From: Anaerolineae bacterium
Lineage (GTDB): Bacteria; Chloroflexota; Anaerolineae; VGOG01
Direction: 5' to 3'
Assembly: GCA_049589355.1 (NCBI GenBank)
Contig: JBAWAP010000434.1
Span: 177-64,176 of the forward strand
Length of the DNA: 64,000 nt
Positions 1 through 64,000 of the stretch are shown one piece after another. Below the pieces are notes generated by a model. That model was not told where the DNA came from and did no database searches. It saw only the letters and a list, made by a program, of their open reading frames with translations. A program made the position numbers and the translations under genes. How positions within the stretch are numbered: position 1 is the stretch's first letter; every line of letters begins with the position of its first letter.

Positions 1-3000
1 ACCAATGCTCGTCGGATTGGCCACAACGTTAACGTAGACCGGCGGCCCAATAGTGAAGACCACATCAACCCACCCGATTGCTGAGCCAGAAATGGCAGTG
101 ACCCTAGCTGTACCAATGTCGTCTTCGGAGATCAGTGTGGTCCCAGCCACCCCCTCGATCGTGGTATTGGAGGAAGGCGACAAGGTTCCGAGGGTGGTGG
201 TGAAGACTACATTGGTTCCATTCGTTACATTGTTGCCATACTGATCTTTCACAGTAGCGGTGATGCTCGAAGTAGCTCCGCCAATAGGGATGTGGGTTGG
301 ATTAGCTGTAACATTTATGCTAGAGGGCGGCCCTGCAGCGATTTTAACAATCGCCGTATCGGACTTGGAGTCGGCGGTGGCTGTAATGTGGGCCACACCA
401 GACGTTAGTCCCGAGGTCAGCGTTGCCATAGCCACGCCGCTGACCGTAGTCCGGGTGACTGTGGTGCTGCCAAGGCTGCCAAAGTCAGTGGTGAAGACTA
501 CAGGCGTACCGTTGGCCACCGCGTAGCCGCCGATGTCCGTCACTGTTGCCGTGATCGTGGCTGTATTACCCCCCACTTCAATAGTGGGAGGCCACGACTC
601 CGCAGTAACGGTGTAAGGCGCCCCGACAGTGAAAATCACCTGGGTTTGCCCTACCACCGAATCAGAAGTGGCAGAGACATTTGCCGTGCCAATGATTAAG
701 CCGGAGGTCAAGGTAGCCTTGGCCACCCCGTTGACAGTGGTCTTCACGACGCTGCTCGAACCAACGCTACCCAAATCCGTAGTAAAGGTCACCTCTGTCC
801 CATTGGCCACCATGTTACCATACAGGTCCTTGACCGTGGCGGTGATCGTCGAGGTGAACCAACCGATGGGAATGCTCGTCGGATAAGCCCTTACTGCCAC
901 CGTGTAGGGCGGGCCAGGGTTAAAAGTCACATTGGCCGTGGCATATTTCGAGTCTGCCGTAGCTGTAACCAATGCCGTGCCAGCCACTTGGGAAGTCAGA
1001 TTAGCGGTGGCCACCCCACTGGTGGTCACCTTGGTAACCAATTTGCTTCCCACATCGCCCAGGCTGGTAGTGAAGGTCACAACAGTTCCGTCGGCCACGT
1101 TGTTGTTGTACTGATCCTTCACTGTGGCCGTAAGCGACGAAGAGTTACCAGCGGTGGGGCTCGTAGGATAGGCCACCAAGGTCACCGTATAAGGCGAACC
1201 ATGCTCAAACTTGACTGTGGTTGTAGCAACCTTGGAATCCGACGTGGCCGTGATCGTTGCCATGCCTGGGATTTGGGAGGTCAACGTAGCTGTAGTTACT
1301 CCGTTGGCCGTGGTCTTAGTAACCGTAACGCTGCCCAAGCTCCCCAAACTGGTCTCGAAGGTAACCACCGTGCCATTGGCCACGTTGTTGTTGTACTGAT
1401 CCTTCACCGTGGCCGTGAGCGCCGAGGTGCTCCCGACAATCAGACTCGTCGGATAGGCTATCAACGTCACGGTGTAGGGTACATCGGGCCTGAAAGTGAC
1501 AGTGGTCGTAGCGACTTTGGAATCTGACGCGGCTGTTACCACTGCCGCGCCCGCTGTATTGCCCGAGGTCAACGTGGCTGTAGCCACTCCGCTGGCCGTG
1601 GTCTTGGTGACTGTACCACCATCCAGGCTTCCCAAACTGGTCGCGAGAGTCACCACCGTCCCATCGGTCACATTGTTATTTAACTGATCGGTCACGGTGA
1701 CCGTGAGCGTTGAGGTGAAGCCGCCAACCAGGATGCTCGTCGGATTGGCTGTCAACGTAACTGTATAGGGTAGGCCGGCTTTGAAAGTCACGTTCACAGT
1801 GCCAGAGACAGAGTCGGCGGTGGCGGTAACAGTCGCGGTGCCCGGAACCTGAGAAGTCAAAGTAGCTGTAGCCACACCATTGGTTGTACCCCTGGTAATC
1901 GTGACGCTGCCCAAGCTCCCCAGGCTGGTCTCAAAAGTGACCACCGTGCCATTGGCCACATTGTTATTGTACCGATCCTGCACCGTAGCCGTGAGCATCG
2001 AGGTGCCCCCCACGGTCAGATTAGTCGGATAAGCCACCAGGGTCACTGTGTAGGGTGAGAGAGGCGTGAATTTCACTGTAGTTGTGGCAACCTTGGAATC
2101 AGACGTAGCCGTGACGATAGCTGTACCCGCCGTGGTCTCCGAAGTCAAAACAGCCGTGGCTACTCCACTGATGGTTGTCTTGGTGACTGGGCCGCTCCCC
2201 AACCTGCCCAGGCTGGTGGTGAAGGTTACCAGTGTCCCATTGCTCACAGCGTTGTTGCATTTATCCTTTACCGTCGCCGTAAGGGTGGAGGTATAACCAG
2301 CAATGGGGATGCTTGTCGGATAAGCTTCCAAGGTCACCGTGGAGGGTAAGCCAACGTTGAAGACCACGGTTTCGGTATCGGATATTGAACCTGCTGTAGC
2401 CGTGATAGCCGCTGTCCCAGGCAATTGAGAGGTCAGCGTCGCCGTAGCTATGCCTCCGGTGGTGGTCTTACTAACCGTAGTGCTCCCCAGACTGCCCCAA
2501 CTTGTCGTGAAGCTCACCAGCGTCCCATTAGCCACATTGTTGTTATACTGATCCTTTACTGTAGCCGTAAGCGTCGAACTATCCCCTACTGTTAGAATCA
2601 TCGGATAGGCCGCCAAGGTCAGCGTGTAAGGCAGGCCAGGTTGGAATGTCACCTCAGTCGTACCATACTTCGAATCTGCCGTAGCTGTAACCGATGCCGT
2701 GCCAGCCACTTGGGAAGTCAGTATGGCGGTGACCACTCCACTGGTGGTCGTTTTGGTAACCCAGTTGCTTCCCACGTTGCCCAGGTTGGTAGTGAAGGTC
2801 ACAACAGTTCCATTGACCACGTTGTTGTTGCCCAGATCCTTCACCGTGGCCGTAAGCGACGAGCTATTCTCTACCGTAAGGGTCATCGGATAAGCTACTA
2901 ATGTCACAGTATAGGGCGGACCGACTGTGAAGGTCACAGTGACCGTGCCAGTGGCCGTGTCAACCCCGGAACCGGCTGTGGCCGTGATGGTTGCCGTACC

Positions 3001-6000
3001 TGGGGTGTTCGACGAGGTCAAAACGGCCTTAGCTATCCCGCTAATGGTGGTTTTGGTGATGGTAGTACTGCCGACACTACCTAAGTTTGTAGTAAAGGTC
3101 ACCGCCGTCCCATCAACTACGAAGTGTCCAAACTGATCATTAACTGTAGCGGTGAGATTGGATGTGTATCCACCTACCTGGATACTGGTGGGGTTAGCTA
3201 CCAGTTGCACATCCCAGGCAACGCCTACCATGTCCACGTAAGTGGTTCCTGTCAGAGAATCTACCGTCACCGTGACATTCGCTCTGCGTGATGAGCATCC
3301 CGATCTCAGCGGCGCCGTAGCTATACCATTACAGTTCGTGGTCTTGGTGATGCTGAGCGTCGTAGTGGGGGGAGGTTCGAAGCTGCCGAGATCTGTGGTA
3401 AATGTAACTATCCTGTTGCAGACGGGGTTCTCGCAGGAGTCCTTCACCGTAGCCGTAATGATAGCGGTGGCCAACCCATCAGCCAAGATGGTGGTAGGTG
3501 CGCGGGTGACGGTTAGTAGAGCGGGAGAGCCTGCCGAGACAGTGAGGTTTGAGGTGTCAGTGCCTCGAGGATAAACCCCGGCGACACGCCCCTCGATAAT
3601 CCCGGTTCCCGCCTCGTAGCCATGGAATATCACACTACCAACACCATTGGTGACAACAACAGAGGTAGTGGGTGTAAAAACACCGTATAGCGTGCTGGTA
3701 AAGTTCACCGTCACTGCCGTAGGAACCACAGTTCCCACTACGTTGCTATACTGATCGGTCACTGTGAACTGAAGAGTGCTGGTGACACAGCAGGTGATGG
3801 AGACATCGGTAGGCGTAATGGTCAAGGTGTACGGATCACCGGCCGTAATGGTGATGAGCCCTGTATTTGTAACCGTACTCCCTATAGCCGCAGCCTTAAT
3901 CGTCGCCACCCCCGGCTGCGTCCCAGAGGTCGCCGTGGCCGTGGCCCCGCCGCCTGAGGTAGTCGTACCAGAGCGGAAAGCATCAAGTTCGGTATCACTG
4001 CCTCCTGGTGCAGTCTTTACCGTTACGGTTACTTTCCGGGAGGCAAAACTCAAACCAGTGGTGATTACCCTCTCAATCCAGGCATCAGGCCCTGACATGT
4101 CTATGGTTCTGGTATATGCAGGGTTATTGATAGTAACAGTGACCGCACCTCTGGTGGGATCCTGGTGATAAACGAAGGAGACCGCCGTTCCTGTGAAGTT
4201 CCAAGACGCCCAGGCACCTACAGTATCTGTATGGATGTAAGTAACCCCACCAGCGGTAGCCACCGACCATCCTGGCGCTGTCACTTTGGCCCCATTTTCC
4301 GCTTCCACATACTCGTATGGAACCGAGGCTCTGATCGTAGGAGTGATAGTGAAGCCCACCATGACACCATTGGGCGCAGGATCACCGAAACCGTCATCCA
4401 CATCGGCGGTGAGGGTAGAAGTATATCCGCTAACCTTTATCTTATCGGGATTGGCTGTGACTGTCAGGGTATAAACATGCCGCCCGAAGGTAACACTGGT
4501 TGTGCCCGATACAGGACAGCTAGCACCAGTGACGGTGATATAAGCCGTCTGCGTCGGCACCCCTGCCGGCAACTGCTCCGAAGTAAGCGTCGCCGTGACT
4601 CGGCCACTGATGGTGGTCTTAGTGACCGTCTTGCTACTCAGGTCGCCCAAGCTGGTGGTTAAGGTCACCATCGTGCCATCCTGCACAGGATTGCCGCACT
4701 TATCTTTCACCTCAGCGGTTATAGTCGAGGTGTAGCGGAAGTTAGTCAGTAGAGAGGTGTTCGTATCGGTAACGTAGATCCGTGTCGGGTTGGCATTAAT
4801 CGTCAGGGTATAGCAAGAAGCCGTGGTGACGGTTAGGTTAGACGTGTCAGTAACACTGTATCCGCGGACCGTGCCGGTGATAGTCCCTGTTCCCGAAACC
4901 CAGCCATGGAATATCACACTCCCAGCACCATTTGTGACCACAACGCTGGTAGGCGTAAAGATACCGGATGGCTTGCTGGTGAAATCTACCGTCAGAGTTC
5001 TAGGAACCACCAGCCCTACCTGGTTATTATATCGGTCCGTCACCGTGAACTGGAGGGTGCTGGTGACACAGCAGGTGATGGAGACGTTACTAGGCGTGAT
5101 GGTCAAGGTGTACGGATTGCCAGACGTGAGGGTGATGGGCACTCTATCTGTCACCACCCTGGCGGTTTCACAGCACGGCCTTCCCACACCCGTGGCCTCA
5201 ACTATCACTACCCCTGCCTGCGTCCCCGAAGTCAGCACAGCCGTGGCCTTCCCTCCTGAGGTACTCACACCAGAGCGGAAGGCGTCTACGTAGACGCGCT
5301 TATCCGTGCCCCCGGTCACAGTGTACCCAGCTACCGTCACCGTTATGACGTGTGGTCCGGACTTTAAGGCGTGGGTGATAACATGCTCAACTTGATATTG
5401 TGGCGACGAGGTGTACATGTCAATGGTGATGGGCAAGCCGCTATCAACGGTGACAGTGGCGACACCGGCATCAGACAACTTTGGATACATCAGGGAAACC
5501 GCCGTCCCTGTGAAGTTCCAACTGGCGGTAGCTCCGGCAGTGGTGCTAGAGATGACTTCTCCACCGTGATAGAGGGGATTGGTGCCCGTGCTCCACGAGC
5601 TCGATTTGATCACCTCAGGGTCTTCACCCTCCACCAGCTCGTATGGAAGGGTGATCCAGGCACTGTTCTCATCGGTCACGATGAAGCTAACCATGGTACA
5701 ATTGGGCACATATTCGCCAAACTGATCCCTTACTGTAGCTTCAAGGGTGGAGGTAGAAGTCCTATCTGCCGCAATCTGATTGGGATTGGCTGTGACCGTC
5801 ACGCTGTTAGGAAAACTCGCCGTCATCTTAACCAACTTCGTGCCAGTTATCATGTAGGGAATAGAGGGGTCACCGCTAAGAGCGGTCACCGTAGCGTCTT
5901 CCGATCCGCATGACAAAAGAGTCGAGGTCAGGGTAGCCGTGCCTTGGCCATTCGCATCAGTCGTGGCCCCGCAGCGGAAGGCATCGACCCGAATGCAGGT

Positions 6001-6651
6001 TCCCAATCCAACTGGGGATCGAGTTAGATATTTCACGGTTATAATATGCGACCCAGAACCCAAACCAGCAGTTATCACCCTCTCCGCCGCCACTTTAGTG
6101 CCAGCGTACATGTCCACAGTGATGGCCATACTGCCATCTATCTGGACCTCAGCAACACCGCCATCGGCATCTTTAACATATAACATGGAAATCGCGGTTG
6201 CCATGAAGGTCCAGCTCAAATTGGCGTTCGGGTGCGTTGTGCCACACGTCCTGGCATACTGCCCTCCGCTAGCCCCAGGGTAGCCCTCAATAGTCCAATC
6301 GCCGGGCGACTTATTCACCGAAGCGTCTTCCGCCTCAACGTAGCAATATTGGTCAATCGTGCCCAGGGTAGTGGTGAAAGCGATAAAAGCCCCGGGCACC
6401 CCCAAGCCGTCCGAATCCTTCACCGTACCCGTGATAGTCGAATTGGAGTCGCCATCGGCCCGGATTTCAGTCGGAGAGGCATCCACTTCCACTACATGTG
6501 GGGGGCCAGCAACCAGAGCGCTGCCTCCATCTTGCTCCACATCTTCCATGGCAACCGCAGGCCCCGCACCAGCAAGGACCACCATCACCAGTACCAAGCC
6601 AAGCATGCCAACAACTATACTCAGCACGATCTTCGCCAGTTTTGTTGTCAT
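1..6651 (-). CDS. Giant secreted cell-surface protein with >20 tandem ~95-aa Ig-like (Big/invasin-type) repeats; 5' part only, continues off the window
   Basis: Minus-strand ATG at 6651..6649 preceded by GGGGGAA RBS. N-terminal signal/anchor MTTKLAKIVLSIVVGMLGLVLVMVVLAGAGPAVA. Then ~290-nt periodic repeats of the form ...TATVKDQYNNNVANGTVVTFTTSLGSLGS..., plus three copies of a larger module (WNFTGTAVSL.Y ... ID.Y ... VDAFR.G). No minus-strand stop-bounded ORF is listed in 1-6651, consistent with one open frame running off the edge. Plus-strand ORFs here are V/T/A-rich shadow frames. Confidence 0.75.
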   Translation of the reverse strand, partial: MTTKLAKIVLSIVVGMLGLVLVMVVLAGAGPAVAMEDVEQDGGSALVAGPPHVVEVDASPTEIRADGDSNSTITGTVKDSDGLGVPGAFIAFTTTLGTIDQYCYVEAEDASVNKSPGDWTIEGYPGASGGQYARTCGTTHPNANLSWTFMATAISMLYVKDADGGVAEVQIDGSMAITVDMYAGTKVAAERVITAGLGSGSHIITVKYLTRSPVGLGTCIRVDAFRCGATTDANGQGTATLTSTLLSCGSEDATVTALSGDPSIPYMITGTKLVKMTASFPNSVTVTANPNQIAADRTSTSTLEATVRDQFGEYVPNCTMVSFIVTDENSAWITLPYELVEGEDPEVIKSSSWSTGTNPLYHGGEVISSTTAGATASWNFTGTAVSLMYPKLSDAGVATVTVDSGLPITIDMYTSSPQYQVEHVITHALKSGPHVITVTVAGYTVTGGTDKRVYVDAFRSGVSTSGGKATAVLTSGTQAGVVIVEATGVGRPCCETARVVTDRVPITLTSGNPYTLTITPSNVSITCCVTSTLQFTVTDRYNNQVGLVVPRTLTVDFTSKPSGIFTPTSVVVTNGAGSVIFHGWVSGTGTITGTVRGYSVTDTSNLTVTTASCYTLTINANPTRIYVTDTNTSLLTNFRYTSTITAEVKDKCGNPVQDGTMVTLTTSLGDLSSKTVTKTTISGRVTATLTSEQLPAGVPTQTAYITVTGASCPVSGTTSVTFGRHVYTLTVTANPDKIKVSGYTSTLTADVDDGFGDPAPNGVMVGFTITPTIRASVPYEYVEAENGAKVTAPGWSVATAGGVTYIHTDTVGAWASWNFTGTAVSFVYHQDPTRGAVTVTINNPAYTRTIDMSGPDAWIERVITTGLSFASRKVTVTVKTAPGGSDTELDAFRSGTTTSGGGATATATSGTQPGVATIKAAAIGSTVTNTGLITITAGDPYTLTITPTDVSITCCVTSTLQFTVTDQYSNVVGTVVPTAVTVNFTSTLYGVFTPTTSVVVTNGVGSVIFHGYEAGTGIIEGRVAGVYPRGTDTSNLTVSAGSPALLTVTRAPTTILADGLATAIITATVKDSCENPVCNRIVTFTTDLGSFEPPPTTTLSITKTTNCNGIATAPLRSGCSSRRANVTVTVDSLTGTTYVDMVGVAWDVQLVANPTSIQVGGYTSNLTATVNDQFGHFVVDGTAVTFTTNLGSVGSTTITKTTISGIAKAVLTSSNTPGTATITATAGSGVDTATGTVTVTFTVGPPYTVTLVAYPMTLTVENSSSLTATVKDLGNNNVVNGTVVTFTTNLGNVGSNWVTKTTTSGVVTAILTSQVAGTASVTATADSKYGTTEVTFQPGLPYTLTLAAYPMILTVGDSSTLTATVKDQYNNNVANGTLVSFTTSWGSLGSTTVSKTTTGGIATATLTSQLPGTAAITATAGSISDTETVVFNVGLPSTVTLEAYPTSIPIAGYTSTLTATVKDKCNNAVSNGTLVTFTTSLGRLGSGPVTKTTISGVATAVLTSETTAGTAIVTATSDSKVATTTVKFTPLSPYTVTLVAYPTNLTVGGTSMLTATVQDRYNNNVANGTVVTFETSLGSLGSVTITRGTTNGVATATLTSQVPGTATVTATADSVSGTVNVTFKAGLPYTVTLTANPTSILVGGFTSTLTVTVTDQLNNNVTDGTVVTLATSLGSLDGGTVTKTTASGVATATLTSGNTAGAAVVTAASDSKVATTTVTFRPDVPYTVTLIAYPTSLIVGSTSALTATVKDQYNNNVANGTVVTFETSLGSLGSVTVTKTTANGVTTATLTSQIPGMATITATSDSKVATTTVKFEHGSPYTVTLVAYPTSPTAGNSSSLTATVKDQYNNNVADGTVVTFTTSLGDVGSKLVTKVTTSGVATANLTSQVAGTALVTATADSKYATANVTFNPGPPYTVAVRAYPTSIPIGWFTSTITATVKDLYGNMVANGTEVTFTTDLGSVGSSSVVKTTVNGVAKATLTSGLIIGTANVSATSDSVVGQTQVIFTVGAPYTVTAESWPPTIEVGGNTATITATVTDIGGYAVANGTPVVFTTDFGSLGSTTVTRTTVSGVAMATLTSGLTSGVAHITATADSKSDTAIVKIAAGPPSSINVTANPTHIPIGGATSSITATVKDQYGNNVTNGTNVVFTTTLGTLSPSSNTTIEGVAGTTLISEDDIGTARVTAISGSAIGWVDVVFTIGPPVYVNVVANPTSIG

Positions 6652-6911
6652 CGGAGCATTCCCCCTTTCAGAGTAACTCCCAAGCCAGCCCATTCAAAAC
6701 AAGACGCCAACGCCAGGCGCTCATAAGTGGCGCCAGGGTTGGCGTGCGCTGATAAACTATGGATACGATGTCCGCCCCTAGCTCTTTTATACTTAGGCAG
6801 CTTCCGGCATCACACGTCGGATGACTCGTTTGCATACCAACTCCTTTGCAAAACGTCAACGACTGGCCGAATCGCTCAGAATCCACACCCTCTGAAAGAG
6901 CTAAATAGGAA

Positions 6912-8585
6912 CTATGATTCCTTGAACAGCAAAGGCAGGTAGTTTCTCCAGCACTGCGAGGGATAGATAACGGTTACCGCTATCGTTTGCGGGTTGTTCA
7001 CGTAACTGGTCATTGTACTGGTAGCGGTGATGGGCGCGGTATAAAGGCCGTAACCTGGCAAACTGTCTTTATCTATGGAGACCGTTACTGAAGATGGCGT
7101 GTAGCCCTCACAGGGGCTGATGGAAAGCCAGGAAGCTTTCGCTGTGGCGCTCCACGTGGAACAGCTTGTATTAGGATTGGTGATCTTCCGCGACGGGGGA
7201 TCACAATCATCACAGACGAGGAAGTAAAGGCCATCATCGGGTTCTATTTCAAGATAGTGGGTCGTTGCCATCACAGCGGCTCTGGCATCAATGCGTCCGT
7301 GGCCGAACTTTTCATCCCAGCCGGACTCGCCCAGGTCAACAGCGGTGGACTCGATGATGTTTTCTACCTCGTCGTTAGTCAAAGTAGGGTTAACCGACCA
7401 GATCAGTGCTGCCAATCCCGATACGTGGGGAGCGGCCGAATGAGTGCTAGAGAATTTACAATAGACGTCTCCTAAACAGAGGCCCAAGATATCCCGTCCA
7501 GGTGCGGCGATGTCTACCTTGTCATTGTAAGTTGAGAAATCAGAGTGTCCATCGTCACGGTTAGTGGCAGCAACGGAAACAACGTGATCAAGAGCTGCTG
7601 GATATTCTATGGTCCTAGTGAAACTATCCCCTGCGGCAGCAACAACAAGAGCGCCCTTGGAGTAAGCATAATTCACTGCAGCCTGCAACGGCTGGGGATA
7701 GTCGGAGCTGGTAAGTGTCCAGCTTAGGTTTATGATCTTTGCCCTGTTATTAGCGGCATATTCGATCCCGCCCGCTGTGTGCCAATGGTACGAGCGACCT
7801 TGGTTATCTATAACTTTGATGGGCATGATCTCAGCTCCCCAGGATACTCCTGCTATCCCATTGCTGTTGTTTGTCACGGCCGCAGCGATGCTGCTCACAA
7901 AAGTACCATGCCAGTAGTCGTCCTGGGGTTCGCCGCGCCAATTGACAAAATCCCAGCCATGCACATCGTCTACATAGCCATTCCCATCGTCATCTATCCC
8001 ATTGCCCGGTATCTCGCCCGGGTTCGTCCATATCTTGTCCTTTAGCTCGGGGTGATCAAGATCAACGCCCGAGTCAACAAAAGCAATAATCACTCTATCG
8101 CTGCCAGTGGTGATGTCCCAAGCGGCGGGGGCTTCAATATTCACGAGGTTCCACTGAGAAGGGTAACTTGGATCATTGGGAATGACATCTGGGGCACGGA
8201 GACTGTAATGGGGCTCGACCGCGATAGTATTTGCAACCTGAACAGCGTAATTTGGCTCGGCGTACTCCACCAGAGGGTTGCGCTTTAGCTCCTCTATCTT
8301 CTCTAGCTCCTGGCCCTTGGGCACGGAGAGCAGCATGAGGCCGAGGTTTTCCATCTCGTCCAATACCTCCACATCCTCAGAGAGGAGCAAAGACTGGACA
8401 CTGGCTTGCGGAACGCCCTCTCTGAATTTGACAATGATCTCACCTGCCTCGAACTCCATCGCGCCACAGGCCGGGTCAGTGGTCGTCGGTATAGGCTCTT
8501 CGGCGAAAGAAAAACAGGGGAGAAGGAGGAAAAGGACAACCAGGAGAAAATGCAAAGTGCTTTTAATCATTGATGCGCCCTTCAT
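6912..8585 (-). CDS. Subtilisin-like serine protease (peptidase S8) with signal peptide and propeptide
   Basis: Asp/His/Ser catalytic motifs: DDDGNGYVDDVHGWDF, HGTFVSSIAAA, SSTHSAAPHVSGLAALIWS. Start chosen at MKGASMIKSTLHFLLVVLFLLLPCFSFA (ATG 8585, RBS GGGGGAAG) rather than the ORF-track start at 8663. Confidence 0.88.
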   Translation of the reverse strand: MKGASMIKSTLHFLLVVLFLLLPCFSFAEEPIPTTTDPACGAMEFEAGEIIVKFREGVPQASVQSLLLSEDVEVLDEMENLGLMLLSVPKGQELEKIEELKRNPLVEYAEPNYAVQVANTIAVEPHYSLRAPDVIPNDPSYPSQWNLVNIEAPAAWDITTGSDRVIIAFVDSGVDLDHPELKDKIWTNPGEIPGNGIDDDGNGYVDDVHGWDFVNWRGEPQDDYWHGTFVSSIAAAVTNNSNGIAGVSWGAEIMPIKVIDNQGRSYHWHTAGGIEYAANNRAKIINLSWTLTSSDYPQPLQAAVNYAYSKGALVVAAAGDSFTRTIEYPAALDHVVSVAATNRDDGHSDFSTYNDKVDIAAPGRDILGLCLGDVYCKFSSTHSAAPHVSGLAALIWSVNPTLTNDEVENIIESTAVDLGESGWDEKFGHGRIDARAAVMATTHYLEIEPDDGLYFLVCDDCDPPSRKITNPNTSCSTWSATAKASWLSISPCEGYTPSSVTVSIDKDSLPGYGLYTAPITATSTMTSYVNNPQTIAVTVIYPSQCWRNYLPLLFKES

Positions 8586-8871
8586 CAGTTCTTCCCCCTC
8601 GCGCCAGCTATCTACTAGAAGCTTCTCTACTGGTTCTTTATCCACACATAAATGATACCACAAGATACCATTTGTGTCAACAACCCGTTAGTCGTGTCCC
8701 TTATCCAGTATTCATGTCAAGAAGCCAGTATTTGCGTCCGTTTAAGCTTATATGACCAGATTGTACGAAGGGGAGTAGACTCCCTACTCCCCTCACATAA
8801 GCTTTATCCACCTGAGCTACCACATTCACTACTGGCGATGACAGCTCACCAAGTTACATCATTGAACATCT

Positions 8872-9654
8872 TTAATGTTGGTTCTTGAATACCGAGGGCA
8901 AATAAACTCCATAATTCACCTGCCAATAGGCCACTTGGTCAGCATATCCCCCCTTATATATGAGACTACTGTATACACCAGCAGGGAAGGCCTCCCCCAA
9001 ATGTGGGTGGCGTATAAGGAAATAACCTTCCCCCGATCCCGAATAGTTTTCGCTCCGGTCGATTATGCATCCCGTCTCCAATTCTGTAACCTCCCTGACA
9101 CATACCCCTATCTCGTCTTCCTCCGGGAGATTTTCATAGTCGAACACCGCATAGACAGTTTGGGTGCCGGGAGGGAATTCGGTCATGGGTTGTCCATCGG
9201 GCGAGTCGCTCATATATAGATTCGTGATTTGACCAGGTGTATCTGCGCGCACATGCCACAGCTTGATCTTGCTGGGATACAGGCCAGCGTATATCCCCGT
9301 TCGATAAGTGTCGGGAGGAATCGGGCCGGAGGTATGGGTTACAGTTATGCACTCAGTGGCCGACCCTGTGTACGAATGGCTTGTGTCGTATAAGGTGACA
9401 TCGTCGGTGACGGCGATTCGCCACTCTTCCCCTTGCATATCAGAGTAGTCAAAGACCACGTATACAGTCTGCGTGTCAGTAGGGAATAGGATCATATCGG
9501 GACCATCGCACGAGTCGCTCATGTGAAGGTTCGTAATCGTGCCTTGCTGAGTTGCAAGGGAGCTCGCAACCTTGGCGGCCACCGCTCCTATCAGCACCAC
9601 AGTCAACGCCAGTGCAATAACAGCGGCAACTAACACTACTCTTTTCGGTTTCAT
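8872..9654 (-). CDS. Signal-anchored secreted protein with two copies of an unrecognised ~95-aa domain (ITNLHMSDS.DG...VY.VFDY.DM.GE...YTGSG); paralog of 10246..10767 and 10806..12170
   Basis: Start MKPKRVVLVAAVIALALTVVLIGAV at ATG 9654 with AAAGGAG RBS. Internal duplication of the domain. The N-terminal domain is near-identical to that of 10806..12170. Confidence 0.6.
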   Translation of the reverse strand: MKPKRVVLVAAVIALALTVVLIGAVAAKVASSLATQQGTITNLHMSDSCDGPDMILFPTDTQTVYVVFDYSDMQGEEWRIAVTDDVTLYDTSHSYTGSATECITVTHTSGPIPPDTYRTGIYAGLYPSKIKLWHVRADTPGQITNLYMSDSPDGQPMTEFPPGTQTVYAVFDYENLPEEDEIGVCVREVTELETGCIIDRSENYSGSGEGYFLIRHPHLGEAFPAGVYSSLIYKGGYADQVAYWQVNYGVYLPSVFKNQH

Positions 9655-9689
9655 TCTTGAGACTCCTTTCGGTTTTGTTAGTCGAATTT

Positions 9690-10220
9690 TTACTTCTCGA
9701 CGGGGTATCCCGCCTGCTGCCAACGGGAGAATTCTACCTTCAAGGCCTTAACATCTCTGAACCCCTTGTCCTGGAGAAACTGTGCCGCACGGGCACCGTC
9801 GTCTGGAGGAGGTCAACAGCGGGCGCAATAGGTGATGATCTCTTTATCCCGAGGAAGCTCAGTATAACGATCCTCTATCTCCTCCCAAGGGATTGAGACG
9901 GCCCCTATTATGTGGCCCTCACCGAAATCTTCTTTGCTGCGCACATCAACGATGACTATGTCAGCCCCAGCATCCAGCTTTTCTTTCAACTGCTCCAGGC
10001 TAACACGAGGTACGTCAGATTCGCTATCTGGAACACTAGGTGAGGTAGAAGGCTCCCATAATTGTCGTATCTGGCGAACGACGGTAGAGCCAAACTCTTG
10101 GATGGTAACTGCTCCTGGACCACCGGCTGCAGAATACAGTCTGCCCAGCCATACCCCCACCGCGAAGACGGCCACAATCCCCAGAACGCCCAGTACTCTG
10201 TAAATGATTTTCCTGGTCAT
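9690..10220 (-). CDS. Membrane-anchored rhodanese-domain sulfurtransferase interrupted by an in-frame UGA (9813..9815) at the catalytic-Cys position; candidate selenoprotein or nonsense pseudogene
   Basis: ATG 10220 with GGAGG RBS, N-terminal TM. Rhodanese fold ...GHIIGAVSIPWEEI...KEIITYCARC then UGA. The same frame continues for 40 codons as PPPDDGARAAQFLQDKGFRDVKALKVEFSRWQQAGYPVEK, the conserved rhodanese C-terminus (A.AA.FL...GF.NV..L.GG...W..AG.PV), to TAA 9692..9690. The ORF track stops at the UGA. Confidence 0.6.
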
Positions 10221-10245
10221 TAAGACTCCTCCTTGGGAAGGATAG

Positions 10246-10767
10246 CTAACGAGCAGTCAACACCCGGTAAATGGCCCAGACAACAAGTATGATCAGCACT
10301 ATTGCAGCGGCCGGGACAGCAAAGTCCTTCGCCTGGCTATAGACCTTGGCAACGGGCGACGTTGTTGGCGTGGCAACAGGCCTTGCTACTGGCTCGCCAA
10401 CATCCCATATTATGGTCCTACTTACGTATTCACCATAGTAAAAATTGGTGACATACCGACCATCGGGAAAGACCCCCTCCTTGGGCGAAGTCGCCACGGA
10501 CTCTGTCCCAGATCCGGTGTAGGCTTGGGTCTGCTCGAAGAGAATGCTGCCGAAATTGTCATAGACCCTTACTTTTATCTGTTCCCCAGCCATATCAGCG
10601 TAATCGAAGATAGCATAGACGACGGCTATACCTGAGGGAAACTGGGTCATGGCCTGCCCATCGGGAGCATCGCTCAGATGGATGTTAGCCAGGCTCTGGG
10701 CCATAGCGATACTGACTAACAAGATGGTCAAGGATAAAGCTATAGCGATAGGAACAAGGCGTTTCAT
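10246..10767 (-). CDS. Secreted protein with one copy of the same unrecognised domain plus a C-terminal TM anchor
   Basis: Signal peptide MKRLVPIAIALSLTILLVSIAMA, AGGAG RBS. Domain NIHLSDAPDGQAMTQFPSGIAVVYAIFDYADMAGE...YTGSGTE. C-terminal hydrophobic segment followed by a basic tail. Confidence 0.6.
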   Translation of the reverse strand: MKRLVPIAIALSLTILLVSIAMAQSLANIHLSDAPDGQAMTQFPSGIAVVYAIFDYADMAGEQIKVRVYDNFGSILFEQTQAYTGSGTESVATSPKEGVFPDGRYVTNFYYGEYVSRTIIWDVGEPVARPVATPTTSPVAKVYSQAKDFAVPAAAIVLIILVVWAIYRVLTAR

Positions 10768-10805
10768 TGGTTAACACTCCTTTCACAAGATAATCTTTGG
10801 GAGAA

Positions 10806-12170
10806 TCAAGAAGACCGTCTCTGCCAAAGCAACAAAGCCAAGAGGACCAATACCACTGCTACAAAAACATAACCTGCGATAACCCAAAAAGGTCTTGTAC
10901 CCTCCGTGGTGCCTGAAGTGGCAGTGGGTACGGGGGTAAACATTGGCATCAGTGCGGTTGTCGGTGTTGGCAATACTGTTGCCGGAGTGATAGATGGTGA
11001 CGTCACCGCGGCTGTAGCTGGCATTAGGGTGGTTGTAGGCAGAGCTGTGGCCAAGGTTGGCGTTAGTGATACCTCTGTGGCCGTCGGCAGCGCTGGAGTC
11101 GGTGTCAGTGTCGGCTGTTCCGGTGCCAGTGTTGGTGTAGGCGGCATCGGGGTTGGATATGGCTGCTCCGGTGTAAGTGTCGGCGTCGGAGGCACTGGAG
11201 TTGGCGTCGGCTGCCCCGGCGCTAGTGTTGGCGTAGGTGACGCCGACGTTGGAGTAGGCGTAGGCAGCACCGGATAGGGGTTTGCTGGCCCTGGTGTCGG
11301 TGTAGGAGGCATCGGTGTCGCCGTAGTCGTTGCTGGAATGGATGTAGGGGTGAGAGTCACTGGTGTCGCCGTAGCCGTTGCTGGAATGGGCGTAGGCGTG
11401 GAAGTTGCCTCCTCAGTGGCTGGACTTGCCGAAATAACTGACCAACTTACAATACCGTCAACAGACCCGTCCTTCACGACGAGAGTTCTATACTTGTCTA
11501 CGGGAAAACCAGTCATTAGGTAGTGGGTTATGCTGATGGCCTTCGTCCCTGAGCCAGTAAGAGAAGCCCCCGTGCTGATAACATCCGCATAACCACCATC
11601 TTCTTTCCGAACATCGATCCCTACTACATTTCCTACCATGCCAGCATAATCGAAAATCGCCCAAACGGTCCGAGTCCGAATGCCTTCAATGAACACTGTC
11701 TCTGATGGCCCATCAGGCGCAATGCTCATGCGAAGATTCGTGATTTCGCCTGGCCCACCTGGACGCACGTACCACAATAGAGTCTTGACAGGAAAAAGCC
11801 CAGAATGTATCTGCGTCTGAAAAGCACCGGAAGGAATAGGCCCAGAGGTGTGAGTTATGGTAATGCACTTAGTGCCCGACCCTGTGTACGAATGGGTTTC
11901 GTCATATAAAGCGACACCGCCGGTGTCCCTGACCGCGATTCGCCACTCTTCCCCTTGCATATCAGAGTAATCGAAGACCACGTATACGGTCTCCGTGTCA
12001 ACCGGGAAGAGGATCATATTGGTGCCGTCGCATGAGTCACTCATGTGAAGATTCGTGATCATGCCTTGCTGAGCTGCAAGAGAACTCGCACCCTTCGCCG
12101 CTAGCCCTGCTATCAGCACCACAGTCAACGCCAGTGCTAATCCAACAGTCCGAGAAACCAATCGCCTCAT
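10806..12170 (-). CDS. Membrane-anchored surface protein: two copies of the unrecognised domain, a long Pro/Thr-rich linker and a C-terminal TM anchor
   Basis: Start MRRLVSRTVGLALAL at ATG 12170. Domains at ITNLHMSDSCDG... and ITNLRMSIAPDG.... PT-rich linker of about 150 aa. C-terminal ...FWVIAGYVFVAVVLVLLALLLWQRRSS. Confidence 0.6.
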   Translation of the reverse strand: MRRLVSRTVGLALALTVVLIAGLAAKGASSLAAQQGMITNLHMSDSCDGTNMILFPVDTETVYVVFDYSDMQGEEWRIAVRDTGGVALYDETHSYTGSGTKCITITHTSGPIPSGAFQTQIHSGLFPVKTLLWYVRPGGPGEITNLRMSIAPDGPSETVFIEGIRTRTVWAIFDYAGMVGNVVGIDVRKEDGGYADVISTGASLTGSGTKAISITHYLMTGFPVDKYRTLVVKDGSVDGIVSWSVISASPATEEATSTPTPIPATATATPVTLTPTSIPATTTATPMPPTPTPGPANPYPVLPTPTPTSASPTPTLAPGQPTPTPVPPTPTLTPEQPYPTPMPPTPTLAPEQPTLTPTPALPTATEVSLTPTLATALPTTTLMPATAAVTSPSITPATVLPTPTTALMPMFTPVPTATSGTTEGTRPFWVIAGYVFVAVVLVLLALLLWQRRSS

Positions 12171-12268
12171 AGAATCCCCATTCCCTCCAAACTTGATGCC
12201 AGAACACGATGTCAAGACTCTGGGGCCAAACAACGCATATTATACCATTTTAGCCAAGAGGTGTCAAC

Positions 12269-12706
12269 TTAGGCCAGCCTCATCAGCAAGGCTTCTAATC
12301 CCAAGACGTAGCTTTGCCAGCCGAAGCCCGCTATCTGGCCGAGGCATACGGGGGCGATGACGGAGAGATGCCGAAAATCCTCGCGAGCCTGGATGTTGGA
12401 GAGGTGGACTTCAACGGTAGGCAAGCCAACAGCCGCGATAGCATCGCGAATGGCATAGCTATAATGGGTATAAGCACCAGGGTTGATAACCAAACCATCG
12501 GCCCAGCCAACCGCTTGTTGGATAGTGTCAATGATAGCCCCTTCGTGGTTCGACTGGAAGGTGCGCACTTCGATACCCTTGTCAGCAGCGTAAGCCTGCA
12601 ATCGCTCGTTGATCTCCTCTAGAGTGACCGAGCCGTAAACCTCTGGCTCCCGCGTGCCCAACAAGTTTAGGTTAGGGCCGTGGATAATAAGGATTGTAGT
12701 GCTCAT
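12269..12706 (-). CDS. aroQ: 3-dehydroquinate dehydratase, type II
   Basis: [25 protein letters not shown]...HEGAIID...[16 protein letters not shown]...VEVHLSNI, the type II DHQase signature. Internal ATG start preferred over the ORF-track start at 12847. Confidence 0.9.
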
Positions 12707-14298
12707 CTTTCCCTCAGCTTTTCTAAAACTTCTAAGACTGTTGCCTCTGGTACCTCGTCGGTGACCACGACCTGCCCAATAGCTCTGGGCAATACAAAAC
12801 GCAGCTTCTTTCCTCGCCTCTTTTTGTCGGTGGCCATGGCCTCCCAAACCTCTCTCGGCTTGTAACCTTCATAGTGGGTTGGTAAACCAAATCGTTGGAG
12901 AAGGGGGGCTAAACGCCCCTCAACCTTCTCGTCGCACAGGCCCAGGACGATGGCCGTCCTGGCCGCAGCCACCATGCCGATGCTCACCGCCTCACCGTGG
13001 CGGAGGGTGAAGCCGCTGAGCACCTCCAAGGCGTGGCCAAAGGTGTGGCCCAGGTTGAGCACAGCTCGCTGTCCTCTCTCGTAAGGGTCCTCCTCCACGA
13101 TGGCTACCTTAACTCGGATGGCCTCGGTGATGACATGGAGTGAGGGTTCGTCGCCTCTCTCCTCTAAGCGCTCAAAAAGGCTGGGCGAACCGATCACCCC
13201 TGCCTTGATCACCTCGGCCCACCCGGATCGCATCTCTGCTTCGTCCAGGGTGGTCAGAGCGAGAGAATCAATCAAAACCATCTCTGGCTGTTTGAAAGCG
13301 CCAATGAGATTTTTCCCCCTGGGGTGATCTACGGCCACCTTGCCCCCAATGCTGGCATCCACCATGGCCAGGAGGGTGGTGGGCAACTGTACCAGGGGCA
13401 CCCCTCGCATGTAGGTGGCTGCCGCGAAGCCTGCCATATCGCCGATCACGCCACCGCCCAGGGCCAGCACCGCACCGCTTCGATCCAGCCCACCTTTGAT
13501 GAACTGATCGTACAGGGAGCCGACGGTGTCCAGGGTCTTGTAGGCCTCTCCATCAGGCACCTGGCAGATGGCTGGCTCGAAGCCCGCTTTCTGCAAGCTT
13601 CCGATAACGGTACGGGCGTAAAGATCGCCGACCGTTGGATTGGTGACCAGGGCCACTCTACCCCGCAGTCCCTGCTCGCGCACCAACTCACCAACCCGCG
13701 CCAGAAGCCCCTCGCCCAAATGGATCCTGTAACTTCCCGTTGGCGTCCGCACCGCTATCTTTTCTACAGTCGCCTCACCCCAATCACCTAACAACCTGAT
13801 CACTCTCTCTGCTACCTCCTCCACCGTCAAGCCTGTGGTGTCAATCTGGTGAGGGATGCGGCTATAGGCTTCGCGCCGCTGGGCCAGCAGGGACTCGATG
13901 CGCTCTCTCCGATCAGCCGCGTCCAGGAGCGGCCTGTCTTCTACCTGGGCCAGACGCCGCAAGATTTCCCCAACATCGCAGGTCAGGCATACGAGCAACC
14001 CGCTCGTGCCCAAGGCCTGGCGGCTCTCCTCAGGGATCAGCGCTCTGCCACCAGTGGCGATGACTAGCCCGTGCCTTGTGGCCAACTCCTGGCAAAGCTG
14101 TCGCTCCTGTTGGCGAAAGAACCCCTCGCCCTGTTGAGCGAAGATCTCAGGGATAGCCATACCCACCCGCTCCTCGATGAGGGGGTCCATATCCACAAAC
14201 TCCCGGCCCAACCGCCGGGCCAATTCCAACCCCACCTTCGATTTACCGGTGCCCATGAAGCCGGTGATAACGATGTTTGCACCCCTGTTCACTTCCAC
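12703..14298 (-). CDS. aroK-aroB: Bifunctional shikimate kinase / 3-dehydroquinate synthase (fusion)
   Basis: N-terminal P-loop shikimate kinase ([16 protein letters not shown]). C-terminal DHQ synthase ([45 protein letters not shown]...[11 protein letters not shown]). GTG start. Confidence 0.9.
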
Positions 14299-15467
14299 CT
14301 CGACTTCATCTCCTCGATGCTATCTCCCCCGAGCTTCTCCATCAATGCGTCGGCGATCACCCAGGCGACCATGGCCTCGCCGACTATCGAAGCAGCAGGC
14401 ACGGCACAGACATCAGAGCGCTGATACTGAGTAGTGGCCGGCTCTCCTGTGGCCAGGTCCACCGAACGCAGAGGTGTCACGGTAGTAGGGATAGGTTTCA
14501 TGGCTGCCCGCACCACGATGGGCTGCCCGTTGCTCATCCCACCCTCAATGCCGCCAGCCCTATTGGAGTGACGAGTAACGAGTAACGAGTAACGAGTTTC
14601 CTCATCTCTCATTTCTCGTTCCTCGTTACTCGTTACGAAGATTTCATCGTGCACCTCTGTTCCCAACCTACGAGCATTCTCGAAAGCCGGCCCGATCTCC
14701 AACCCTTTGATGGCCGGAATGCTCATCACCGCGCCAGCCAGGCGAGCGTCCAGGCGACGGTCCCATTGGACGTGGCTACCCAGGCCGACAGGCACGCCGG
14801 TGGCAACGACAACGAAAACGCCGCCCAGGGAGTCCCCCCCTGTCTTGGCCTCGTCAATGCGCTGACGCATGGCCTCTGCGGCGACGGGATCGGGACAGCG
14901 AACGTCGGAGGCTTCTGCCCTCTCCCAGAGTTCGCCCCTCTCGCTCCCCCCCAAAAGTTGGGGGGGGCTGGGGGAGGGCGGGATCTCCGCCACCACGCCA
15001 CCGATTTCGGTCACGTAGCTGCCAACGGAGATGCTGAACTCGGAAAGCAACTGCTTAGCCACTGCCCCCACTGCCACCCGAGCTGCTGTCTCACGAGCAC
15101 TGGCTCGCTCAGCTACCAACCGCAGATCGCCTAGGTTGTACTTGATGGCCCCCGCCAGATCGGCATGGCCTGGCCGAGGTACCGTCCAAGGCGGGATATC
15201 CCTGTCCTTCCAGTTGGCCCAGTCCTTGTTCTCGATGCGTAAGGCGATAGGCGTACCGATGGTCAGGCCCTTGGATACTCCGCTAAGAATCTCGACCTGG
15301 TCACGCTCGATCTTCATGCGCTGACCGCGTCCATAGCCCCCCTGGCGGCGGCGTAGATCAACGTTGATCTCTTCTTCGCTTAGATGAAGCCCAGCCGGCA
15401 TTCCCTCGATGATGGCTGTGAGACAAGGCCCATGAGACTCGCCAGCGGTCAAAAAACGCAACGCCAT
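14289..15467 (-). CDS. aroC: Chorismate synthase, carrying two in-frame palindromic insertions
   Basis: [27 protein letters not shown]...[24 protein letters not shown]. Insertions are encoded by a 7-mer hairpin at 14570..14638 and a C7/G8 palindrome at 14946..14967. Confidence 0.9.
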
Positions 15468-15578
15468 CGCTTACCTCCTCAGAGTCTTAGGCATAATTCA
15501 TGAGACAAAGAGACCTGTTTGAGCAAGCAGCCTACGTGATGCGTAAAACGTGATGCGTGAAAACGGCTTGCTCACGCA

Positions 15579-16517
15579 TCACGGATCACGTTTCACGCAG
15601 AATCTTTGCAGCAGCAAGCCTAAAAGTGTCAAGGACGTTTCCTGCGATTCTGAACTATGCCAAGTTTTGCTAGCAGCCTCGTACATCGTCTCGACAGGTG
15701 CTTTCTCCCCCGTCCACAGTTCGAAAGCCGCAGCTCCCTGGTGGACCAGCATCCCCAAACCGCCGATGCCTTTCGCTCCTGCTTCTCTAGCCTGCCGCAG
15801 AAGCTTGGTCTGGCGAGGATTGTATACCAGGTCGAAGACGGTCAGATGGCCGGGGAAGGCCAGGTCTTCCGGCCAGGGGGATTTGTCTACTTCAGGCCAC
15901 ATGCCGACAGGCGTGGCATTGACCAATAAGTGGGATTCAGTTGCCCGCTCTTTCAATATTTGTAGTGTGAGAGGGAGGGAGAGGAGGGAAAGAGAGGGAA
16001 ACAAGGGGGAGAAATCTTGAACCAGGGCGTGAGCACGGGATGGAGTGCGATTCAGAGCAGTCACCTGCGCCCCGCCCTGGGCCAGGGCGTAGACTACGGC
16101 CCTGGCAGCGCCACCAGCCCCCAGAACCACAGCCCGCTTGCCCTGAGGATCGAAGCCAACCTCGCTTAAGGCAGTCAGGAAGCCTTGCCAGTCGCTGTTG
16201 TACCCGATGCCCTGCCCCTCACGCACCACGATGGTATTGACTGCCCCGATAGCTTGCGCCTCCGGTGTGACTTCGTCGAGATAGGATATCACCGCCTCTT
16301 TGTGAGGTACAGTAACATTGGCCCCCACGAAGTTCAGAGCCCGCAGGCCAGCAACCGCTTCCCCCAACTGCTCAGGATGCACAGGCAAGGGCAGGTAGCA
16401 CCAGTTCAGGTTGAGCGCGGCAAAGGCGCTATTGTGCATGGCTGGCGAGAGGCTGTGCTCGATTGGATAACCTATCAATCCTACGAGCTTCGTCTGGCCA
16501 TTGATGTCCAGTGGCAT
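15579..16517 (-). CDS. aroE: Shikimate dehydrogenase
   Basis: MPLDINGQTKLVGLIGYPIEHSLSPAMHNSAF...NATPVGMWP, AGGAG RBS. The C-terminal residues and stop codon are supplied by the 7-mer hairpin repeat at 15534..15600. Confidence 0.9.
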   Translation of the reverse strand: MPLDINGQTKLVGLIGYPIEHSLSPAMHNSAFAALNLNWCYLPLPVHPEQLGEAVAGLRALNFVGANVTVPHKEAVISYLDEVTPEAQAIGAVNTIVVREGQGIGYNSDWQGFLTALSEVGFDPQGKRAVVLGAGGAARAVVYALAQGGAQVTALNRTPSRAHALVQDFSPLFPSLSLLSLPLTLQILKERATESHLLVNATPVGMWPEVDKSPWPEDLAFPGHLTVFDLVYNPRQTKLLRQAREAGAKGIGGLGMLVHQGAAAFELWTGEKAPVETMYEAASKTWHSSESQETSLTLLGLLLQRFCVKRDP

Positions 16518-16530
16518 GGCTCGCTCTCCT

Positions 16531-17871
16531 TCAGCTCATTAAGGCTCTCAAGATCTCCTCGAAGCCTGGGAATGAATCTGCGATACATTCCGCTCCCTCG
16601 ATTGTTGTTTCCCCTTCGGCTACTAGGCCAGCTATGGCCAGGGACATGGCCAGGCGGTGATCGCCGTGACTGTTGACCTGGGTTCCCACTAGTGTCGTCG
16701 GTCCTTCCACCACGAAGCCGTCATCCCTCTCCTTGATACATGCCCCAAGCTTCCTCAGCTCAGCTACCATGGCCGCGATGCGGTCGGTCTCCTTGACTCT
16801 GAGTTCCGCTGCGTCGCGCACTATCGTCTCCCCCTCCGCCTGGCTGGCAACCACAGCCAAGATGGGGAATTCATCAATCATCCTGGGCACCTGATCACCC
16901 CTCACCTCTATGCCCCTTAGGGCCGAGACCCCGCGCCCTGCCCGCACAACGGCGTCGGCTACTGGCTCGCCGCTGACCTCCTGCTGATTCTCTATCAGGA
17001 TGTCCGCTCCCATCTCCCTCAGCGCGTCCAAGAGGCCCGTGCGGGTGGGGTTAACACCGACGCCTTCGACAACGACTTCCCCCTCCTCTTTTCCCCCCCC
17101 ATGGGGAGGGATGAGGCAAGCGGCAGCGATGAAGTAAGCTGCTGAGGAGATATCCCCTGGCACAACAACGTTCAGAGATGACAACCCTACGCCTCCACGT
17201 AGAGTTATCGTGGAACTTTGAACTTTGAACTTTGAACTTTGAACTTCAATACTTGCGCCCATTGCGGCCAGCATCCGCTCGGTGTGGTCGCGGGCGGGGC
17301 CTGGCTCGTGGATCACCGTTGGGCCATCGGCGTAGAGGCCTGCCAGTAAAATGGCTGACTTCACCTGAGCGCTGGCTACGGGCAGCCTGTACTCGATGCC
17401 GTGCAGATTTCCGCCCAGTATGGTCAAGGGAGGCAGGCGGCCATCGTCGCGACCTAACACAGTTGCCCCCATCCGTCTCAGAGGCTCGACGATGCGGCCC
17501 ATGGGCCGTCGGCGGAGTTGCTCGTTTCCCGTCAGCACGCTGTAGAAGGGCTGGCCAGCCAGAATCCCCGCCAACAAACGCATGGTCGTACCCGAACCAG
17601 CACAGTCCAGGATATCTTTCGGCTCCGTCAAACCATGCAAGCCCTGCCCGTGCACGATCAACTCCGTCTCGGATAGTCTATCTACCTCGACACCTAGCGC
17701 TTGCACACAAGCTAAGGTAGCCAGGCAATCTGCCGCTGGCAGGAAATTCCGGATCCTGGTCGTGCCCTCGGCTATCGCACCCAGCAGCAGAGCGCGATGG
17801 GAAATGGATTTGTCGCCCGGGACTTTGACCCGACCACTCAGACCTCTAGCTTGTTCAACAGTCAGCCTCAT
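16531..17871 (-). CDS. aroA: 3-phosphoshikimate 1-carboxyvinyltransferase (EPSP synthase), with two in-frame repeat-derived insertions
   Basis: MRLTVEQARGLSGRVKVPGDKSISHRALLLGAIAEGTTRI.... Insertions: VQSSKFKVQSS from (GAACTTT)n at 17213..17244, and GGGKEEGEV from a poly-C/poly-G palindrome at about 17089..17125. Confidence 0.9.
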   Translation of the reverse strand: MRLTVEQARGLSGRVKVPGDKSISHRALLLGAIAEGTTRIRNFLPAADCLATLACVQALGVEVDRLSETELIVHGQGLHGLTEPKDILDCAGSGTTMRLLAGILAGQPFYSVLTGNEQLRRRPMGRIVEPLRRMGATVLGRDDGRLPPLTILGGNLHGIEYRLPVASAQVKSAILLAGLYADGPTVIHEPGPARDHTERMLAAMGASIEVQSSKFKVQSSTITLRGGVGLSSLNVVVPGDISSAAYFIAAACLIPPHGGGKEEGEVVVEGVGVNPTRTGLLDALREMGADILIENQQEVSGEPVADAVVRAGRGVSALRGIEVRGDQVPRMIDEFPILAVVASQAEGETIVRDAAELRVKETDRIAAMVAELRKLGACIKERDDGFVVEGPTTLVGTQVNSHGDHRLAMSLAIAGLVAEGETTIEGAECIADSFPGFEEILRALMS

Positions 17872-17884
17872 AGAACTTCAAACC

Positions 17885-18781
17885 CTAAACTTTAAACTTT
17901 AAACCTTGAACTCTGAACTTTGAAGTTTGAAGTTTGACCTTTAAAGTTTGAACGTCGTCCGTCTCTAGCAGGTGGGCGATAGCGTCGAGTTGACGGGCGA
18001 AGCGGGACAACGTCTCTCCCACCGCCTGGCGGTTAGTGAGCAGGATGTCCAGCATCATGGTAACGTCGCTGGCTGCCAGGCGCGAGGTGTCGCGAAAGCC
18101 GCTGGCGGTCAGTCCCCAGACCAGCTCGTCCTCCGCTGCTACCTCCTCAGCGGCAGCCACCAGACCCACCGACAGGAGATAGGGAAGGTGGCTGACAGCG
18201 GCCACCAGGCGGTCGTGGCGCTCGGCGTCCATCAACAAAGGCTGCGCACCTATGGCCTCGACTAGCTCTTGGGCTAGCATTAGCGCTTCCGAACTGGTCC
18301 GCCGCAGGGCTTGCCCTGAGCCCTGTCGAAGGGGAGTAAGCACAAAGGTCGCCCCCTCGTAGAGGTCAGCCTCTGCAGCTTCGATCCCCGACGCCTCCTT
18401 GCCACACATGGGGTGGCCGCCGACGGCTTGAAGGTAGGATGGCAACGCTTTCATGGCTTCGACAATCCTGGCCTTGGTGCTGCCCAAATCCATCAGCAAA
18501 CAGCCAGCGGAAGCAAGGGACCCCACCTGAGGTATAAGCTCCAAGTTGGTCCGCACTGGAGTGGCCAGCACGATCAGGTCGGCTTGCTCCACCCCCTCGG
18601 CCAGGTCACAGGTGCCCACATTGATGAAACCGCGCCTCATGGCTTTCTCGATGGTTTCCTCTCGTCGGGCCACCCCCCATACCTCTCGACAGGAACCTCG
18701 CTTCTTCAAGGCCCCGGCCAGAGACCCACCCATCAGGCCCAGCCCGACGATTGTTACCTGCGCATCTTTCAAACACACCAC
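17885..18781 (-). CDS. tyrA: Prephenate/arogenate dehydrogenase
   Basis: VTIVGLGLMGGSLAGAL...GGHPMCGKE.... GTG start 18781 with GGAGG 5 nt upstream. The ORF-track extension to 18817 and the C-terminal ...KFRVQGLKFKV both come from heptamer repeat DNA. Confidence 0.8.
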   Translation of the reverse strand: MVCLKDAQVTIVGLGLMGGSLAGALKKRGSCREVWGVARREETIEKAMRRGFINVGTCDLAEGVEQADLIVLATPVRTNLELIPQVGSLASAGCLLMDLGSTKARIVEAMKALPSYLQAVGGHPMCGKEASGIEAAEADLYEGATFVLTPLRQGSGQALRRTSSEALMLAQELVEAIGAQPLLMDAERHDRLVAAVSHLPYLLSVGLVAAAEEVAAEDELVWGLTASGFRDTSRLAASDVTMMLDILLTNRQAVGETLSRFARQLDAIAHLLETDDVQTLKVKLQTSKFRVQGLKFKV

Positions 18782-18841
18782 GTTAACCTCCAACTTCCAA
18801 CCTCCAAAGAAGGCCACAGTTTAAGGTTTGAAGTTTGAAGT

Positions 18842-19855
18842 TTAAAGTTTGCGGTCCACTGCTTCTGCCACTCTCCGCAGCTCTCTCACTAACTGGGCAA
18901 ACCTCTCTGGTTTTAGCGATTGGGCTCCGTCGGAGAGGGCTTGCTGGGGATGGGGATGCACTTCGATAAGCAATCCATCGGCGCCGGCGGCCACAGCAGC
19001 TCTGGCTACGGGCCCCACCAACTCCCATCTGCCAGTACCGTGGCTGGGATCAACGATGACCGGCAAGTGGGTCAGTCCCTTAAGGACGGGTACGGCGTTG
19101 ATGTCCAGGGTGTTGCGGGTATACTTTTCGAAGGTGCGGATGCCCCGTTCGCAGAGCATGACCCGGTAGTTGTCGTGGGAGAGGATGTGTTCAGCCGCCA
19201 TGAGAAGTTCCTCCAGAGTGGACATCATCCCTCGCTTGAGGAGGACGGGCATCTTCGACTCGCCCACGGCGTTCAGGAGGCTGAAGTTCTGCATGTTTCG
19301 GGCCCCGACCTGGAGGATGTCGGCATAGCGGGCCACCAGGGGCACGTCTTCGGGGGTCATGACCTCCGTGACGACAGCCAGCCCAGTCTCCTCCTTGACC
19401 TCGGCCAGGATCTCTAAGCCCTCCTTCCCCAGGCCCTGGAAGCTATAGGGGGAGGTGCGCGGTTTGAAGGCTCCGCCGCGCAGAATTCGGACACCCGTCT
19501 CCTTGACCGCCCAAGCCGTCTCTAACAGTTGCTCTCGGCTCTCCACGGCACAGGGCCCGGCCATGACTGTCACTTCCCGTGAGCCGATCTGCATCCCGTT
19601 GATGGGGATGACGGTGTCCTCGGGCTTGAAGTCACGGCTGGCCAGCTTGAAGGGCTGGAGGATGGGCACCGTCCTCTCCACTCCCTCCATCAGTTCGAAG
19701 ACGTGAGGGCTGACAGGCCGCTCATCGCCGATGACGCCGATGATGGTCCGCTCCTCGCCACGGGAGAGGTGGGCCCGAAACCCCATTTCCTCTATCTGAC
19801 CCACTACTCCCCGTATCTCCTCCTCTCCGGCCCCCATTTTCATGATGATGATCAT
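18842..19855 (-). CDS. aroF: 3-deoxy-7-phosphoheptulonate (DAHP) synthase, class I-beta, with an N-terminal regulatory (ACT/ferredoxin-like) domain
   Basis: KDO8PS-like core: [47 protein letters not shown] ... [10 protein letters not shown]. About 80 aa of N-terminal extension, as in Thermotoga-type DAHPS. ATG 19855, AGGAGG RBS. Confidence 0.85.
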
Positions 19856-19937
19856 GATGACCTCCTATCCCAATTGGGATCTGGAGCGCAGGCGCAAGCC
19901 TGCGGACCTGCGTCCGCGCTCTAGCGAGTTTTCCCAT

Positions 19938-20306
19938 CTACCGATGATTTGAAATATCAGGTCGCAACGCTTTCGCTCCCTTGATGTACACGTGTACGAC
20001 TTCATCCTGCCGCTTGTCCGTGTTCCAGTGAATGAGAACCCGGATGCACCTCTCCAAGCTGCCCGGTACGGGAATCTCCTGGGCATCGAGGAGGGCCACA
20101 TCGCGCCAGCCCAGTTCCCGCGCCGCTTGGGCCGGGAAGGCAGCCGTCAGGTCGGGCGTGGTGGTGAAGATGGCGCTGGCTACGTCTTCCACCTTCAAGT
20201 CGTTGGCCTCGACGATGAGCTCCAGGAGCTCCCTGGTGGCGGTCAGAATGGCCTCGGCCGTATTCTTTTCTGCGGTGGTTGCTCCGCGAATGCCTCGGCA
20301 ATACAT
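19938..20306 (-). CDS. aroH: Chorismate mutase, AroH class
   Basis: [32 protein letters not shown]...[31 protein letters not shown] resembles B. subtilis AroH. ATG 20306 with GGGGGG RBS. Confidence 0.85.
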
Positions 20307-20321
20307 CTTTACCCCCCAGAT

Positions 20322-20357
20322 AATCAAAAAAGCGTGGGGCTGTCTGCTCCACGCTTT
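20322..20357 (-). terminator. Intrinsic terminator (attenuator) between the leader peptide and aroH
   Basis: Minus-strand RNA AAAGCGUGG-AGCAGACAGCC-CCACGCUUUUUU: 6-bp GC stem plus A-U extension, then a U6 tract, 15 nt before the aroH start. Confidence 0.7.
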
Positions 20358-20388
20358 CCAAATGCTATTTATGAATCGTTACGATTTA

Positions 20389-20517
20389 ATGATGTGGCGT
20401 CTTCCGGGCATGGAGCAGCTTGCCTGATGCCTTGGCATAGGCGTAATAGTAGGCAAAGTAATCCTCATGCCCAAAGAAACTGAGTTCGATAGCCTCGTCT
20501 CGCAGCTTATTAGCCAT
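20389..20517 (-). CDS. Leader peptide rich in Phe/Tyr (43 aa) of the aromatic amino acid operon
   Basis: MANKLRDEAIELSFFGHEDYFAYYYAYAKASGKLLHARKTPHH has 8 aromatic residues in a 14-residue stretch. AGAGGGG RBS. Lies downstream of the promoter at 20545..20573 and upstream of the terminator. The longer ORF-track version (start 20694) begins upstream of that promoter. Confidence 0.6.
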
Positions 20518-20544
20518 CTCCACCCCTCTCTCAAATCTGGATAT

Positions 20545-20573
20545 ATGATAGCATAAAGGAGGATAAAAGTCAA
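20545..20573 (-). promoter_or_regulatory. Sigma70-like promoter of the attenuated aro operon (TTGACT-N17-TATCAT)
   Basis: Minus strand: -35 TTGACT (20573..20568), 17-nt spacer, -10 TATCAT (20550..20545), about 30 nt upstream of the leader peptide ATG. Confidence 0.55.
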
Positions 20574-20582
20574 ACCTGCGTA

Positions 20583-20990
20583 TTAGTTCACGCCAAGAAC
20601 TACCTCGAAATCCCGAGGCGCACTTGTAACACGCTTGCCAGGATCGGGGACTTGTGGCATACCCCCAGTGCCCGATCTGAACCCAGATTGCCACACTGCG
20701 GGTAGAGTTGCCTTGCCGAGATCATCCACTCGTGAGTGGACCTCATCCAGTGCCAACAGCGACCAAAGCATCGGCACCCAGGAAAAGGCGGCCAGGCAGG
20801 CGGTGGGCCAATCGTGGCCGGCCAGCCAGAAGAAGACGACGGCGCAGCCGATCAGCCAGACGAGGAAAGCCGCGGTGCGCAGTGGGCCAGTGAGGGTCAC
20901 TTCGAAAAAGAAGAGGATCACTACCAGGGCGTATCCCAGCCAGGGGGCTGACCAGCGGGGCCAGCGCCGCCACCAGGCATAAGTGGTCAC
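20583..20990 (-). CDS. Hypothetical membrane protein, possibly truncated at its N-terminus by repeat copy 1
   Basis: Hydrophobic ORF (LGYALVVILFFFEVTL..., FLVWLIGCAVVFFWLAG). The start abuts the repeat at 21004. Confidence 0.3.
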   Translation of the reverse strand: MTTYAWWRRWPRWSAPWLGYALVVILFFFEVTLTGPLRTAAFLVWLIGCAVVFFWLAGHDWPTACLAAFSWVPMLWSLLALDEVHSRVDDLGKATLPAVWQSGFRSGTGGMPQVPDPGKRVTSAPRDFEVVLGVN

Positions 20991-21003
20991 CGCCAGGCAG
21001 ATG

Positions 21004-21096
21004 ACAGTGGAAACCCTTGCAAGTCAACCACCAGTATGATGCCCAGCCCGAAAAGCAAGAGCGGGGGGTGTCTTAGACCTCCCGCTTTGGTTTTAG
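21004..21096 (-). repeat. Terminator-promoter repeat, copy 1 (degenerate: -35 and an imperfect hairpin only)
   Basis: aaacccttgcaagtcaaccaccagtatgatgcccagcccgaaaagcaagagcggggggtgtcttagacctcccgctttggtttt aligns with the other copies but lacks the TATAAT half. Confidence 0.6.
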
Positions 21097-21282
21097 CCCC
21101 TTTTCAGCGAGGCCAGAATTGGACCTGAAAGGATCGGGATTGAAATCATCCGATTGCACCACAAGAACAGGCCGGCGATACCCTGGCTCTGAACCCACTG
21201 GCTCAGGCAGCGTGGCCCACCAGATCTCCCCGCGCCGAATCACCACGTTTCCCCCACAGAAGCCAGTTGGATGTGTACCCAA
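21073..21282 (-). pseudogene. MazF/PemK-family toxin fragment, C-terminally truncated with tail ...KREV supplied by repeat copy 1
   Basis: RRGEIWWATLPEPVGSEPGYRRPVLVVQSDDFN is the MazF N-terminal half. The ORF ends inside the repeat, only about 69 aa against ~110 for MazF. Confidence 0.55.
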
Positions 21283-21473
21283 GCTGGGTCCATAGCCGAG
21301 GGCTCAGTAGCATACACTCGGTTGAGCGTCTCCGTGATCTCGCTGCGCTGGTGTGCAGTCACGTAAGCAGCCACCGCAGCCGTATAGAGCTCACTGAGCG
21401 ACATACCGAGCGTTTGCGCGAGTTGCTCAGCCGCTTCCGAGATCGGACGGGGAATAGCGATCTCTGCTTTCAT
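21240..21473 (-). CDS. Putative RHH/MazE-like antitoxin
   Basis: MKAEIAIPRPISEAAEQLAQTLGMSLSELYTAAVAAYV..., small, directly upstream of and overlapping the MazF fragment. Confidence 0.5.
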   Translation of the reverse strand: MKAEIAIPRPISEAAEQLAQTLGMSLSELYTAAVAAYVTAHQRSEITETLNRVYATEPSAMDPAWVHIQLASVGETW

Positions 21474-21919
21474 CAGAACTTATCCTTTGGCTTGTCAAGT
21501 TCAGCAAGATCGGGCGGGGGGTGTTCACCCACCGCATACAGTATTCGCCGTAGATTGACTAACCCCGCCTTGTTTAAGTGTAGTGTCTCAACGGTAGCAC
21601 GGCCTGTTGGTGTCATCCCAATAATGAGCGTGCAGTCATCGTTCCACGCAAAATGCTCAGCCCATTGCTGACGACGGGGATGGTAAAGGGGAACAATTCG
21701 CCCACTGCCTGGGTCCATCCCCTCCGTTTTGGTATATTTGTGGTTGTTGCAACTTTGACAAGACAGTGCCAGATTATCCAGCGTAGTTTGTCCACCTTGA
21801 CTTTGGGGAATGATATGCTCAATGGAAAATGGTTGGTTCGTGAAGCGTAGCTGGCTATGGCAATATTCACAGCAGCCGCGCTCGACTGATAACGATGCGT
21901 TTCTGTTGGGCGGTAACAC
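21473..21919 (-). CDS. HNH endonuclease
   Basis: CEYCHSQ...IEHIIPQSQGG...NLALSCQSCNNHK is an HNH motif. Confidence 0.7.
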   Translation of the reverse strand: MLPPNRNASLSVERGCCEYCHSQLRFTNQPFSIEHIIPQSQGGQTTLDNLALSCQSCNNHKYTKTEGMDPGSGRIVPLYHPRRQQWAEHFAWNDDCTLIIGMTPTGRATVETLHLNKAGLVNLRRILYAVGEHPPPDLAELDKPKDKF

Positions 21920-21924
21920 GTTTG

Positions 21925-22329
21925 CTAGACAACGGCCGGCACCTGTATCCCCAAGTCTTCCATTAAGGCGGGCAGCGAAGTCTGGCGCAGGCGGGCCAAC
22001 TCAGCCAGGTACTCAAGACGCTGCACATTTAGCTCACCAAGCTGGTCTGTCAGGTGCATCAACTCCTCACGCTCACCAGGCGTAAGGGTTTCTTCCTGGC
22101 GTTTGGCCACTAATGCGTCACACCGTGCTTGAAGGTTAACCGGAAATGCACTCTGATTGATTTTGAGCAAAAGTTCAGCCTCTCTACGGGGCAGGACGGG
22201 AGCCCGCCGTCGCGCCAGGAGCCTAACGATTTGTTGGGCAAACTGTTCCAGGTCCGGTAAACTCAACTGCTCAACAGCTTTCAATAGTTCATCAGAAGGT
22301 AACTCCATTGTAATTTGAATAGTGGGCAT
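21925..22329 (-). CDS. Hypothetical protein in a cassette with the HNH nuclease
   Basis: Start MPTIQITMELPSDELLKAVEQLS at ATG 22329 with AAAGGGGAAAGGA RBS. I do not recognise a family. Confidence 0.4.
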   Translation of the reverse strand: MPTIQITMELPSDELLKAVEQLSLPDLEQFAQQIVRLLARRRAPVLPRREAELLLKINQSAFPVNLQARCDALVAKRQEETLTPGEREELMHLTDQLGELNVQRLEYLAELARLRQTSLPALMEDLGIQVPAVV

Positions 22330-22430
22330 ATCCTTTCCCCTTTCAGAAGGTTTATTATGCAAGAATCTCGTCCGTCTAGCAAACTTGCCACAACGGGGCA
22401 GGGTAGGCATGATCAGGAACTTCTTAATCG

Positions 22431-22643
22431 CTATATCTCTGTCAGTTCTGGAACATGTTCGTCCTCATACTTTTCAATCAGCACGCCAATCACTTCCATC
22501 AACGAGGCTAAGGGATGACTTTCATTCTCACCTACTATGTCAATCAAAGTGTCAAGTAAAGCCACGAGCCGTTGGTATTCACTCTCAGCATGAGGAACAA
22601 ATACGACTGGTTCTAGCAATGTGCATCTGCCGTTCCTACTCAT
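22431..22643 (-). CDS. HigA-like antitoxin N-terminal fragment (no HTH domain)
   Basis: ...SEYQRLVALLDTLIDIVGENESHPLASLMEVIGVLIEKYEDEHVPEL resembles the N-terminal region of HigA-family antitoxins and ends before any HTH. Confidence 0.35.
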   Translation of the reverse strand: MSRNGRCTLLEPVVFVPHAESEYQRLVALLDTLIDIVGENESHPLASLMEVIGVLIEKYEDEHVPELTEI

Positions 22644-22695
22644 TTATGTACGTGTTATTGCTCTCTGGATTTGCTTTTCACGTTGCGCCTAATTA

Positions 22696-22711
22696 GTGGA
22701 CATCTGTCCAC
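22696..22711. promoter_or_regulatory. Perfect palindrome GTGGACA-TC-TGTCCAC in the leader of the cassette, candidate operator
   Basis: 7-bp inverted arms with a 2-nt spacer, between the copy-2 promoter and the HigA-like gene. Confidence 0.3.
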
Positions 22712-22758
22712 CTAGCCACCCGATTTGGGATACTAGGCAGACATTGTAATGCGCAAGC

Positions 22759-22899
22759 AAGGCTTTTGCGGAAACCCGTGGGACTTCCCTTGTTGCTCGT
22801 TATTATACAGCAGAAGCCCTTGCAGGTCAACCACCAGTACGATGGCTAGTCCGAAAAGCAAAAGCGGGGGGCTTCTTAGACCTCCCGCTTTGCTTCTAC
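22759..22899 (-). repeat. Terminator-promoter repeat, copy 2
   Basis: Minus strand: hairpin (GAAGCAAAGCGGGAGG ... CCCCCCGCTTTTGCTTTTC) then TTGACC (22830..22825), N17, TATAAT (22807..22802). Supplies the KREV-stop tail of gene 22876..23337. Confidence 0.8.
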
Positions 22900-23337
22900 G
22901 TTGTCCAATTCCAAAAGGCGCACGTCTTCCAGATCCTGTTCCCGTCCCGCCGCCCGTTTGGAAGCTATCAAATCCACTTTGGATACCACGTAGAACTCTT
23001 GTCCTTGATACATCATCGTTTCACGGCGTTGCCACGCGGTCTCGAAGACTAAGCCGGGGGTACTCGTTTGTACATCAATCCGCACCCAATCTTTGAAAAC
23101 CGTGATTTCGTGGGCCAGTATGCCTTGCGCAGAAGTAAGCGCGGCAGTGCCGAATCTTTCTTCTAGCAGTGCGTCCAATAGACGTTGGGCATTCTCTGGT
23201 GTGGCTTCAATGAGAATGTCCAGATCAAAGGTCACGCGGGGCACGCCGTGTAACACCGCCGCGATACCGCCGATAACAACATACTTGACGTTATGCCGGT
23301 GTAAGGACGCGAACACGCCCTGCAAGCGGTTGAGCAT
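22876..23337 (-). CDS. Nucleotidyltransferase-like protein (MNT/AbiEii-like fold)
   Basis: MLNRLQGVFASLHRHNVKYVVIGGIAAVLHGVPRVTFDLDILIEATPENAQRLLDAL. ATG 23337. C-terminus ...EAKREV is encoded by repeat copy 2. Confidence 0.45.
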   Translation of the reverse strand: MLNRLQGVFASLHRHNVKYVVIGGIAAVLHGVPRVTFDLDILIEATPENAQRLLDALLEERFGTAALTSAQGILAHEITVFKDWVRIDVQTSTPGLVFETAWQRRETMMYQGQEFYVVSKVDLIASKRAAGREQDLEDVRLLELDNVEAKREV

Positions 23338-23494
23338 CTTTCTGCTCCACAATATGCGGGTTCACGGTCAATATCAAATCCGTGAAGAGGCACAATAGTT
23401 CCATACGCTCAGCCAGGGGCAATGCTTGAAACCAACGAGCTTTGGCTTCAATGGTCTCTTCCTGATAGCTGTGAGAAATAGCTTGATCTATCAT
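23291..23494 (-). CDS. Small hypothetical protein, possible partner of the nucleotidyltransferase
   Basis: MIDQAISHSYQEETIEAKARWFQALPLAERMELL..., ATG 23494 with GGAG 9 nt upstream. First gene after the copy-3 promoter. Confidence 0.35.
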   Translation of the reverse strand: MIDQAISHSYQEETIEAKARWFQALPLAERMELLCLFTDLILTVNPHIVEQKDAQPLAGRVRVLTPA

Positions 23495-23532
23495 CCACGC
23501 AACTCCGACACGAAGCATATCCTACTTGATGA

Positions 23533-23765
23533 AAGGCTTTTTGCAGAAGCCCGCGGGACAATCCCTCGTTACTCGTATTATACAGCAGAAGCCCTTGCAG
23601 GTCAACCACCAGTGCGATGCCCGGCACACAAGCAAAAGCGGGAGGCGCTTACTACCTCCCGCTCTGCTTCTAGACAAGTGTGCAGTTACCGTTCGGCTGA
23701 TGGTTCATCAGGCATGTCCTGAGCCCCGCTCCATAGCCACCTGCTTGGCGAACGGATCGCAGAGT
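23533..23765 (-). repeat. Terminator-promoter repeat, copy 3 (long form with ~95-nt 3' extension shared with copy 4)
   Basis: Minus strand: 17-bp hairpin (GAAGCAGAGCGGGAGG-TAGTAAGCG-CCTCCCGCTTTTGCTT), then TTGACC (23605..23600), N17, TATAAT (23582..23577). The extension holds a CTGATG-GTT-CATCAG hairpin. Confidence 0.8.
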
Positions 23766-23791
23766 GAGCTGTTAGCCGCCCTTACCCATCC

Positions 23792-26614
23792 TTATACTCC
23801 CACCGCACACCGCGCCAGAATATCCTGAATGTCCCCCGGCTGCCGCGCCACCGCCCACCGCCAGCGGCCAAATCCGCCGTGGGCGTTGACGGCGTTTACC
23901 CACTCGTCCAGAAACCGCCGTTTGACGCGATCTTGCTCGGTATCCCGCCCCTTGGTCTCCAGAATCAGCATCTCCTCAGTGTTCAGGTGGATCAGGAAAT
24001 CAGGTCGGTATTTGCGCACTACGCCACGATAGATGTACAGCACTTCAAAGCCCAGGTGGTCGTTCTTGACCCACGCCACGACCCCCGGATGGTGGTCCAG
24101 CACATACGCATCGGAGGCCTCCCACGTGCTGTCATACACGCAGAAGTTGATGTGAGACTTTTTCGTCCTCTCGCACGGCTTGCCGGTGTACCAGGTGCTC
24201 ATATCGCCGGTGGCGCGGATGGGATGGTCGCGGTCAAAGACCGGCTCCAGCCGCTCGGTGTTCTCAAAACGCACGGCATCCCAGATGTGCTGCACCACTT
24301 TGGTCATATTGAGCGTGATGATCAGGCGGCGACGCAGCTCGTCCTGGTAGAACAGCGGCGGGTGGATGGCAATCTTGTCGGAGTGGATAAACTGCTCCAC
24401 CAGGCGCACCAACTGCGCCAGCAGCAGCTCCTTGCTCCCCTTCCAGGTGTGCTGCATCTGGTCGTAGACATCGCGCGCCGTCACAAAGACGATGCGCTGG
24501 GTACGGAACTCGCGCGCCAGCCGTTCGAGTTCGATGCGATCCACCTGCGTTACGTCCGGCTTGCCTTCTAGGATGGGGGCCAGTTCGGCCACTTGCGCGG
24601 TGCGGGCGGCGTCCAGTTCCAGCGGCTGGACGCGGTCCCAGTCCAGCGTCAGGGTGGGCCGGTACACGTGGTCAATGCGCACGACGTTGGGCCAGCGAAT
24701 CTCGTACTGCGACTTGGCCGGGTCTGGTTCGATGGGGGTCTTGGGCTGCGGCGGAGGCGGGACAACTCCCTCGCCGCCCTCGTGCGGCAGGAAGGTGAAC
24801 GGCACGCCAAAGATGTTGACGTACTCAGGATCGAACAGGCCGGTCTCCGGGTTGACCTCGTAGGTGGTGCGACGCAGCCCCCGCCCGACCACCTGCTCGC
24901 ACAGGAGTTGGCTGGTAAAGGCGCGCAGGCCCATGATGTGCGTCACTGTCTTGGCATCCCACCCCTCACTGAGCATCCCCACCGAGATGACGCTCTGCAC
25001 CTTCTCACCGGGCTGGCCAACACGCCCAATCGTGTCCACCATCTGGCGCAGCAACTCCGCCTGTTCGCTCTTGGTCAGCTTGCGGACCGGCGCGGCGTCC
25101 TCCTCTTCCGCTTCGTCTTCCGGGTTGAGTTCCACCGGGACAAGCGGCTCTTCCCGCGCCTCGGCCTCGGCCAGCACCTTTGAATCAATGTGCAGGATGC
25201 GCTCCGGGTCACACAGTTCGTCAATGTGCACTTTCTTGTGGTCAAAGGCGTGTTTGACCCGCGCCGCCGTCTCGGTGCGGTTGCCGACGGTGATCATCAC
25301 CGGCGGGGTGGGCAGGCCGGCTCTCTCCCATTCCCGCGCCGTCTCGCGCCAATCGTAGCCCAGCAGGTAATAGCCGTTGAGCACCAGGTCGGGCAGCGGC
25401 TCGTGCGCTCGGGCGCGGCGGTTCAGGTCGTCCTTCACCTCCGGGTCGTTGTAGATGTGGTAGAGGCGCGATTTGTAGGTTTTGGCGTCCGGCACGGCGT
25501 CGTCGCGCACCACCACGCGCGGCGTCTTGACCAGGCCCGACTCGATGGCGTCGTTCAGCCCGAAATCGCTCACAATCCAGCCGAACAGCGCCTCCTCTGT
25601 GGTCTGTTTGCCGGACGGCGAAAACGGCGTGGCGGAGAAGTCGTAGCAGGTCAGAATCCCCCGCGTGCGATGCAGGCGGTCCAGGCCGCCGACCCAGATG
25701 GTGGCTTCCTGGGCGCTGTCCTTCATGTCGCGCGTGCGCAGGTACTTGCCGACGGCTTCCACGTTCACGCGCCAGGCGTGGTGCGCTTCGTCGTTGATGA
25801 CCAATAGATTGCGGGCCTTGGCCATCTCACCCAGTATCTCGCGGGTGTAGGCCTCGTCGCTCTTGGCCCCGCGCTTGTCCACGCTGCGCTTGCGGGCGAT
25901 CTGCTCCTCACTCTCCCAGTTGAGGACGTGCCAGTTGCGCACCAGCACCCGCCCCTGGCGCAGTTTGTCCAACAGCGCCGAGGGCACGATGCGAAACGCC
26001 TCGTAGTAGTTGCCCGGCGCCGACGGTATCAGCACCGCCAGGCGGCTTTTGACCGTCAGCCCAGGCGCGATGACCAGCACGTTTTTGGCAAAGCGGGCGT
26101 CCTGCGGATAAGTGACCTTGTTCAGGATGTGCCAGGCGATGGTCATGGCCATGACGATGGTCTTGCCGGCGCCGGTGGCCATCTTGCAGCAGCGGCGCAG
26201 AAACTCCCCGCCGTCGGAGGGGATGTCAATGCCCACCCGCTCGGCGGCGGGCGCTTCGGTCAGCCAGATCAGCGTCTCCACCGCTTCCAGTTGGCAGAAG
26301 AAAAAACGCCGCGCCTCGTATTCCTCCGGGTCGGTCCAGTGCTCCAGCAGGCGACTGGTGATGCTGCTCACGCCGGGATAGCCCGCCTCGCGCCAGGCCT
26401 TGACGCGCGGGCGAATCTGGTTGACCAGCGGGATTGGCACAAAGATGCCGGGATCGTCGAAGGCTTTGGAACTCTCCGAGGCCACGACGTACCCCGCCGG
26501 GCGGCGGCCTTCTTCCAACGAGAACAGGCGCGTCTCGCGGTCGTAGCGCCAGTGGCGCGTCGGCTCCGCGTAGGGCGTGTTGATGATGAGGCGGTCAATA
26601 GTGGTCTGGGCCAT
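23792..26614 (-). CDS. res: Type III restriction enzyme, Res subunit (SF2 helicase)
   Basis: 940 aa. DEAH box VINDEAHH, ATP-binding MATGAGKT, N-terminus typical of type III Res. Confidence 0.85.
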   Translation of the reverse strand: MAQTTIDRLIINTPYAEPTRHWRYDRETRLFSLEEGRRPAGYVVASESSKAFDDPGIFVPIPLVNQIRPRVKAWREAGYPGVSSITSRLLEHWTDPEEYEARRFFFCQLEAVETLIWLTEAPAAERVGIDIPSDGGEFLRRCCKMATGAGKTIVMAMTIAWHILNKVTYPQDARFAKNVLVIAPGLTVKSRLAVLIPSAPGNYYEAFRIVPSALLDKLRQGRVLVRNWHVLNWESEEQIARKRSVDKRGAKSDEAYTREILGEMAKARNLLVINDEAHHAWRVNVEAVGKYLRTRDMKDSAQEATIWVGGLDRLHRTRGILTCYDFSATPFSPSGKQTTEEALFGWIVSDFGLNDAIESGLVKTPRVVVRDDAVPDAKTYKSRLYHIYNDPEVKDDLNRRARAHEPLPDLVLNGYYLLGYDWRETAREWERAGLPTPPVMITVGNRTETAARVKHAFDHKKVHIDELCDPERILHIDSKVLAEAEAREEPLVPVELNPEDEAEEEDAAPVRKLTKSEQAELLRQMVDTIGRVGQPGEKVQSVISVGMLSEGWDAKTVTHIMGLRAFTSQLLCEQVVGRGLRRTTYEVNPETGLFDPEYVNIFGVPFTFLPHEGGEGVVPPPPQPKTPIEPDPAKSQYEIRWPNVVRIDHVYRPTLTLDWDRVQPLELDAARTAQVAELAPILEGKPDVTQVDRIELERLAREFRTQRIVFVTARDVYDQMQHTWKGSKELLLAQLVRLVEQFIHSDKIAIHPPLFYQDELRRRLIITLNMTKVVQHIWDAVRFENTERLEPVFDRDHPIRATGDMSTWYTGKPCERTKKSHINFCVYDSTWEASDAYVLDHHPGVVAWVKNDHLGFEVLYIYRGVVRKYRPDFLIHLNTEEMLILETKGRDTEQDRVKRRFLDEWVNAVNAHGGFGRWRWAVARQPGDIQDILARCAVGV

Positions 26615-27020
26615 CGGTTCCCTCGCTCTCTACCGCCGCGCTCACCTGCTCTTCTGCCCAGCGGCGCACGTCTGCGACCACACTCGCCGCATCGGATAGC
26701 GAGGTGAGTTCGATCTCCATATCGTCGTAACGGAAGGTGACGGCAAAGGGATTCAAGCGGCGCAGTTGACCCTCCGGGACCGGCAACACGATGCCGCGCT
26801 CGCTCAACAATCGCGCCAGTTTGACCAGGTCGTGTACGCGCTCGAACTCGATCCGGCGCGAGAACAAGACCGCCTTGAGCGATTTTTCCACGGCCTGTTG
26901 GGCGTGGAAACAGATCATCGAAATGTGAACTTCTGGCCTTGCTCTGAGCGCGTCGAAAGCCTGGATGTCGCGGTCTGCCAGACGCAGCGACCGCCAAGCT
27001 TCTTCAATGTGCGGCTTCAT
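26595..27020 (-). CDS. HEPN-domain protein (toxin-like) embedded between mod and res
   Basis: ...ICFHAQQAVEKSLKAVL...RVHDLVKLARLL is HEPN-like. Overlaps the MNT gene by 17 nt and the res start by 20 nt. Confidence 0.7.
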   Translation of the reverse strand: MKPHIEEAWRSLRLADRDIQAFDALRARPEVHISMICFHAQQAVEKSLKAVLFSRRIEFERVHDLVKLARLLSERGIVLPVPEGQLRRLNPFAVTFRYDDMEIELTSLSDAASVVADVRRWAEEQVSAAVESEGTDGPDHY

Positions 27021-27324
27021 ATAAGGCTCTCCCTTCCTTGCGCGCCCAATACAGCACGGTACCCGGCACCTGGCTGCGTCGCCGGTATTCTGCTTCCGAA
27101 TACACCAGCACGTCCACCCCCAAGCCGATATGGCTTACCGCTTCGTGCAGGCGGATCATCTCGGCATACTGGTCGGGTACTTCCGGCTCAATTACCATGA
27201 GGTCCAGGTCCGAACCGGCGTCGGCGTCGCCGCGCCCATAGGAACCGAACAGGATCACGCGGCTGGGTTGCGCCGCCGCGACGATGCGCTTCACGACTTC
27301 TTGCAGGGTTTGCTCGTCAATCAT
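27004..27324 (-). CDS. Minimal nucleotidyltransferase (MNT), partner of the HEPN protein
   Basis: GSYGRGDADAGSDLDLMV is the NTase motif GS..RG......SD.DL. Start overlaps the mod stop. Confidence 0.75.
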   Translation of the reverse strand: MIDEQTLQEVVKRIVAAAQPSRVILFGSYGRGDADAGSDLDLMVIEPEVPDQYAEMIRLHEAVSHIGLGVDVLVYSEAEYRRRSQVPGTVLYWARKEGRALYEAAH

Positions 27325-29915
27325 GCTTCCACCTCCAACACCTTGAGGCTCTCAATGCCCCGGTCGTCCACGATCTTGATGGCGATGCGCCGGTGCTTCC
27401 CCGGCTCGAAGGGCAGCGAGACCGTGCCGCGATAGGCTTCGATCAGGTCGGGGTCGATCTCGGCCTTGAGGTTGCGGGCCAGTTTCGCCCAGCCTTCGTT
27501 TTCGCCCGCTATTGGGAAAAAGACCTGGCGCGGAAAGAGGCTGCGCCCATCGTAATCCGTATCCAGCAGCCACACGGCGATCTTGTCCGCGCCGCCGGAT
27601 TCGATGTCGCCGGTCTTGGTGTTGTAATAGTCAAAGCCGTGGACGGAGACGCGAACCTTGCCCTTGTCCGCGCCTTTGGCGAGGCGTTCCACTTGCACAT
27701 CGGGCTGGCCGATGAGCCAGAACGATTCGTTGCTGGCGCGTTTCTTCTTCAGGTCGTCGGTCAGCAGGTCGGCGTTCATCTGGGCCTTGAGCAGGGTGAC
27801 GCCGGGCCAGCGGGTCTCGTCAATGTCTTTGGCCGCTTCGGGGTCGAACTGGAAGGCGGCAAAGATGATCAGTTTGGGCCGGGGGACCAGGGTCTGCGCT
27901 TCTTCCAGCGCGCTGGCTACCTGGCGCTGTTCCAGGGGGGCGTGTTCCGGGCCAAAGGAGACCACGGTGCGCATCGGGTTGTAGGCGGGGGCGTCCTCGC
28001 GCACCGAATCGGCGCCCTCCGCGCTGGGGCGGGTCTCGCCGTCGGCGTGCAGCCAGCGGCAGCCGGGCAGCGGCTCCAGGCGGGCAAAGCGGATGTGCTG
28101 GCCAGCCTTGCCGCGCAGGCCGGTCTTGAGCAGTTCGTCGCGCCATTCGGCCTGGCGCAGCGTCTCGCCGGAGCGGGCCACCGAGGTGTCGGCTCCCTCA
28201 CCCCCGGCCCCTCTCCCAGGGGGCGAGGAGAGCAGCAGGTCGTCCACCGATTGTACCGCCGGGGCGGGAACGGCCTCCACGGTGAAGGGGCCGCTGACGC
28301 GGGTGATCTTGCGGTCCACGGTGGGCTGATCGTAGAGCGTTTCCTGGGCGGGCGGCTCGTCGTTGGCGATGGATTTGAGGGTGACGTGGGGCACGGTCTT
28401 GTACTCGAAGCCGCTGCCCACGCCCTCTTGTGGGTGGGCTAACTCGTAGTAGTCGTAGACCGCCGTCATCAGGCGGGTGCGGGCCAGGGTGAGGGCCACG
28501 CGCGAGGTGTCGCAGGTGATCCAGCGCCGGCCCCACTGTTCGGCCACGTAGGCTGTGGTGCCGCTGCCGCAAGTCGGATCAAACACCAGGTCGCCGGGGT
28601 CGGTGGTCATCAGGAGACAGCGCTCGATGACTTTCTGGGCGGTCTGAACCACATATCGCAAGTCCATTTCGCCCCGAGTGTCATCCCACAGGTTTGTAAT
28701 CGTAATCATCGGGAAATCGTCGAAATACCTGATGAACCCTATACGTCTCTCGGTTGCGTCAATCCGATTGGCCTCTATCAACCGCCGGATTCCATCCTCA
28801 TTGGTCTTCCATCCACCGGAGCTCAATGTAAAGGTCTTTCCACCAAACTCGATGGGAAACCTGCTTTTCGGCCCTCCGCTTTGGCTGTTCAACGCATGCA
28901 GTCCAAATAGCTTGGCGCCTGCCGGGATTAGTTCGGGATTCCGCCTCTCTGAAGCCGTCAAGTTTCGTCTTGTGCCATCGGGCAACTCAACGTTTTGATA
29001 GTTCGACAATCCGCTCTTCGATATCGCTTTCGGCTCATAGAGTTGACGATACTTCAGCAACCCCTGGTCCTTGGCGTACCAGACAAGATAGTCACCGACT
29101 TCATCCAAGCCCTGGGACATAAGCGCCCCTGTTTTCCTAAAGTGGATCAAGCGAACGAAATTCCCCACCCCAAACACCTCATCCATAAGGTTCCGGACAA
29201 GATGCACGTTCTCGTCGCTGATCTGCACAAACACGCTGCCGGATTCGGTGAGCAGTTCGCGGGCCAGCAGCAGGCGGTCGCGCAGGTAGCTCAGGTAGGA
29301 GTGGATGCCCAGCTCCCAGGTGTCGCGGAAGGCGCGGATCTGCTCCGGCTCGGCGGTCAGGTCTTCGTCCTTGCCGTCCTTCACGTCGCGCTTGTTGACA
29401 AAGGGCTGAAAGTTGGAGCCGTACTTGATGCCGTAGGGCGGGTCAATGTAGATCATCTGCACCTGCCCGCCCAGCCCCTCTTTTTCCAGCAAGCTGTTCA
29501 TCACCAGTAAACTGTCGCCAGCCACCAGGCGGTTGGACCAGCCGTGCTTGTGGCGGTAGAACTCGATGGCCTGGCGGATGGGCGGGTTCTCCTGGGGCGT
29601 CTGGAACAGGGAGAGCTGCATCGGGGTGTCGGGGTCGGGCTGGCGGCGGACGGCCTCGACGATGGTACGGGGGTCAATGCGCTCGTGGACATGGAGCGAG
29701 ACGGTGGGCACCTCGAAGGAGGTGTGCTCGTCCTTGCCCGCCCATTGCAGTTGCGGGTCGAGGTGGGGGTCGTGGGCGTAGGTTTGCTGCTGCCCGGCGT
29801 CGGGGTCGGTGTCAGGCGTCACCAGGCCCACGGGCGGGTTGTTGACCCGCTCCTTGTCGGCGTGCTGGTAGGATTCAATCGGGCGTTTGGTTTTGGTTGA
29901 TTTTCGTCGTGCCAT
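27321..29915 (-). CDS. mod: Type III DNA methyltransferase, Mod subunit (N6-adenine/N4-cytosine class), with a low-GC target-recognition domain
   Basis: IYIDPPYG (motif IV DPPY), FDPTCGSGTTAYVAEQWGRRWITCD (motif I). ATG 29915 with GGGGAG RBS. The central region (about 28690..29230) drops to roughly 50% GC. Confidence 0.85.
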   Translation of the reverse strand: MARRKSTKTKRPIESYQHADKERVNNPPVGLVTPDTDPDAGQQQTYAHDPHLDPQLQWAGKDEHTSFEVPTVSLHVHERIDPRTIVEAVRRQPDPDTPMQLSLFQTPQENPPIRQAIEFYRHKHGWSNRLVAGDSLLVMNSLLEKEGLGGQVQMIYIDPPYGIKYGSNFQPFVNKRDVKDGKDEDLTAEPEQIRAFRDTWELGIHSYLSYLRDRLLLARELLTESGSVFVQISDENVHLVRNLMDEVFGVGNFVRLIHFRKTGALMSQGLDEVGDYLVWYAKDQGLLKYRQLYEPKAISKSGLSNYQNVELPDGTRRNLTASERRNPELIPAGAKLFGLHALNSQSGGPKSRFPIEFGGKTFTLSSGGWKTNEDGIRRLIEANRIDATERRIGFIRYFDDFPMITITNLWDDTRGEMDLRYVVQTAQKVIERCLLMTTDPGDLVFDPTCGSGTTAYVAEQWGRRWITCDTSRVALTLARTRLMTAVYDYYELAHPQEGVGSGFEYKTVPHVTLKSIANDEPPAQETLYDQPTVDRKITRVSGPFTVEAVPAPAVQSVDDLLLSSPPGRGAGGEGADTSVARSGETLRQAEWRDELLKTGLRGKAGQHIRFARLEPLPGCRWLHADGETRPSAEGADSVREDAPAYNPMRTVVSFGPEHAPLEQRQVASALEEAQTLVPRPKLIIFAAFQFDPEAAKDIDETRWPGVTLLKAQMNADLLTDDLKKKRASNESFWLIGQPDVQVERLAKGADKGKVRVSVHGFDYYNTKTGDIESGGADKIAVWLLDTDYDGRSLFPRQVFFPIAGENEGWAKLARNLKAEIDPDLIEAYRGTVSLPFEPGKHRRIAIKIVDDRGIESLKVLEVEA

Positions 29916-30046
29916 GTTGTGACTCCCCTTTTGTCGGGATGCTAAACGCTGGCGCGAGGGCGGCTGACGGCGGAGTTCAGCGGCGCGGGATGGGACGAGT
30001 AAACATGCCCACACTGAACCCTTGACCGTCGAGATCCCCGATCAGG

Positions 30047-30327
30047 TCTTCATCGTTGCTTGATATTATACAGCAGAAGCCCTTGCAGGTCAACCACCAG
30101 CACAATGCCAGCCCGAAAAGCAAAAGCGGGAGACGCTTACTACCTCCCGCTTTGCTTTTAGACAAGTATGCAGTTACCGTTCGGCTGATGGTTCGTCAGG
30201 CATGTCCTGAGCCTCGCTCCATAGCCACCTGCTTGGGGCATCGCCGCTTTCGGCTAGCAGTTTATCCCCCACGCTTTGGGCGAACGAATCGCAGCGCGTG
30301 GTTTTGAGCGAACGGATCGCAGAAACG
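30047..30327 (-). repeat. Terminator-promoter repeat, copy 4 (long form; the extension carries a 45-nt insertion and a short duplication relative to copy 3)
   Basis: Minus strand: hairpin (AAAAGCAAAGCGGGAGG-TAGTAAGCG-TCTCCCGCTTTTGCTTTTC), then TTGACC (30093..30088), N17, TATAAT (30070..30065). Sits 150 nt upstream of the mod ATG. Confidence 0.8.
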
Positions 30328-30345
30328 CTGGTTACGCCAGTGCCG

Positions 30346-31380
30346 CTAGAACGGTATCTCATTGTCAAGATCGAACCCGCCGGTCTCTTCTCCGGTCACC
30401 TTGGTCAAGCCACGGCTCACCAGCAGATCGTTGAGCGAATCAAGAGCAGCGCCTCCAGCAAAGACGGTAGAAGTGGCAGCGCCCTCTCGCAGCCTCTCGA
30501 GATACGCGTCCGGCAAGTCCTCGATCTCTGCCAGGTGCTCAAGCTTCTTCAGGGCTTCCGCCTCATTCACGGACTGAAGCGTGGCGTCGACTAGGCAGGT
30601 GAGTATTCGCCCTCGCGTCTTGGGCGATGCGACGAGGATTCGAAATACCTCGTGTGCGACCTCTGCGACCGTCTTGCCGTTTGCGTGAAAGCCTTGGTAC
30701 TTGCCAATGAAACCGTAGGGATTGAGACCGCGGATGATCGGGACAATCAACACCCCCCGGCCCAAGGCGTAACCGACTTCCTGGTCAGTCCAATTGCTCT
30801 CTTTGAAGCCCGGCACTAGAACTGCCGCCAGAGCATCCATCGACGCAAGGCCGGCCTCAATCTCATCCTGCCATTCCTTGGTCGGCTCAATGTCCACGTG
30901 GGCCACGAACGCCGAGATACCGTAGTGTCGAAGTGTAGACTGAAGTGCGGCGATCTTCTTCTTGGATGAGGACAGATGACTAATGAAGAGCCGAAAGTGG
31001 TGTTGCTCCCAAAACGTCGCCTCGACCGCGTGACTATCGGGCATTACAGCGTACTCGTGAGGAATCTCGAGTTCGTCGGCAATGCGGAGAATGACGTCAT
31101 CGGGAACGTCCGCGAGAAGTTCCTTCGTGTAGACCCACTTGCTGTTCACGCCTGACGTGGGCTTGGTAACATCAACACCATGGGCTTGCAGGTAGACGTC
31201 GATGTCGGCATACGTCATTCGTGCCTGAAGCTCACGACCGATGCGGTCGACTAGACTCAGACGGCCAAGGTTGTTCAACTGCCCCCCTTCCTGAAGTCGG
31301 CCATCGCGGTAAGACTGCCAGTCACCCCACAGCCCCCGCACAGATCCCGGCGTGCGGTTTTCTCGTACCGGGCTCTTCAC
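30346..31380 (-). CDS. TIR-domain-containing protein with N- and C-terminal domains I do not recognise (defence-associated)
   Basis: Central TIR-like region: FISHLSSSKKKIAALQSTLRHYGISAFVAHVDIEPTKEWQDEIEAGLASMDALAAVLVPGFKESNWTDQEVGYALGRG. GTG start. Located in the cassette island. Confidence 0.55.
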   Translation of the reverse strand: MKSPVRENRTPGSVRGLWGDWQSYRDGRLQEGGQLNNLGRLSLVDRIGRELQARMTYADIDVYLQAHGVDVTKPTSGVNSKWVYTKELLADVPDDVILRIADELEIPHEYAVMPDSHAVEATFWEQHHFRLFISHLSSSKKKIAALQSTLRHYGISAFVAHVDIEPTKEWQDEIEAGLASMDALAAVLVPGFKESNWTDQEVGYALGRGVLIVPIIRGLNPYGFIGKYQGFHANGKTVAEVAHEVFRILVASPKTRGRILTCLVDATLQSVNEAEALKKLEHLAEIEDLPDAYLERLREGAATSTVFAGGAALDSLNDLLVSRGLTKVTGEETGGFDLDNEIPF

Positions 31381-31558
31381 CCGGCTGCACTGGTTGCCTG
31401 CTACGTGGCCCGCTGGCGGTTACCACGACCGGACTTTCCACCGGCTAGCCGTTGACAGCTTCAGGACACACCAGCGCGCGGTTAGTGCAGCGAAATACCT
31501 CATAAGGCGCATCTCCTATTGAAGTTTCGCTTCTCTTGCTTTCGCACGCTCGAAATTG

Positions 31559-31912
31559 TCAGACAAGGTCATAGATTTTAGCGACAGATTCGGCGAAATA
31601 CTCAGCTTCGATGCTAGCACATTTCTTGAAAGCGTTCAAAACAATCACCGCTTTGTCTATATTCTCTGCAAAGCCTTCTGCCGTTGAGTAAAATTGTGCG
31701 ATACCCGTCACCACCATGATTTCTTGACCGAGGAATTTCTCACCGCAATCTCGCTCAAACCAGGATTGTTCGCTAAGTAAACGTTGTCCGAGAGTTGAGT
31801 CATCAAGTGGCTCTGTTTCCTGGAGAATTTGTTTCCAATGCTCACGTGCCCGTTCATAGAGTTCCAAGATGCCGGGATCGCCATTCATCAATGCTTCAAT
31901 TGTCTGCTGCAT
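31559..31912 (-). CDS. Hypothetical 117-aa protein in a low-GC patch, co-cassette with the TIR protein
   Basis: ATG 31912 with GGAGG RBS. About 45% GC. First gene downstream of the copy-5 promoter. Confidence 0.4.
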   Translation of the reverse strand: MQQTIEALMNGDPGILELYERAREHWKQILQETEPLDDSTLGQRLLSEQSWFERDCGEKFLGQEIMVVTGIAQFYSTAEGFAENIDKAVIVLNAFKKCASIEAEYFAESVAKIYDLV

Positions 31913-32156
31913 TTTGCTCCTCCTTATTTGTGTTCTAATCTATGCGAAAAAGCTTAAGCAAGAAGAATTTGCATACTCGTGAAAATCCCCTTTGCTCTGC
32001 CGCTGCTGAGTAATATCTGTAAGGCGTTGATGAACACGCCAACACGGCGATTCCGATGCCGCGCCTGACTGTAGTTGTGCTATATGGCAGGTACTGTAGA
32101 ATTACGGGGGAGAGATACCCAATTCAACGGGAGGCTGCCAGATGATATGACAAAAT

Positions 32157-32276
32157 CAACCTTGTCATTGGTGCTCAACATTATACACCAGAAGCCCTTG
32201 CAGGTCAACCACCGACGATGCCCAGCCCGAAAAGCAAAAACGGGAGGCGATTCAGACCTCCCGCTCTTGCTCTTGA
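32157..32276 (-). repeat. Terminator-promoter repeat, copy 5
   Basis: Minus strand: hairpin (GAGCAAGAGCGGGAGG-TCTGAATCG-CCTCCCGTTTTTGCTTTTC), then TTGACC (32208..32203), N17, TATAAT (32185..32180). Confidence 0.8.
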
Positions 32277-32288
32277 TTATGCCAGTGA

Positions 32289-33248
32289 CTACAACCTGCC
32301 CTCTGTCCCGAAGTATCGTTTCGAGAGAATGATCAAGCCTAGAGTAAGGAGAAGCGGTATTCCAATGAACGCTGCCAAATGCCAACCTTGAAATGGCAGT
32401 CCTTGTAAAGCCTCCATTTCCGTTGGCGCAAACTTCATCCTGGACAAGATGTCGGACAGACTAGACCTGCAAAGGGTTAGAATCGAGGAGGATGTGATCA
32501 AGCCGAAATAGATCACAGAACCCCACCAGGCCCAGGTTCGTAACCTGAATGTGCCCCAGATGAGACAGGCCAAACAGACGATCAAGATGTCAAGTAGAAG
32601 AATCCCCTGAATGTCAACTAGCAAGACGCCAAAAAGCGGAAAGATGCCGTTGAAGAAGATGAGTATGTGCAGCACGATGATGTAGAACAAATACAGAGAA
32701 CACAGTACCAGCACTGGTATCGGGAATCGCTCCACCCAATAGGTCTTCGGGTCTTTGGTCTCAAAGGTCAACCTGACGTTTCGGCTGCGGTAAAACCAAA
32801 TGAGCAATCCTGGGGCGACCAGATAGGACAACGCCAGGACGACGAGCATGATCAGGACAACCGCTAAAGACAGGTCTTTGGCAGTCACTGCCACAAATAA
32901 GAACGCGACGATCAAAGGCACACCGACCACAAGCCAGAATCCGAGCAAGGCCAAAGCGAGTGTTCTGGCCCAACGGCGTATTTTCAGGTGTCCGTAACCC
33001 AGAGGAATGAACACGATGGCGATAAGATAATAACCCACGATTTGACTGGCAATGTTGCCAAACATGAAAGAGCCGAATCCAAAGCCCTCATAGTGAAACC
33101 GGCCACCCTCAGAGAAGAGGTAGAAGCAATACATTTCAAGTGGCCCCAACAAAGCGGCAGCTATGCCAATGAGTAGTAGAAGACCTCCGATGACAGCAAG
33201 AATCGGACGGCGATCTCGATAAACCGCATCGTTTATAGCTTCTTTCAT
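32289..33248 (-). CDS. Polytopic membrane protein, unknown function
   Basis: Start MKEAINDAVYRDRRPILAVIGGLLLLIGIAAALL at ATG 33248. About 8 predicted TM segments. The ORF-track start at 33425 overlaps the upstream gene. Confidence 0.5.
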   Translation of the reverse strand: MKEAINDAVYRDRRPILAVIGGLLLLIGIAAALLGPLEMYCFYLFSEGGRFHYEGFGFGSFMFGNIASQIVGYYLIAIVFIPLGYGHLKIRRWARTLALALLGFWLVVGVPLIVAFLFVAVTAKDLSLAVVLIMLVVLALSYLVAPGLLIWFYRSRNVRLTFETKDPKTYWVERFPIPVLVLCSLYLFYIIVLHILIFFNGIFPLFGVLLVDIQGILLLDILIVCLACLIWGTFRLRTWAWWGSVIYFGLITSSSILTLCRSSLSDILSRMKFAPTEMEALQGLPFQGWHLAAFIGIPLLLTLGLIILSKRYFGTEGRL

Positions 33249-33271
33249 TGCTCTGGCTTCTTTCGTATTCG

Positions 33272-34288
33272 CTACGCTGCCCGCGGCCGCAGCCTTTGGG
33301 CCACCAGCCCAACCGCCGGGCCGAAAGCCAGTATTGCCAAGCCGACTGCCAGCAGGATCAAGGGCTGTCCGGTCTGGCCGTGGCTCAACCGCCATGGCCA
33401 GAAGACGCCGTACTCGATGCCCCACATCGTCCCCAGGCAGAGGAGCCCACCAACGGCCAGCAACGCCGCCCGCCGTGCTGGCGGTCCGGTCACGAAGCCG
33501 TATATCAACCCGCCATAGATCAGACCCAGCGGCCCAACCAGTAGCCCAACGTCCAGACGATTGATGGGAGGGTTTGAGGCCCAGGAGACCACCACCAGGC
33601 TGAGGATCATAGTCGTGCTCAGCCCGGCCAGTCCGCCCAGCAACGGCCCACGCCAGCCGACTGCCCCCAGCGCTGCCCCTAACAGCAACAACAGGGCCAT
33701 CATGATCAGCACGTCAATCACCGGGGACACGAGGTACGGCAGGTCGTCAGCGGCAACCATTAGCGCAAACACGATGACCATGACCGCGGTTCCGACCCAG
33801 GTGTATCCCCAAAGCGGCAGCCGCCGCGCCACGGCGACCACGCCGCCGATCACCAAGATCAGCGCGGCCAGCACCAAGGCGCCGATGCAGACCATCATCC
33901 CTCCCGTAATGATGCCGGGGCTGTAATGGATGCGCGTCGGGCCGCCGATCACCAACCGGCTCAGGGGCGCTCTGAGCAGTAAGGAAATGGCGATGCTCAG
34001 ACCGAGGAGCACCGGCGGCAATGCTGCCAGCAATGCGTCTCGCCTCGTCGCCCCGCCGTGCACCTGCTTTAACTCCCGGCCCACCTCGGCCGGATCACCC
34101 AATGCTTCCATCGCCTTTTCCATGCTTGCCTCCTCCGTAAGCCCATGCAGCATCAGCCAGCGGGCCTTATCTTCAAAGTGACCACTGATCTCAGCCACGA
34201 TCTCCTGCCGCCGGGCCTCTTCGAGCCGGCCCAGCGCGGCCTCCATGGTCATTAGATAGCTATGGCTCAAATCCATCTCCAAACCCAC
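33272..34288 (-). CDS. Membrane protein with a DUF1700-like N-terminal domain and a polytopic C-terminal region
   Basis: N-terminus ...EISGHFEDKARWLMLHGLTEEASMEKAMEALGDPAEVGRELKQVHG, then about 8 hydrophobic segments. Confidence 0.45.
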   Translation of the reverse strand: MGLEMDLSHSYLMTMEAALGRLEEARRQEIVAEISGHFEDKARWLMLHGLTEEASMEKAMEALGDPAEVGRELKQVHGGATRRDALLAALPPVLLGLSIAISLLLRAPLSRLVIGGPTRIHYSPGIITGGMMVCIGALVLAALILVIGGVVAVARRLPLWGYTWVGTAVMVIVFALMVAADDLPYLVSPVIDVLIMMALLLLLGAALGAVGWRGPLLGGLAGLSTTMILSLVVVSWASNPPINRLDVGLLVGPLGLIYGGLIYGFVTGPPARRAALLAVGGLLCLGTMWGIEYGVFWPWRLSHGQTGQPLILLAVGLAILAFGPAVGLVAQRLRPRAA

Positions 34289-34692
34289 CTGGCAATGTTC
34301 AGACCGCTACAAAGTCTTATTGCTTTTTCGACGCTGTATTGACACATGCAGGTACTTACATTGCATGGACTCGGACATAGCTTCTCCGTACGTAGCAGCT
34401 TTTCAAGAGATGGTAAGGCTTGTTTATCTCCAATCTCCCCCAAAGCCCATATTGCCTGGTTTCTCTCTTCAAAGGTATGTCGATCTGAATTTGCATGTGC
34501 AATCAACGCTTCGACACAATCGCCTCCGAATTCCTGACGAGCCTCGCGGCAAGCAGCTCTGACGTCGGAACTGATCCAGTGCATTGTCAGCCATAGGACA
34601 AAAGCTCCGATTACAACGATGGCTATCAAACTGTATAGAATGACCCTTCTCCATTCAACACCACGTCTCTGAGAACCTTCCCTTTTCTGCAT
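34267..34692 (-). CDS. HEAT/PBS-lyase-repeat protein with an N-terminal TM anchor
   Basis: MQKREGSQ... at ATG 34692 with GGAGG RBS. TM segment VILYSLIAIVVIGAFVLWL. HEAT motif NQAIWALGEIGDKQALPSLEKLL. Confidence 0.45.
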   Translation of the reverse strand: MQKREGSQRRGVEWRRVILYSLIAIVVIGAFVLWLTMHWISSDVRAACREARQEFGGDCVEALIAHANSDRHTFEERNQAIWALGEIGDKQALPSLEKLLRTEKLCPSPCNVSTCMCQYSVEKAIRLCSGLNIARWVWRWI

Positions 34693-34757
34693 GATCTGCC
34701 TCCTTGTCGTTTTGAAGTGAGCGCCTTCCCAATCCACCAGTTTCCCAATCTACCAAT

Positions 34758-35543
34758 TTACCAGCCTGGCTGCGGCGGTGGGCCAGCGTCTTCGGGGATG
34801 GGCGGACCATCAGGTAGGTTGTGCAGGTAATCGCAGGAGACGAATTTCACGTCTTCCCAAACGTACCCCTCGGCCTCAAAGGTAAGAATGTCCTTGATCC
34901 AGCGTTTCTGACCATCCTCCAGGGCGTAGATGTGAGGGCTGCCCTCACACTTAAGGAGCACGTGGATGGGGCGGCCTTTCTCGAATTTCTCCAGGAAGCT
35001 GTCATCAACAACGTGCACCTGATCCCAGCGGTAACCGAAAAACTCAAAAGCATCCAGGCTGCTAATCCACCGTAGCTTGTTGTCCTCCAGGACGAATATA
35101 TCCGAGCCGCTGCCCTTGAGCACCAGACCGTCGCGGATGACCAGGGCAGCGGTGTCGGGCATGATGCGGGCCAGGCTGGTGCCGTAGCGGGTGATGGGAA
35201 CGTTAATCACCACCACCAGCACCACCAGGACGAGCAGCAGACGGCCCAGAGTACGGCCCAGGTTGATGCTGGGCAGAGGCGGCGGGGGTACCCAGTCCTC
35301 CTCGCCGGCCCAAGGGTCCCCGGTCGGCTTGGCAGCGGCAATGGGCTCCGGCGCCGAGGGCTCCACCGTTGGCTGCGGGGCCGGGGAAGGCGGCGTCACT
35401 TGATCCAGACCGGGCTCCTCTTGAGCCTGACGGACGGCCTGCCGCTCCAGTAAAGCCTCCAACAGCAGGTCCAGAATTTGCTCTGTGGCGGAAGGCTCCG
35501 TGTTCGCTGATTCGCTGATTCGCTGATTCACTGATTCCCTCAT
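34758..35543 (-). CDS. Membrane-anchored protein with an acidic, Pro-rich N-terminal region; unknown function
   Basis: Internal TM segment LGRLLLVLVVLVVVINV. The N-terminal (ESANxRIS) tail is encoded by an 8-mer tandem repeat at 35497..35528. Confidence 0.4.
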   Translation of the reverse strand: MRESVNQRISESANTEPSATEQILDLLLEALLERQAVRQAQEEPGLDQVTPPSPAPQPTVEPSAPEPIAAAKPTGDPWAGEEDWVPPPPLPSINLGRTLGRLLLVLVVLVVVINVPITRYGTSLARIMPDTAALVIRDGLVLKGSGSDIFVLEDNKLRWISSLDAFEFFGYRWDQVHVVDDSFLEKFEKGRPIHVLLKCEGSPHIYALEDGQKRWIKDILTFEAEGYVWEDVKFVSCDYLHNLPDGPPIPEDAGPPPQPGW

Positions 35544-35553
35544 GAACTGCCTC

Positions 35554-36243
35554 CTATTTCACCACCACGAAGCCCAAAATCTCACCGATGCTGACCAGGA
35601 TGTTGGCGTAGAAGTTGCCGCCGAGCTGACGGAATAGCTCGAACTTCATGCTGGGGGCACCGATGAAAGGTCGCAGCGTCCAGGCCATCTGACTGCCCAC
35701 AAAGGCGTAGACCAGGATCCAGAGACGGAGCACCCAGCGGCGGGCGCTGTTCCCTTCCTTGCCTGAGGCCGAGACTACCCGCATCCCCTGGCTGAGGAAG
35801 ACCACTCCCATGCTGCCAGCGATGGTGAAGACGGCTACGTTCAGCAGCTTGAAGAACTGGTAATGACTGGTGGTCAGCAGGAAGAAGAGGGTGATGGGGG
35901 CAAAGCTGAGCAACAATACCGCTGTGACGGTGATGGCCGTCAGGATGAGAGCGATGTTTTGGGTCAGGCTCTGGTTGGAGCCGAAGAGGACGTTGAAGAA
36001 ATACAGGGTAGGGGAGCAGACGATGAGAGTGGCCAGGAAGAGGAGAGGCAGCTTGGCGGCAGAGCTGAGGGTCTGCCACAGGCTGTGGGTGGAGCCCATC
36101 ACCGCCCCGTAGAGGGCCAGGAAGGCGATGCTGGACACCAGCATGGCCCGCATTTTTTCCGGCAGGCCGATGCCCTCGCGTATCTCGTTGAAAAAGTGAT
36201 GCCGGTTGCGAAGGATGGTTTCAATGATAGCCAGGTCTTTCAT
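35554..36243 (-). CDS. Yip1-like polytopic membrane protein
   Basis: Start MKDLAIIETIL at ATG 36243 with GGAGG 7 nt upstream. Five hydrophobic segments. Confidence 0.45.
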   Translation of the reverse strand: MKDLAIIETILRNRHHFFNEIREGIGLPEKMRAMLVSSIAFLALYGAVMGSTHSLWQTLSSAAKLPLLFLATLIVCSPTLYFFNVLFGSNQSLTQNIALILTAITVTAVLLLSFAPITLFFLLTTSHYQFFKLLNVAVFTIAGSMGVVFLSQGMRVVSASGKEGNSARRWVLRLWILVYAFVGSQMAWTLRPFIGAPSMKFELFRQLGGNFYANILVSIGEILGFVVVK

Positions 36244-36263
36244 TGGATACCTCCGAAATGTTA

Positions 36264-36749
36264 CTACCAGCGTAGGGCAGGCCAGGTGGAGAAGACCACA
36301 GTGATGGCCCAGAAGAAAACCCAGGTCATCAGGGCATAGCGCCAACGGCCAAATCTGAGCAAGGGCACTAGAAGAGCCGTGGCTGCTATCACCCAGAAAG
36401 TCGGGCGGGTGAGCAACTGCGGCCAGCCCAGGGCGGTGCCGTCAGGGGCGAAGACCAGCCAACGCAGCACCAGGGCACACACCACCGGCAGCCCGGCGGC
36501 GATGACGGCATCGGCGGTGCCCCAGCCGATGTGAACTTGTTGTAATTCAACACCCACTTCTTCCAGGCCAAAACGGGCTGCTGCCTCCGCCAGCGCAGCC
36601 TGTTCGTCTAGTCCCCGTGCCCGGGCCGCTGCCACCGCCTCCTCCAGGTGGGAGTTGATCTCCTCCAACACCTCGTGTTCGGTCTCGCTATCCAGGTCCA
36701 TCTGGGCCCGAATGTGGGCCAATACTTGCTCTATCCCCGCAGCGCTCAT
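36264..36749 (-). CDS. DUF1700-like membrane protein, partner of the PadR regulator
   Basis: ...HEVLEEINSHLEEAVAAARARGLDEQAALAEAAARFG... followed by TM segments. Immediately downstream of padR. Confidence 0.5.
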   Translation of the reverse strand: MSAAGIEQVLAHIRAQMDLDSETEHEVLEEINSHLEEAVAAARARGLDEQAALAEAAARFGLEEVGVELQQVHIGWGTADAVIAAGLPVVCALVLRWLVFAPDGTALGWPQLLTRPTFWVIAATALLVPLLRFGRWRYALMTWVFFWAITVVFSTWPALRW

Positions 36750-36757
36750 GTTCCCCC

Positions 36758-37117
36758 CTAGCCAGGCATAGATTCAGGCTCGACATGGCCATGCCCCCTG
36801 ATCATTCCCATCAGCTTCTCAGTGAACGTCGTCCATTCCGCCGCCGACTTAGCCAGCACTTTGCGGCCTTCCTCGGTGATGAAATAGTATTTACGCTGCC
36901 TCGAGCCCTCCACTCTTCGCCACTCGCTCCTGAGCAAGCCATCTTGCTCCATGCGGTGTAGAGCAGGATAGAGGAGGCCCTCTTTCATGTCGAAGTAGCC
37001 CTCGCTGCGCCGCTGCAGTTCCTGCGTGATCTGATAACCATACATGGGCTCTCCGCTTAGCAAAGACAGGATCAGAGTGCTGGTGCTTCCTTTTCGAATC
37101 TGATCATAAAGACCCAC
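36758..37117 (-). CDS. PadR-family transcriptional regulator
   Basis: STLILSLLSGEPMYGYQITQELQRRSEGYFDMKEGLLYPALHRMEQDGLLRSEW is a PadR wHTH. GTG start with GGAGGAGGTGA RBS. Confidence 0.85.
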   Translation of the reverse strand: MGLYDQIRKGSTSTLILSLLSGEPMYGYQITQELQRRSEGYFDMKEGLLYPALHRMEQDGLLRSEWRRVEGSRQRKYYFITEEGRKVLAKSAAEWTTFTEKLMGMIRGHGHVEPESMPG

Positions 37118-37158
37118 AATTCACCTCCTCCCAGTTATACCTAATGTTATTATGCATA

Positions 37159-37187
37159 AGTATATCATAACTCTACTACTTTGTCAA
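37159..37187 (-). promoter_or_regulatory. Sigma70-like promoter TTGACA-N17-TATACT upstream of padR
   Basis: Minus strand: -35 at 37187..37182, -10 at 37164..37159, in an AT-rich intergenic region. Adjacent TTATGCATAA palindrome. Confidence 0.45.
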
Positions 37188-37289
37188 GGGCTTGAAGCTT
37201 AAAATTTCTCCGGTAAGCGAAGAGGATGCCTTCGTTACGATGGCATCCCCGTTGCGTGTCTGCGTTCTTGTGTAGGATTTAGCTCCCCG

Positions 37290-38087
37290 CTACCAGAGGT
37301 GGATCCCAAGACTGGGTCGGAATCTGATGATCAGGAAGGCGATAAGTGAGACGGCGAAAAGGGGCAAGCAGACCTTGTCCGCCGGGCCGAGTCTCAACTC
37401 CCTCAGATACGTCCGCCTGGTTCCTGACTGGAATCCTCGCGCGGCGAGAGCCATGGAGAGGCTGTCGGCCAAGCGCAGGGCCGTGACGATGACGGCCACC
37501 AAGATTGGCAGATACGACTTGATACGCCGGACGAAGTTTCCTTCGCCAATTACCCACCCTCGTGCTTGCTGGGCCTCGCTCACGGTGGCGTATATCCCGT
37601 AGAGGGTCGGCAGGTAGCGCAGAGCAATGGCTAAGGTCAATCCCCATTCGTAGGGCAATCCCAGCTTCACCAGGCCCCGTACCAAACGAGCCTGATCGGT
37701 GGAGAAGAGCAAAACCAGGAAGGCGAAGGCTAATGCATCTACTCGCAGGGCCGTGCTCAGACCCTGCAACAGGCTCTGAGTTGTGATTCTAACCCGCCAC
37801 ACTTGCAAAAGAACCTCGTCCCCTTGGGGGTAAAAAATGGGCCATAGGAAGAGAATAAGAAAAGTAATGGGCCACATTCTCTGCCAGGCCCAGCGTAGAC
37901 GACTTGCCGGGACTTTGCCAGACCAAAGAATACCGTGGATTCCCAATAAAAAGGTGGCTGAGATAAGGGGGTGGCTGAAATTCAGCAGCACGATGCTGCT
38001 CAGGACCACAAAAGCGAGCTTAGTCCGCGGGTCTAGCCGATGCAGCCAGGAGGGACGGTCTATGTATAAATCGAAGACGAAGCTCAT
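37290..38087 (-). CDS. ecfT: ECF transporter transmembrane (T) component (CbiQ/EcfT family)
   Basis: ...RLDPRTKL..., multi-TM, conserved ARG..G motif region ...MALAARGFQSG. Confidence 0.75.
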   Translation of the reverse strand: MSFVFDLYIDRPSWLHRLDPRTKLAFVVLSSIVLLNFSHPLISATFLLGIHGILWSGKVPASRLRWAWQRMWPITFLILFLWPIFYPQGDEVLLQVWRVRITTQSLLQGLSTALRVDALAFAFLVLLFSTDQARLVRGLVKLGLPYEWGLTLAIALRYLPTLYGIYATVSEAQQARGWVIGEGNFVRRIKSYLPILVAVIVTALRLADSLSMALAARGFQSGTRRTYLRELRLGPADKVCLPLFAVSLIAFLIIRFRPSLGIHLW

Positions 38088-38090
38088 CTC

Positions 38091-39908
38091 TCATCCCCCC
38101 TGGCCAAGCTGGCGTAATGCCGTGTACTCCTGGTAAAACTCTTCTAGTGTCAAGCTGCCACCTCTCAGGCCATAGGGCTGCATCCGTCGAGCCAGTGCGG
38201 TGATGGGAGGCAGGGTCAGGAAGGCTTGCCGCAGGATTGCCTCCTGCTGAAACAACTGCCTGGTGGGTCCGTGGGCCAAAATCCGCCCCTCGTCCAGAAC
38301 CAGGACTTTGCGAGCGAACTCGGCCACTAGCTTCATGTCGTGGGTGACCAGGATGATAGTGTGGCCTTGGCTGTTGAGGTTAGTTACCTCTTCCATCAAG
38401 GTGCAGGTGCCGCGCCAATCCAGGCCCACTGTCGGCTCATCCAACACCAGGATCTGGGGGCGCATAGCCCAGACCGCCGCCAGGGTTACCTGCCGCCTTA
38501 AGCCATATCCAAGGATAGCTGGAGGGGTTTCAGCTTGGTCTCCGAGCTCAAAGAGAGCCAAGGCCTCAGTTGTGCGGTCTGCCACCTCACCTTCCGAGAA
38601 ACCTAAATTGCGAGGGCCAAAAGCTACCTCTTCCCAGACCGTGGGAGCGAAGATCTGATGATCGGGATTCTGGAAGAGGTAACCGACTTTCCGTGCCAAC
38701 TGCCCCACGCTCTGATCCGCTGTGTCCTGACCCAAGACGAGGACTCGTCCACGGGCGGGACGCAGCAGGCCATTGAAGTGTTTGACCAAAGTGGTCTTGC
38801 CGGAACCGTTCTGGCCGACCACGGCCAGGAACTCACTGGCCTCGACGCTGAGATTTACCCCCGCCAGGGCCAAGGGCCCATCGTCATAGCGGTACCATAG
38901 ATCCTCCACTTCGATGGCTGGCGAGTGGTCAACTGGAGTTTGGACAAGGTGAGAGAAACCAGGTTTTTCGCCCAAGAGTGCTTCTCGGGCTATTGAAGAT
39001 GCCGGCAATCGCGCACATTTGTGATGCAAAGGTTTCAAAAACCTGGTTTCTGGCAGCTCGTCCGCCAGTGCAGAACAAGCTTCGTCCTCGGTGATGAAGT
39101 GAAAGGATGTCCCCTGTCGTCGGTTGAAGAGGTGAGCCAACTCGCTCATTTGGGTGACAGCCAGGCCCCAGCCGTGTAACGACTCTACCTGGGAGAATAC
39201 CTGGCGGGGCGATCCTTCGAGCACCAGGTGCCCTCCTTCCATGACCACCACTCGGTCGGCCCAGGCCATCACTGCCTCCGCATCCTGCTCCACCATGACG
39301 ACAGTGGCCTCTTCTTCTCTTTTTAGCTCCTCAACCACAGAGAGCACCTCATGTCGGCCCAGGGGGTCCAGCCCAGTTACCGGTTCATCCAACACCAGCA
39401 CCTGGGGACGCATGGCCAGCACCGTGGCAATGGCCAGTCGTTTTTTCTGGCCACCCGACAACTGAAGCGGGGAGCGTTTGCGCAGTCCTGGCAACCTGAC
39501 CACCTCCAAAGCCCAGGCGATGCGCTCCTCCATCTCAGATGGTGACAGCCCCAAGCTTTCCAGGCCGAAGGCCACCTCGTCCTCGACGGTCATGTTGAAG
39601 AGCTGGCTCTCGGGATCCTGGAATACGAGCCCTACTTGGCGGCTCATCTGGCCGGGGCCATGCTCTCTGGTGTCCATCCCGGCCACCACGACCCTCCCCT
39701 CGAGGGTGCCTCCCCTGAGGTGGGGCAAGATGCCGTTGAGGGTCAGGCAGAGGGTGGTCTTGCCCGCCCCGGTGGGCCCCATGAGGGCCAGGAACTCGCC
39801 TCTCCGCACTCGCAAATCAACCCCCTTGAGCACAGGAAGCGGTTCTCCTCCCGGCGTCAAGGGGGGATAAGCATAGTGGAGGTCCTCCACGATTACGATG
39901 TCATCCAC
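38091..39908 (-). CDS. ecfA: ECF transporter duplicated ATPase (EcfA1-EcfA2 fusion)
   Basis: Two ABC domains, each with Walker A (GPTGAGKTT / GQNGSGKTT), LSGGQ and Walker B motifs. Confidence 0.8.
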   Translation of the reverse strand: MDDIVIVEDLHYAYPPLTPGGEPLPVLKGVDLRVRRGEFLALMGPTGAGKTTLCLTLNGILPHLRGGTLEGRVVVAGMDTREHGPGQMSRQVGLVFQDPESQLFNMTVEDEVAFGLESLGLSPSEMEERIAWALEVVRLPGLRKRSPLQLSGGQKKRLAIATVLAMRPQVLVLDEPVTGLDPLGRHEVLSVVEELKREEEATVVMVEQDAEAVMAWADRVVVMEGGHLVLEGSPRQVFSQVESLHGWGLAVTQMSELAHLFNRRQGTSFHFITEDEACSALADELPETRFLKPLHHKCARLPASSIAREALLGEKPGFSHLVQTPVDHSPAIEVEDLWYRYDDGPLALAGVNLSVEASEFLAVVGQNGSGKTTLVKHFNGLLRPARGRVLVLGQDTADQSVGQLARKVGYLFQNPDHQIFAPTVWEEVAFGPRNLGFSEGEVADRTTEALALFELGDQAETPPAILGYGLRRQVTLAAVWAMRPQILVLDEPTVGLDWRGTCTLMEEVTNLNSQGHTIILVTHDMKLVAEFARKVLVLDEGRILAHGPTRQLFQQEAILRQAFLTLPPITALARRMQPYGLRGGSLTLEEFYQEYTALRQLGQGG

Positions 39909-39914
39909 TGGAGT

Positions 39915-40442
39915 CTATTGCTTCCTCCAAGAGCCCATTTGAGTGATGGGGGGATAGGCTCTGCGCACCAAGAGAAACAAAGGGACACCTCCGATGATGC
40001 CAAACAGCCCTTGTAGGCCATTCCAAGGCAACTCGAAGAGAGCCGCTCCTACTCCCATTAGGATACTTTGGACTACGAAGTAGCCGCCTGCTACGATGAG
40101 CTGGCCAATAACTGCCGCTATGACCATGATGGGCCATGGTTTACGCCAACCGAGATAGCCAACGACCAGCCCCTGCAAGCCGTGGATGATGAGGGTAGGC
40201 ACGATGTAGAGCGGGAAACCTATGGCATCGGCTATGGCCATCCCTACACCAGAGGCCACCATGCCAACCCAAGGGCCAAAGGCCAAGGCAGTGAAGTTGG
40301 CTGCTGTGTCGCCCAAGTGAATATAGCCCTGGGTGGGCGGGATGTACAGAATCCTCCCCCACATGGTCAAGACGCAGACCACCGCCATCATGATGGCCGT
40401 CACAGCTATCGTCCTAGCATCAATTCCTCCCTTAGTCGTCAT
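39915..40442 (-). CDS. ECF transporter substrate-specific (S) component, substrate unknown
   Basis: 175-aa, 5-6 TM protein directly upstream of ecfA/ecfT. GGAAGGGAG RBS. Confidence 0.5.
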   Translation of the reverse strand: MTTKGGIDARTIAVTAIMMAVVCVLTMWGRILYIPPTQGYIHLGDTAANFTALAFGPWVGMVASGVGMAIADAIGFPLYIVPTLIIHGLQGLVVGYLGWRKPWPIMVIAAVIGQLIVAGGYFVVQSILMGVGAALFELPWNGLQGLFGIIGGVPLFLLVRRAYPPITQMGSWRKQ

Positions 40443-40479
40443 TGGATCATCTCCCTTCCTTTAAAAGAGTCAAAAGAGT

Positions 40480-40507
40480 CAAAAGGCCCACCTTGGCGAT
40501 GAGGTGG
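40480..40507 (-). terminator. Intrinsic terminator after rsmE
   Basis: Minus-strand RNA AAGCCCACC-UCAUCGCCAA-GGUGGGCUU followed by UUUUGACUCUUUUGACUCUUUU. Confidence 0.6.
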
Positions 40508-40512
40508 GCTTA

Positions 40513-41292
40513 CTAGCTTAAGTCTCCCAGTTCATAAAAGATAGCCGCCGTGGCCACCAAGCCGGCCGTCTCAGCCCGCAGAATGCGGGGGCCCAGGGTG
40601 ATAGGGACGATGCCGTACCGTCGAGCCAATGTCACCTCCTCGGAGGTGAAGCCCCCCTCTGGCCCGACAAAGAGGTTGATGGAAAAGGGCCTGGAAGGAA
40701 ATGACGGAGCCTCTTTCCCCCTCGTCTCTTTTCTTTCCTTCCCAAATACTCGCTTCAGGTTGACACTGTTCTCTTCCTCCCAGGGCACTAATGAGAGTCC
40801 TCCTGTCCGCTTCGACCGTTCACAGGCCTGGGAAAAGAGCATGGCCATTTGGAGGTGGGGGAGCCTGCCACGCCTACTTTGCTCTGCTGCTTCTTGAATG
40901 ATGCGTTGCCAACGCCCCCGCTTCTTGTTTACGTCATCCAGGCCGGCGATGGTGCAGCGCTGACTGATGAGGGGCACGAATTCCACGATGCCCAATTCCG
41001 TGCCCTTCTGCAAGACTAGCTCAAAATGGCTGCCCTTGAGCACGCCCTGATAGAGAGAGACCTTGGTGCGGGGTTCGCCGGTAGCAAGAGTCTTGCTTAG
41101 CACCTTGCTTACTACCTGCTCTTGGCCCACCGCGACGATTTCTACCTCCCGCTCCCAGCCGGAGTTGTCCAGGACGACGATGTGGTCGCCAGGGCTTAGG
41201 CGCAGGACGTTTTTGATCTGGTGGACTGCTGGCCCGCTAATGGCAACTTTGTCATTCTCAAACTGATCGGGCGATACAAAAAAGCGGTGCAT
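40513..41292 (-). CDS. rsmE: 16S rRNA (uracil1498-N3)-methyltransferase
   Basis: MHRFFVSP...LRLSPGDHIVVLDNSGWE...LYQGVLKG...FVGPEGGFTSEE is the RsmE signature. Confidence 0.8.
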   Translation of the reverse strand: MHRFFVSPDQFENDKVAISGPAVHQIKNVLRLSPGDHIVVLDNSGWEREVEIVAVGQEQVVSKVLSKTLATGEPRTKVSLYQGVLKGSHFELVLQKGTELGIVEFVPLISQRCTIAGLDDVNKKRGRWQRIIQEAAEQSRRGRLPHLQMAMLFSQACERSKRTGGLSLVPWEEENSVNLKRVFGKERKETRGKEAPSFPSRPFSINLFVGPEGGFTSEEVTLARRYGIVPITLGPRILRAETAGLVATAAIFYELGDLS

Positions 41293-41371
41293 AACCTGAA
41301 TTCTCCTTTGGAAGTTGGAAGGTAGAGGTTGGAAGTTAGAAGTTGGAAGCTAGAAGATCAACCTCCAATCT

Positions 41372-42265
41372 CTAATTTCCAACTTCCAATCTCCAACCTC
41401 CAACCAAAGTCACCCAATCCTTGTCCTGCCGACGTTCGACGATCTCTACCCTGTGCTTTCTTAAAGCTACCGTTACCTCCGCCTCCTGCTCTTCGATGAT
41501 GCCCGCTACGATCATCAGGCCGGTCGGTAGAACTCGATCCGTCAGCCCTTGACCGGCGAGCTCAATGATCACCTTGGCCAGGATGTTGACGAGCAATAGC
41601 TCGAACTTCTCTGTTGCCTTGTTCAGCGAGCCAAGCTCGATGGTGACGGTGTTTTGCACTCCATTGGACTGCACGTTGGCCTGGGCCGCTCTTACGGCCA
41701 CCGGATCGTTGTCCAGGGCCAGGACGGAGCCTGCTCCCAGCTTGGCCGCGGCTATAGCCAGGATACCTGAGCCTGTGCCCAGATCTAGGACCTTAGCTCC
41801 CGGCTCCAGGTGCTCCTCTAGAGCCTGCAGGCACATCTGTGTAGTGGGGTGCAAGCCCGTGCCGAAGGCCATACCTGGATCCAGTTCGATGACTACCTCT
41901 TCGGGCCGTGGCTTGTACTCTTCCCACGGTGGCTTTATCACGATGCGCTGACCAACCCGCACGACATGGTAGTGCTTCTTCCAAGCGTTAGCCCAATCGT
42001 CTTCGGTGAGCTCACGGAATTGAGGTGCTGGGAGATGGTAAATCTGGCTAAGATGCCAGAGGGCCTCCTCTATGTGCTGCCGAGTTTTTAGCCCTTCCTC
42101 GTCTAAAAGCAGGTAGGTTTTGACGGTGACAACGGCTGCGTTGCTTAATTCGTCGCCAAACTCCGTTGACAGCACCGCCCCGCCACGCCCGTAGCGGTTA
42201 AACACTTCGCTTACCGCCTCAGCAGCTTCACCGTCTACCTGTACACTGGCTTCCAGCCAACTCAA
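41372..42265 (-). CDS. prmA: Ribosomal protein L11 methyltransferase
   Basis: ...KVLDLGTGSGILAIAAAKLGA...VLALDNDPVAV.... The C-terminal residues are encoded by the heptamer hairpin at 41307..41405. Confidence 0.8.
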   Translation of the reverse strand: MSWLEASVQVDGEAAEAVSEVFNRYGRGGAVLSTEFGDELSNAAVVTVKTYLLLDEEGLKTRQHIEEALWHLSQIYHLPAPQFRELTEDDWANAWKKHYHVVRVGQRIVIKPPWEEYKPRPEEVVIELDPGMAFGTGLHPTTQMCLQALEEHLEPGAKVLDLGTGSGILAIAAAKLGAGSVLALDNDPVAVRAAQANVQSNGVQNTVTIELGSLNKATEKFELLLVNILAKVIIELAGQGLTDRVLPTGLMIVAGIIEEQEAEVTVALRKHRVEIVERRQDKDWVTLVGGWRLEVGN

Positions 42266-42876
42266 CCCTGTTCCTCCAGCGCTTTAGCTATCTCCTCGGC
42301 GAACCCGGCTGATGCCTTGGGCCCGTTGGCGGTGATGATCAGCCCGTCGCGCTCAACGCTAGCGCCAGTGTAACTGGCCCCACACGCCTTCAATTCCTCC
42401 GCCTCAGAGGAGAAGGCCGTCGCCTTCTTGTCCTTAAGCACCCCAGCCTTGGCCAGGGTGGTCGGGGCAATGCAGATAGCTGCCAGCACCTTGCCCTGAG
42501 CGCCCGCCTCCTGGGCGATAGCGTGGGCCACAGGGTCGTTCCAGTACTCCTGAGCCCCTGGGCCGCCAACGAAGACGATAGCGTCGTAATCGCCCACGAC
42601 AGCGTCCTTTAACAGGAGGTCGGGCTTGACCTGAGCGCCCAGCGCGCCTTTGGCTACCTCGAGAGAGGAGGAAGCAACGCTGACCATAGCTCCCCTGGCC
42701 TCGAAGACCTGGCGCGGCTCTTTATACTCCTCGTCGCGGAAGTCCCGGTGGGCGATGATCATCAGGATGCTTTTGCCTTGCAAGGCTGGCGCCGCCTCTG
42801 GCGTCGGTGTGGGCCTCCCGCAGGCGTAGCTTCCCAAAAGAAGAAAGACAATTAGCGACAAAGATAACTTTTTCAT
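42262..42876 (-). CDS. DJ-1/PfpI-family protein with lipoprotein-type signal peptide
   Basis: MKKLSLSLIVFLLLGSYACG..., class I glutamine amidotransferase-like fold (AICIAPTTLAKAGVL). Confidence 0.65.
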   Translation of the reverse strand: MKKLSLSLIVFLLLGSYACGRPTPTPEAAPALQGKSILMIIAHRDFRDEEYKEPRQVFEARGAMVSVASSSLEVAKGALGAQVKPDLLLKDAVVGDYDAIVFVGGPGAQEYWNDPVAHAIAQEAGAQGKVLAAICIAPTTLAKAGVLKDKKATAFSSEAEELKACGASYTGASVERDGLIITANGPKASAGFAEEIAKALEEQG

Positions 42877-42885
42877 CGCTTCCCC

Positions 42886-43389
42886 CTACTCGATTATGCT
42901 TTCGGCTGGTGTAACTTCACCTTGCTCAAGCTTCTGGAGCATCATTGAGGCATCCACCACTTCAAAAGCTTCCGTTTTGAGTTCACGCAGGAAGTCCCTA
43001 TTCTCGGAGACCAAGAACTTTGCTCCAACCCACTCCGCGAAGCCACCGATAAAGGCATCCTCCTCGGAGAGGCCCAGATCGAGGTATTTCAGCCACAATT
43101 CTTCTGGCGGTTCGTCATAAGACCTCACCATATGTACTGAAGGATCGTTAAGAAGACCGTAGAACATCCTGGGAAGCGTCGAGCTTATTGCCGCAAGATT
43201 GCTGGTGACCTCCTGCACGACTATTGCTGGAACGATGACCACGTAATCCTTGATCGCCTTCAGGAGATCTGCCGAGTCACTATGCGGGTCGGCGAAGCCA
43301 AAGATGTACTCGTTGCTATCCAGGATGAGTATATCGCCGACTATACTCGGTCTCCCATAGGCGCTTTCGAGTGCTTCGGAGTTCGGCAA
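42886..43389 (-). CDS. PIN-domain protein (VapC-like toxin)
   Basis: ...VGDILILDSNEYIFG...KFLVSENRDF has the PIN acidic residues. TTG start with GGAGG RBS. Overlaps the upstream antitoxin-like ORF by about 74 nt. Confidence 0.55.
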   Translation of the reverse strand: MPNSEALESAYGRPSIVGDILILDSNEYIFGFADPHSDSADLLKAIKDYVVIVPAIVVQEVTSNLAAISSTLPRMFYGLLNDPSVHMVRSYDEPPEELWLKYLDLGLSEEDAFIGGFAEWVGAKFLVSENRDFLRELKTEAFEVVDASMMLQKLEQGEVTPAESIIE

Positions 43390-43588
43390 TTATTTCCTCC
43401 CTTGTCTTGTTCACTCCACCAGCCTCTTGAATTTCCCTCTGAATCTCCTCGATGCGTTCTTCCCATGTTACGGAACGCAATACATCCCGCAGGAGACTTT
43501 CGATATACTCCGAGGAAAGTATCCCCGCCTCTTGAGCGTCTCGATATAGCTCTTCAGGCAAGGTAAGGGTGATCTCTTTAACAGCCAT
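43316..43588 (-). CDS. Putative antitoxin partner of the PIN protein
   Basis: MAVKEITLTLPEELYRDAQEAGILSSEYIESLLRDVL..., small, upstream of and overlapping the PIN gene. Confidence 0.45.
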   Translation of the reverse strand: MAVKEITLTLPEELYRDAQEAGILSSEYIESLLRDVLRSVTWEERIEEIQREIQEAGGVNKTREEIIAELRSTRKRLWETEYSRRYTHPG

Positions 43589-43601
43589 CTCTTTAGCCTC
43601 C

Positions 43602-44726
43602 CTATGTTTTCAGGAAATCCATCATCTTCTCGAAAAAGCTCTTTTCTTCCTGGGGGATAACCTCTTTGCCCAACGTCTTGGCCAAATCCTTGAACAGTCG
43701 CTTCTGTTCGTCGCTCAATTCGGTGGGAATCGCTACCTGTACTATCACTAACTGGTCGCCCCGGCCATTGCGTCTGAGGTAGGGCACACCTTTGCCCCGC
43801 AGACGGAAGACCTTACCCGTCTGAGTGCCTGCGGGGATGACTAATATCTCGTCACCGTCCAGCGTAGGCACCATGACCTCATCACCCAAGGCTGCCTGAG
43901 CGACGTTGATGGCCAATTCCAGAATGATGTTGTTATCTTGGCGGCGGAAATAGTGATGGGGCTTAACTGAGACAATCACGTAGAGGTTGCCTGGCGGCCC
44001 GCCCCAAATTCCGGGCTCTCCCTCGCCGGCCAAGCGAATCTGTATCCCATTGTCTACCCCCGCCGGCACCTTGACAGAGATCGTGCGGGTCACTCGCACA
44101 CGCTTCTGGCCACGGCACTCGCTGCAAGGGGTGTTTACAACCTCCCCTTCCCCTCCGCAACGGGGGCAGATGGTCACGTTGATGAAAGACCCGAGGATGG
44201 ACTGTTGAGTCCGCCGCACCTCACCGGTCCCGTTGCATTGGGGGCAGCGGATGGGACTGGTACCCGGTTCAGCGCCGCTGCCACGACAGCGGGGACAGGT
44301 CTCGTAGCATGCAATTTCCAGTTCCCTCTCGCAACCGAAGACAGCTTCCTCAAAGGAGAGAGCTAGGTCGTAGCGCAGGTCAGTCCCTCGGCGTGGCGCG
44401 CGCCGAGTCCTGGTGCGAGGGCCGAAGCCAAAGAGGTCCTCGAAGATGTCACTGAAGCCACCAAAACCGAATCCAAAATCGCCGAAGTCACCCCAGCGCC
44501 CTTGTACGCCAGCATGGCCGAAGCGGTCGTAGGTGGCCCGCTTCTCCCGGTCAGACAGGACCTCGTAGGCCTCGTTTATCTCTTTGAACTTGCCTTCGGC
44601 GTCGGGGCTCTTATTGACATCAGGGTGATATTGGCGGGCCAGCCCCCGATAGGCCTTCTTTATCTCATCCTGGCTGGCCGAGTGGCCCACGCCGAGCACG
44701 TCGTAGTAGTCGCGCTTAGCGCTCAT
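43602..44726 (-). CDS. dnaJ: Molecular chaperone DnaJ
   Basis: J-domain [13 protein letters not shown]...HPD, G/F region, four CxxCxGxG zinc repeats. Confidence 0.95.
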
Positions 44727-45101
44727 TCAACTAATGGCCTCTCCCCATTGGCTCAAATACTCCAATCGGTTGCGCATGTCCTGAACCGAGAGCGACATCA
44801 ATAGGTTTAGCATCCGCCGTAATAGCTCGCCAATAGGGTATTGTTCCGAAACGATGATCCCACAATGCTGCCAACCATGCTCTGCATACCGTTTATGCAA
44901 TCTAGCGTAGTCGCCTCGGTTAAAAGTCAAAATGGCTCTGCCTTGTGAAGCAGCAAAAGCTAATTGTTCCTCATCCGGGGAACCTGACATCCCAGCCTCA
45001 ACTGTTGTGATTACATCGAAGCCCCGCTGTCGTAGTGCTTTTCCCAGCTTGGTATGCACATCTTCATTGAGAAAAAGCTTGATCACTTCTTTCGAGTTCA
45101 T
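44727..45101 (-). CDS. DUF5615-like (PIN-like) protein, toxin-like partner of DUF433
   Basis: ...GRAILTFNRGDYARLHKRYAEHGWQHCGIIVSEQ.... Overlaps the DUF433 gene stop. Confidence 0.45.
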   Translation of the reverse strand: MNSKEVIKLFLNEDVHTKLGKALRQRGFDVITTVEAGMSGSPDEEQLAFAASQGRAILTFNRGDYARLHKRYAEHGWQHCGIIVSEQYPIGELLRRMLNLLMSLSVQDMRNRLEYLSQWGEAIS

Positions 45102-45415
45102 GTCGAGTACTGTCCCGGCGGATACATCTTCATCAATCGCTCCTCTGAATCCGCCCCGATGTCTTGCTCTATCTCCTCTTGATGATCATAGTAATACGAG
45201 AGGGCGTCGTATATATGAACGGGCTTCAGATGCGGAAGGCCTTCTAGTATGTCCTCTACCGACATCCCCATCTTGTGATAGCCTACGATGGAGCGCACCG
45301 GCGTGCGCGTGCCAACGATGATCGGTCGCCTTCCGCAAATGCCTTCTACTCGCACGATAAAGGGGTGATTCGTCGTTATAATCTCTACCCTCTCTATTTC
45401 TACAATTGTCTTCAT
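45098..45415 (-). CDS. DUF433-domain protein (antitoxin-like)
   Basis: Start MKTIVEIERVEII at ATG 45415. ...MSVEDILEGLPHLKPVHIYDALSYYYDH. Confidence 0.5.
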   Translation of the reverse strand: MKTIVEIERVEIITTNHPFIVRVEGICGRRPIIVGTRTPVRSIVGYHKMGMSVEDILEGLPHLKPVHIYDALSYYYDHQEEIEQDIGADSEERLMKMYPPGQYST

Positions 45416-45422
45416 CACAGTT

Positions 45423-45656
45423 CTATCTCCCCCTATCTCTTCGTGGTGTCCTGATCTCAATCTTTGCTGCATTATTCAAGGTGACGAAACTTTCGGGAGC
45501 AAGTGTCACGCGCTTCAGGTCATTTCCCTTCCCAACTGCATCCAGAATCTCTATTCCTGCCAACCGTCCTTCGGCATCATAGTCGGCCGCAATGCCTTCG
45601 GCCAGGTGTTTGGTCGTCACCGTCGTCTCAATAAAGCGGATGTAGAACGCGTCCAC
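45423..45656 (-). CDS. DUF2283-like small protein
   Basis: MDAFYIRFIETTVTTKHLAEGIAADYDAEGRLAGIEILDA.... Confidence 0.4.
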   Translation of the reverse strand: MDAFYIRFIETTVTTKHLAEGIAADYDAEGRLAGIEILDAVGKGNDLKRVTLAPESFVTLNNAAKIEIRTPRRDRGR

Positions 45657-45710
45657 TTCCGAATCATACGTGTAATCCTCATCCGTCCATTTCTCCCCAG
45701 ACCGGGCACT

Positions 45711-45934
45711 CTACTTCAGCAAACTCACAAATTCATCCACGCTCAAACCCACCTGCCGAACGATGGCTCTCAGCGTGCCTCGGTCCTGCACTTTGTGGTC
45801 TGGCACAACGACCTGAGCAAAGGGCTCATCGCGCCGTAGAACCAGATGGCTGCCTGTCTGCCGCTTCAGATAGAAGCCTGCCCTTCAAGCGCCCGAACAC
45901 ACTTGCGCCCTGAAATCACAGGTAACTTGCTCAT
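45711..45934 (-). pseudogene. hicA: hicA toxin gene with a 1-nt frameshift
   Basis: MSKLPVISGRKCVRALE, then a frame change at about 45876..45886 (GAAGGGCAGGC). The next frame reads AGFYLKRQTGSHLVLRRDEPFAQVVVPDHKVQDRGTLRAIVRQVGLSVDEFVSLLK, a full HicA. ATG overlaps the hicB stop (ATGA). Confidence 0.7.
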
Positions 45935-46137
45935 ACAGCCACCGTCAGAAGTTCAAAGCGCTCCTCGGGAACGGTTAGGCCATCCTCTTCGAGGGCCGCA
46001 ATGTACGCATCAATTGCCTCACGGATGTTCTGAACAGCCTCTTCTTTGGTCTTGCCCTGGCTGATGCACCCAGGCAGCGTTGGGCATTCAGCCACCCAAT
46101 AGCCATCTTCTCCAGGATAAATGACCACTTGTCGCAT
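45931..46137 (-). CDS. hicB: HicB-family antitoxin
   Basis: MRQVVIYPGEDGYWVAECPTLPGCISQGKTKEEAVQNIREAIDAYIAALEEDG. Confidence 0.75.
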   Translation of the reverse strand: MRQVVIYPGEDGYWVAECPTLPGCISQGKTKEEAVQNIREAIDAYIAALEEDGLTVPEERFELLTVAV

Positions 46138-46259
46138 CGCGTTACCTCCATTTAGTCCAAGCCGCTGCCTCGCCCAGCGCCCTCAAGTAACCACCAATCC
46201 GCCCGGAGGGTAAAGGGCGAGGGACAGGTCCGTTGCCGCCCGTCCTTTCCCCCATTTCT

Positions 46260-48149
46260 CTACACCTCCCTGAACTCGCCCTCCACGGCCTCCCCGCCCT
46301 CAGGGGGCTTCTCCCCCTCGCCTGGCGGAGGCGGGGTGGGGCCAGCTTGCTCGTACATGCTAGCGCCGATCTGTTGCACGGCCATGCCTAGCTCCTGGGT
46401 CCTGCGGCGAATCTCGTTCACGTCCTTGCCCTGCAGGGCGGTGCGCAGGGCGGAAACTTTGCTCTCCACGTCACTTCTCACGTTGGCCGGCACCTTTTCG
46501 CCTTGCTCGCGCAGGGTCTTCTCTGCCACGTAGATGGCCGAGTCGGCGGCGTTACGAGCCTCGGCCTCTTCCTTGCGCTTTCTATCGTCAGCGGCAAACC
46601 GCTCGGCATCCTTGATCATGTGCTCCACCTCGTCCTTGGAGAGGCCGCTAGAGGCGGTGATGCGGATGGACTGCGCGCGGGCCGTGGCCTTGTCCTGTGC
46701 GCTGACGTTCAGGATGCCATCGGCGTCTATGTCGAAGGCCACTTCGATCTGGGGGATGCCCCGCGGTGCGGGGGGGATACCGTCCAAAAGGAAGCGCCCC
46801 AGAGTCTTGTTATCGCCGGCCATGGGCCGTTCGCCCTGCACTACATGGATCTCCACCCCGGTCTGGCCGTCGGCTGCCGTGGAGAAAACCTGGCTCTTGC
46901 GAGTGGGAATGGTGGTATTGCGCTCGATGAGGGCCGTGGCCACGCCGCCCAGGGTCTCGATGGAGAGGGTCAAGGGGGTCACGTCCAAGAGCAGCACGTC
47001 CCTGACCTCGCCGCCCAGGACACCGGCCTGGATGGCCGCCCCCACACCCACTACCTCGTCGGGGTTGACCCCCTTGTGGGGTTCTCTGCCGAAGATCCTC
47101 CTCACTGCCTCCTGGACAGCGGGTGTCCTGGTCTGTCCACCTACCAGGATGGCCTCATCTATGTCTTCAGGTTTGAGCTTAGCGTCAGCCAGGGCCTGTT
47201 GGCAGGGGCCAATGGAGCGCTCGATCAAATCCTCTACCAATTGCTCCAGCTTGGACCGGGTCAGCTTCATGGTCAGGTGCTTGGGCCCCGAGGCATCGGC
47301 GGTGATGAAGGGGAGGTTGATCTCTGTCTCCATCACCGTGGAGAGCTCAATCTTGGCCCTCTCCGCTGCTTCCTTGAGACGTTGCAGGGCCATCCTATCC
47401 TGGCGGAGGTCAATGCCTTGATCCCTCTTGTACTCGTCACAGATCCAATCTATGATCCTCTGATCAAAGTCGTCGCCGCCCAGGAAAGTGTCGCCATTAG
47501 TGGACTTGACCTCGAAGACCCCATCGCCCACGTCCAGGATAGAGATATCGAAGGTGCCGCCGCCCAAGTCGTAGATGGCGATGGTCTCGTCAATCTTCTT
47601 GTCCATACCATAGGCCAGGGATGAGGCGGTGGGCTCGTTGATGATACGCAGCACCTCCAGTCCCGCGATCCTGCCGGCATCTTTGGTGGCCTGGCGCTGA
47701 GAGTCATTGAAGTAGGCGGGCACGGTGATCACCGCCTGGGTGATGGGCTCTCCCAGAAAGGCCTCGGCGTCGGTCTTGATCTTCTGCAAGATCATGGCCG
47801 AGATCTCTGGCGGCGAGTACTCCTTGCCTCCCATTTCGACCCAGGCATCGCCGTTGGGTTTCTCGATGATCTTATAGGGCAATATCTTCTTGGCTCGCTG
47901 CATCTCAGGATCGTTGAACTTGCGTCCCATGAGGCGCTTGATGGAGAAGATAGTGTTATCGGGGTTGGTGACGGCCTGGCGTCGGGCTACCGTTCCCACC
48001 ATGCGTTCTCCCGTCTTGGGGCTAACGGCCACCACCGAGGGGAAGAGCCGTCCTCCCTCGGCGCTGGGGATCACTACTGGTTCACCAGCCTGCATCACCG
48101 CCGCGCAACAGAAAGTAGTTCCTAAATCAATACCGATTATTTTGCTCAT
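46260..48149 (-). CDS. dnaK: Molecular chaperone DnaK (Hsp70)
   Basis: [19 protein letters not shown]...IDLGGGTFD...[24 protein letters not shown]; 629 aa. Confidence 0.97.
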
Positions 48150-48227
48150 AGTTTGTTGTTCCTCCCTGTCAAAGTTAGAAAATTTCGAGTTTCGGGTTTG
48201 GGGTTTCGAGTTAAAGTCAAGCGAATC

Positions 48228-48482
48228 TCATGAGGTCAGAGTGCTTTCTTCCAGCGGTAAGACGCGCTCAGTCATTGCCCAAGCTGCGTAGCCGAGGGCC
48301 TGATAGATATCCTCCAACTCCAATTCAGGCCACTCTTCCAGAGCTTCCCCGACCGTCATCCCTGAAGCTAGGTAGCTGAGAAGAGACGTCACCGGCATCC
48401 GCAACCCCCGAATGCATGGCTTGCCGAAACACTTGTTGGGATCAATAGTGATGCGTTCATACTTGTAGTGATGCCATTCCAT
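48228..48482 (-). CDS. DUF433-domain protein inserted between grpE and dnaK
   Basis: ...[30 protein letters not shown]. Confidence 0.5.
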
Positions 48483-48503
48483 TTCAATACTCTCCTTGTC
48501 ACA

Positions 48504-49112
48504 TCAATCAGGACCACCTTCTTGCCCAGGTTCTGACGCCGGTTTCCCTTTGGCCACCCTCACCAGGGCGGGCCGCAGAACCCGGTCGCCGACCTTGTAG
48601 CCCTTCTGCACCTCGCCGATGATCTGGCCCTCCTTGTGCTCTGCGCTCTCCTCGTAGGTGACGGCCTCGTGCAATAGAGGATCGAAGCTCTGGCCTTCCG
48701 TCTCTACGAGAGTCAGTCCTTCCCCTTCCAGGATGGCCTGCAACCGCCGATAGATGAGGGCTACGCCGTCAATCCAGGTAAAGCTAAGCAAGCTCCTGGG
48801 CAGGGTCTGGAAAGCCCGCTCGAAGTCGTCGAAGATGGGTAGGAGCCTGGTGATGAGGGTTGCGCTGGCCAGTTTGAACATGTCTTGACGTTCCTGCTCG
48901 TTGCGCTTTTTGTAGTTGGCGAATTCGGCCCTCGCCCGCTGCCAGCCATCTAGATATTCAGCCGCCTGGGCTTTGGCCTCCTCCAGCTCTTGACGCAGAG
49001 CCTCCAGCTCAGAGACCTCCTCGACCTCAACGGCCTCTTCGATTTCTTCCGCAACCTTTTCTGCTACGGCAGCCTCCGCAGCGGCTTCTTCAACTTTTTC
49101 TTCCTTTGTCAC
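48504..49112 (-). CDS. grpE: Nucleotide exchange factor GrpE
   Basis: Coiled-coil N-terminus. ...KRNEQERQDMFKLASATLITRLLPIFDDFERA...GQIIGEVQKGYKVGDRVLRPALVRVAKG. Confidence 0.9.
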   Translation of the reverse strand: MTKEEKVEEAAAEAAVAEKVAEEIEEAVEVEEVSELEALRQELEEAKAQAAEYLDGWQRARAEFANYKKRNEQERQDMFKLASATLITRLLPIFDDFERAFQTLPRSLLSFTWIDGVALIYRRLQAILEGEGLTLVETEGQSFDPLLHEAVTYEESAEHKEGQIIGEVQKGYKVGDRVLRPALVRVAKGKPASEPGQEGGPD

Positions 49113-49130
49113 TCTATCGGACCTCCCTGA

Positions 49131-50162
49131 TCAGTATCCGTACAGCTCGTGAATCAATTCGCTCATCAGGTTAGATACGTAACGGACGGCGGAGATGGCT
49201 CTCCCGTAGGGCATGCGTCTGGGACCCAGAACCCCCAGGTCCCCCGTGGCGTGGCTGCTCACGCCGTACCGGGACAGTACCAGGCTGCAGTCGCTCAGCT
49301 CCTCCCAAGGCCCCTCTCCCCCGATGATAACCTGCACGCCGCCCACTGCCGCAGCCAGAACATCAGCTAGAATTGCCTCTAAGAAGCTGCTTTCTTCTAA
49401 AAGCCCGAATACCTGGCGAGCGCTTTGGCCCTCGGCGAACTCGGGCTGTTGCAGGATGTTGATCAGACCGTCACGGTATATCTCGCTGCGGGCACGACCA
49501 TCCAATCGCCCCATCATCTCCACCACAAGCTCCCCCACCTGGGCCTCCAAAGGGGTCAAGCGCGCGATCTGGGCCGTGACCCCATCGGCGGTTAAGCCAC
49601 CGAAGAGGTCGTTCAAGTGGGTTGCCATCTGGCTCAACTCCTCTTGAGATAGGGTCCGAGCCAAAGCCAGGGTTCGCTGCTTGACCGTTCCCCCCTGCAG
49701 GACTAGGACCACCAGGGCCAACGAATCGCGGATGGAAATCAGCTCTAAGTGTTTGAAAAGACATTGGGAAGCGGAGGGGGCCGTAATCCACGACACGCTG
49801 TGTGCAGCCTGAGCCAGTACTGACGCCGAGAGCTTCAGGCACTGGTCCATCTCGGGGCGCACCTGGTGAAATTGATGGCGGATCATGCGCCGCTCGGCCA
49901 AAGGCAACTCTGTCTCTCCCAAGAGGCGTTCGACGAAATAGCGGTAGCCTGTGTCAGTGGGGATACGTCCTGCCGAGGTGTGAGGGTGAGTCAAGTATCC
50001 GGACTCTTCTAAACGGGCCATCTCGTTGCGCACCGTGGCTGAACTGATGCCCAGGCCATAAGCCTCGACGATGGACTTTGAACTAACCGGCGTAGCTGTA
50101 TCCGTATATTCCCGTACCACCAAGCCCAATATGGCTTGCTGTCTAGCTGTCAAATCCTCCAT
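49131..50162 (-). CDS. hrcA: Heat-inducible transcription repressor HrcA
   Basis: MEDLTARQQAILGLVVREYTDTATPVSSKSIVEAYGLGISSATVRNEMARLEESGYLTHPHTSAGRIPTDTGYRYFV. Confidence 0.92.
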   Translation of the reverse strand: MEDLTARQQAILGLVVREYTDTATPVSSKSIVEAYGLGISSATVRNEMARLEESGYLTHPHTSAGRIPTDTGYRYFVERLLGETELPLAERRMIRHQFHQVRPEMDQCLKLSASVLAQAAHSVSWITAPSASQCLFKHLELISIRDSLALVVLVLQGGTVKQRTLALARTLSQEELSQMATHLNDLFGGLTADGVTAQIARLTPLEAQVGELVVEMMGRLDGRARSEIYRDGLINILQQPEFAEGQSARQVFGLLEESSFLEAILADVLAAAVGGVQVIIGGEGPWEELSDCSLVLSRYGVSSHATGDLGVLGPRRMPYGRAISAVRYVSNLMSELIHELYGY

Positions 50163-50187
50163 GTGCAGATCTCACCAAGGGGAGTTC

Positions 50188-50214
50188 TTAGCACTCTTGA
50201 TATTAGAGTGCTAA
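50188..50214 (-). promoter_or_regulatory. CIRCE operator (TTAGCACTC-N9-GAGTGCTAA), HrcA binding site
   Basis: Perfect consensus inverted repeat 26 nt upstream of the hrcA ATG. Confidence 0.9.
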
Positions 50215-50320
50215 AAGCAATGATACCACTAAGTACCTATCCTGTCAAGTGCTCTGGGGTGGGGAACAAAGGTATGGAGATAATGTACAAACACCACTCT
50301 GCTCCTCAGTTGAGGTGCGA

Positions 50321-50944
50321 TCAAACCCACTCCACGTCGCCGCATATTTCCGGCGAGCGCGGGCGGGCCATGAACGCTTCAAAGGCCGGCCGGACAGCAC
50401 CAATGGTGCTCTCCTCGCCGTGGCCGGGATAAAAAGTGGTATCGTTGGGCCAGGTAAAGACTTTGTCACGCAGGCTGGCGAGAATCTGGGCCAGAGCTTC
50501 GGGCGTCTTGGAGTGGCCCGGCCCGCCGGGGAACAACGTATCGCCGACGATGGCGCACTCCCCGAAACGGAAGCAGACGCTCCCCGGCGTGTGCCCCGGG
50601 GTGTGCACCACGGTCAATTCTCCACCCCCTAGCGTCAGAACGTCACCGTCACCGAGGTCGAAATCGCCGACGATGCCAAATTCGGCTGCGTCGGCTGGGT
50701 GGAGGCCCAGGGGCGCACCTGTGGCCTGGCACACCGCATCAAGGGCCTGAGCGTGATCGGGGTGGCTGTGGGTAAGCAAGATGGCTTTGACGGCTGTGCC
50801 CTCGGCAACAGCCAGGATACGGTCCGGCTCGGCGGCCGGGTCCACGATGATGCTCTCTCCACCGCTGATGAGCACGTAGCAGTTGGTGCTCCATTCGCCC
50901 AGAGACAGGGTAATCAGTTGAAAGGAGTACTCTTTCGCTCCCAT
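50321..50944 (-). CDS. MBL-fold metallo-hydrolase (glyoxalase II-like)
   Basis: ILLTHSHPDHAQAL (HxHxDH motif), ...GHTPGS.... Confidence 0.75.
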   Translation of the reverse strand: MGAKEYSFQLITLSLGEWSTNCYVLISGGESIIVDPAAEPDRILAVAEGTAVKAILLTHSHPDHAQALDAVCQATGAPLGLHPADAAEFGIVGDFDLGDGDVLTLGGGELTVVHTPGHTPGSVCFRFGECAIVGDTLFPGGPGHSKTPEALAQILASLRDKVFTWPNDTTFYPGHGEESTIGAVRPAFEAFMARPRSPEICGDVEWV

Positions 50945-52276
50945 CTATGCTCCCCAACCAGCAACGATTTGACGGGCCATCTCTCTCGCACGGGCGAAGA
51001 TCTCACCCTCATCGAGGGTCAGGAGTACGCGATCCCGCATCACGACCCGCCCATCAATGATGACCGTGCGCACATCGCTGGAATGGGCGGCATAAACCAG
51101 GTGCGAGGTAACGTTGTACACTGGCACCATGTGTGGCACGTCCAGGTCCAGAATGATCATGTCCCCACGCTTCCCAACCTCTAGCGAGCCCAGCCGATCA
51201 TCCAACCCCAGCACGCGAGCCGCTTCCAGGGTGGCCATGCTCAGCGCCTGACGGGCAGGCATCGCCGTGGGATCGCCAGCTATCATCTTGTGCACCTTGG
51301 CAGCGGTTCCCACTTCGCCAAACATGTCCAGGTCGTTGTTGCTGGCCGCGCCATCGGTCCCCAGCCCAACCTTGACGCCCGCCTCCAGCAGCTTGGGCAC
51401 TGGAGTGAAGCCAGAGGCTAGCTTCAACTGGCTCTCCGGGCAGTGGACCACGCCAGCGTTGTATTGAGCCAGCAGTTCGATGTCCTCGTCTGTCAAATGC
51501 ACGCCGTGAATGGCTACGGTGGTGGGCCCCAGGAGACCCAGGTCTGCCAGGCGACCCACAGGCGTGTGTCCGTACTTCTCGATGCTCTCCTGCACCTCGC
51601 TCTGGGTCTCCGATACGTGGAGCAGGTAGGGCGCACCGTACTGATCGGCCAGCGCCTTGGCCTGCTGCATCAGATCCGATGAGGCGGCATACGGACTATG
51701 CGGTTGGACCGAGGGAATCACCAGGGAATCATCATGCCATTCGCTCAGCAGGTGTTCTGTATAGTTGAGCTGATCCTCCGGGGTCTTACAATTGGCCGTT
51801 GGAAAGTCCACCAGCGCCTCCCCGATAACCACGCGAATACCGGCCTCCTTGCACGCTTCGGCGATGTCATCCTCGAAGTAATACATATCGCAAAACAGGA
51901 CAGTGCCAGAGCGAATCATCTCCGCCGCTGCAAGCTGAGTGCCCAGGCGAACGAAATCCGGGCTGAGCAATTTAGTCTCTGCGGGCCAGATGTACTTGTA
52001 CAACCAGGTCTCCAACGGAAGATCGTCGGCAATCCCCCGAAAGAGGGTCATCGGGGCATGGGTGTGGGCGTTGATAAGGCCAGGCATGACTAGCTTGTCG
52101 CTGGCATCTATCCGCTCCCGCCCGCGATATACCCGCTCTACCTCCTCGCGGGGCCCCAGGCCAACGATAGCTCCCCCGTCCACAGCCACCACCCCTGGGT
52201 CATAGATGTTCCAATCCCGATCAGCGGTCAACACGATACCGCCGACTACCACCAGATCAGCTTCGTGCGAAACCAT
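50945..52276 (-). CDS. Amidohydrolase, MtaD-like (5-methylthioadenosine/S-adenosylhomocysteine deaminase family); tandem duplicate, copy B
   Basis: ...PGLINAHTHAPMTLFRGIADDLPLETWL...HVSET.... Long near-identical protein stretches shared with 52342..53670. Confidence 0.7.
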   Translation of the reverse strand: MVSHEADLVVVGGIVLTADRDWNIYDPGVVAVDGGAIVGLGPREEVERVYRGRERIDASDKLVMPGLINAHTHAPMTLFRGIADDLPLETWLYKYIWPAETKLLSPDFVRLGTQLAAAEMIRSGTVLFCDMYYFEDDIAEACKEAGIRVVIGEALVDFPTANCKTPEDQLNYTEHLLSEWHDDSLVIPSVQPHSPYAASSDLMQQAKALADQYGAPYLLHVSETQSEVQESIEKYGHTPVGRLADLGLLGPTTVAIHGVHLTDEDIELLAQYNAGVVHCPESQLKLASGFTPVPKLLEAGVKVGLGTDGAASNNDLDMFGEVGTAAKVHKMIAGDPTAMPARQALSMATLEAARVLGLDDRLGSLEVGKRGDMIILDLDVPHMVPVYNVTSHLVYAAHSSDVRTVIIDGRVVMRDRVLLTLDEGEIFARAREMARQIVAGWGA

Positions 52277-52341
52277 TCATGAACCTCCCTATAGCGCTCG
52301 ATTTTCGATTGCCGATTGGCGATTTTCGATTCAGAAAGACG

Positions 52342-53670
52342 CTACCTCAACCCAGTAGCGATCTCACGGGCCATCTCCCTCGCCTGGACAAATATCTCTT
52401 CCTCATCCAGGGTCAAGAGTTCTCGATCCCGCATCACGACCCGCCCATCAATAATAACAGTGCGCACATCGCTGGAATGGGCGGCATAAACCAGGTGTGA
52501 AGTGACGTTGTACACTGGCACCATGTGCGGCACGTCCAGGTCCAGAATGATCATGTCCCCACGCTTCCCAACCCCCAGCGAGCCCAGCCGATCATCCAAG
52601 CCCAGCACGCGAGCCGCTTCCAGAGTAGCCATGCTCAGCGCCTGACGGGCAGGCATCGTCGTGGGGTCGCCAGCTATCATCTTGTGCACCTTGGCCGCCG
52701 TTCCCACTTCGCCAAACATGTCCAGGTCGTTGTTGCTGGCCGCGCCATCGGTTCCCAGCCCAACCTTCACCCCCGCCTCCAGCAGCTTCGGCACGGGAGT
52801 GAAGCCAGAGGCTAGCTTCAATTGACTCTCCGGGCAGTGAATCACGCCAGCATCGTGCTGAGCCAGTAGTTCGATGTCCTCGCCTGTCAAATGCACGCCG
52901 TGAATGGCTACGGTGGTGGGCCCCAGGAGACCCAGGTCTGCCAGGCGACCAATGGGTGTGCGCCCGTGCTTCTCGATGCTCTCCTGCACCTCGCTCTGGG
53001 TCTCCGACACGTGGAGCAGGTAGGGCACACCGTACCGATCAGCTAACTCTTTCCCTGCCCGCATTAGGCTCGACGAGGCAGCGTATGGACTGTGCGGCTG
53101 GATCGAAGGAATCACCAGCGAATCGTCACCCCATTTCTGTAGCAAGTACTCATTGCGTTCCAGCCCCTCCTCGGGGGTCTTGTAATCGGGATTGGGAAAG
53201 TCCACCAACCCCTCCCCGATAACCACGCGAAGGCCGGCCTCCTTGCACGCTTCGGCGATGTCGTCTTCGAAGAAGTACATGTCACAGAACAGGACGGTGC
53301 CAGAGCGGATCATCTCCGCCGCTGCAAGCTGAGTGCCCAGGCGGACGAAGTCCGGGCCGACCCATTTAGCCTCCGCAGGCCAGATGTAGTCATACAGCCA
53401 GGTCTCCAACGGAAGATCGTCGGCGATCCCCCGAAAAAGGGTCATCGGGGCATGGGTGTGGGCGTTGATCAGGCCAGGCATGACCAGCCTGCTGCTGGCG
53501 TCAATCCGCTCCCGCCCGCGATACGTCCGCTCTATCTCCTCCCGTGGCCCCAGGCCAACGATGGCTCCCCTGTCCACAGCCACCGCTCCTGGGTCATACA
53601 TGTTCCAATCCTGATCAGCGGTCAGCACCACGCCACCAGCTACCACCAGATCAACTTCTTGCAAAGCCAC
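52342..53670 (-). CDS. Amidohydrolase, MtaD-like; tandem duplicate, copy A
   Basis: Same motifs as copy B. Separated from it by the heptamer array (CGATTTT CGATTGC CGATTGG CGATTTT CGATTCA). Confidence 0.7.
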   Translation of the reverse strand: MALQEVDLVVAGGVVLTADQDWNMYDPGAVAVDRGAIVGLGPREEIERTYRGRERIDASSRLVMPGLINAHTHAPMTLFRGIADDLPLETWLYDYIWPAEAKWVGPDFVRLGTQLAAAEMIRSGTVLFCDMYFFEDDIAEACKEAGLRVVIGEGLVDFPNPDYKTPEEGLERNEYLLQKWGDDSLVIPSIQPHSPYAASSSLMRAGKELADRYGVPYLLHVSETQSEVQESIEKHGRTPIGRLADLGLLGPTTVAIHGVHLTGEDIELLAQHDAGVIHCPESQLKLASGFTPVPKLLEAGVKVGLGTDGAASNNDLDMFGEVGTAAKVHKMIAGDPTTMPARQALSMATLEAARVLGLDDRLGSLGVGKRGDMIILDLDVPHMVPVYNVTSHLVYAAHSSDVRTVIIDGRVVMRDRELLTLDEEEIFVQAREMAREIATGLR

Positions 53671-53742
53671 TCATTGGCCTCCCCATCTTCACGATCTTCG
53701 CGTTTGACGTTTCACGTCCCATCGGCAGCTCTGGTCTCATGT

Positions 53743-54660
53743 TCAAACAAGCACTCTTAGCGCCCGTGGGATTATCTGAAAAGTCGCTGGTGCCTCGCCT
53801 ATCAACTCCCCCTCAGCTTGGAGGAACATGCGCTCTCGGGCTTCGACATGGATCTCCCTGGCGTGGCAGAGGCTAACCTTGGGGTGAGTCAAGTGAGTGC
53901 CCTTGTAGAGCCGAGGTAGGTTCACAACGACCTCTAGCTTGTTCAGGTTGCCCAGGATGACCACGTCGAAGATGCCATCGTCGAGCGAGGCCCCGGGCGC
54001 AACGAACATGCCCCCGCCGAAGTAGCGCCCATTGCAAACGATAACCGAATTGAGCCGCCCCCTCAAGTGCTGGCCGTCGAAGGAAAGCTCTACGTTTTTG
54101 TTCCGATAGGTCACTAAACTGGTGAAGAGACACGCCAGGTAAGTGATAGTGCCTCCCAGAACCTTGGGGCTGCGGTTCGCCAACTCGGCCACCTCGCCGT
54201 CAAAGCCCAGGCCGGCCACATTGATGAAATAACGCTCCACTTCTTGCCCTTGGCGGAGGCAGGTTATTCTACCCAAGTCTACAAGGCGGGTCTCGAAACG
54301 CAGGAGTTGGCGACAGGCCCCCACGTAATCGCGGGGAATGCCCACTGTGCGCGAGAAGTCGGCTCCCGTGCCGCAGGGGATAATGCCCAGGGTTACCTCT
54401 GGGTCAACAGCTCCCTCCTCCACCAGGCCGTTGAGCACCTCGTTGACAGTGCCGTCCCCGCCCACGGCCACGATGGTTCGATAACCATCGTCCAGGGCCT
54501 GCCGAGCCAACCGTGTAGCATGTCCAGGCTCCTCAGTGAGAATGGCATCGAACTTGGCTCCCTCAGCCTGTAGGAAGTCGCATACGCGCGTCCAGTTCCT
54601 GCCCACAGCGCCGTTGGCCGCCACCGGGTTTACGATCAGTTTCATTTCTTCCCTCGCCAT
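53743..54660 (-). CDS. Diacylglycerol kinase-family lipid kinase (YegS/BmrU-like)
   Basis: Start MAREEMKLIVNPVAANG at ATG 54660 with GGAGG 8 nt upstream. ...VAVGGDGTVNEV... Confidence 0.75.
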   Translation of the reverse strand: MAREEMKLIVNPVAANGAVGRNWTRVCDFLQAEGAKFDAILTEEPGHATRLARQALDDGYRTIVAVGGDGTVNEVLNGLVEEGAVDPEVTLGIIPCGTGADFSRTVGIPRDYVGACRQLLRFETRLVDLGRITCLRQGQEVERYFINVAGLGFDGEVAELANRSPKVLGGTITYLACLFTSLVTYRNKNVELSFDGQHLRGRLNSVIVCNGRYFGGGMFVAPGASLDDGIFDVVILGNLNKLEVVVNLPRLYKGTHLTHPKVSLCHAREIHVEARERMFLQAEGELIGEAPATFQIIPRALRVLV

Positions 54661-54796
54661 CGCTCCACCTCCTAAGAACCCCACCAAAGACCTCCGAGGT
54701 TTCCTTAGTCGTGCTCGTTTGCGTCTTCCACTCCGCATTTTGCGCCACGATATGACCGAATCTGCGGTCAAAACCTCGGAGGTCTGGACACTTTTC

Positions 54797-55129
54797 TTAC
54801 GGCCGTTGGAAGAGGTTGAGGAATTTCATCACCAAGCCCACGTTGCCTTTGACTTTGATCCTGCCCATCATGAACGACCTCATGACGTCGAGTTCCCCCT
54901 TGACCAGGGCCACATAATCAGCGACAGCGAGGCTTATGGTTGCATCGGGATCAGCGACAATCCCTTCTTTGACCTGGCACTGCTGATTGGCGATCTCCAA
55001 CACCCAATTGCCACCGCCTTCGCCAGTTAACTCGAACTGATAAGTGGCCTTGAGGCCCTCGGCCCTCTCAGGCAGAAAAGCGCTAGGCATGGCCTCGATA
55101 ATCTCCTTGGCTGTATCAGGTATCGGCAC
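54797..55129 (-). CDS. SCP2 sterol-binding domain protein
   Basis: ...ATYQFELTGEGGGNWVLEI...MGRIKVKGNVGLVMKFLNLF. Confidence 0.65.
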   Translation of the reverse strand: MPIPDTAKEIIEAMPSAFLPERAEGLKATYQFELTGEGGGNWVLEIANQQCQVKEGIVADPDATISLAVADYVALVKGELDVMRSFMMGRIKVKGNVGLVMKFLNLFQRP

Positions 55130-55211
55130 CTTTCACCTCCCCGGATTTTGTGGTTTGGACTATCTATTGCGGAGAAGTATATCACGTATATGCCTTCGTT
55201 GTCAACCTGAA

Positions 55212-55240
55212 TTGACATCTGCCTAGGAGGATGATAAAAT
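55212..55240 (+). promoter_or_regulatory. Consensus sigma70-like promoter TTGACA-N17-TAAAAT
   Basis: -35 at 55212..55217, -10 at 55235..55240, 17-nt spacer, about 75 nt upstream of the ATG at 55317 (AAGGAGG RBS). Confidence 0.6.
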
Positions 55241-55316
55241 AAGGCTGGCCTGAGCCCTCTGATGCGTAGTGGGGCTGGCCAGACCAAGATCTAAACAATA
55301 AGGAGGCAAAAGTACG

Positions 55317-55751
55317 ATGGAAGCGAAGGAAACTAGCGAAGAGCTCAAGGCACCCTCCCGGGAAGTTTTCGGGAAGGTCGAGACCACCAGTGATGAGAGG
55401 ACGTGGGCTATATTGGCGCACGTGAGCATTCTCCTGGGAGCGATCACCGTCGGCCTTCTAGGGCCTGTGGCCGCTTTCGTCATCTGGTTGGTTAAGAAAG
55501 AGGAATCGGAGTACGTGGCCAAACAGGCCCTGCAGTCCTTGATCTATCAGATCGTGGTAGGGGTGCTGTCGTGGATCATGTGGGGCGCCATAGTGGTGCT
55601 TTCTATAGCTGTGATCGGCATCTGTTTAATACCTATAGGCCTGCTACTAGACCTGGCGGCCATTGGATATAGTTGCTATGGGGCCTACATTTGCTCCCTG
55701 GGCCAAGAGTTCAGGTATCCCATAATTTGGGACATGGTTGCAACCAAGTAG
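55317..55751 (+). CDS. DUF4870-like small membrane protein
   Basis: ...ERTWAILAHVSILLGAITVGLLGPVAAFVIWLV..., three TM segments. Confidence 0.5.
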   Translation: MEAKETSEELKAPSREVFGKVETTSDERTWAILAHVSILLGAITVGLLGPVAAFVIWLVKKEESEYVAKQALQSLIYQIVVGVLSWIMWGAIVVLSIAVIGICLIPIGLLLDLAAIGYSCYGAYICSLGQEFRYPIIWDMVATK

Positions 55752-55807
55752 CAACGCTACCCGGATTTTCAAACACTCAGCCATCGGCATCTGAAAGGGA
55801 ATTGCCG

Positions 55808-57514
55808 ATGAAACCCAAATGGCAGATAGCGCCGCCAGCGCCTCCAGATCACCTGGCCCGCTTTCCGCAACTCTCGCCCCTCATCGTCCAGTTGCTCTAT
55901 AACCGCGGCATCACCGCTCCCCAGGATGTACGGGATTTCCTGGCCGGTGCTTGCCCCGAGGGCAATCCATTTCGACTCAAAGGGATGAACGAGGCCGTGA
56001 CCCGCCTCCGCCAGGCCATTCGCCGTGGAGAACTTGTAGCCATCTACGGCGACTTTGACGCCGACGGGGTGGCGGCCACAGCCCTCCTTGTGGAGACGCT
56101 CTCGGCCCTTGGAGCCAAGGTAAAGCCCTACATCCCCCACCGAGTGGACGAGGGCTATGGCCTGCACACCGAGGCCCTGTGCCAACTGGCATCTCAGGGT
56201 ATCAGGGTGGTGGTCACCGTTGATTGCGGTATCCGCTCCATTGAGGAGGTCATCTACGGAAGAAAGCTGGGCCTGGATCTCATCATAACCGATCATCACT
56301 CGGTGGGCGAGGAGGCGCCTCCGGCTCTGGCGGTTATCAACCCCAAACAACACGACTGCCCCTATCCCTTCAAGGACTTAGCAGGGGTAGGGGTGGCCTT
56401 CAAGCTGGCTCAGGCCCTCCTGCAGACCAATCGCCAGGTGCCTGTGGCAAAGGGCGAGGTCAGTGTAAACGAGGGGGATTTGCTAGGCCTGGTCGCCTTA
56501 GGCACGGTGACTGACCTCGCCCCATTACTGGGAGAGAATAGAAGCTTGGTCAAGCGGGGACTGGAGAGGTTGAACTCCACCAAGCGCCTGGGCTTGCAGG
56601 CCATGATCGCCCAAGCAGGGCTGAAGCTGGGCCAGATTGATGCAACAACCATCAGTTTCGTCTTAGGGCCGCGCCTCAACGCCGCCGGGCGCATAGATGA
56701 TGCCATCATGAGCTACGATCTCCTCCTCTGCCGCTCTCCAATCCAGGCCGAAAACCTGGCCCGGATGCTAGAGGAGCAAAATCAGCATCGTCAACGCCTG
56801 ACTGCAGAGACACTTGAGCGAGCGCGAGAGCAGGTGCTGATGGCTGGTGAGAGCGAGAAGCTCTTCTTTGCGGCCGCCAAGGACTTCCTGGCGGGCATCG
56901 TTGGCCTGGTGGCCCACCGTCTGACCGAGGAGTTCTACCGCCCCAGCCTGGTCGTTGAGCTGGGTCCAGAGGAAAGCCGAGGCTCGGCTCGCAGCATCCC
57001 CGAGTTCAACATCACCGCCGCCTTGGATCAATGCAGCGACCTCCTTATCAGGTACGGCGGCCACGCGGCAGCCGCTGGCTTTACCGTAGCCAATGACAAT
57101 CTGCAGGCTCTGCAAGAACGCTTGAGGGAGCTGGCCGCTGAGCAGCTTGAGGGAGTGGAGCTAACACCTACGCTCCTCATTGACGCTGAGGTCGAGCTAT
57201 CCGAAGTAGATTGGGCTACCCAGGCCCTGCTGACCCAGTTAGAACCTTGCGGTTATGCTAATCCCTCCCCTCTACTATTGAGTCGCCAGGCCATCGTGAA
57301 GGACGCCCGCGCTGTGGGCACGGAGGAACGCCACCTCAAGCTTACCCTGAGCGATGGGCGGATCGTCTGGGACGCTATCGCTTTCCACCAAGGCCAATCG
57401 GCTGACCAGCTTCCTCGTCACATTGACGTCGTCTACTCCCTGGAAGTCCACGAGTGGAACAGGGAGAAGAGATTGCAACTCAACGTGAAAGACCTGCGGC
57501 CTTCGGTAGTGTAA
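55808..57514 (+). CDS. recJ: Single-stranded-DNA-specific exonuclease RecJ
   Basis: Start MKPKWQIAPPAPPDHLARFPQLSPLIVQLLYNRGI at ATG 55808. DHH motifs (IYGDFDADGVAATALL, ITDHH), DHHA1 domain. Confidence 0.85.
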   Translation: MKPKWQIAPPAPPDHLARFPQLSPLIVQLLYNRGITAPQDVRDFLAGACPEGNPFRLKGMNEAVTRLRQAIRRGELVAIYGDFDADGVAATALLVETLSALGAKVKPYIPHRVDEGYGLHTEALCQLASQGIRVVVTVDCGIRSIEEVIYGRKLGLDLIITDHHSVGEEAPPALAVINPKQHDCPYPFKDLAGVGVAFKLAQALLQTNRQVPVAKGEVSVNEGDLLGLVALGTVTDLAPLLGENRSLVKRGLERLNSTKRLGLQAMIAQAGLKLGQIDATTISFVLGPRLNAAGRIDDAIMSYDLLLCRSPIQAENLARMLEEQNQHRQRLTAETLERAREQVLMAGESEKLFFAAAKDFLAGIVGLVAHRLTEEFYRPSLVVELGPEESRGSARSIPEFNITAALDQCSDLLIRYGGHAAAAGFTVANDNLQALQERLRELAAEQLEGVELTPTLLIDAEVELSEVDWATQALLTQLEPCGYANPSPLLLSRQAIVKDARAVGTEERHLKLTLSDGRIVWDAIAFHQGQSADQLPRHIDVVYSLEVHEWNREKRLQLNVKDLRPSVV

Positions 57515-57695
57515 ACGAGACCCCTTCGACTGGGCTCAGGGCAAGCTTGGCTCAGGGCAGGCCCCGTGGCTGGGGCTGGTGGGGCTGGCTTCCCTCGCCG
57601 CCCTCATGGTTGCGCTAGTCAGGAGGCGCAGAAGTACCTGAGGATCAAAATGCTAGACCTGATGGGTTTTCGAAAACCCGTCAGGTCTTCCAAGG

Positions 57696-57736
57696 CAGAA
57701 GGTTCTGGTGGATGGTTCACCAGAACCTTCTGTTTT
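57696..57736 (+). terminator. Intrinsic terminator after recJ (15-bp perfect stem plus TTTT), preceded by a second 14-bp hairpin at 57656..57687
   Basis: CAGAAGGTTCTGGTG-GATGGTT-CACCAGAACCTTCTG TTTT. Confidence 0.65.
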
Positions 57737-57799
57737 GAGTGCCTTGGGCTGGACAAAAGCAGCCAGGTGGGATATAATTTCTTCAGAGGAGAACAAACG

Positions 57800-58321
57800 T
57801 TGAAGAAAGCACTCCCAGCCTTAGTCTGCCTTGTATTATTGACCCCACATATCTGGACTGACAAGCCGGCCTCCGCCTCAGCGCCACCTGACCCTCGCTT
57901 CGGGGCGGTGGAGGCTTATGAAGCCCCCGATCAAGCAACTTTGGCCGGCGTGGGCTGGGAACGGATACTCTTCTGGTGGTATCAACTGCAACCCAACGGG
58001 CCAGAGGATTGGAACGACCAGTACTTCCCCGATGAAATCCTGGATAGGGAACGTGCCCAGGGCCGAGAGGTGGTGGGCCTGCTCAATAACACTCCCCACG
58101 CCCACCGCTACGCCGACGACCACACTCACTCCTATGCCCACCGCTACTATAACACAGCTACCCACCCCTACGCCCACAGCAACAAACCTGCCGACGCCGA
58201 CAGCAACGAACACTCCTTTCCCTACTTCCACCCTCACCCCCTCCCCTACAGCCACCGCTACCAGTTCCCTTGCCTAATCCCCCTCGGCGGCGTCCTCATC
58301 TGGTGGCGGAGGCGGCGCTGA
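57800..58321 (+). CDS. Secreted hypothetical protein with a His/Tyr/Pro-rich linker and C-terminal hydrophobic anchor with basic tail (...LIPLGGVLIWWRRRR)
   Basis: TTG start 57800 with GAGGAG RBS. Signal peptide LKKALPALVCLVLL. Strong C bias at third codon positions supports this frame. The PT-rich ORF 57918..58277 is a shadow frame. Confidence 0.45.
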   Translation: MKKALPALVCLVLLTPHIWTDKPASASAPPDPRFGAVEAYEAPDQATLAGVGWERILFWWYQLQPNGPEDWNDQYFPDEILDRERAQGREVVGLLNNTPHAHRYADDHTHSYAHRYYNTATHPYAHSNKPADADSNEHSFPYFHPHPLPYSHRYQFPCLIPLGGVLIWWRRRR

Positions 58322-58366
58322 CCAGTTACCACTGACCATGGACCACCTGACCAAGGACATGAAGGC

Positions 58367-58958
58367 ATGACCATCCTTAACCCAGCAATCTATATAGACG
58401 AGTCCGGCAATTTAACCGCCCCGAACGCCCCTTTCGTGGTAGTGGCAGCGTTGGTTGCCGAGCAACACGATGCTAAACTGATAAAGGATTATCAGCAAGG
58501 AAAGACGAAGACTTCGTATGGCTAAGGGCGAGCAGAAGAAGGAGAGGAAGGTAGCCGAATTCAAATTTCGTTCGATTGGAGATAGGACGAGGCAAAGGAT
58601 TCTAGTACGCTTGGGGGGACAGAAGGTAGAGCTGTTCTTATTTATCTTGGAGAAAGGGGATAGGATTATAGCGGATACGCCGAAAAACTATGCCAGGCTT
58701 GTGTGGCAGCTCTTAGCAGAGTGTTTGAAGCAATACCCCAAAGCGCCGGTGATCATTGATTCCCACTTTGACTTGGCCGAAAGAAGGGAAGCCTTTGATG
58801 CCTTTATCGCCGAGAAGGCGGGCAGACCGGTAGCGATCACACATGGCGACAGCAATCTCGATGCAGGGGTGGAATTGGCGGATTTTTTAGTGGGGCAGTC
58901 TTGTATCGCTGTAGGCAAGGAGACAGCCGCTTTGAGGAAATGTTCAGGGAAAAAGTAG
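58367..58958 (+). pseudogene. DUF3800-family gene split by a frameshift
   Basis: ORF A (58367..58525) MTILNPAIYIDESGNLTAPNAPFVVVAALV is the DUF3800 N-terminus. ORF B (58518..58958) ...VIIDSHFD...ITHGDSNLDAGVELADFLVGQ is the DUF3800 C-terminus in another frame. Low-GC patch. Confidence 0.5.
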
Positions 58959-59127
58959 TCTGGGAAAGTAGCGGGAAATGGAAAAAGAAATGGTGAGAAA
59001 CCCGGAAGGCCCGTTCCTTGGATTCCCAAGTGAACCGCTGCAAGCAGCCGTCCAGCCTTACCCCGGATTTACTTCTCACCATCGCTATCTAATAACATAA
59101 TTTCCTTAAATTGTCAAGGAGGCAGAA

Positions 59128-60468
59128 ATGCTCATCACCAATAGCACGCTCATCACCTTTGGCGAGAAGAACCAGGTCATATCCGATGGGGCTATCCTCA
59201 TCACCGGCGAGCACATAGCCGATTTGGGCTCGACGGCGGAGCTCACGGCAAAATACCCCGCTGAGGAGATCCTCGACGCCCAGGGCAAACTGGCGATGCC
59301 CGGCCTGATCTGTGCCCACACTCACTTCTACGGCGCTTTCGCCCGAGGGATGGCCATCCCTGGCGAAGCCCCCCAGAACTTTCCGGAGATTCTGGAGAAG
59401 CTGTGGTGGCAACTCGACAAAGCCCTCCTTTGGCAAGACATTCGCTACAGTGCCCTGGTCTGCCTGATAGATGCCATCCGCCACGGCACCACCACCCTCA
59501 TAGATCACCACGCCTCTCCCAACGCTATTGATGGTTCACTGGACATCATCGCTAAAGCGGTGGAGGAGGCCGGAGTGCGCGCCTGCCTGTGCTACGAGGT
59601 GAGTGACCGGGACGGGAAGGATAAGGCAATGGCGGGGATCAGGGAGAATGAGCGATTTATCAGGGGAGCAAGGGAGCAAGGGAGCAAGGGAGCAGGAGGG
59701 GCAATTGCGGGAACATTTGGCTTGCACGCTTCGATGACGCTTTCCGATGAGACGTTGGAGCAGGCGGTGGAGGTGGCCAATGGGTTGGGCGTAGGTTTCC
59801 ATATCCACGTGGCGGAGGATATGGCCGACGTGCGGGATAGCCTGAAGAAATCGGGCCTGCGGGTCGTCGAGAGGTTGAGCAAGTTCGGTGTATTGGGCCC
59901 CCAGACCATCGCCGCCCATTGCGTGCATGTGGACGCCTACGAGAAGGAGATCCTGCAAGAGACGGGCACGCGGGTAGTCCACAATCCCCGCTCCAACATG
60001 AACAACGCCGTGGGCGTGGCCGACGTGCCAGGCATGCTGAAACGCGGGATTGACGTGGGCCTGGGCAACGACGGTTTCTCCAATAACATGTTCACTGAGA
60101 TGCATACCGCTTACCTCTTGCACAAGCTGAACAAGGGTGATCCGCGAGTCATGGGCGCCGACCAGATGATGCAAATGGCGTTTCAGAACAACGCCCAGAT
60201 AGCTAACCTGTTCTTCGCTGACCCTCTGGGGCAGCTCTCCGTAGGCGCACTGGCCGATGTGGTTCTGGTGGATTACAAGCCGACCACCCCCTTGACCGAA
60301 GGCAACTTCCCCTGGCACATCATCTTCGGCGTGGACGGCACGGGAGTGGACACGACCATCGTCGGCGGTCAAGTGCTGATGCAGAACAAGGAGCTTTTGA
60401 GCCTGGACGAGGAAGAAGTCTGTGTCAAATCGCAGGAGCTGGCAGGTAGGCTCTGGAAGAGATTATGA
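59128..60468 (+). CDS. ssnA: SsnA-like putative aminohydrolase (chlorohydrolase/deaminase family)
   Basis: ...PGLICAHTHFYGAFARGM..., 446 aa, AGGAGG RBS. Carries an in-frame (GGGAGCAA)n 8-mer repeat insertion at 59675..59708. Confidence 0.65.
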   Translation: MLITNSTLITFGEKNQVISDGAILITGEHIADLGSTAELTAKYPAEEILDAQGKLAMPGLICAHTHFYGAFARGMAIPGEAPQNFPEILEKLWWQLDKALLWQDIRYSALVCLIDAIRHGTTTLIDHHASPNAIDGSLDIIAKAVEEAGVRACLCYEVSDRDGKDKAMAGIRENERFIRGAREQGSKGAGGAIAGTFGLHASMTLSDETLEQAVEVANGLGVGFHIHVAEDMADVRDSLKKSGLRVVERLSKFGVLGPQTIAAHCVHVDAYEKEILQETGTRVVHNPRSNMNNAVGVADVPGMLKRGIDVGLGNDGFSNNMFTEMHTAYLLHKLNKGDPRVMGADQMMQMAFQNNAQIANLFFADPLGQLSVGALADVVLVDYKPTTPLTEGNFPWHIIFGVDGTGVDTTIVGGQVLMQNKELLSLDEEEVCVKSQELAGRLWKRL

Positions 60469-60469
60469 T

Positions 60470-60715
60470 ATGTCCTCGTGGATTGATGGTACCCTGTATC
60501 CCGATACAGAGCCTCCCGAAACACTGGACACTCTGGCCGACCGGGTGGACTTTTTGGCCCGGCTGTGCGCGGCGTGGGACTTTGGGGTGTTGCCCTACCC
60601 AGAGACCGTGGCCGAGGTTCGCCGCCCGGAATGGCGGGAGGCGGTAGACGCTTGTTGCCTCCTGACCTCTCCGGCTTACCACCTGTTGCGAACCTGGCAC
60701 AACCTGGAACCTTAG
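60470..60715 (+). CDS. Small hypothetical protein between ssnA and ygfK
   Basis: MSSWIDGTLYPDTEPPETLDTLADRVDFLARLCAAWDFGVLPYPETVAEVRRPEW.... Start 2 nt after the ssnA stop. Confidence 0.35.
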   Translation: MSSWIDGTLYPDTEPPETLDTLADRVDFLARLCAAWDFGVLPYPETVAEVRRPEWREAVDACCLLTSPAYHLLRTWHNLEP

Positions 60716-60816
60716 CCCTACCTGGGAGCGCGCCTGGCCTACATCTGGGAGGACCCCAATCTGAAGTATATCTAGCCCGCCGCTCGGCCCACGTTTACTG
60801 AAAGGAATGAAGAAAC

Positions 60817-63800
60817 GTGTCTGATACCATGAAGGTCCAATCCTTTGAAGTCCTTCTCAACTGGATTCTGAAAGAGCTTGAGCGGAATCAGTCCATCTTT
60901 GGGATCCATCGCTCTCTTTTCTATATCCCCAAAAAGGACAGCCCCTACGCCATCCCGGACCTCTTTGGGCATTACCTGGCCACTCCCATCGGACCGGGGG
61001 CCGGCCCCCATACCCAATTGACACAGAACATCATCTGTGCCTGGCTCTCCGGTGGCCGATTCATCGAACTGAAGACCGTGCAAATCATGGACGAACTGGA
61101 GATCACCAGGCCCTGCATTGACATGGAGGATGAAGGCTATAACGTCGAATGGTCTCAGGAGCTGAAGCTGGATCAGTCTGCCAGCGAGTATGTCAAATCC
61201 TGGGCCTTGATCCACATCCTCCGCCGGGTCCTTGGCTTCGAGGACCTTTCCTTTGGCACGATTTTCAACATGAGCGTCGGCTACAACCTGGAGGGGATTC
61301 AGAGCCCACCCATGACCCGTTTCATGGACAAACTGGAGGACGCCTCCGAGGAAATCGCCGCAATCCAGGCGCTTCTGAGAGAGAAGTTCTCCCAGTTCAG
61401 CGATATCGAGATTCCGGCTCGTGTCACCAACAACGTCACTCTCTCCACCATGCACGGTTGCCCCCCGGACGAAATCGAACGGATCGGCAGGTATCTGCTG
61501 GAAGAAAGGGGGCTGCACACCGCGGTTAAGCTGAATCCCACTCTGCTGGGCAAAGAGGAGGTGATGCGCATCCTCCACGACCACCTCGGCTTCAGGGAGA
61601 TCCATATCCCCGACCGCGTGTTCGAGCACGATCTGCAATACGACCGGGCGGTGGAATTGATCAAGACATTGAGCGGGGTTGCCGCAGAGCGGGGCCTGAC
61701 CTTTGGGATCAAATTGAGCAACACCCTAGCCATGGCCAACCACAAGGGCATCCTCCCTGGCGACGAAATGTACATGTCGGGACGCGCCCTCTACCCCGTT
61801 ACCGTTAACCTCTTCCACAGGCTCTCCCAGGAATTCGGCGGCGACCTGAACGTCTCTTTCTCTGCCGGAGCCGATGCCTTCAATCTGACGGGGATCCTGG
61901 CTGCCGGTGCCCGGCCTGTCACCGTAGTCTCCGACCTGCTGAAGCCGGGTGGCTATTCCAGGATGCTTCAATACCTGGAGAATCTGGAAAGGGATATGGA
62001 GAGGCTGGGGGCACAGAGCCTGGAGGAACTGGCCCAAGACAAGCTGACTAATCTGGAACGAGAGGCCGCCCGGGCCCTGGACGACCCCCGCTACAAGAAG
62101 GGCTACCACCCCTACGGCCTGCCCAAGGTCGAATCGAAACTGGGCCTTTTCGATTGCATCGCTGCTCCCTGTGTGGAGAAGTGCGCCATCCACCAAGACG
62201 TGCCCGAATACGCCTGGCTGACCTCCCGCCAGAAATACGACCAGGCACTGGAGGTCATCCTCTCCCGCAACCCCCTGCCTGGGGTCACCGGCTACGTCTG
62301 CAATCACCTGTGCCAGACCCGATGCACCCGTAACAACTACGACCAGCCCGTCGCTATCCGCGCCCTCAAACGGTTTGCCGCCGAACACGGGAACGTGCCC
62401 CAAATTGAAAATCGCAAATCGCAAATCGCAAATCGCAGAGTGGCCGTGATTGGCAGCGGCCCCTCGGGGCTGGCTGTGGCCTATTCCCTGGCGCTGAACG
62501 GTGTCGAGGCGACCATCTATGAAGCCAAGGACAGGGCTGGAGGGATGCTGGCCATCGCCCCCACTTTCAGGCTGCCCCAGGCTGTCGTTCAGGAGGACAT
62601 TGACCGAATCACCAATTTGGGAGTGAAGATCGAACTTTCCCATCCCATCACATCCCCCCCGGAGGAGCTTCTGGCAGACGGGTTTGATGCCGTCTACATT
62701 GCCTCGGGCGCTCAGAAGGATGCCCGTCTGGGCATCGAAGGCGAAGAAGGCGAAGGCGTCCACCATGCGCTTGGTTTACTCGACCAGGTGCGGTGGGGTG
62801 AAAGAGTCGAATTGGGCAGCAGGGTCTTGGTCATCGGCGGAGGGAACTCGGCTATGGATGCCGCCAGGACGGCCAAGCGGCTTACGAGCGGCTTGGTGAC
62901 CATCGTCTATCGTCGGACACGGAGCGAGATGCCGGCCGACGAGGAGGAGATCGAAGACACTCTGGTGGAGGGCGTGGTTTTGGAGGAACTGACTTCCCCC
63001 ACCAGGATCATCCTGCAAGAGAGCCGGGTCGTCGCCCTGGAGTGTGTACGGAACGAGCTGGGAGAGCCTGGTCGAGACGGGAGGAGAAGGCCGATTCCCA
63101 TCGAAGGTAGCGAGTTTCAGATCGAGGCGGATTCCATCATCGTGGCCATCGGCCAGGTGCCGGACGTTTCCTTTCTCGACCGAAGCGTGATCACTCTTCG
63201 CGAGGATGCGACCATCGCCGTTGCCCCCGAGACCGGGCTTGCGGGAGAAGAACGGGTCTATGCGGGGGGGGATGCGGTGCGAGGACCCGCCACCATCGTC
63301 GAGGCGTGCGCCGACGGCCGGCGGGCCGCCGAGGCGATTTGCCAGCAGTTGGGTGTGCCGTTTGAACGGCCGTCCGTCAACCTTCCCATGCTCTCTGAGG
63401 AAGAAATCGCGCAAGTCAAGCGTGTCCGAGCTAGGAAGGCGGCACAGCACGAGGCAGCAATGCTCCCGCCCGGTGAGCGTGGCGGCTTCGACTTGGTCGA
63501 AGCGACCCTGACGGAGGAGGCGGCCCTGACCGAGGCGACCCGCTGTCTGCAGTGCTCGACCCTGTGCGACAAATGTGTGGAGGTGTGCCCCAACCGAGCC
63601 AATTACACCTTCTTCGTCGCCCCTGTCAGCCTGACGCTGCCCAAGGTCTCATGCCAGCAGAGAGGCTTGGCCGTAGCTGGGAAGGAGCTCTTCCGGCTCG
63701 AGCAATCTCGGCAGATCCTCCACGTGGACGACTTCTGCAATGAATGCGGCAACTGCGAGACCTTCTGCGTCCACGAGGGCAAACCCTATCTGGACAAGCC

Positions 63801-64000
63801 CAGGCTCTTCCTCAAGGAAAGCGACTTTGAGCAGGAAGAGAACAACGCCTTCTACGTCGAGAGAGGTACAAAAGGCTGGACCATCAGAAGGCGGGAGAGC
63901 GGGAAGGAGTCGCGTCTATCTATGGAAAACGGCAGCGATGAGGTAAACTTTGAAAACGATCTGCTGAGAATGACGATCTCGTCCGCTGATTTTCAGATTA
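60817..64000 (+). CDS. ygfK: YgfK-like putative selenate reductase subunit / Fe-S oxidoreductase; 3' end outside the window
   Basis: N-terminus ATPIGPGAGPHTQLTQNIICAWLSGGRFIELKTVQIMDELEITRPCIDMEDEGYNVEWSQE matches E. coli YgfK. C-terminal half is glutamate-synthase-small-subunit-like (VAVIGSGPSGLAVAY, GGGNSAMDAART, Cys clusters). No stop before 64000. Carries an in-frame (AAATCGC)n insertion at 62404..62437. Confidence 0.8.
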   Translation, partial: MSDTMKVQSFEVLLNWILKELERNQSIFGIHRSLFYIPKKDSPYAIPDLFGHYLATPIGPGAGPHTQLTQNIICAWLSGGRFIELKTVQIMDELEITRPCIDMEDEGYNVEWSQELKLDQSASEYVKSWALIHILRRVLGFEDLSFGTIFNMSVGYNLEGIQSPPMTRFMDKLEDASEEIAAIQALLREKFSQFSDIEIPARVTNNVTLSTMHGCPPDEIERIGRYLLEERGLHTAVKLNPTLLGKEEVMRILHDHLGFREIHIPDRVFEHDLQYDRAVELIKTLSGVAAERGLTFGIKLSNTLAMANHKGILPGDEMYMSGRALYPVTVNLFHRLSQEFGGDLNVSFSAGADAFNLTGILAAGARPVTVVSDLLKPGGYSRMLQYLENLERDMERLGAQSLEELAQDKLTNLEREAARALDDPRYKKGYHPYGLPKVESKLGLFDCIAAPCVEKCAIHQDVPEYAWLTSRQKYDQALEVILSRNPLPGVTGYVCNHLCQTRCTRNNYDQPVAIRALKRFAAEHGNVPQIENRKSQIANRRVAVIGSGPSGLAVAYSLALNGVEATIYEAKDRAGGMLAIAPTFRLPQAVVQEDIDRITNLGVKIELSHPITSPPEELLADGFDAVYIASGAQKDARLGIEGEEGEGVHHALGLLDQVRWGERVELGSRVLVIGGGNSAMDAARTAKRLTSGLVTIVYRRTRSEMPADEEEIEDTLVEGVVLEELTSPTRIILQESRVVALECVRNELGEPGRDGRRRPIPIEGSEFQIEADSIIVAIGQVPDVSFLDRSVITLREDATIAVAPETGLAGEERVYAGGDAVRGPATIVEACADGRRAAEAICQQLGVPFERPSVNLPMLSEEEIAQVKRVRARKAAQHEAAMLPPGERGGFDLVEATLTEEAALTEATRCLQCSTLCDKCVEVCPNRANYTFFVAPVSLTLPKVSCQQRGLAVAGKELFRLEQSRQILHVDDFCNECGNCETFCVHEGKPYLDKPRLFLKESDFEQEENNAFYVERGTKGWTIRRRESGKESRLSMENGSDEVNFENDLLRMTISSADFQI

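Follow-up and report, generated by a model that had tools for sequence, protein, structure and literature searches.

Rhodanese-related sulfurtransferases have been listed among the prokaryotic selenoproteins since 2005 (PMC1088965), and forms with other selenocysteine (Sec) motifs have been described since then. A UxU rhodanese form was reported in 2007 (PMC1976440), a CxU form of the rhodanese selenoproteins has been catalogued (PMC9312934), and a 2026 review gives five rhodanese forms, with the motifs UxxS, UxxG, CxU (NF041203), UxxG, and UxxxxU (TsoB) (PMC13188914). The rule in the field is that proteins sharing a domain belong to different subfamilies when their Sec motifs differ (PMC9312934). 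The hallmark of the bacterial SECIS element is a small apical loop with a G, which lies immediately downstream of the UGA (PMC1088965). For Chloroflexi, a few selenoproteins are on record (PMC1794560).

The gene described here lies in a 64-kb stretch of DNA from an Anaerolineae bacterium, the whole of which was analysed and is called the window below. It encodes a membrane-anchored single-domain rhodanese whose frame is interrupted by a UGA at 9815-9813, and it is very probable that this UGA is decoded as Sec to give a protein of 175 residues. The motif around the predicted Sec is C-x-x-C-U, and by the rule given above (PMC9312934) the gene is therefore a new variant within the known rhodanese selenoproteins. 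Rhodanese selenoproteins were already known, and what is new here is the C-x-x-C-U motif and the architecture. The features that the following sections refer to are these:

9690..10220, minus strand: predicted complete recoded rhodanese selenoprotein gene, 175 residues (ATG 10220-10218, Sec-UGA 9815-9813, TAA 9692-9690)
10143..10196, minus strand: N-terminal hydrophobic signal-anchor predicted from the sequence, about residues 9-26 (18 residues), followed by the invariant WLGRLYSAAGGPG
9714..9998, minus strand: rhodanese domain, residues 75-169, broken by the UGA (PF00581 match and fold of a homologue)
9804..9827, minus strand: extended active-site loop Cys132-Ala-Arg-Cys135-Sec136-Pro-Pro-Pro, in which Cys132 is aligned with the canonical catalytic Cys
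9813..9815, minus strand: in-frame UGA at residue 136, very probably read as Sec (TGA in 17/17 orthologues and about 50 sister-family sequences, Cys in 107 homologue clusters)
9693..9812, minus strand: post-UGA tail of 40 codons, predicted to complete the rhodanese fold with its C-terminal helix and strands (Pfam match, dN/dS 0.27)
9782..9796, minus strand: SECIS-like hairpin with a 5-bp stem GUGCC/GGCAC and a 5-nt loop CGUGC, 16 nt after the A of the UGA
9652..9654, minus strand: start ATG of the next operon gene (MKPKRVV...), 35 nt past the TAA, with GGAG about 8 nt upstream, as read from the sequence
59128-60468, plus strand: SsnA, 575 bits compared to a cutoff of 444
60811 to the window end, plus strand: YgfK, 1035 bits compared to a cutoff of 835

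Gene structure, active-site loop, and described rhodanese forms

The frame before the UGA has 135 codons and ends in ...EIITYCARC, and the GenBank record MGA9351893.1 consists of these first 135 codons alone, with the product name 'rhodanese-like domain-containing protein'. After the UGA the same frame goes on for 40 codons, PPPDDGARAAQFLQDKGFRDVKALKVEFSRWQQAGYPVEK, up to the TAA at 9692-9690. The preliminary description had given the coordinates of the open reading frame, the UGA, and the 40-codon extension, and all of them hold; its placing of the UGA seven residues upstream of ARAAQFL is also correct when counted to A143. It had further proposed that the rhodanese C-terminus continues past the UGA, and this was borne out when Cys was put at the UGA, since the protein then passed the PF00581 gathering threshold (55.3 bits compared to 22.2) in an alignment that covers profile positions 2-101 of 102 and runs across the UGA to residue 169. 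As this alignment spans the UGA, the stop cuts the rhodanese domain in two. Without the tail, the gap to the next gene (ATG at 9654) would be 158 nt in an operon that is otherwise tightly packed. An open extension of 40 codons is not unusual alone, and by our own arithmetic its probability by chance is about 0.15, which is (61/64)^40 under uniform codon use. What is beyond chance is that PF00581 aligns across the UGA, that all the orthologues examined keep both the TGA and the tail, and that the hairpin is conserved at synonymous sites. When the 64-kb window was scanned for other TGA-bridged ORFs, none of the 51 candidates was compelling.

It had also been proposed that the UGA stands exactly at the position of the catalytic Cys, but the alignments place it elsewhere. 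Cys132 of the TYC motif pairs with the canonical catalytic Cys in HMMER (phmmer) alignments with PDB rhodaneses and also in the MAFFT alignment, and the predicted Sec136 comes four residues on; in the phmmer alignment the window protein has a four-residue insertion in the loop compared to the PDB rhodaneses. The model of P0132, a Cys-form relative, agrees with this placement. It was made with AlphaFold2 from a 50-sequence alignment and has a pLDDT of 90.2 and a TM-score of about 0.8 to single-domain rhodaneses, and in it strand 60-64 (DIVLY) is followed by the loop C65-A-C67-P-N-E70 and by a helix at 71-82. The first Cys of P0132 (Cys65) comes directly after the central strand and opens a loop of six residues, and the Cys that aligns with Sec is at loop +2 of this model. 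The start of the loop after the central strand is, from the active-site loop of GlpE, what we take to be the position of the canonical catalytic Cys. By homology to P0132, the canonical site of the window protein would be taken by Cys132, and its loop would be eight residues long (C-A-R-C-U-P-P-P); a two-residue insertion would bring Sec136 to loop +4, and the helix would start near D140. With the geometry of the window loop extrapolated in this way, the predicted Sec136 is a second chalcogen residue in the active-site loop beside the kept Cys132 and not a replacement of it. The enlarged loop thus holds three chalcogen residues, Cys132, Cys135, and the adjacent Sec136, and the Cys-Sec (C-U) pair that had been noted before is present in it as Cys135-Sec136.

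The described family that comes closest is NF041203 (rhodanese_LYCAU, 'rhodanese-related (seleno)protein'), which is the best NCBIfam match of the window protein with E = 2.6e-23 over profile positions 16-125 of 126. With Cys put for Sec the score is 82 bits, which is below the curated equivalog cutoff of 115; the relatives L121, L077, and L119 score 109, 89, and 81 bits, respectively, and the TM-anchored LYCT-U group reaches 109. The likeness to this CxU form ('form 3', COG0607 form 2) consists in a single rhodanese domain, a Sec in the active-site loop after the kept Cys of YC, and an end-to-end alignment, and the CxU-type relatives found here share with the window gene the UGA and the hairpin at 16 nt. 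The differences are that the motif of the window protein is C-x-x-C-U and not C-x-U, the two-residue insertion adding a Cys beside the Sec, and that the window protein has an N-terminal signal-anchor with the invariant WLGRLYSAAGGPG and no known Cys-form. The DedA-fused family, with LYC-T-U-PNEATSAR, has a homologous Sec/Cys column, an identical distance between Sec and the SAR-xA-xL helix, and the same hairpin register as the window gene; in that family, however, the rhodanese is C-terminal to DedA, the Sec motif is CxU, there are abundant Cys forms, and the identity to the window protein is about 35-45%. Since the DedA-fused rhodanese follows a K/R-rich stretch, it is probably cytoplasmic.

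The UxxS and UxxG forms (forms 1, 2, and 4, from the Sargasso Sea and an Olavius symbiont) are like the window protein in having a rhodanese domain, an active-site Sec, and a SECIS directly after the UGA (PMC1088965, PMC1976440, PMC13188914). Their motifs, however, list no Cys before the Sec (PMC13188914), and it is by the listed motifs alone that they are set apart here: in the window protein the predicted Sec comes after C-x-x-C and before P-P-P, the canonical Cys132 is kept, and the motif is neither UxxS nor UxxG. The canonical single-domain rhodaneses GlpE and PspE (PDB 1GMX, 2JTQ, 3TP9, 3ILM) have the same fold, as judged by the Cys-form relative, and have YC at the catalytic position, but their loop has six residues and one Cys, whereas in the window protein the loop is eight residues long, includes two Cys and a Sec, and lacks a CX5R-type Arg. 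The match to the TsoB rhodanese/DsbD fusion (NF045694, UxxxxU motif) was 25.8 bits, compared to a cutoff of 805. Outside the rhodaneses, the GCUG C-terminus of mammalian thioredoxin reductase has an adjacent Cys-Sec pair that is able to form a selenylsulfide; the likeness to the window protein is in this adjacent pair, the fold and the context being unrelated, and it is an analogy only.

Conservation of the UGA codon, the tail, and the hairpin

When 5.8 billion proteins were searched, about 93 protein clusters with 65-100% identity were found that are called at about 135 residues, and in about 89 of them C-x-x-C makes up the terminal residues (TYCGRC in 40, TYCARC in 35, and others). Orthologous DNA came from eight GTDB Anaerolineae/Chloroflexota MAGs (L001-L008) and nine metagenome contigs (L033-L039, L041, and L042), and the number of distinct orthologous sequences, with the window taken in, was 17. 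All 17 have TGA at the UGA codon and then a conserved tail of 39-40 codons, the consensus of which is PPPDDsARAAQFLlDKGFsDVKAm.vEF.RWqeAGYPVEK. As the final stop of the gene, most orthologues use TGA, and the window and L035 have TAA. In pairwise Nei-Gojobori comparisons of the last 33 tail codons (136 sequence pairs) dN was 0.165 and dS was 0.611, and this ratio of 0.27 means that the tail is under purifying selection and is therefore translated in this frame. Decayed copies were found in a few lineages: L117 and L118 have an 8-nt deletion that shifts the frame, and P0095 and P0262 carry internal deletions. The 'ITPLLTPSG' variants had been considered as Sec-only forms that have no Cys residues, and this was rejected as their DNA shows the 8-nt deletion and frameshift, which makes them decayed copies.

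Related groups of proteins have a TGA that falls in the alignment column of the window's UGA. One is a sister group in which a DedA membrane domain is fused to a C-terminal rhodanese with ...LYC-T-TGA-PNEATSARVALLL; it is represented by about 50 distinct DNA sequences, all of which have the TGA, and this group, together with its Cys forms, comes from soil and sediment metagenomes and Nitrospirota. The other, the third group, combines a K/R-rich N-terminus and a TM helix with a rhodanese that reads ...LYCT-TGA-[GS]QE.QSAR, and it adjoins rpoD. Cys forms of the DedA-fused group were found as five DNA sequences and 107 protein clusters with LYC[STA]-C-P[NS]E (C-x-C-P). In the MAFFT alignment, ITYC-A-[RC]-U-PPPDDG-ARAAQFL of the window stands against IVLYC-T-[--]-C-PNEVSS-ARTAFLL of the relatives, so that the UGA column is the second Cys of the nearly invariant C-x-C-P, immediately preceded in the window family by two inserted residues (R-C). 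Within the subfamily to which the window protein belongs, no Cys-form was found, either in a word-based search with the loop and tail as the query or in an exhaustive HMMER search of 1.84 billion representative proteins with the tail. The matches of the HMMER search were only multi-rhodanese proteins, deletion variants, and P0257, which is a lipoprotein rhodanese with a lipobox and a remote Cys-only homologue, with 60% identity in the tail, a single Cys, and the loop YTSCAWEGDNNG. The pairing of Sec with Cys thus rests on the sister families, at about 35-45% identity. The alignment of orthologues for Cys versus UGA, which the preliminary description had proposed as a check, came out differently at the two levels: in the DNA of the own subfamily there is TGA in all sequences and Cys in none, and Cys is present at this column in the sister families.

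The preliminary description had also pointed to a SECIS-like hairpin, GUGCC-CGUGC-GGCAC, at 9782-9796 and 16 nt past the UGA, and this hairpin was recovered, with an energy of -7.8 kcal/mol in the window. An alignment of 66 distinct Sec-form sequences from UGA-6 to UGA+48 has the hairpin in one register and at one offset in all 66, with 93.4% of the cells paired. Stem pair 3 is an invariant G-C; pairs 4 and 5 are C-G, with a U-G wobble in 5 sequences at pair 4 and in 1 at pair 5. At pair 2, 45 sequences have C-G and 16 have U-A, compared to 4.8 +/- 1.6 double changes in shuffles, and the same switch between C-G and U-A recurs in the third group, where L119 has GCGCC/GGCGC and L121 has GUGCC/GGCAC. 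The covariation is limited to this one pair and probably to only two evolutionary events. The loop is CGKGY in 65 of the 66 sequences, the exception being L043 with GGUGC. Every Sec form has U or G as the third base of the conserved Arg codon, and four of the five Cys forms have C or A there (three CGC, one AGA), L099 having CGT. The hairpin energy ranges from -3 to -8 kcal/mol in the window family and averages -10.5 kcal/mol in the DedA family, and the Cys forms have weaker folds, -3.6 to -5.3 kcal/mol, in other registers. By the features given for bacterial SECIS elements (PMC1088965), the window hairpin qualifies as a putative SECIS element.

Some further observations concern the extent of this structure. 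The nucleotide conservation of the hairpin is partly explained by the conserved S-A-R-A-A peptide that it encodes. The minimum free energy of the 86-nt region around the hairpin was no better than that of shuffled sequence (z = +0.47). A lower-stem extension (GAC/GUU) was dropped because it is broken in 7 of the 17 orthologues, which read CAA, and the claim is kept to the 5-bp apical hairpin.

Selenium context and alternative readings of the UGA

The scans of the 64-kb window for tRNA-Sec and tmRNA and the Rfam scan found nothing, and none of the about 30 large ORFs of the window that were scanned with Pfam and NCBIfam proved to be selA, selB, or selD. Neither these three genes nor tRNA-Sec were found in the flanks of about +/-10 kb of the 17 related loci, and the tRNA scans of the 17 orthologous loci gave one tRNA-Pro only. 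The genes ssnA and ygfK, which had been reported from the window before, are indeed both located on the plus strand and score above their cutoffs. They mark another selenium utilisation trait, one that also depends on SelD, and they make selenium metabolism plausible here; Sec decoding is not thereby shown.

The annotated GenBank product ends at the UGA, which is what would be expected if the UGA were a fresh nonsense mutation of a Cys codon (TGY to TGA) in a pseudogene, or a sequencing error, and the few lineages that hold decayed copies (L117, L118, P0095, and P0262) would fit a pseudogene as well. This had been the alternative named at the outset, but TGA is present at the same codon in 17 of 17 diverged DNA sequences, about 89 protein clusters end at the same residue, the tail is under purifying selection, and TGC or TGT was found in none of the orthologues. 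The comparative data on the TGA and the tail therefore refute a fresh nonsense mutation or an error, and the probability that we leave to it is negligible. The UGA could also be the real terminator of an anchored protein of 135 residues, with the stretch downstream being a regulatory RNA or a separate small peptide; gene callers everywhere give the 135-residue model, and the hairpin could in principle be an attenuator or a stabiliser. A product of 135 residues, however, would have no C-terminal helix and strands, because the Pfam alignment needs the sequence up to residue 169, and the tail is conserved in frame with dN/dS of 0.27, matches the rhodanese C-terminus, and has neither an ATG or GTG start nor an RBS of its own. 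As the Cys homologues moreover read through the UGA column, we consider it very improbable that the protein ends there.

A different question is whether the UGA is read through with no selenium involved, by near-cognate Trp or Cys decoding, by Cys-tRNASec via SelB, or by a reassigned code, so that the protein would have Cys or Trp at this residue. A UGA that is followed by C is in a leaky termination context, and C follows this UGA in at least 90% of the sequences; it would also agree with such read-through that neither the window nor the neighbourhood of the related loci yielded Sec machinery genes. Against a change of the code, TGA is the ordinary stop in 9 of the 22 window genes checked (19 of the 22 have Pfam or NCBIfam matches), and the ends are consistent with full-length products, as in chorismate synthase and EPSP synthase, two TGA-ended genes whose Pfam alignments run to the profile end; global reassignment of UGA is therefore excluded. 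Decoding that does not use selenium also leaves aside the hairpin, which is conserved at a fixed distance with a G in its small apical loop, the signature of a bacterial SECIS (PMC1088965), and which is lost in the Cys forms. Finally, that TGA is kept over TGY in relatives at 65-100% identity is sensible only if a residue other than Cys is wanted. Read-through with Cys or Trp is thus very improbable in our view. Decoding as Sec is the reading that we prefer, and the original proposal of a selenoprotein candidate has the support of the conserved TGA, the dN/dS of 0.27 in the tail, the Cys homologues, and the hairpin.

Predicted decoding, location, and role of the protein

If Sec is inserted by the established bacterial mechanism, SelB with GTP and Sec-tRNASec would bind the hairpin 16 nt downstream of the UGA (9796-9782) and would deliver Sec in competition with release factor 2. 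Translation would then run on for 40 codons, and the rhodanese fold would be completed by the helix and strands that these codons encode; when recoding fails a fragment of 135 residues with an incomplete domain would be released. In the complete protein we would expect Sec136 to act as the nucleophile and the resolving intermediate to be a selenylsulfide between it and Cys135 or Cys132.

The hydrophobic stretch at the N-terminus is preceded by R3, K4, and R8, and the WLGRLYSAAGGPG motif that follows it is invariant in the orthologues. In other contigs the gene order is kept as a 450-aa unknown, a 175-aa unknown, the rhodanese, a 382-aa unknown, an S8 peptidase, and then a giant Big_1/invasin-like protein, and in the window the genes of this conserved operon occupy about 1 to 12233 of the minus strand. 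The three operon unknowns have signal peptides or anchors and, between them, five copies of a 100-aa repeat, the model of which (pLDDT 93) is an Ig-like/Fn3-like beta-sandwich with generic structural matches alone, the best TM-score being about 0.65. Assigning a function from this neighbouring repeat was dropped because such a generic fold is uninformative. From the positive-inside rule and the secreted or anchored neighbours we infer an N-in/C-out signal anchor, which would place the rhodanese domain outside the cytoplasm. An outward-facing domain would be in keeping with the N-terminal anchor and with a conserved operon of an S8 peptidase and Ig-like proteins that bear signal peptides or anchors. 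The anchor, this surface-protein operon, and the lipoprotein homologue P0257, taken as sequence evidence, point to an extracytoplasmic rhodanese. For its chemistry, the Cys-x-x-Cys-Sec loop suggests that transfer of sulfane sulfur (persulfide/polysulfide) or thiol/selenol redox is likely.

It is possible, and we propose it tentatively as somewhat less than an even chance, that the gene represents an uncatalogued sixth form of the rhodanese selenoproteins. This form would be confined to Anaerolineae/Chloroflexota, would always have Sec, and would have an eight-residue C-x-x-C-U loop, and it would be an anchored extracytoplasmic selenoenzyme with a chemistry distinct from that of the cytoplasmic sulfurtransferases. 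If this is true, that chemistry may be, for example, polysulfide/persulfide handling or surface thiol redox.

What is known of Sec insertion and of the nature of the rhodanese selenoproteins is unchanged by this gene. The consequence for annotation is that this gene and about 90 related clusters, MGA9351893.1 and MBC8265099.1 being examples, which are deposited as truncated 'rhodanese-like' proteins of 135 residues, are due for re-annotation as selenoproteins, and the same holds for the large DedA-rhodanese family and the TM-anchored CxU group. Read as a selenoprotein gene, it adds C-x-x-C-U to the listed motifs of the rhodanese selenoproteins and places Sec decoding in an Anaerolineae lineage, and, if the outward topology is true, its product would be an extracytoplasmic, membrane-anchored selenoprotein.

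Further rhodanese selenoprotein groups and apparently decaying copies

A large family from soil and sediment (L044-L112, metagenome loci; for example L077, about 2100 to 3330) has a DedA (VTT) membrane domain with the rhodanese C-terminal to it, the selenocysteine (Sec, U) lying in LYC-T-U-PNE, and its SECIS hairpin is strong. The gene models of these DedA-rhodanese proteins appear to stop at the UGA, because the protein database search with the rhodanese returned clusters of 127-144 aa that terminate in ...LYCT. Forms with Cys in the Sec column (CxCPNE) are abundant in Nitrospirota and other groups.

A third Sec-rhodanese group was found next to rpoD:

L119-L122, gene at 10001 (or 2115 and 6301): Sec-rhodanese, adjoining rpoD

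The proteins of this group have a K/R-rich N-terminus followed by a TM helix and LYCT-U-[GS]QE, and by score they are the nearest to NF041203, the NCBIfam rhodanese CxU selenoprotein family, at 109 bits versus the curated cutoff of 115. Their genes, too, are ended at the UGA by gene callers, and in L121 a 35-aa ORF was called within the post-UGA tail.

Two loci belong to the lineage of the proteins P0061, P0062, P0069 and P0079:

L117, 658-760: decayed-looking copy
L118, 715-820: decayed-looking copy

At both loci the TYCG codons have been lost by an 8-nt deletion and the frame is shifted, giving the product '...ITPLLTPSG*', and L118 has in addition an extra 2 nt (+2), which bring back the frame after a new TGA just 7 nt upstream of the hairpin. 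Both have the appearance of selenoprotein gene copies undergoing decay. In the database proteins P0095 (112 aa) and P0262 (51 aa) the N-terminal anchor is fused straight to the post-UGA tail via in-frame internal deletions; they represent natural deletion variants or else chimeras created in assembly.

Amidohydrolases, SsnA, YgfK and a defence-like island

50945-52276 and 52342-53670, minus strand: two tandem paralogous TRZ/ATZ-type amidohydrolases
59128-60468, plus strand: SsnA (NF005540, 575 bits, cutoff 444; TIGR03314, 545 bits, cutoff 455)
60811-63999, plus strand, continuing past the window end: YgfK (TIGR03315, 1035 bits, cutoff 835)
23792-31380, minus strand: defence-like island

The best profile scores of the tandem amidohydrolases were 512 and 506 bits versus 540, slightly under every equivalog cutoff. 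The true SsnA, at 59128, is a different protein from either of them. SsnA and YgfK are encoded by adjacent genes, each of which marks the Se-dependent molybdenum hydroxylase neighbourhood. Within the island lie genes for a 940-aa ResIII helicase, an 897-aa N6/N4 DNA methylase and a 344-aa TIR_2-domain protein.

Repeat proteins and a giant frame

8911-9234, 9244-9543, 10393-10695, 11430-11750 and 11760-12065, all minus strand: five copies of a repeat of about 100 aa
1-6693, minus strand, continuing past the window start: single open frame of at least 2231 codons

The five copies, with the invariant pattern N..S...DG..F..V..FDY..V..GS..P..W.V, are spread over three proteins bearing a signal peptide or anchor, on either side of the rhodanese gene. 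The repeat had no match in Pfam or NCBIfam; its AF2 model (pLDDT 93) is an Ig-like/Fn3-like beta-sandwich with generic structural matches only. The repeat proteins, the rhodanese and an S8 peptidase keep their synteny in other contigs (L114-L116). Since the L114 gene syntenic to the frame at 1-6693 carries Big_1/Invasin_D3 repeats, this frame probably encodes a giant surface adhesin-like protein.

Follow-up and report, generated by a model that had tools for sequence, protein, structure and literature searches.

The window, i.e. the whole stretch of 64,000 nt of DNA that was analysed, comes from an uncultured Anaerolineae (Chloroflexota) bacterium and contains 13 clusters of short tandem arrays, whose unit length, here and in the close relatives that form its clade, is mostly 7 nt and sometimes 8 nt. 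With a probability of roughly 60%, we regard these arrays as STRR-like heptanucleotide (occasionally octanucleotide) microsatellites, which would be produced by period-biased slippage or duplication together with template switching, and then filtered by selection.

Inventory, period and placement of the arrays

Using Tandem Repeats Finder at period 7 or 8, all eleven arrays reported in a first-pass annotation were recovered with offsets of a few bases only, the 8-mer array of ssnA starting about 10 nt upstream of the start given there, and the gene names were all borne out by NCBIfam. The same search added the arrays at 58318-58358 (CTGACCA-like) and 34726-34763 (period 8/16). The 13 clusters are as follows.

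14566..14636 (-), inverted heptamer-array pair in aroC, codons 278-301, sense (GTAACGA)n ... (ACTCGTT)n
15486..15661 (-), aroE-aroC foldback of about 180 nt, outer stem non-repetitive, inner stem heptameric
17213..17246 (-), perfect array in aroA, sense (AAAGTTC) x4.9, codons 209-220
17873..17953 (-), AAACTTY / RAAGTTT heptamer hairpin, from the tyrA 3' end to 13 nt before the aroA start
18785..18851 (-), aroF-tyrA hairpin, 5' arm (AAACTTY)n, 3' arm (GGAGGTT/GGAAGTT)n
34726..34763 (-), weak array of period 8/16 where ORFs 34267-34737 and 34758-35543 meet
35503..35537 (-), 8-mer array, sense (AATCAGCG) x4.4, codons 3-14 of a hypothetical protein
41308..41405 (-), prmA-rsmE hairpin of 98 nt, TTGGARG heptamers and their complement
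48183..48212 (-), TTTCGRG x4.3, heptamers in one arm only, 34 nt ahead of the start of dnaK in the grpE-dnaK spacer
52298..52331 (-), TCGATTK x4.9, heptamers in one arm only, within the 65 nt that separate two tandem mtaD-like amidohydrolase genes
58318..58358 (+), degenerate heptamer array, CTGACCA-like, starting at the stop codon that ends a truncated gene for a secreted protein
59664..59694 (+), perfect 8-mer array in ssnA, GGGAGCAA x3.9, codons 179-189
62401..62437 (+), heptamer array in a ygfK-like gene, CAAATCG x5.3, codons 525-537

The units are diverse and A/T-rich relative to the 57% G+C genome. Exact runs of at least three copies were found in the window at period 7 (three runs) and period 8 (two runs), with none at periods 4-6 and 9-16, and 7-mer runs of at least two exact copies numbered 11 for 3.1 expected under an order-2 Markov model. 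The arrays are more frequent than chance. The density of period-7 arrays is 19.8 per 100 kb in the clade compared to 2.0 in 70 other loci, i.e. an enrichment of about 10-fold. In 222 kb of clade DNA, 44 arrays have a period of 7, 11 a period of 6, 11 a period of 8 and 3 a period of 9; periods 6 and 9 show no comparable excess in the clade over the other loci. The bias towards period 7 persists within ORFs, where a multiple of three would be the selectively favoured length. The expected enrichment at gene termini was also observed, as 8 of the 13 clusters touch a gene boundary compared to 1.9 expected (P about 0.0005). Unit similarity among arrays exceeds a composition-matched null modestly (39 links, 27.5 +/- 5 under the null).

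Hairpins at gene junctions

Five clusters contain inverted array pairs, predicted to form long hairpins of -18 to -52 kcal/mol. At the junctions, the upstream stop codons lie within the stems and the Shine-Dalgarno sequence is in, or adjoins, the 3' arm. The last ~10 codons of prmA and its stop (41372-41374) come from the 41308-41405 hairpin, whose end adjoins the rsmE AAGGAG site and whose folding energy is predicted at -52 kcal/mol for the sense RNA and -44 for the antisense. In the same way, the aroF stop TAA (18842-18844) sits in the 5' arm of the 18785-18851 hairpin, while the 3' arm provides a GGAGG Shine-Dalgarno 5 nt ahead of an in-frame GTG at 18781; matches to TyrA start at residue 13-20 of the long ORF (NCBIfam, tblastn). 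The 17873-17953 hairpin includes the last 22 codons of tyrA and the stop at 17885-17887, and the tyrA C-terminus is unconserved among relatives past about residue 290-300. The first-pass annotation had credited this hairpin and the 18785-18851 one jointly with the C-terminus and ribosome-binding site of tyrA and the aroF stop; the 17873-17953 hairpin lies upstream of the aroA start, not of tyrA, the tyrA Shine-Dalgarno being supplied by 18785-18807.

The aroE-aroC foldback has a folding energy of -73.7 kcal/mol (z = -5.3). Its inner stem (15534-15599) is made of TGCGTGA / AACGTGA heptamers plus their complement, and the aroE stop codon (15579-15581) is within its 5' arm. The proposal that heptamers supply the aroE C-terminus and stop holds for the last ~6 codons and the stop, but not for the remainder of the 24-aa tail, which derives from the non-repetitive outer arm. 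The foldback is absent at the orthologous junctions of the close relatives L081 and L005. In L004, the junction has only a 66-nt outer hairpin, whose tip reads TCTGCGTG, and the TGCGTGA arms of the window foldback match this tip.

By prediction, 9 of the two-arm hairpins fold better as sense than as antisense RNA and 2 fold worse, a weak signal that is not significant, and G:U pairs summed over all arrays do not differ between the strands (62 sense, 61 antisense). Because they enclose the upstream stop and end at the downstream ribosome-binding site, the junction hairpins are probably intercistronic RNA stem-loops. The single-arm array at 48183-48212 is distinct from the CIRCE operator, located at 50188-50214.

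Arrays within genes

The aroC array consists of two halves (14566-14597 and 14615-14636, Tandem Repeats Finder) with a predicted hairpin of about -35 kcal/mol. The insert, annotated as exactly 69 nt (23 codons), is present, but the element measures ~71 nt and the net gain is 39 nt (13 codons), the loop having 72 nt in the window compared to 33 nt in L008. The AroC loop is likewise 13 aa longer than that of the solved AroC 1Q1L. A T>G change in the third unit of the 5' arm abolishes an in-frame TAA. The 3' array continues into the native codons V-T-R, its ACTCGTT units being continuous with native GTT ACT CGT, and in L020-type relatives AAACGTC units are continuous with their own GTC AAA CGT; V-x-R is conserved across all AroC homologues.

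The aroA array translates to VQSSKFKVQSS in a product 7 aa longer than the solved EPSP synthase 3RMT, and its AAGTTCA unit is continuous with the native GAA GTT CAA (E-V-Q) of L003 and L004. The ssnA array translates to REQGSKGAGG, in a loop 7 aa longer than in array-free relatives, and its unit GGAGCAAG matches the native GTGAGCAAGCT of L082. In the AlphaFold model of SsnA, the array segment connects a helix to a strand, and residues 186-190 have a pLDDT below 50. The surface-loop position claimed for the coding arrays is directly indicated for SsnA only, by a model of moderate confidence. The array at 35503-35537 translates to SVNQRISESANT, and its SANQRxxE peptide repeat recurs in the SsnA loop of the relative P0113. 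The ygfK array translates to IENRKSQIANR, in the linker preceding the GxGxxG motif. It was described as an insertion; the linker varies naturally, and with 16 aa for the usual 13-15 the array is closer to a replacement than to an insertion. The ygfK of L083 carries five units at the same site and with the same total length, the CAAATCG and AAAATCG variants being ordered differently.

Alignment of orthologues confirmed that the coding arrays occupy lineage-specific variable loops of AroC, AroA, SsnA and YgfK, and the repeat-encoded segments are missing from AroC, AroA and SsnA orthologues outside the clade and from solved structures. Close relatives present other units and lengths at identical sites, even L081, whose DNA is 85-94% identical. 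Net length gains range from +12 to +54 nt and are not multiples of 21, and TGA occurs in the ORF units when these are reverse-complemented.

Origin of the arrays and related repeat systems

The repeat-seeding process put forward in the first-pass annotation is supported by the continuity of array units with native codons at four loci. Slippage, put forward alongside it, leaves by itself the inverted arms and the arrays replacing native sequence unexplained. Since units match adjacent native codons and one junction hairpin is apparently tip-extended, most arrays seem to arise in situ, not through transposition. A local 7-8-nt piece would be duplicated in tandem and expanded by replication slippage or by duplication, with a strong preference for period 7 intrinsic to the process; the local origin is seen at four loci, and the enzymology of the bias is our conjecture. 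Units then mutate and their variants spread through the array by concerted evolution, as the comparison with relatives shows. The long imperfect hairpins are seen in their anatomy; they would form when the array is copied in inverted orientation alongside, or when the tip of an existing hairpin is extended, by intramolecular template switching of the kind established for quasipalindrome mutagenesis. Template switching gives rise to quasipalindrome mutations in E. coli (PMC7202029) and generates and maintains RNA hairpins (PMC8794818). Selection retains arrays only at places of low harm, namely junctions, 3' ends to which a unit gives a new stop, and a few permissive loops or linkers, the latter keeping stop-free orientations and lengths divisible by three alone, as position, frame and orientation show. 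Finally, the junction hairpins probably serve as stem-loops in the mRNA between cistrons that stabilise transcripts and/or couple translation, the role proposed for cyanobacterial STRR hairpins.

Several observations would also suit a rival reading in which small non-autonomous mobile elements (MITE- or RPE-like) move by transposition into junctions and, in frame, into genes, the heptamer arrays being simply the body of the element. The same unit arrays recur in different genomes and at unrelated loci: TTGGARG is present at the 3' end of prmA, in the ygfK of L083 and at junctions of L004, and the SANQR-type 8-mer in two unrelated genes. Some arrays substitute for native sequence with no local seed visible. 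For these recurrent units and seedless replacements, copying between loci fits better than purely local growth. The microsatellite reading itself meets difficulties: a one-unit change within an ORF shifts the frame, so stepwise growth in aroC or aroA is hard to picture, and the seed sequences seen in relatives might in principle be what is left of decayed arrays, although V-x-R of AroC is conserved in every homologue. In favour of mobile elements, the similar 7-mers AAAACTT and AAGACTC flank the aroE-aroC foldback, further small inserts recur within ORFs of the clade, and Rickettsia palindromic elements (RPE) are a precedent for in-frame palindromic inserts (PMC10969869). Nevertheless, we consider mobile elements unlikely: the 55 distinct canonical units have no common termini, arrays grade into native codons at four loci, the foldback outer stem has no second site in the 1.47 Mb of DNA sampled, no array has an associated transposase, and length and units vary continuously among relatives at a fixed site. 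An assembly or binning artefact is effectively refuted. The window derives from a metagenome-assembled genome (MAG) and short repeats can confuse assemblers, but the arrays, of 30-100 nt, are shorter than reads and k-mer spans, long ORFs stay in frame through them, and independent MAGs from different studies have arrays at the same sites.

It is quite improbable that the arrays are primarily selected functional sites, whose period would reflect the footprint of a protein, not a mutational bias, whether the arrays bind a single-strand nucleic-acid-binding protein (e.g. of the cold-shock or S1-domain type, one per heptamer) or a DNA-binding protein, or form a dedicated regulatory RNA structure. 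No sequence-specific site is conserved, as the units vary greatly from locus to locus and, at a given locus, from relative to relative; the orthologous junctions of L081 and L005 have no arrays, and the same repeats stand within enzyme ORFs, which are unlikely places for a regulatory function. The strong concentration of arrays at gene junctions and the stop codons and Shine-Dalgarno sites in the stems do favour such sites, as does CspB, which is discussed in PMC4679880 as binding heptamer repeats with one protein per heptamer. The greater predicted stability of the sense RNA in most two-arm hairpins points the same way, but falls short of significance. Contingency loci, in which gain or loss of units would switch genes by frameshift or altered translation initiation, are far less plausible again. 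Each 7- or 8-nt copy change shifts the frame, the arrays at 17213, 59664 and 62409 are perfect, and those at 35503 and 48183 are close to start codons; yet every ORF array is in frame in all genomes examined, the ygfK array keeps its length between diverged lineages, and the hosts are core biosynthetic or housekeeping genes (aroC, aroA, ssnA, ygfK, the dnaK leader), whereas contingency loci typically concern surface or restriction genes.

The microsatellite reading finds its closest counterpart in the cyanobacterial STRR (short tandemly repeated repetitive) sequences, a likeness already proposed from the window and now upheld. Heptamer sequences of this kind in heterocystous cyanobacteria were reportedly described by Mazel et al. 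in 1990. As in our case, STRRs are 7-bp units in short tandem arrays dispersed across the genome, whose inverted arrangement forms hairpins between co-transcribed genes such as hupS and hupL, with a proposed role in transcript stabilisation or translation coupling (PMC2670836). They can also occupy an essential gene at a permissive place, a helix of RNase P RNA (Vioque 1997, as cited in PMC2858038). The present arrays differ in their host phylum, in having many units where STRRs have few families, and in lying in frame within several enzymes with a visible origin from local codons; the units are not canonical STRR1-3, and only 58318-58358 (CTGACCA/TGACCAA) resembles STRR2 (TTGGTCA).

In many bacteria, simple sequence repeats of heptamers are over-represented; according to PMC4692102, which cites Mrazek et al. 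2007, period 7 but not the neighbouring periods is in excess and slippage related to the polymerase footprint is hypothesised as their origin. The GGGAATC / GGGGAYT repeats of Xanthomonas and Nostoc (PMC4692102) are likewise mostly intergenic, some in inverted pairs, and vary extensively in length and sequence among close relatives at the same site, but they are G-rich, quadruplex-capable and dominated by one unit, without the coding insertions described here. The TAACTGA repeats of marine Beggiatoaceae, cyanobacteria and some Bacteroidetes (PMC4679880) are heptamers in 2-6 or more direct copies that sit near start codons and overlap ribosome-binding regions; a small number occur within ORFs in the stop-free orientation, and their distribution is patchy and includes filamentous bacteria. 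In contrast to the many units and frequent hairpins found here, they have one conserved, nearly always direct unit, and horizontal spread was proposed for them where our evidence favours local origin.

RPEs and other MITEs inserting in frame (PMC10969869) also place palindromic DNA in unrelated metabolic genes, adding peptides at fold-compatible positions, but RPEs form families of ~150 bp with conserved sequence spread by transposition, while the present arrays have tandem-heptamer bodies with units from flanking codons and no conserved element sequence. Template-switch mutagenesis (PMC8794818, PMC7202029) can in one step supply a complementary arm or lengthen an existing stem, in keeping with the mirrored unit variants and the apparent tip extension of the aroE-aroC hairpin, though it was described as a general mutational process on unique sequence, not for heptamer arrays or at this density. 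The tandem repeats of Borgs (PMC9879509) similarly evolve fast, arise locally and add low-complexity protein segments; they differ in belonging to archaeal extrachromosomal elements, in having longer units and in the strong selection for disordered regions reported for their coding repeats, whereas a period of 7 or 8 requires three DNA units per peptide repeat. This class of arrays, already known from cyanobacteria, Xanthomonas and Beggiatoaceae, is here seen in another phylum, the Chloroflexota.

Period-7 arrays in the window and its relatives

The window makes up nearly all of a 64,805-nt contig from a metagenome-assembled genome (MAG) at NCBI that bears the label Anaerolineae bacterium; its AroC, AroA, AroE, PrmA and SsnA are identical in sequence to proteins MGA9351898-950. 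Among the compared loci from other genomes (numbered with L), the nearest species representatives are uncultured Anaerolineae/Chloroflexota MAGs (L001-L006 and L020; AroC identity 81-87% by tblastn), and a JGI contig, L081, is closer still, with 85-94% DNA identity across the aro operon and its flanks. The gene names assigned in the first-pass annotation (aroC, aroE, aroA, tyrA, aroF, rsmE, prmA, dnaK, grpE, hrcA, two mtaD-like genes, ssnA and recJ) were all confirmed.

That annotation had reported short tandem arrays at eleven loci. Tandem Repeats Finder (TRF) recovered a period of 7 or 8 at each of them, which is also plain in the raw sequence, and added two arrays, at 58318-58358 and, weakly, at 34726-34763. 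Together with exact-run counts it gave 10 period-7 clusters in the 64 kb, of 3-9 copies each. Runs of at least three exact copies numbered three at period 7 and two at period 8 in the window, with none at periods 4-6 and 9-16; runs of at least two exact 7-mers numbered 11, against 3.1 expected under an order-2 Markov model.

Arrays of at least three copies and at least 75% matches were then counted in the window plus its close relatives (the clade sample, 222 kb) and in 70 other loci (1,174 kb). The clade sample contained 44 arrays of period 7 (19.8 per 100 kb), 11 of period 8 (5.0), 11 of period 6 (5.0) and 3 of period 9 (1.4). The density at period 7 in the other loci was 2.0 per 100 kb, two Nitrospirota loci contributing 9 of the 24 arrays. 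The excess is thus real, specific to this period and confined to certain lineages. Period-7 arrays are also abundant in loci from Nitrospirota and Nitrospira japonica MAGs (L041, L045, L051 and L053, the last with 6 strong arrays within 21 kb), and three other Anaerolineae loci, L010, L012 and L025, are likewise rich in them; L010 carries a CTGGCTA array of 17.6 copies. As most other Anaerolineae loci are without such arrays, the trait is patchy both across and within phyla.

Several further features of the window were recorded beside the arrays.

Other features of the window
1-6693, minus strand: open frame of >2,230 codons, running off the window start
1091-1772, within that frame: 288-nt tandem repeat, 2.4 copies
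11113-11396, in a 475-aa ORF (10806-12233, minus strand): period-48-nt repeats, 2-2.8 copies, 74-81% matches
50945-52276 and 52342-53670: mtaD-like (TRZ/ATZ family) amidohydrolase genes of 443 and 442 aa, in tandem head to tail, with a heptamer array in the 65-nt spacer
57800-58321: secreted-protein gene, reduced

The 288-nt repeat makes the first frame probably a giant repeat-containing surface protein. A 48-nt-period array similar to that at 11113-11396 is found in L081 (7293-7424, 74% matches). At the syntenic site L082 has a single mtaD-like copy, which suggests that the pair in the window arose by a recent tandem duplication. Of the 577-592-aa protein of relatives (full-length references: L082 8222-9973, L083 7845-9578 and L085 3703-5481), the secreted-protein gene retains nothing but residues 1-100 and roughly the final 45; residues 101-482 are missing, which makes it an internally deleted remnant, and the heptamer array at 58318-58358 begins at its stop codon.

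Hairpins at gene junctions

Eight of the 13 clusters span a gene boundary or lie within 30 nt of one, compared with 1.9 expected at random (P about 0.0005), in agreement with the proposed enrichment at gene termini. Five clusters consist of inverted arrays of one unit and form long imperfect hairpins with two arms; the others are single-arm.

Two-arm hairpins of the window, and stop codons enclosed in their stems
14566-14636: inside aroC
15534-15599: aroE/aroC junction; aroE TGA at 15579-15581
17873-17953: tyrA/aroA junction; tyrA TAG at 17885-17887
18785-18851: aroF/tyrA junction; aroF TAA at 18842-18844
41308-41405: prmA/rsmE junction; prmA TAG at 41372-41374

At the four junctions the stem encloses the stop codon of the upstream gene, and the downstream ribosome-binding region lies within the 3' arm or at its end. 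In the 3' arm of the aroF-tyrA hairpin, GGAGGTT units give GGAGG, 5 nt ahead of an in-frame GTG at 18781. The longest tyrA ORF (17885-18817) opens at GTG 18817, inside the heptamer hairpin; the homology with TyrA starts at residue 13-20 of this ORF, near GTG 18781, and the long form has no entry in the protein collection. From the position of the homology, the start at 18817 is probably wrong and the real one is probably at 18781 or slightly downstream. At gene 3' ends the unit often supplies a new stop and a short new C-terminus, of 22 residues in tyrA and about 10 in prmA. The aroE C-terminus had also been ascribed to heptamers, which holds for about the last 6 residues of its 24-residue tail and not for the remainder.

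The stems measure 25-45 bp and are rich in A/T, and their sense strand continues into Shine-Dalgarno and start sequences. Intrinsic (Rho-independent) terminators have a short G+C-rich stem with a U run directly after it; since none of these long A/T-rich hairpins is followed by a T run, they are not terminators of this kind. Rfam at gathering score gave no matches, and there are no tRNAs. The location of stop codons and ribosome-binding sites within the stems suggests intercistronic stem-loops, which may stabilise the transcript or couple translation, as was suggested for the STRR (short tandemly repeated repetitive) hairpins of cyanobacterial hupS-hupL (PMC2670836). The absence of the aroE-aroC hairpin from the close relatives L081 and L005 counts against an indispensable role. 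The array in the dnaK leader is not a CIRCE operator: the sole CIRCE, a perfect TTAGCACTC-N9-GAGTGCTAA, is found at 50188-50214, directly upstream of hrcA and heading hrcA-grpE-dnaK.

The folding of the sense strand was better than that of the antisense strand in 10 cases and worse in 7 with automatic strand assignment, and the ratio was 9 to 4 with curated strands for all hairpin-like clusters. In the subset of clear two-arm hairpins the sense strand was more stable in 9 and less stable in 2. This last asymmetry fits RNA-level selection through G:U pairs, but the test is not significant and the result is suggestive only; the G:U pairs are equal in total (62 sense, 61 antisense).

Arrays inside enzymes

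Alignment of orthologues corroborated that the coding arrays of AroC, AroA and SsnA are lineage-specific. The window AroC has 72 nt between its conserved HDEI and SNRAGG motifs, where close relatives have 45-87 nt and L008 and more distant homologues 33 nt; compared with the solved Aquifex enzyme (1Q1L), the window protein has 13 extra residues in this interval. The AroA array encodes VQSSKFKVQSS, and the solved EPSP synthase 3RMT is seven residues shorter there. In SsnA the hotspot lies directly after ENERFI (37 aligned relatives), with 18 residues in the window against 11 in array-free 439-aa proteins; in other relatives this position is occupied by DKGLGTR repeats and then their inverted complement, by repeats of SANQRxxE, or by an expanded form of the window 8-mer. 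In the AlphaFold model of SsnA (mean pLDDT 67.5, pTM 0.77) the segment connects a helix to a strand and has pLDDT <50 at residues 186-190. The repeat segments would thus be surface loops, mainly on the strength of the alignments and with a model of moderate confidence for SsnA.

The ygfK-like gene, which starts at 60829 and runs off the window end, had been listed with the insertions. An array is indeed present in this ORF, as the linker between IRALKRFAAEHG and the dinucleotide-binding motif VAVIGSGPSG, but this linker is highly variable, with 13-15 residues among 89 homologues and 16 in the window, so that the array is nearer to a replacement than to an insertion. The same linker contains a perfect in-frame palindrome, GAAACCAGGTTTTTCCCCAAAAACCTGGTTTC, in L085 (about 9850-9910) and a PFDNAQGK-type insert in L082, and is a general hotspot for hairpin DNA.

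Signs of selection are seen in the units and their stop codons. The reverse complements of ORF units (GAGATTT, GAACTTT) yield TGA in tandem, so that read-through is possible in one orientation only. The aroC hairpin unit GTAACGA holds a TAA, which is out of frame in the first two copies; the third copy is GGAACGA, with the in-frame stop removed.

The enzymes of the clade also have further recurrent small in-frame inserts in loops, unrelated to heptamers and apparently distinct families of dispersed hairpin elements. They occur in the window aroC at 14930-14980 (TRF 14959-14979), in the relatives L001, L003 and L006, and in the SsnA homologues P0018, P0031, P0044, P0062 and P0066, with the peptides SPSPPQ..GG, PFDLAQGRLWGG, SPPRGGDKGG, ACPE(P)SRRA, PSTALRHSSGQGSGHR / PFGRAQGRL and PSPPPxHPPxPSPKLGEGKGGAGG. 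Some are nested in heptamer arrays, as in L003 AroC with TGCCCTGAGCGGCGTCGAAGGG. A further repeat that is not heptameric, of low complexity and GAGAGGGAGG type with period 9-13, lies in aroE (15969-16007), where it encodes FPSLSLLSLPL; L081 has it conserved.

Origin and kind of the arrays

At four loci the array units are continuous with native codons. In the window AroC, (ACTCGTT)n merges into GTT ACT CGT, the conserved V-x-R preceding SNRAGG, of which L004 and L005 have one ATT ACT CGT only; in relatives whose native codons are GTC AAA CGT the arrays are (AAACGTC)n instead. The AroA array (AAGTTCA)n extends the native GAA GTT CAA (E-V-Q) of L003 and L004, and the SsnA unit GGAGCAAG resembles the native GTGAGCAAGCTAGCAAGCT of L082. 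The aroE-aroC junction is compact in L081 and L005 (3-18 nt, hairpin absent) and holds in L004 a 66-nt hairpin with TCTGCGTG as its tip; the window has the outer stem of L004 with inner arms of TGCGTGA/AACGTGA heptamers and their complement, a 180-nt insert that folds at -73.7 kcal/mol (z = -5.3). This outer stem has no second site in the 1.47 Mb of sampled DNA, and the termini of the foldback are unique in the window. Considering the continuity with native codons and the uniqueness of the stem, we favour an origin of the arrays in place, in which a local 7-8-mer would have been duplicated in tandem and the complementary arm would have formed next, by template switching during replication, an established route to making and perfecting inverted repeats (PMC7202029, PMC8794818). 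Such switching would explain the unit variants mirrored between arms, such as TTAGAGA facing TTCTAAC in 41308-41405.

The units also differ between relatives at the same site. The AroC loop contains (AAATCTC)4(AAACGTC)3 in L020, (AAAGCTC)4 in L002, blocks of AAATCAC/AAATCCC/AAATCTC in L006 and L007, and (AAATCCC)3 in L081, and the GTAACGA/ACTCGTT hairpin is restricted to the window and L001 among the relatives compared. In AroA of some relatives, (CCAATAT)n adjoins (TCAAAGT)n and the native EDGTITLWG segment is lost; in YgfK the window and L083 have five units each and equal total length, with a different order of CAAATCG and AAAATCG. These differences in unit and copy number are the pattern expected if units mutated and spread within arrays under the constraint of the reading frame, and the comparative series indicates local codon origin, hairpin-tip growth and concerted evolution of units. 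As a change of a single unit shifts the frame, it is difficult to see how the aroC or aroA array could have grown step by step; the net length gains are +12 to +54 nt and are not multiples of 21.

Some units recur at unrelated sites. TTGGARG, the unit of the prmA 3' end, is also present at two junctions of L004 and within ygfK of L083; an 8-mer that encodes SANQR occurs both in the P0113 SsnA loop and in a window gene for a hypothetical protein. Six TTGGARG units in L083 ygfK (14688-14728) encode LEVGSWKLEVGDW and replace about 35 native residues; they have no visible local seed, and purely local seeding does not explain them. Similarity between units gave 39 links against 27.5 ± 5 under a composition-matched null (z about 2.3), a value partly inflated by orthologous arrays. 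From this recurrence and modest excess, units may to some extent have been copied between loci, or the process may prefer certain sequences.

The likeness to cyanobacterial STRR in another genomic background, put forward in the first-pass annotation, stands on the 7-nt unit, the period-7 excess, the junction location and the inverted hairpins. STRRs, or heptanucleotide simple sequence repeats (SSRs), are head-to-tail 7-nt units, typically in 3-10 copies, that occur as many dispersed arrays with period 7 in excess over neighbouring periods; they are mainly intergenic, often as inverted arrays able to fold into hairpins between co-transcribed genes, and in cyanobacteria they have reportedly been known since 1990. 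The window units (GAGTAAC, CGTGATG, AAAGTTC, AAACTTY, GGAAGTT, AAATCGC and others) are not the canonical STRR1 CCCCAGT, STRR2 TTGGTCA and STRR3 CAACAGT, only the array at 58318-58358 resembling STRR2, and the arrays are therefore filed as the same kind of repeat and not in the cyanobacterial families themselves. MITEs and Rickettsia palindromic elements form families whose near-identical members share conserved terminal inverted repeats and are flanked by target-site duplications. Here there are 55 distinct canonical units, and the outer stem and termini of the aroE-aroC foldback are found only at their own site in 1.47 Mb, and a mobile element is therefore rejected as the main explanation; the flanks of this foldback, the sole site compared for target-site duplication, match at 5 of 7 positions (AAAACTT / AAGACTC). 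REP/BIME elements have a conserved 20-40-nt imperfect palindrome in many copies and a cognate RAYT gene, and mobilisation by RAYT is not indicated here, as no palindrome sequence is conserved among the loci. Contingency loci switch frame or promoter strength by copy-number polymorphism, in surface, restriction-modification and niche-adaptive genes; the hosts here are instead aroC, aroA, aroE, tyrA, prmA, ssnA, ygfK and the dnaK leader. Exact-sequence clusters had 1-3 members each, and metagenomes scanned for the ygfK flanks, in degenerate form and separated by a gap of variable length, gave only two contigs, both already in the sample.

The closest known kind is thus cyanobacterial STRR and, more broadly, the heptameric SSRs over-represented in bacteria, among them Xanthomonas GGGAATC and Nostoc GGGGAYT (PMC4692102) and the TAACTGA repeats of Beggiatoaceae, cyanobacteria and some Bacteroidetes (PMC4679880); an excess of heptamers in many bacteria was already noted in 2007, as cited in PMC4692102. 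The arrays share with these the period, short length, junction location, inverted pairs and rapid variation between relatives, and are set apart by the phylum, by the sequence and diversity of their units and by being well documented in frame within enzymes. There is a precedent for arrays in an essential gene, as STRRs occur in the gene for RNase P RNA (Vioque 1997, as cited in PMC2858038). Rickettsia palindromic elements (PMC10969869) resemble the in-frame hairpins in effect, but form conserved mobile families, which were not seen among the arrays in the sampled DNA. The literature searched contained no paper tying Anaerolineae or Chloroflexi to heptamer repeats, and the sole published idea found for the 7-nt step, as cited in PMC4692102, is a polymerase-footprint effect on slippage.

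The first-pass observation is hence confirmed and its interpretation supported, and a known phenomenon is extended to a new phylum. The clade offers an unusually clear series, in which the same junctions and loops are array-free in some genomes and in others hold a short hairpin, long arrays or different units. That period 7 persists inside reading frames speaks for a bias of mutation and against selection on the protein, and core enzymes (chorismate synthase, EPSP synthase, SsnA and YgfK) tolerate the repeated rewriting of particular loops. A bolder reading, to which we give roughly one chance in seven, is a dedicated or at least lineage-specific mutational mechanism with a 7-8-nt step, locally seeded and coupled to template switching at hairpin tips, that would continuously build intercistronic hairpins and rewrite loops. 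If so, the same mechanism could underlie the heptamers of cyanobacteria, Beggiatoaceae, Nitrospirota and Xanthomonas, the patchy distribution would suggest that the step size is set by a factor of replication or repair, either transferable or variable, and identifying this determinant would make a long-standing puzzle testable.

Follow-up and report, generated by a model that had tools for sequence, protein, structure and literature searches.

The leader and its operon

The window analysed here, that is, the whole 64 kb stretch of DNA, carries on its minus strand a putative eight-gene operon for aromatic amino acid biosynthesis, which opens with aroH and is preceded by a compact leader region. 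The first-pass annotation had read this leader as a promoter, a Shine–Dalgarno (SD) sequence, a 43-codon ORF, three mutually exclusive pairings, a hairpin with U6 and then aroH, and our analysis recovers the same elements in the same order:

20545..20573, minus strand: sigma-70-type promoter TTGACT-N17-TATCAT with an upstream TG (sequence match and conservation)
20523..20528, minus strand: SD GAGGGG of the leader ORF, with the ATG 5 nt downstream (direct reading)
20386..20517, minus strand: leader ORF, 43 codons plus TAA, peptide MANKLRDEAIELSFFGHEDYFAYYYAYAKASGKLLHARKTPHH (sequence; frame kept in relatives)
20437..20478, minus strand: putative regulatory codon block F14-Y27, FFGHEDYFAYYYAY, with 8 Phe/Tyr per 14 codons
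20463..20472, minus strand: region 1, GGGCAUGAG(G) / GGGCAUGAGG, 5′ strand of the proposed anti-antiterminator, pairing with 20415-20406
20419..20457, minus strand: distal portion of hairpin 1:2, formed by UUUGCCU...AGGCAAG together with an apical GCC/GGC helix (folding, alignment helices 2 and 3, RNAalifold)
20406..20418, minus strand: region 2, CUGCUCCAUGCCC, codons L34-L35-H36-A37, with region 1 or region 3 as alternative partners
20344..20354, minus strand: region 3, GCGUGGAGCAG, 5′ arm of the terminator and part of its loop, forming the predicted 11-bp antiterminator with region 2
20326..20357, minus strand: predicted intrinsic terminator AAAGCGUGG-AGCAGACAGCC-CCACGCUUUUUU, region 3:4 plus U6 (−18.0 kcal/mol)
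19938..20317, minus strand: aroH, AroH-type chorismate mutase of 122 aa, preceded by SD GGGGGG at 20317-20312 (PF07736, E = 1.9e-49)
12269..19855, minus strand: DAHP synthase (with a ferredoxin-like regulatory domain), tyrA, aroA, aroE, aroC, an aroK-aroB fusion and aroQ (Pfam)

The −35 box (TTGACT, 20573-20568) and the −10 box (TATCAT, 20550-20545) of the promoter are separated by 17 nt, as had been proposed; they match 10 of the 12 consensus positions, with a TG ahead of the −10 box. Among 27 relatives, the two boxes hardly change and similarity is lost within a few bases on the upstream side of the −35; transcription is expected to start near 20538, about 7 nt past the −10 box. The leader ORF, which runs from an ATG at 20517 to a TAA at 20388-20386, has its own SD, two positions of which (G46 and G49 in the alignment) never vary among the relatives. 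Phe and Tyr account for eight of the 14 codons from F14 to Y27, in keeping with the original description; a six-frame scan of the 64 kb found this to be the single place with at least eight F/Y per 14 codons. The 102-aa and 64-aa ORFs called at this position are artefacts of the 43-codon leader. Region 1 is flanked by the FF codons on one side and by the YFAYYYAY run on the other, the Tyr codons are contained in the distal portion of hairpin 1:2, and the leader stop falls 18 nt beyond region 2 and 79 nt ahead of the aroH start. The claimed terminator, AAAGCGUGG-loop-CCACGCUUUUUU with a 9-bp stem and U6, likewise held up on folding; its motif occurs once in the window against zero expected, a search for a second copy having found none, and the aroH ATG (20306) follows 19 nt past the final U of the tract.

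Pfam matches bear out the gene content assigned earlier to the operon, namely chorismate mutase, DAHP synthase, TyrA, AroA, AroE, AroC, AroK–AroB and AroQ. The operon includes neither pheA nor trp genes, and pheA is absent from the entire window. The tight spacing of the genes suggests that the leader would control all eight of them, with aroH as the first gene downstream; terminators are not in excess on the operon strand, strong hairpins are seen in two of the internal gaps, and the consensus promoter of the next gene starts at 12267. Across the loci that we compared, the conserved core under this presumptive control is the pair of chorismate mutase and DAHP synthase. A scan of the window for other leader-peptide attenuators gave none that was credible.

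Database and literature searches

An Rfam search of 19800-21200 at E ≤ 10 recovered no T-box (RF00230), riboswitch, Phe_leader, Trp_leader or other curated leader family, the leader giving mere noise, with L20_leader (E = 0.42) matching the terminator hairpin; at the gathering threshold, nine relatives likewise had nothing at the leader position. Hence, we rejected the T-box and riboswitch readings of the element. The leader peptide is deposited as a “hypothetical protein”, and scans of six leader peptides against Pfam and NCBIfam gave no match. Neither these three databases nor the literature open to searching yielded a description of an aromatic attenuator of Chloroflexota, this being a statement that excludes Lopatovskaya et al. 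2010, reportedly a broad survey of attenuators.

Alternative pairings in the window

Region 2 is the pivot of the leader, as its two overlapping versions have different partners: segment 2 (CUCCAUGCCC, 20415-20406) pairs with segment 1, and segment 2′ (CUGCUCCAUGC, 20418-20408) pairs with segment 3. Both pairings had been described earlier, and both are present. The 1:2 pairing is not a clean helix of 9-10 bp; it comprises 7 bp, an A·C mismatch involving C20413 and 2 further bp, while in the relatives it is a perfect 10-bp helix. The antiterminator has the claimed 11-bp pairing with region 3, with the coordinates of segment 2′ shifted by one base from those first given. Its stability rivals that of the terminator: the local hairpins 2:3 and 3:4 have energies of −23.6 and −18.0 kcal/mol, respectively, and the corresponding global folds are nearly isoenergetic (−68.9 kcal/mol for 2:3 and −66.2 kcal/mol for 1:2 plus 3:4). 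Against dinucleotide shuffles the 2:3 duplex (−21.9 kcal/mol) has z = −5.9, and the leader as a whole folds more stably than its shuffles (z = −3.2). In the 1:2 helix, the window shows a G-C to A-U double change that comes at the cost of an Arg-to-His replacement in the peptide.

Conservation and covariation among relatives

Relatives spanning most of the phylum Chloroflexota share the aromatic-rich ORF as well as the complementarity. Defined as a short ORF in which 5 or more of 10 codons are F/Y/W and which lies no more than 400 nt upstream of aroH, the mini-ORF is present in 54 of the 59 species genomes from Chloroflexota and in none of 18 from Planctomycetota. Among 27 leaders of the window's clade, the ORF is 123, 132, 144, 153, 156, 165, 171 or 177 nt long, and every one of the seven distinct length differences is a multiple of 3; 3′ of the stop codon, the spacer has indels of 1–4 nt. 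Residues at the N-terminus of the peptide vary freely; the aromatic run is kept, and changes within it stay aromatic (Y-to-F in the leaders L010 and L092). Between clades the leader peptides are otherwise unrelated, their likeness being confined to aromatic richness and to residues dictated by RNA pairing, such as “HA” from CACGC and “SLR” from UCGCUUCGC. Judged from these sequences, the leader ORF is in all likelihood translated.

The pairings are similarly constrained. In an alignment of 28 sequences, the 1:2 helix is 95% paired and has three pairs changed on both sides, among them the G-C to A-U change of the window, a count equalled by one of 500 shuffles; together with 3:4 it was also returned independently by RNAalifold. 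The 2:3 helix is 98.4% paired, with every substitution in the relatives keeping the pairing to region 3 via G-C or G-U, and the 3:4 terminator helix is 100% paired. In this close clade, regions 3 and 4 hardly vary, and double changes in 2:3 and 3:4 are accordingly absent. In a wider set of 81 non-redundant leaders, the complementarity of the 3′ part of the ORF to the 5′ arm and loop of the terminator exceeds that of dinucleotide shuffles in 69 (p ≤ 0.05); for the 1:2 complementarity the same holds in 29 of the 81 and in 17 of the 25 from the window's clade. In a swap test, region 2 scored −21.1 kcal/mol with its own terminator versus −16.8 kcal/mol with those of other clades (permutation p ~ 1e-4, which is optimistic because the leaders are phylogenetically related).

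Folding in the presence of a ribosome

Although the real behavior of such a leader is kinetic, we simulated its folding at equilibrium, with a ribosome footprint placed along the ORF. With all of the U-tract and the 5′ UTR free to pair, the 5′ UTR of the window paired over a long range with region 4, and two relatives (L091 and L006) appeared as “always terminator”. As this setting was misleading, the final simulation held the 5′ UTR single-stranded and truncated the RNA at the terminator stem. Under these conditions, the leaders L002, L091 and L081 and those of seven other, independent clades favour the antiterminator solely when the A-site lies at codons ~11–23, and the terminator otherwise. 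The window follows this pattern as long as a ribosome occupies the ORF; with the ribosome absent or at the stop codon, the outcome varies with the U-tract assumption. Indeed, the ribosome-free state is borderline, with the probability of the antiterminator falling anywhere between 0.98 and 0.01 according to the extent of U-tract pairing that is permitted; this copy of the leader may be leaky or reliant on kinetics. Simulated stalls at the last Tyr codons (Y24-Y27) give partial relief of termination, and in this model the effective sensor codons are F14, F15, Y20, F21 and Y23. A ribosome at the leader stop codon leaves region 2, 18 nt upstream, uncovered; hence, termination under amino acid repletion would need either timing or re-pairing of 1:2. 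In clades with stems of 11–13 G+C pairs, equilibrium folding saturates at the terminator, and we therefore relied there on the shuffle-based complementarity and swap tests.

A proposed mechanism of attenuation and its rivals

The comparative evidence, including the preserved reading frame and the compensatory changes, and the folding energies support the interpretation offered in the first-pass annotation: the element is very probably a ribosome-mediated transcription attenuator of the classical type, with charged tRNA-Phe and tRNA-Tyr as the signals sensed. From the sequences, we infer termination, ribosome stalling and transcription–translation coupling at the leader, which would operate as follows: Transcription would start ~7 nt past the −10 box and a ribosome would load on the 43-codon ORF. 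With Phe and Tyr plentiful, the ribosome would pass the aromatic block and either cover region 2 (codons 34–37) or allow it to re-pair with region 1 behind it. With region 2 thus blocked during the synthesis of regions 3 and 4, the 3:4 hairpin and U6 would form and transcription would stop 19 nt ahead of aroH. If either charged tRNA-Phe or charged tRNA-Tyr ran short, the ribosome would stall on F14/F15 or Y20-Y23, with its footprint masking region 1 and opening the long 1:2 hairpin that holds the aromatic codons. The freed region 2 would then pair with the emerging region 3 into the 11-bp antiterminator, precluding the terminator, and the polymerase would continue into aroH, DAHP synthase, tyrA and the shikimate genes. 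If there were no translation at all, 1:2 and 3:4 would form and lead to termination.

One could instead envisage the hairpin switch being set by a trans-acting factor, such as a TRAP- or PyrR-like protein, an uncharged tRNA acting in the T-box manner or an aptamer ligand, with the ORF being incidental. Competition between terminator and antiterminator by itself requires no translation, the 1:2 helix is statistically weak in Chloroflexaceae, and a response-regulator/ANTAR gene lies upstream in a Chloroflexus locus (L017). However, this neighbor is not conserved in other clades, Rfam offers no T-box, riboswitch or other match even at E ≤ 10, and in the footprint simulation the switch coincides exactly with the aromatic codons, the run of which is the sole feature common to the otherwise unrelated leaders of different clades; with the reading frame also kept over seven independent length differences, we regard this alternative as very unlikely. 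It is extremely unlikely that the mini-ORF codes for a functional small protein, for example, a membrane peptide or the precursor of a RiPP, which happens to lie upstream of aroH and has the hairpin merely as its own terminator. Such a protein would be in keeping with the probable translation of the ORF and with its being called as a gene in databases; yet the peptide lacks both a Pfam or NCBIfam family and conservation between clades beyond the aromatic and pairing residues, its linkage to the aroH–DAHP synthase pair is constant throughout the phylum, and a mere 19 nt, with no second promoter, separate the terminator from aroH.

A further set of alternatives retains the role of leader translation and dispenses with intrinsic termination, the operon being regulated by Rho-dependent polarity, mRNA stability, or coupling or reinitiation at aroH. 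The U-tracts of Chloroflexaceae are indeed poor (e.g., CCCUCUCUGUUUG), standing behind very strong stems, and reinitiation has been put forward as the mode of action of leader genes in some phyla (PMC4833913). Against this, the window and its clade have a canonical U5–U7 tract after the hairpin, the SD of aroH is not overlapped by the terminator, and the 79 nt between the leader stop and aroH are too far for reinitiation. Moreover, the conserved, co-varying 2:3 complementarity fits an antiterminator and is not predicted by any of these options, which we hence consider quite unlikely.

Relationship to known attenuators

The closest described analogue, going by functional description, is aroR–aroF of Corynebacterium glutamicum, a ribosome-dependent attenuator (Neshat et al. 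2014, as recounted in PMC11802643). There, aroR is described as a short leader peptide with F-Y-F upstream of a DAHP synthase operon, at which a stalled ribosome raises read-through, with limitation for Phe alone being reported as effective (PMC11802643). As far as this description goes, the two share a leader with Phe and Tyr codons ahead of an operon containing DAHP synthase. They differ in that aroR–aroF belongs to Actinomycetota and the present leaders to Chloroflexota, with far longer aromatic runs (5–9 of 10 codons), and in that the first gene here codes for an AroH-type chorismate mutase, with the operon in the window reaching tyrA and the whole shikimate pathway. The resemblance is functional, and homology is unlikely given the distance between the phyla and the lack of leader conservation even within Chloroflexota.

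The gamma-proteobacterial pheL–pheA and pheM–pheST systems (Rfam Phe_leader) also combine a leader of Phe codons, 1:2, 2:3 and 3:4 pairings and an intrinsic terminator (PMC3082878). Like pheL–pheA, the window has a run of aromatic codons, three alternative pairings and a terminator before a gene containing chorismate mutase. The proteobacterial leaders use only Phe, have ~15 codons and place the stop codon adjoining region 2 (PMC3082878), whereas the leader of the window has 43 codons, mixes Phe and Tyr, holds its aromatic codons inside 1:2 and has its stop 18 nt past region 2. The general scheme proposed for the window, with four segments, region 1 overlapping the regulatory codons, region 2 switching partners and the lack of translation resulting in termination, is that of E. 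coli trpL–trpEDCBA, and in both cases ~70–90 nt lie between the ribosome covering region 2 and the point of termination. In the Yanofsky model of trpL, a ribosome at the stop codon directly masks region 2; this is not seen in leaders of the window's type (type A below), which would also sense other amino acids.

Most of what is known about leader-peptide attenuation comes from Proteobacteria and Actinomycetota; Firmicutes largely use T-box or protein-based systems in its place, wherein T-boxes (Tyr/Phe/Trp) sense uncharged tRNA and TRAP is a Trp-activated protein. These too link aromatic supply to a choice between terminator and antiterminator before aro genes, including operons with AroH-type chorismate mutases. 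In the present case, however, the proposed sensor is the translating ribosome; the T-box model gave no match, and the leader has no visible (G/U)AG repeat array.

A proposed phylum-wide family

The proposed mechanism is of a textbook kind and the Chloroflexota family itself is new to the resources searched. On balance, we favor the view that the leader of the window belongs to an old, phylum-wide and hitherto undescribed family of Phe/Tyr-sensing attenuators, always found before aroH and DAHP synthase; its range would probably take in Anaerolineae, Caldilineales, Chloroflexaceae and Oscillochloridaceae. A conserved attenuator in this position would provide a regulatory logic for aromatic synthesis across a major environmental phylum, wherein the sensing of supply via tRNA charging is added to the allosteric control via the ferredoxin-like domain of DAHP synthase. 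Attenuation implies that ribosomes trail RNA polymerase closely enough in the Chloroflexota that carry it; if functional, the family would be indirect evidence for tight transcription–translation coupling in these deep-branching bacteria and an annotated handle on aromatic amino acid regulation in a large, mostly uncultured group.

The composition of the leaders shows a weak trend with operon content, which is phylogenetically confounded (Tyr-rich with tyrA, p = 0.05; Phe-rich with pheA, p = 0.13). The leaders themselves fall into two types. Those of type A, including the window, have a long ORF, the aromatic codons within hairpin 1:2 and a stop codon ~18 nt past region 2. Those of type B have an ORF of 22–27 codons, a stop codon overlapping region 2 and a terminator with a weak U-tract; a candidate region 1 found by eye upstream of the ORF in Chloroflexaceae (CGAAGCG) does not beat shuffles. 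The carriers of this type include the cultured Chloroflexus (C. aurantiacus and C. islandicus) and Oscillochloris, the leader of O. trichoides DG6 being located at 3816-3894 of locus L053. In having region 2 end at the stop codon, the type B leaders of Chloroflexaceae resemble trpL.

Anatomy of the leader upstream of aroH

Direct reading of the sequence upstream of aroH, the AroH-type chorismate mutase gene that opens the aro operon, gives a leader composed of the following elements:

20573-20300, minus strand: the leader as a whole
within 20573-20300, minus strand: promoter TTGACT-17-TATCAT, with a TG upstream and 10 of 12 consensus positions matched
5 nt upstream of the ATG at 20517, minus strand: leader Shine-Dalgarno sequence (SD), GAGGGG
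ATG 20517 to TAA 20388-20386, minus strand: leader ORF of 43 codons, MANKLRDEAIELSFFGHEDYFAYYYAYAKASGKLLHARKTPHH
between leader ORF and terminator hairpin, minus strand: spacer of 28 nt
20357-20326, minus strand: terminator hairpin AAAGCGUGG/CCACGCUUU, then U6
19 nt beyond the terminator, minus strand: SD and ATG (20306) of the AroH-type chorismate mutase gene

The first-pass annotation had read this region as a Phe/Tyr leader-peptide attenuator, with coordinates that are correct overall, save that the region-2 stretch pairing with the terminator arm was shifted by one base and actually occupies 20418-20408. Two mechanical ORFs overlap the leader on the minus strand, one of 102 aa (GTG start, 20386-20694) and one of 64 aa (TTG start, 20379-20573); since they start upstream of, or inside, the promoter, they are artefacts, as had already been recognized for the untranslated extension from 20694. 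The true product is the 43-aa peptide, which the NCBI annotation WBW48_24295 likewise gives. Its F14-Y27 block, with 8 Phe/Tyr in 14 codons, is matched nowhere else when all six frames are scanned across the 64 kb window, and the terminator motif occurs once there against 0 expected.

We consider it very probable that this leader operates by classical ribosome-mediated attenuation in response to the charging of tRNA-Phe and tRNA-Tyr, and the first-pass interpretation stands. The sequence analysis shows the anatomy, a constraint on coding, pairings that compensate or co-vary, alternatives of balanced energy, and conservation alongside the regulated genes. Where transcription starts, termination in vivo, ribosome stalling and coupling are inferred, as is which of Phe or Tyr matters.

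Conservation of the leader ORF and its coding constraint

Using the AroH protein, we collected relatives from 80 species-representative genome loci and 80 metagenome loci; the closest are Anaerolineae MAGs, and the farther ones belong to Chloroflexus, Oscillochloris, Caldilineales, other Chloroflexota and Planctomycetota. Of the 59 assessable Chloroflexota loci, 54 have a short ORF with five or more Phe/Tyr/Trp in 10 codons, no farther than 400 nt upstream of aroH; by the same criterion, none of the 18 Planctomycetota loci has one. The aromatic run excepted, the peptides are unrelated from clade to clade: for example, ...REDYFAYYYAYAQASGKLLHARRTPHP in Anaerolineae, MVGSRFYTYFFYFTSRKPDWSLRISWR in Chloroflexus, MPILANSFSYYWFTSLHTAWLLRTV in Oscillochloris and ...VFYFGFYFYFWGFMNPSHARVRPVMVG in the Anaerolineae MAG locus L074.

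In an alignment of 27 leaders from the window's clade, the ORF measures 123, 132, 144, 153, 156, 165, 171 or 177 nt from conserved ATG to conserved stop; each of the seven distinct differences in length is divisible by three, whereas indels of 1-4 nt occur in the post-stop spacer. A recurrent hairpin-forming 21-nt insert, GCCGCCGCGACGTCAYGTGATGAAGCGGC, read as AAATSxDEAA, sits always in frame between the Tyr run and region 2 (once in the aroH loci L003, L011, L101 and L116, twice in L084) and makes the 1:2 hairpin loop longer. In this clade, the first dozen residues of the peptide differ freely between leaders, and substitutions in the aromatic block exchange aromatic residues only for other aromatic ones. 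Judged from these patterns, the leader ORF is in all likelihood translated.

In several relatives, insertions of 70-165 nt sit precisely in the interval that separates the leader terminator from the aroH SD (L010:3836-4000, L090, L086; L083:2353-2500, L095, L097, L096, L011). They are of two kinds, C6/G6-rich palindromic repeats and long terminal inverted repeats CTCACCCTCCCGCAGG...CCTGCGGGAGGGTGG, both of which look like small mobile or REP-type elements tolerated in this position.

Alternative pairings of the leader RNA

The leader RNA can form three helices: 1:2 (anti-antiterminator), 2:3 (antiterminator, 11 bp) and 3:4 (terminator, with U6). As local hairpins they are recovered at similar energies (-25.5, -23.6 and -18.0 kcal/mol, respectively), and the whole-leader folds reach -66.2 kcal/mol for 1:2+3:4 versus -68.9 for 2:3; hence the antiterminator is competitive with the terminator, one of the points on which the first-pass annotation had staked its reading. 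The leader is more stable than its own shuffles (z = -3.2), and the 3′ part of the ORF pairs with the terminator 5′ arm at -21.9 kcal/mol (z = -5.9 versus dinucleotide shuffles). When the window's leader is folded at full length, the SD region GAGAGGGGUGG (20518-20532) also base-pairs with CCCCACGCUUUUUU (20326-20338) from region 4 and the U-tract, both on the minus strand, and stabilizes the antiterminator fold; this pairing is absent from the clade consensus fold and is probably incidental.

Within the window's clade, helix 1:2 with its inner extensions is 95% paired and has three pairs changed on both sides, a count reached or exceeded in 1 of 500 shuffles. The window itself supplies one of these, with A and U (GGGC-A-UG with CA-U-GCCC) in place of the G and C of its relatives, at the cost of an Arg-to-His replacement in the peptide. 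With regions 3 and 4 nearly identical throughout the clade, helices 2:3 (98% paired) and 3:4 (100%) show only wobble-compatible single changes. Unguided, RNAalifold returns as consensus the long 1:2 hairpin, with the aromatic codons embedded in it, plus the terminator.

The evidence between clades is stronger. In 69 of 81 non-redundant aromatic leaders, the ORF segment past the last aromatic codon complements the loop and 5′ arm of the terminator more strongly than its dinucleotide shuffles do (p <= 0.05). Relatives thus keep the complementarity as well as the aromatic-rich ORF, as a comparative check of the initial reading called for. The conserved residues HA (CAC GCN) and SLR (UCG CUU CGC) are footprints of the pairing between region 2 and the terminator, whose variable loops change in concert with the 5′ half of region 2, as in GCAG/CUGC, GCGAUG/CAUCGC, GACGG/CCGUC, AAUGGCGAC/GUCGCCAUU and ACCAGG/CCUGGU. 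When 50 distinct terminator arms were swapped, cognate pairs averaged -21.1 versus -16.8 kcal/mol for non-cognate ones (permutation p ~ 1e-4, optimistic given relatedness).

We also simulated the ribosome with partition functions, placing a 29-nt footprint at each codon, keeping the 5′ UTR single-stranded and cutting the RNA off where the G+C stem ends, since the polymerase hybrid still contains the U-tract at the moment of decision. In the relatives' loci L002, L091 and L081, the antiterminator dominates only with the A-site on codons ~11-23 (the FF...YFAYY block), and the terminator dominates at every other position and without a ribosome. The window follows the same profile as long as its ORF is occupied by a ribosome. 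Owing to an A.C mismatch in its 1:2 helix, the outcome is borderline without a ribosome or with one at the stop, and varies with the number of U residues allowed to pair. Seven further clades give the expected profile in this equilibrium simulation; clades with 11-13 bp G+C terminators read as terminator at all times, a limit of an equilibrium model applied to a kinetic decision.

Two architectures and competing explanations

The leaders fall into two architectures. In type A (the window, other Anaerolineae and Caldilineales), region 2 starts ~17 nt past the last aromatic codon, leaving 16-26 nt between its end and the stop, and region 1, GGCGYGRG, often read W-R-G or G-R-E, lies just 5′ of the aromatic run or inside it. 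In type B (Chloroflexaceae and Oscillochloris), region 2 reaches as far as the stop of an ORF of 22-27 codons, where a terminating ribosome masks it directly; the terminator has a very strong stem (median -26 kcal/mol) and a weak U-tract, and a region 1 is without statistical support.

These weak U-tracts make non-intrinsic mechanisms, such as Rho or reinitiation, conceivable for type B, but such mechanisms do not predict a co-varying complement of the terminator arm. Were the switch thrown by a factor instead of the ribosome, the conserved frame and aromatic run would go unexplained, and such a switch has no support in Rfam. The mini-ORF might alternatively encode a functional small protein; against this stand the lack of peptide conservation and the lack of a separate promoter for aroH. 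We favor attenuation by a translating ribosome.

Relation to described attenuators

Leader-peptide attenuation is a textbook mechanism, exemplified by trpL, pheL and pheM of E. coli. The present leader matches no family in Rfam, Pfam or NCBIfam, and database entries for the exact peptide and for the 34 homologues detected are either labelled "hypothetical protein" or left unnamed. The leader is apparently a phylum-wide, unannotated representative of a well-known type of regulator; if confirmed, such a family would imply coupled transcription-translation in Chloroflexota. Full-text searches, with the broad Russian survey PMID 20198868 outside their scope, returned no description of a leader-peptide attenuator of aromatic genes in this phylum. 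Among described systems, aroR of Corynebacterium glutamicum comes closest: its Phe-Tyr-Phe leader precedes the operon of aroF (DAHP synthase), and limitation of Phe, not Tyr, raises read-through there (Neshat 2014, going by the account in PMC11802643); a 2005 survey had not found such an element for Phe/Tyr genes in Actinobacteria (PMC1262725).

Genes under probable leader control

Pfam identifies the downstream genes, in order, as chorismate mutase, DAHP synthase (with an N-terminal ferredoxin-like domain), prephenate dehydrogenase, EPSP synthase, shikimate dehydrogenase, chorismate synthase, a shikimate kinase/dehydroquinate synthase fusion and a type II dehydroquinase, in agreement with the content initially proposed (chorismate mutase, DAHP synthase, TyrA and the common shikimate pathway). 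The operon lacks pheA and trp genes, and pheA is absent from the entire window. Directly 3′ of the aroQ stop codon lies a perfect consensus promoter, TTGACA-17-TATAAT with a TG extension (12267-12239, minus strand), serving the next gene (475 aa, 10806-12233, without a Pfam match); the aro unit therefore comprises eight genes.

The genes are closely packed, and the minus strand shows no excess of terminator-like sites. Control of the whole operon would nevertheless be a limited claim, given strong hairpins in two intergenic gaps. The aroH-DAHP synthase gap (82 nt, 19856-19937, minus strand), which folds at about -40 kcal/mol, holds a very stable G+C-rich hairpin GAGCGCGGACGCAGGUCCGCAGGCUUGCGCCUGCGCUC without a U-tract that may be a stabilizer or REP-like element. 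The aroE-aroC gap (111 nt, 15468-15578, minus strand) has a direct repeat of the motif ACGCATCACGT and a 13-bp hairpin GUGAUGCGUGAGC...UCACGCAUCAC followed by GUUUUA, which could be a partial internal terminator or processing site.

Wherever a locus offers enough sequence, DAHP synthase is among the genes downstream of aroH; Chloroflexus has aroH-DAHP synthase only, and L074 has aroH-pheA-DAHP synthase-DAHP synthase. Thus, chorismate mutase and DAHP synthase form the conserved core under regulation, which the window's clade has extended to the common pathway and tyrA. The window's DAHP synthase (18842-19855, minus strand) carries an N-terminal ferredoxin-like regulatory domain (PF18152), and the pathway is probably under allosteric feedback control besides attenuation.

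Two neighbors of the relatives' leaders are worth recording. A cobalamin riboswitch (68 bits; L074:3265-3445, minus strand) lies just upstream of the aroH leader in that Anaerolineae MAG and is unrelated to the attenuator. The leader of a Chloroflexus MAG is preceded by a gene (L017:3137-3748) for a response regulator with an ANTAR RNA-binding domain; ANTAR proteins are antiterminators, and this neighbor is probably coincidental, since it is not conserved in other clades.
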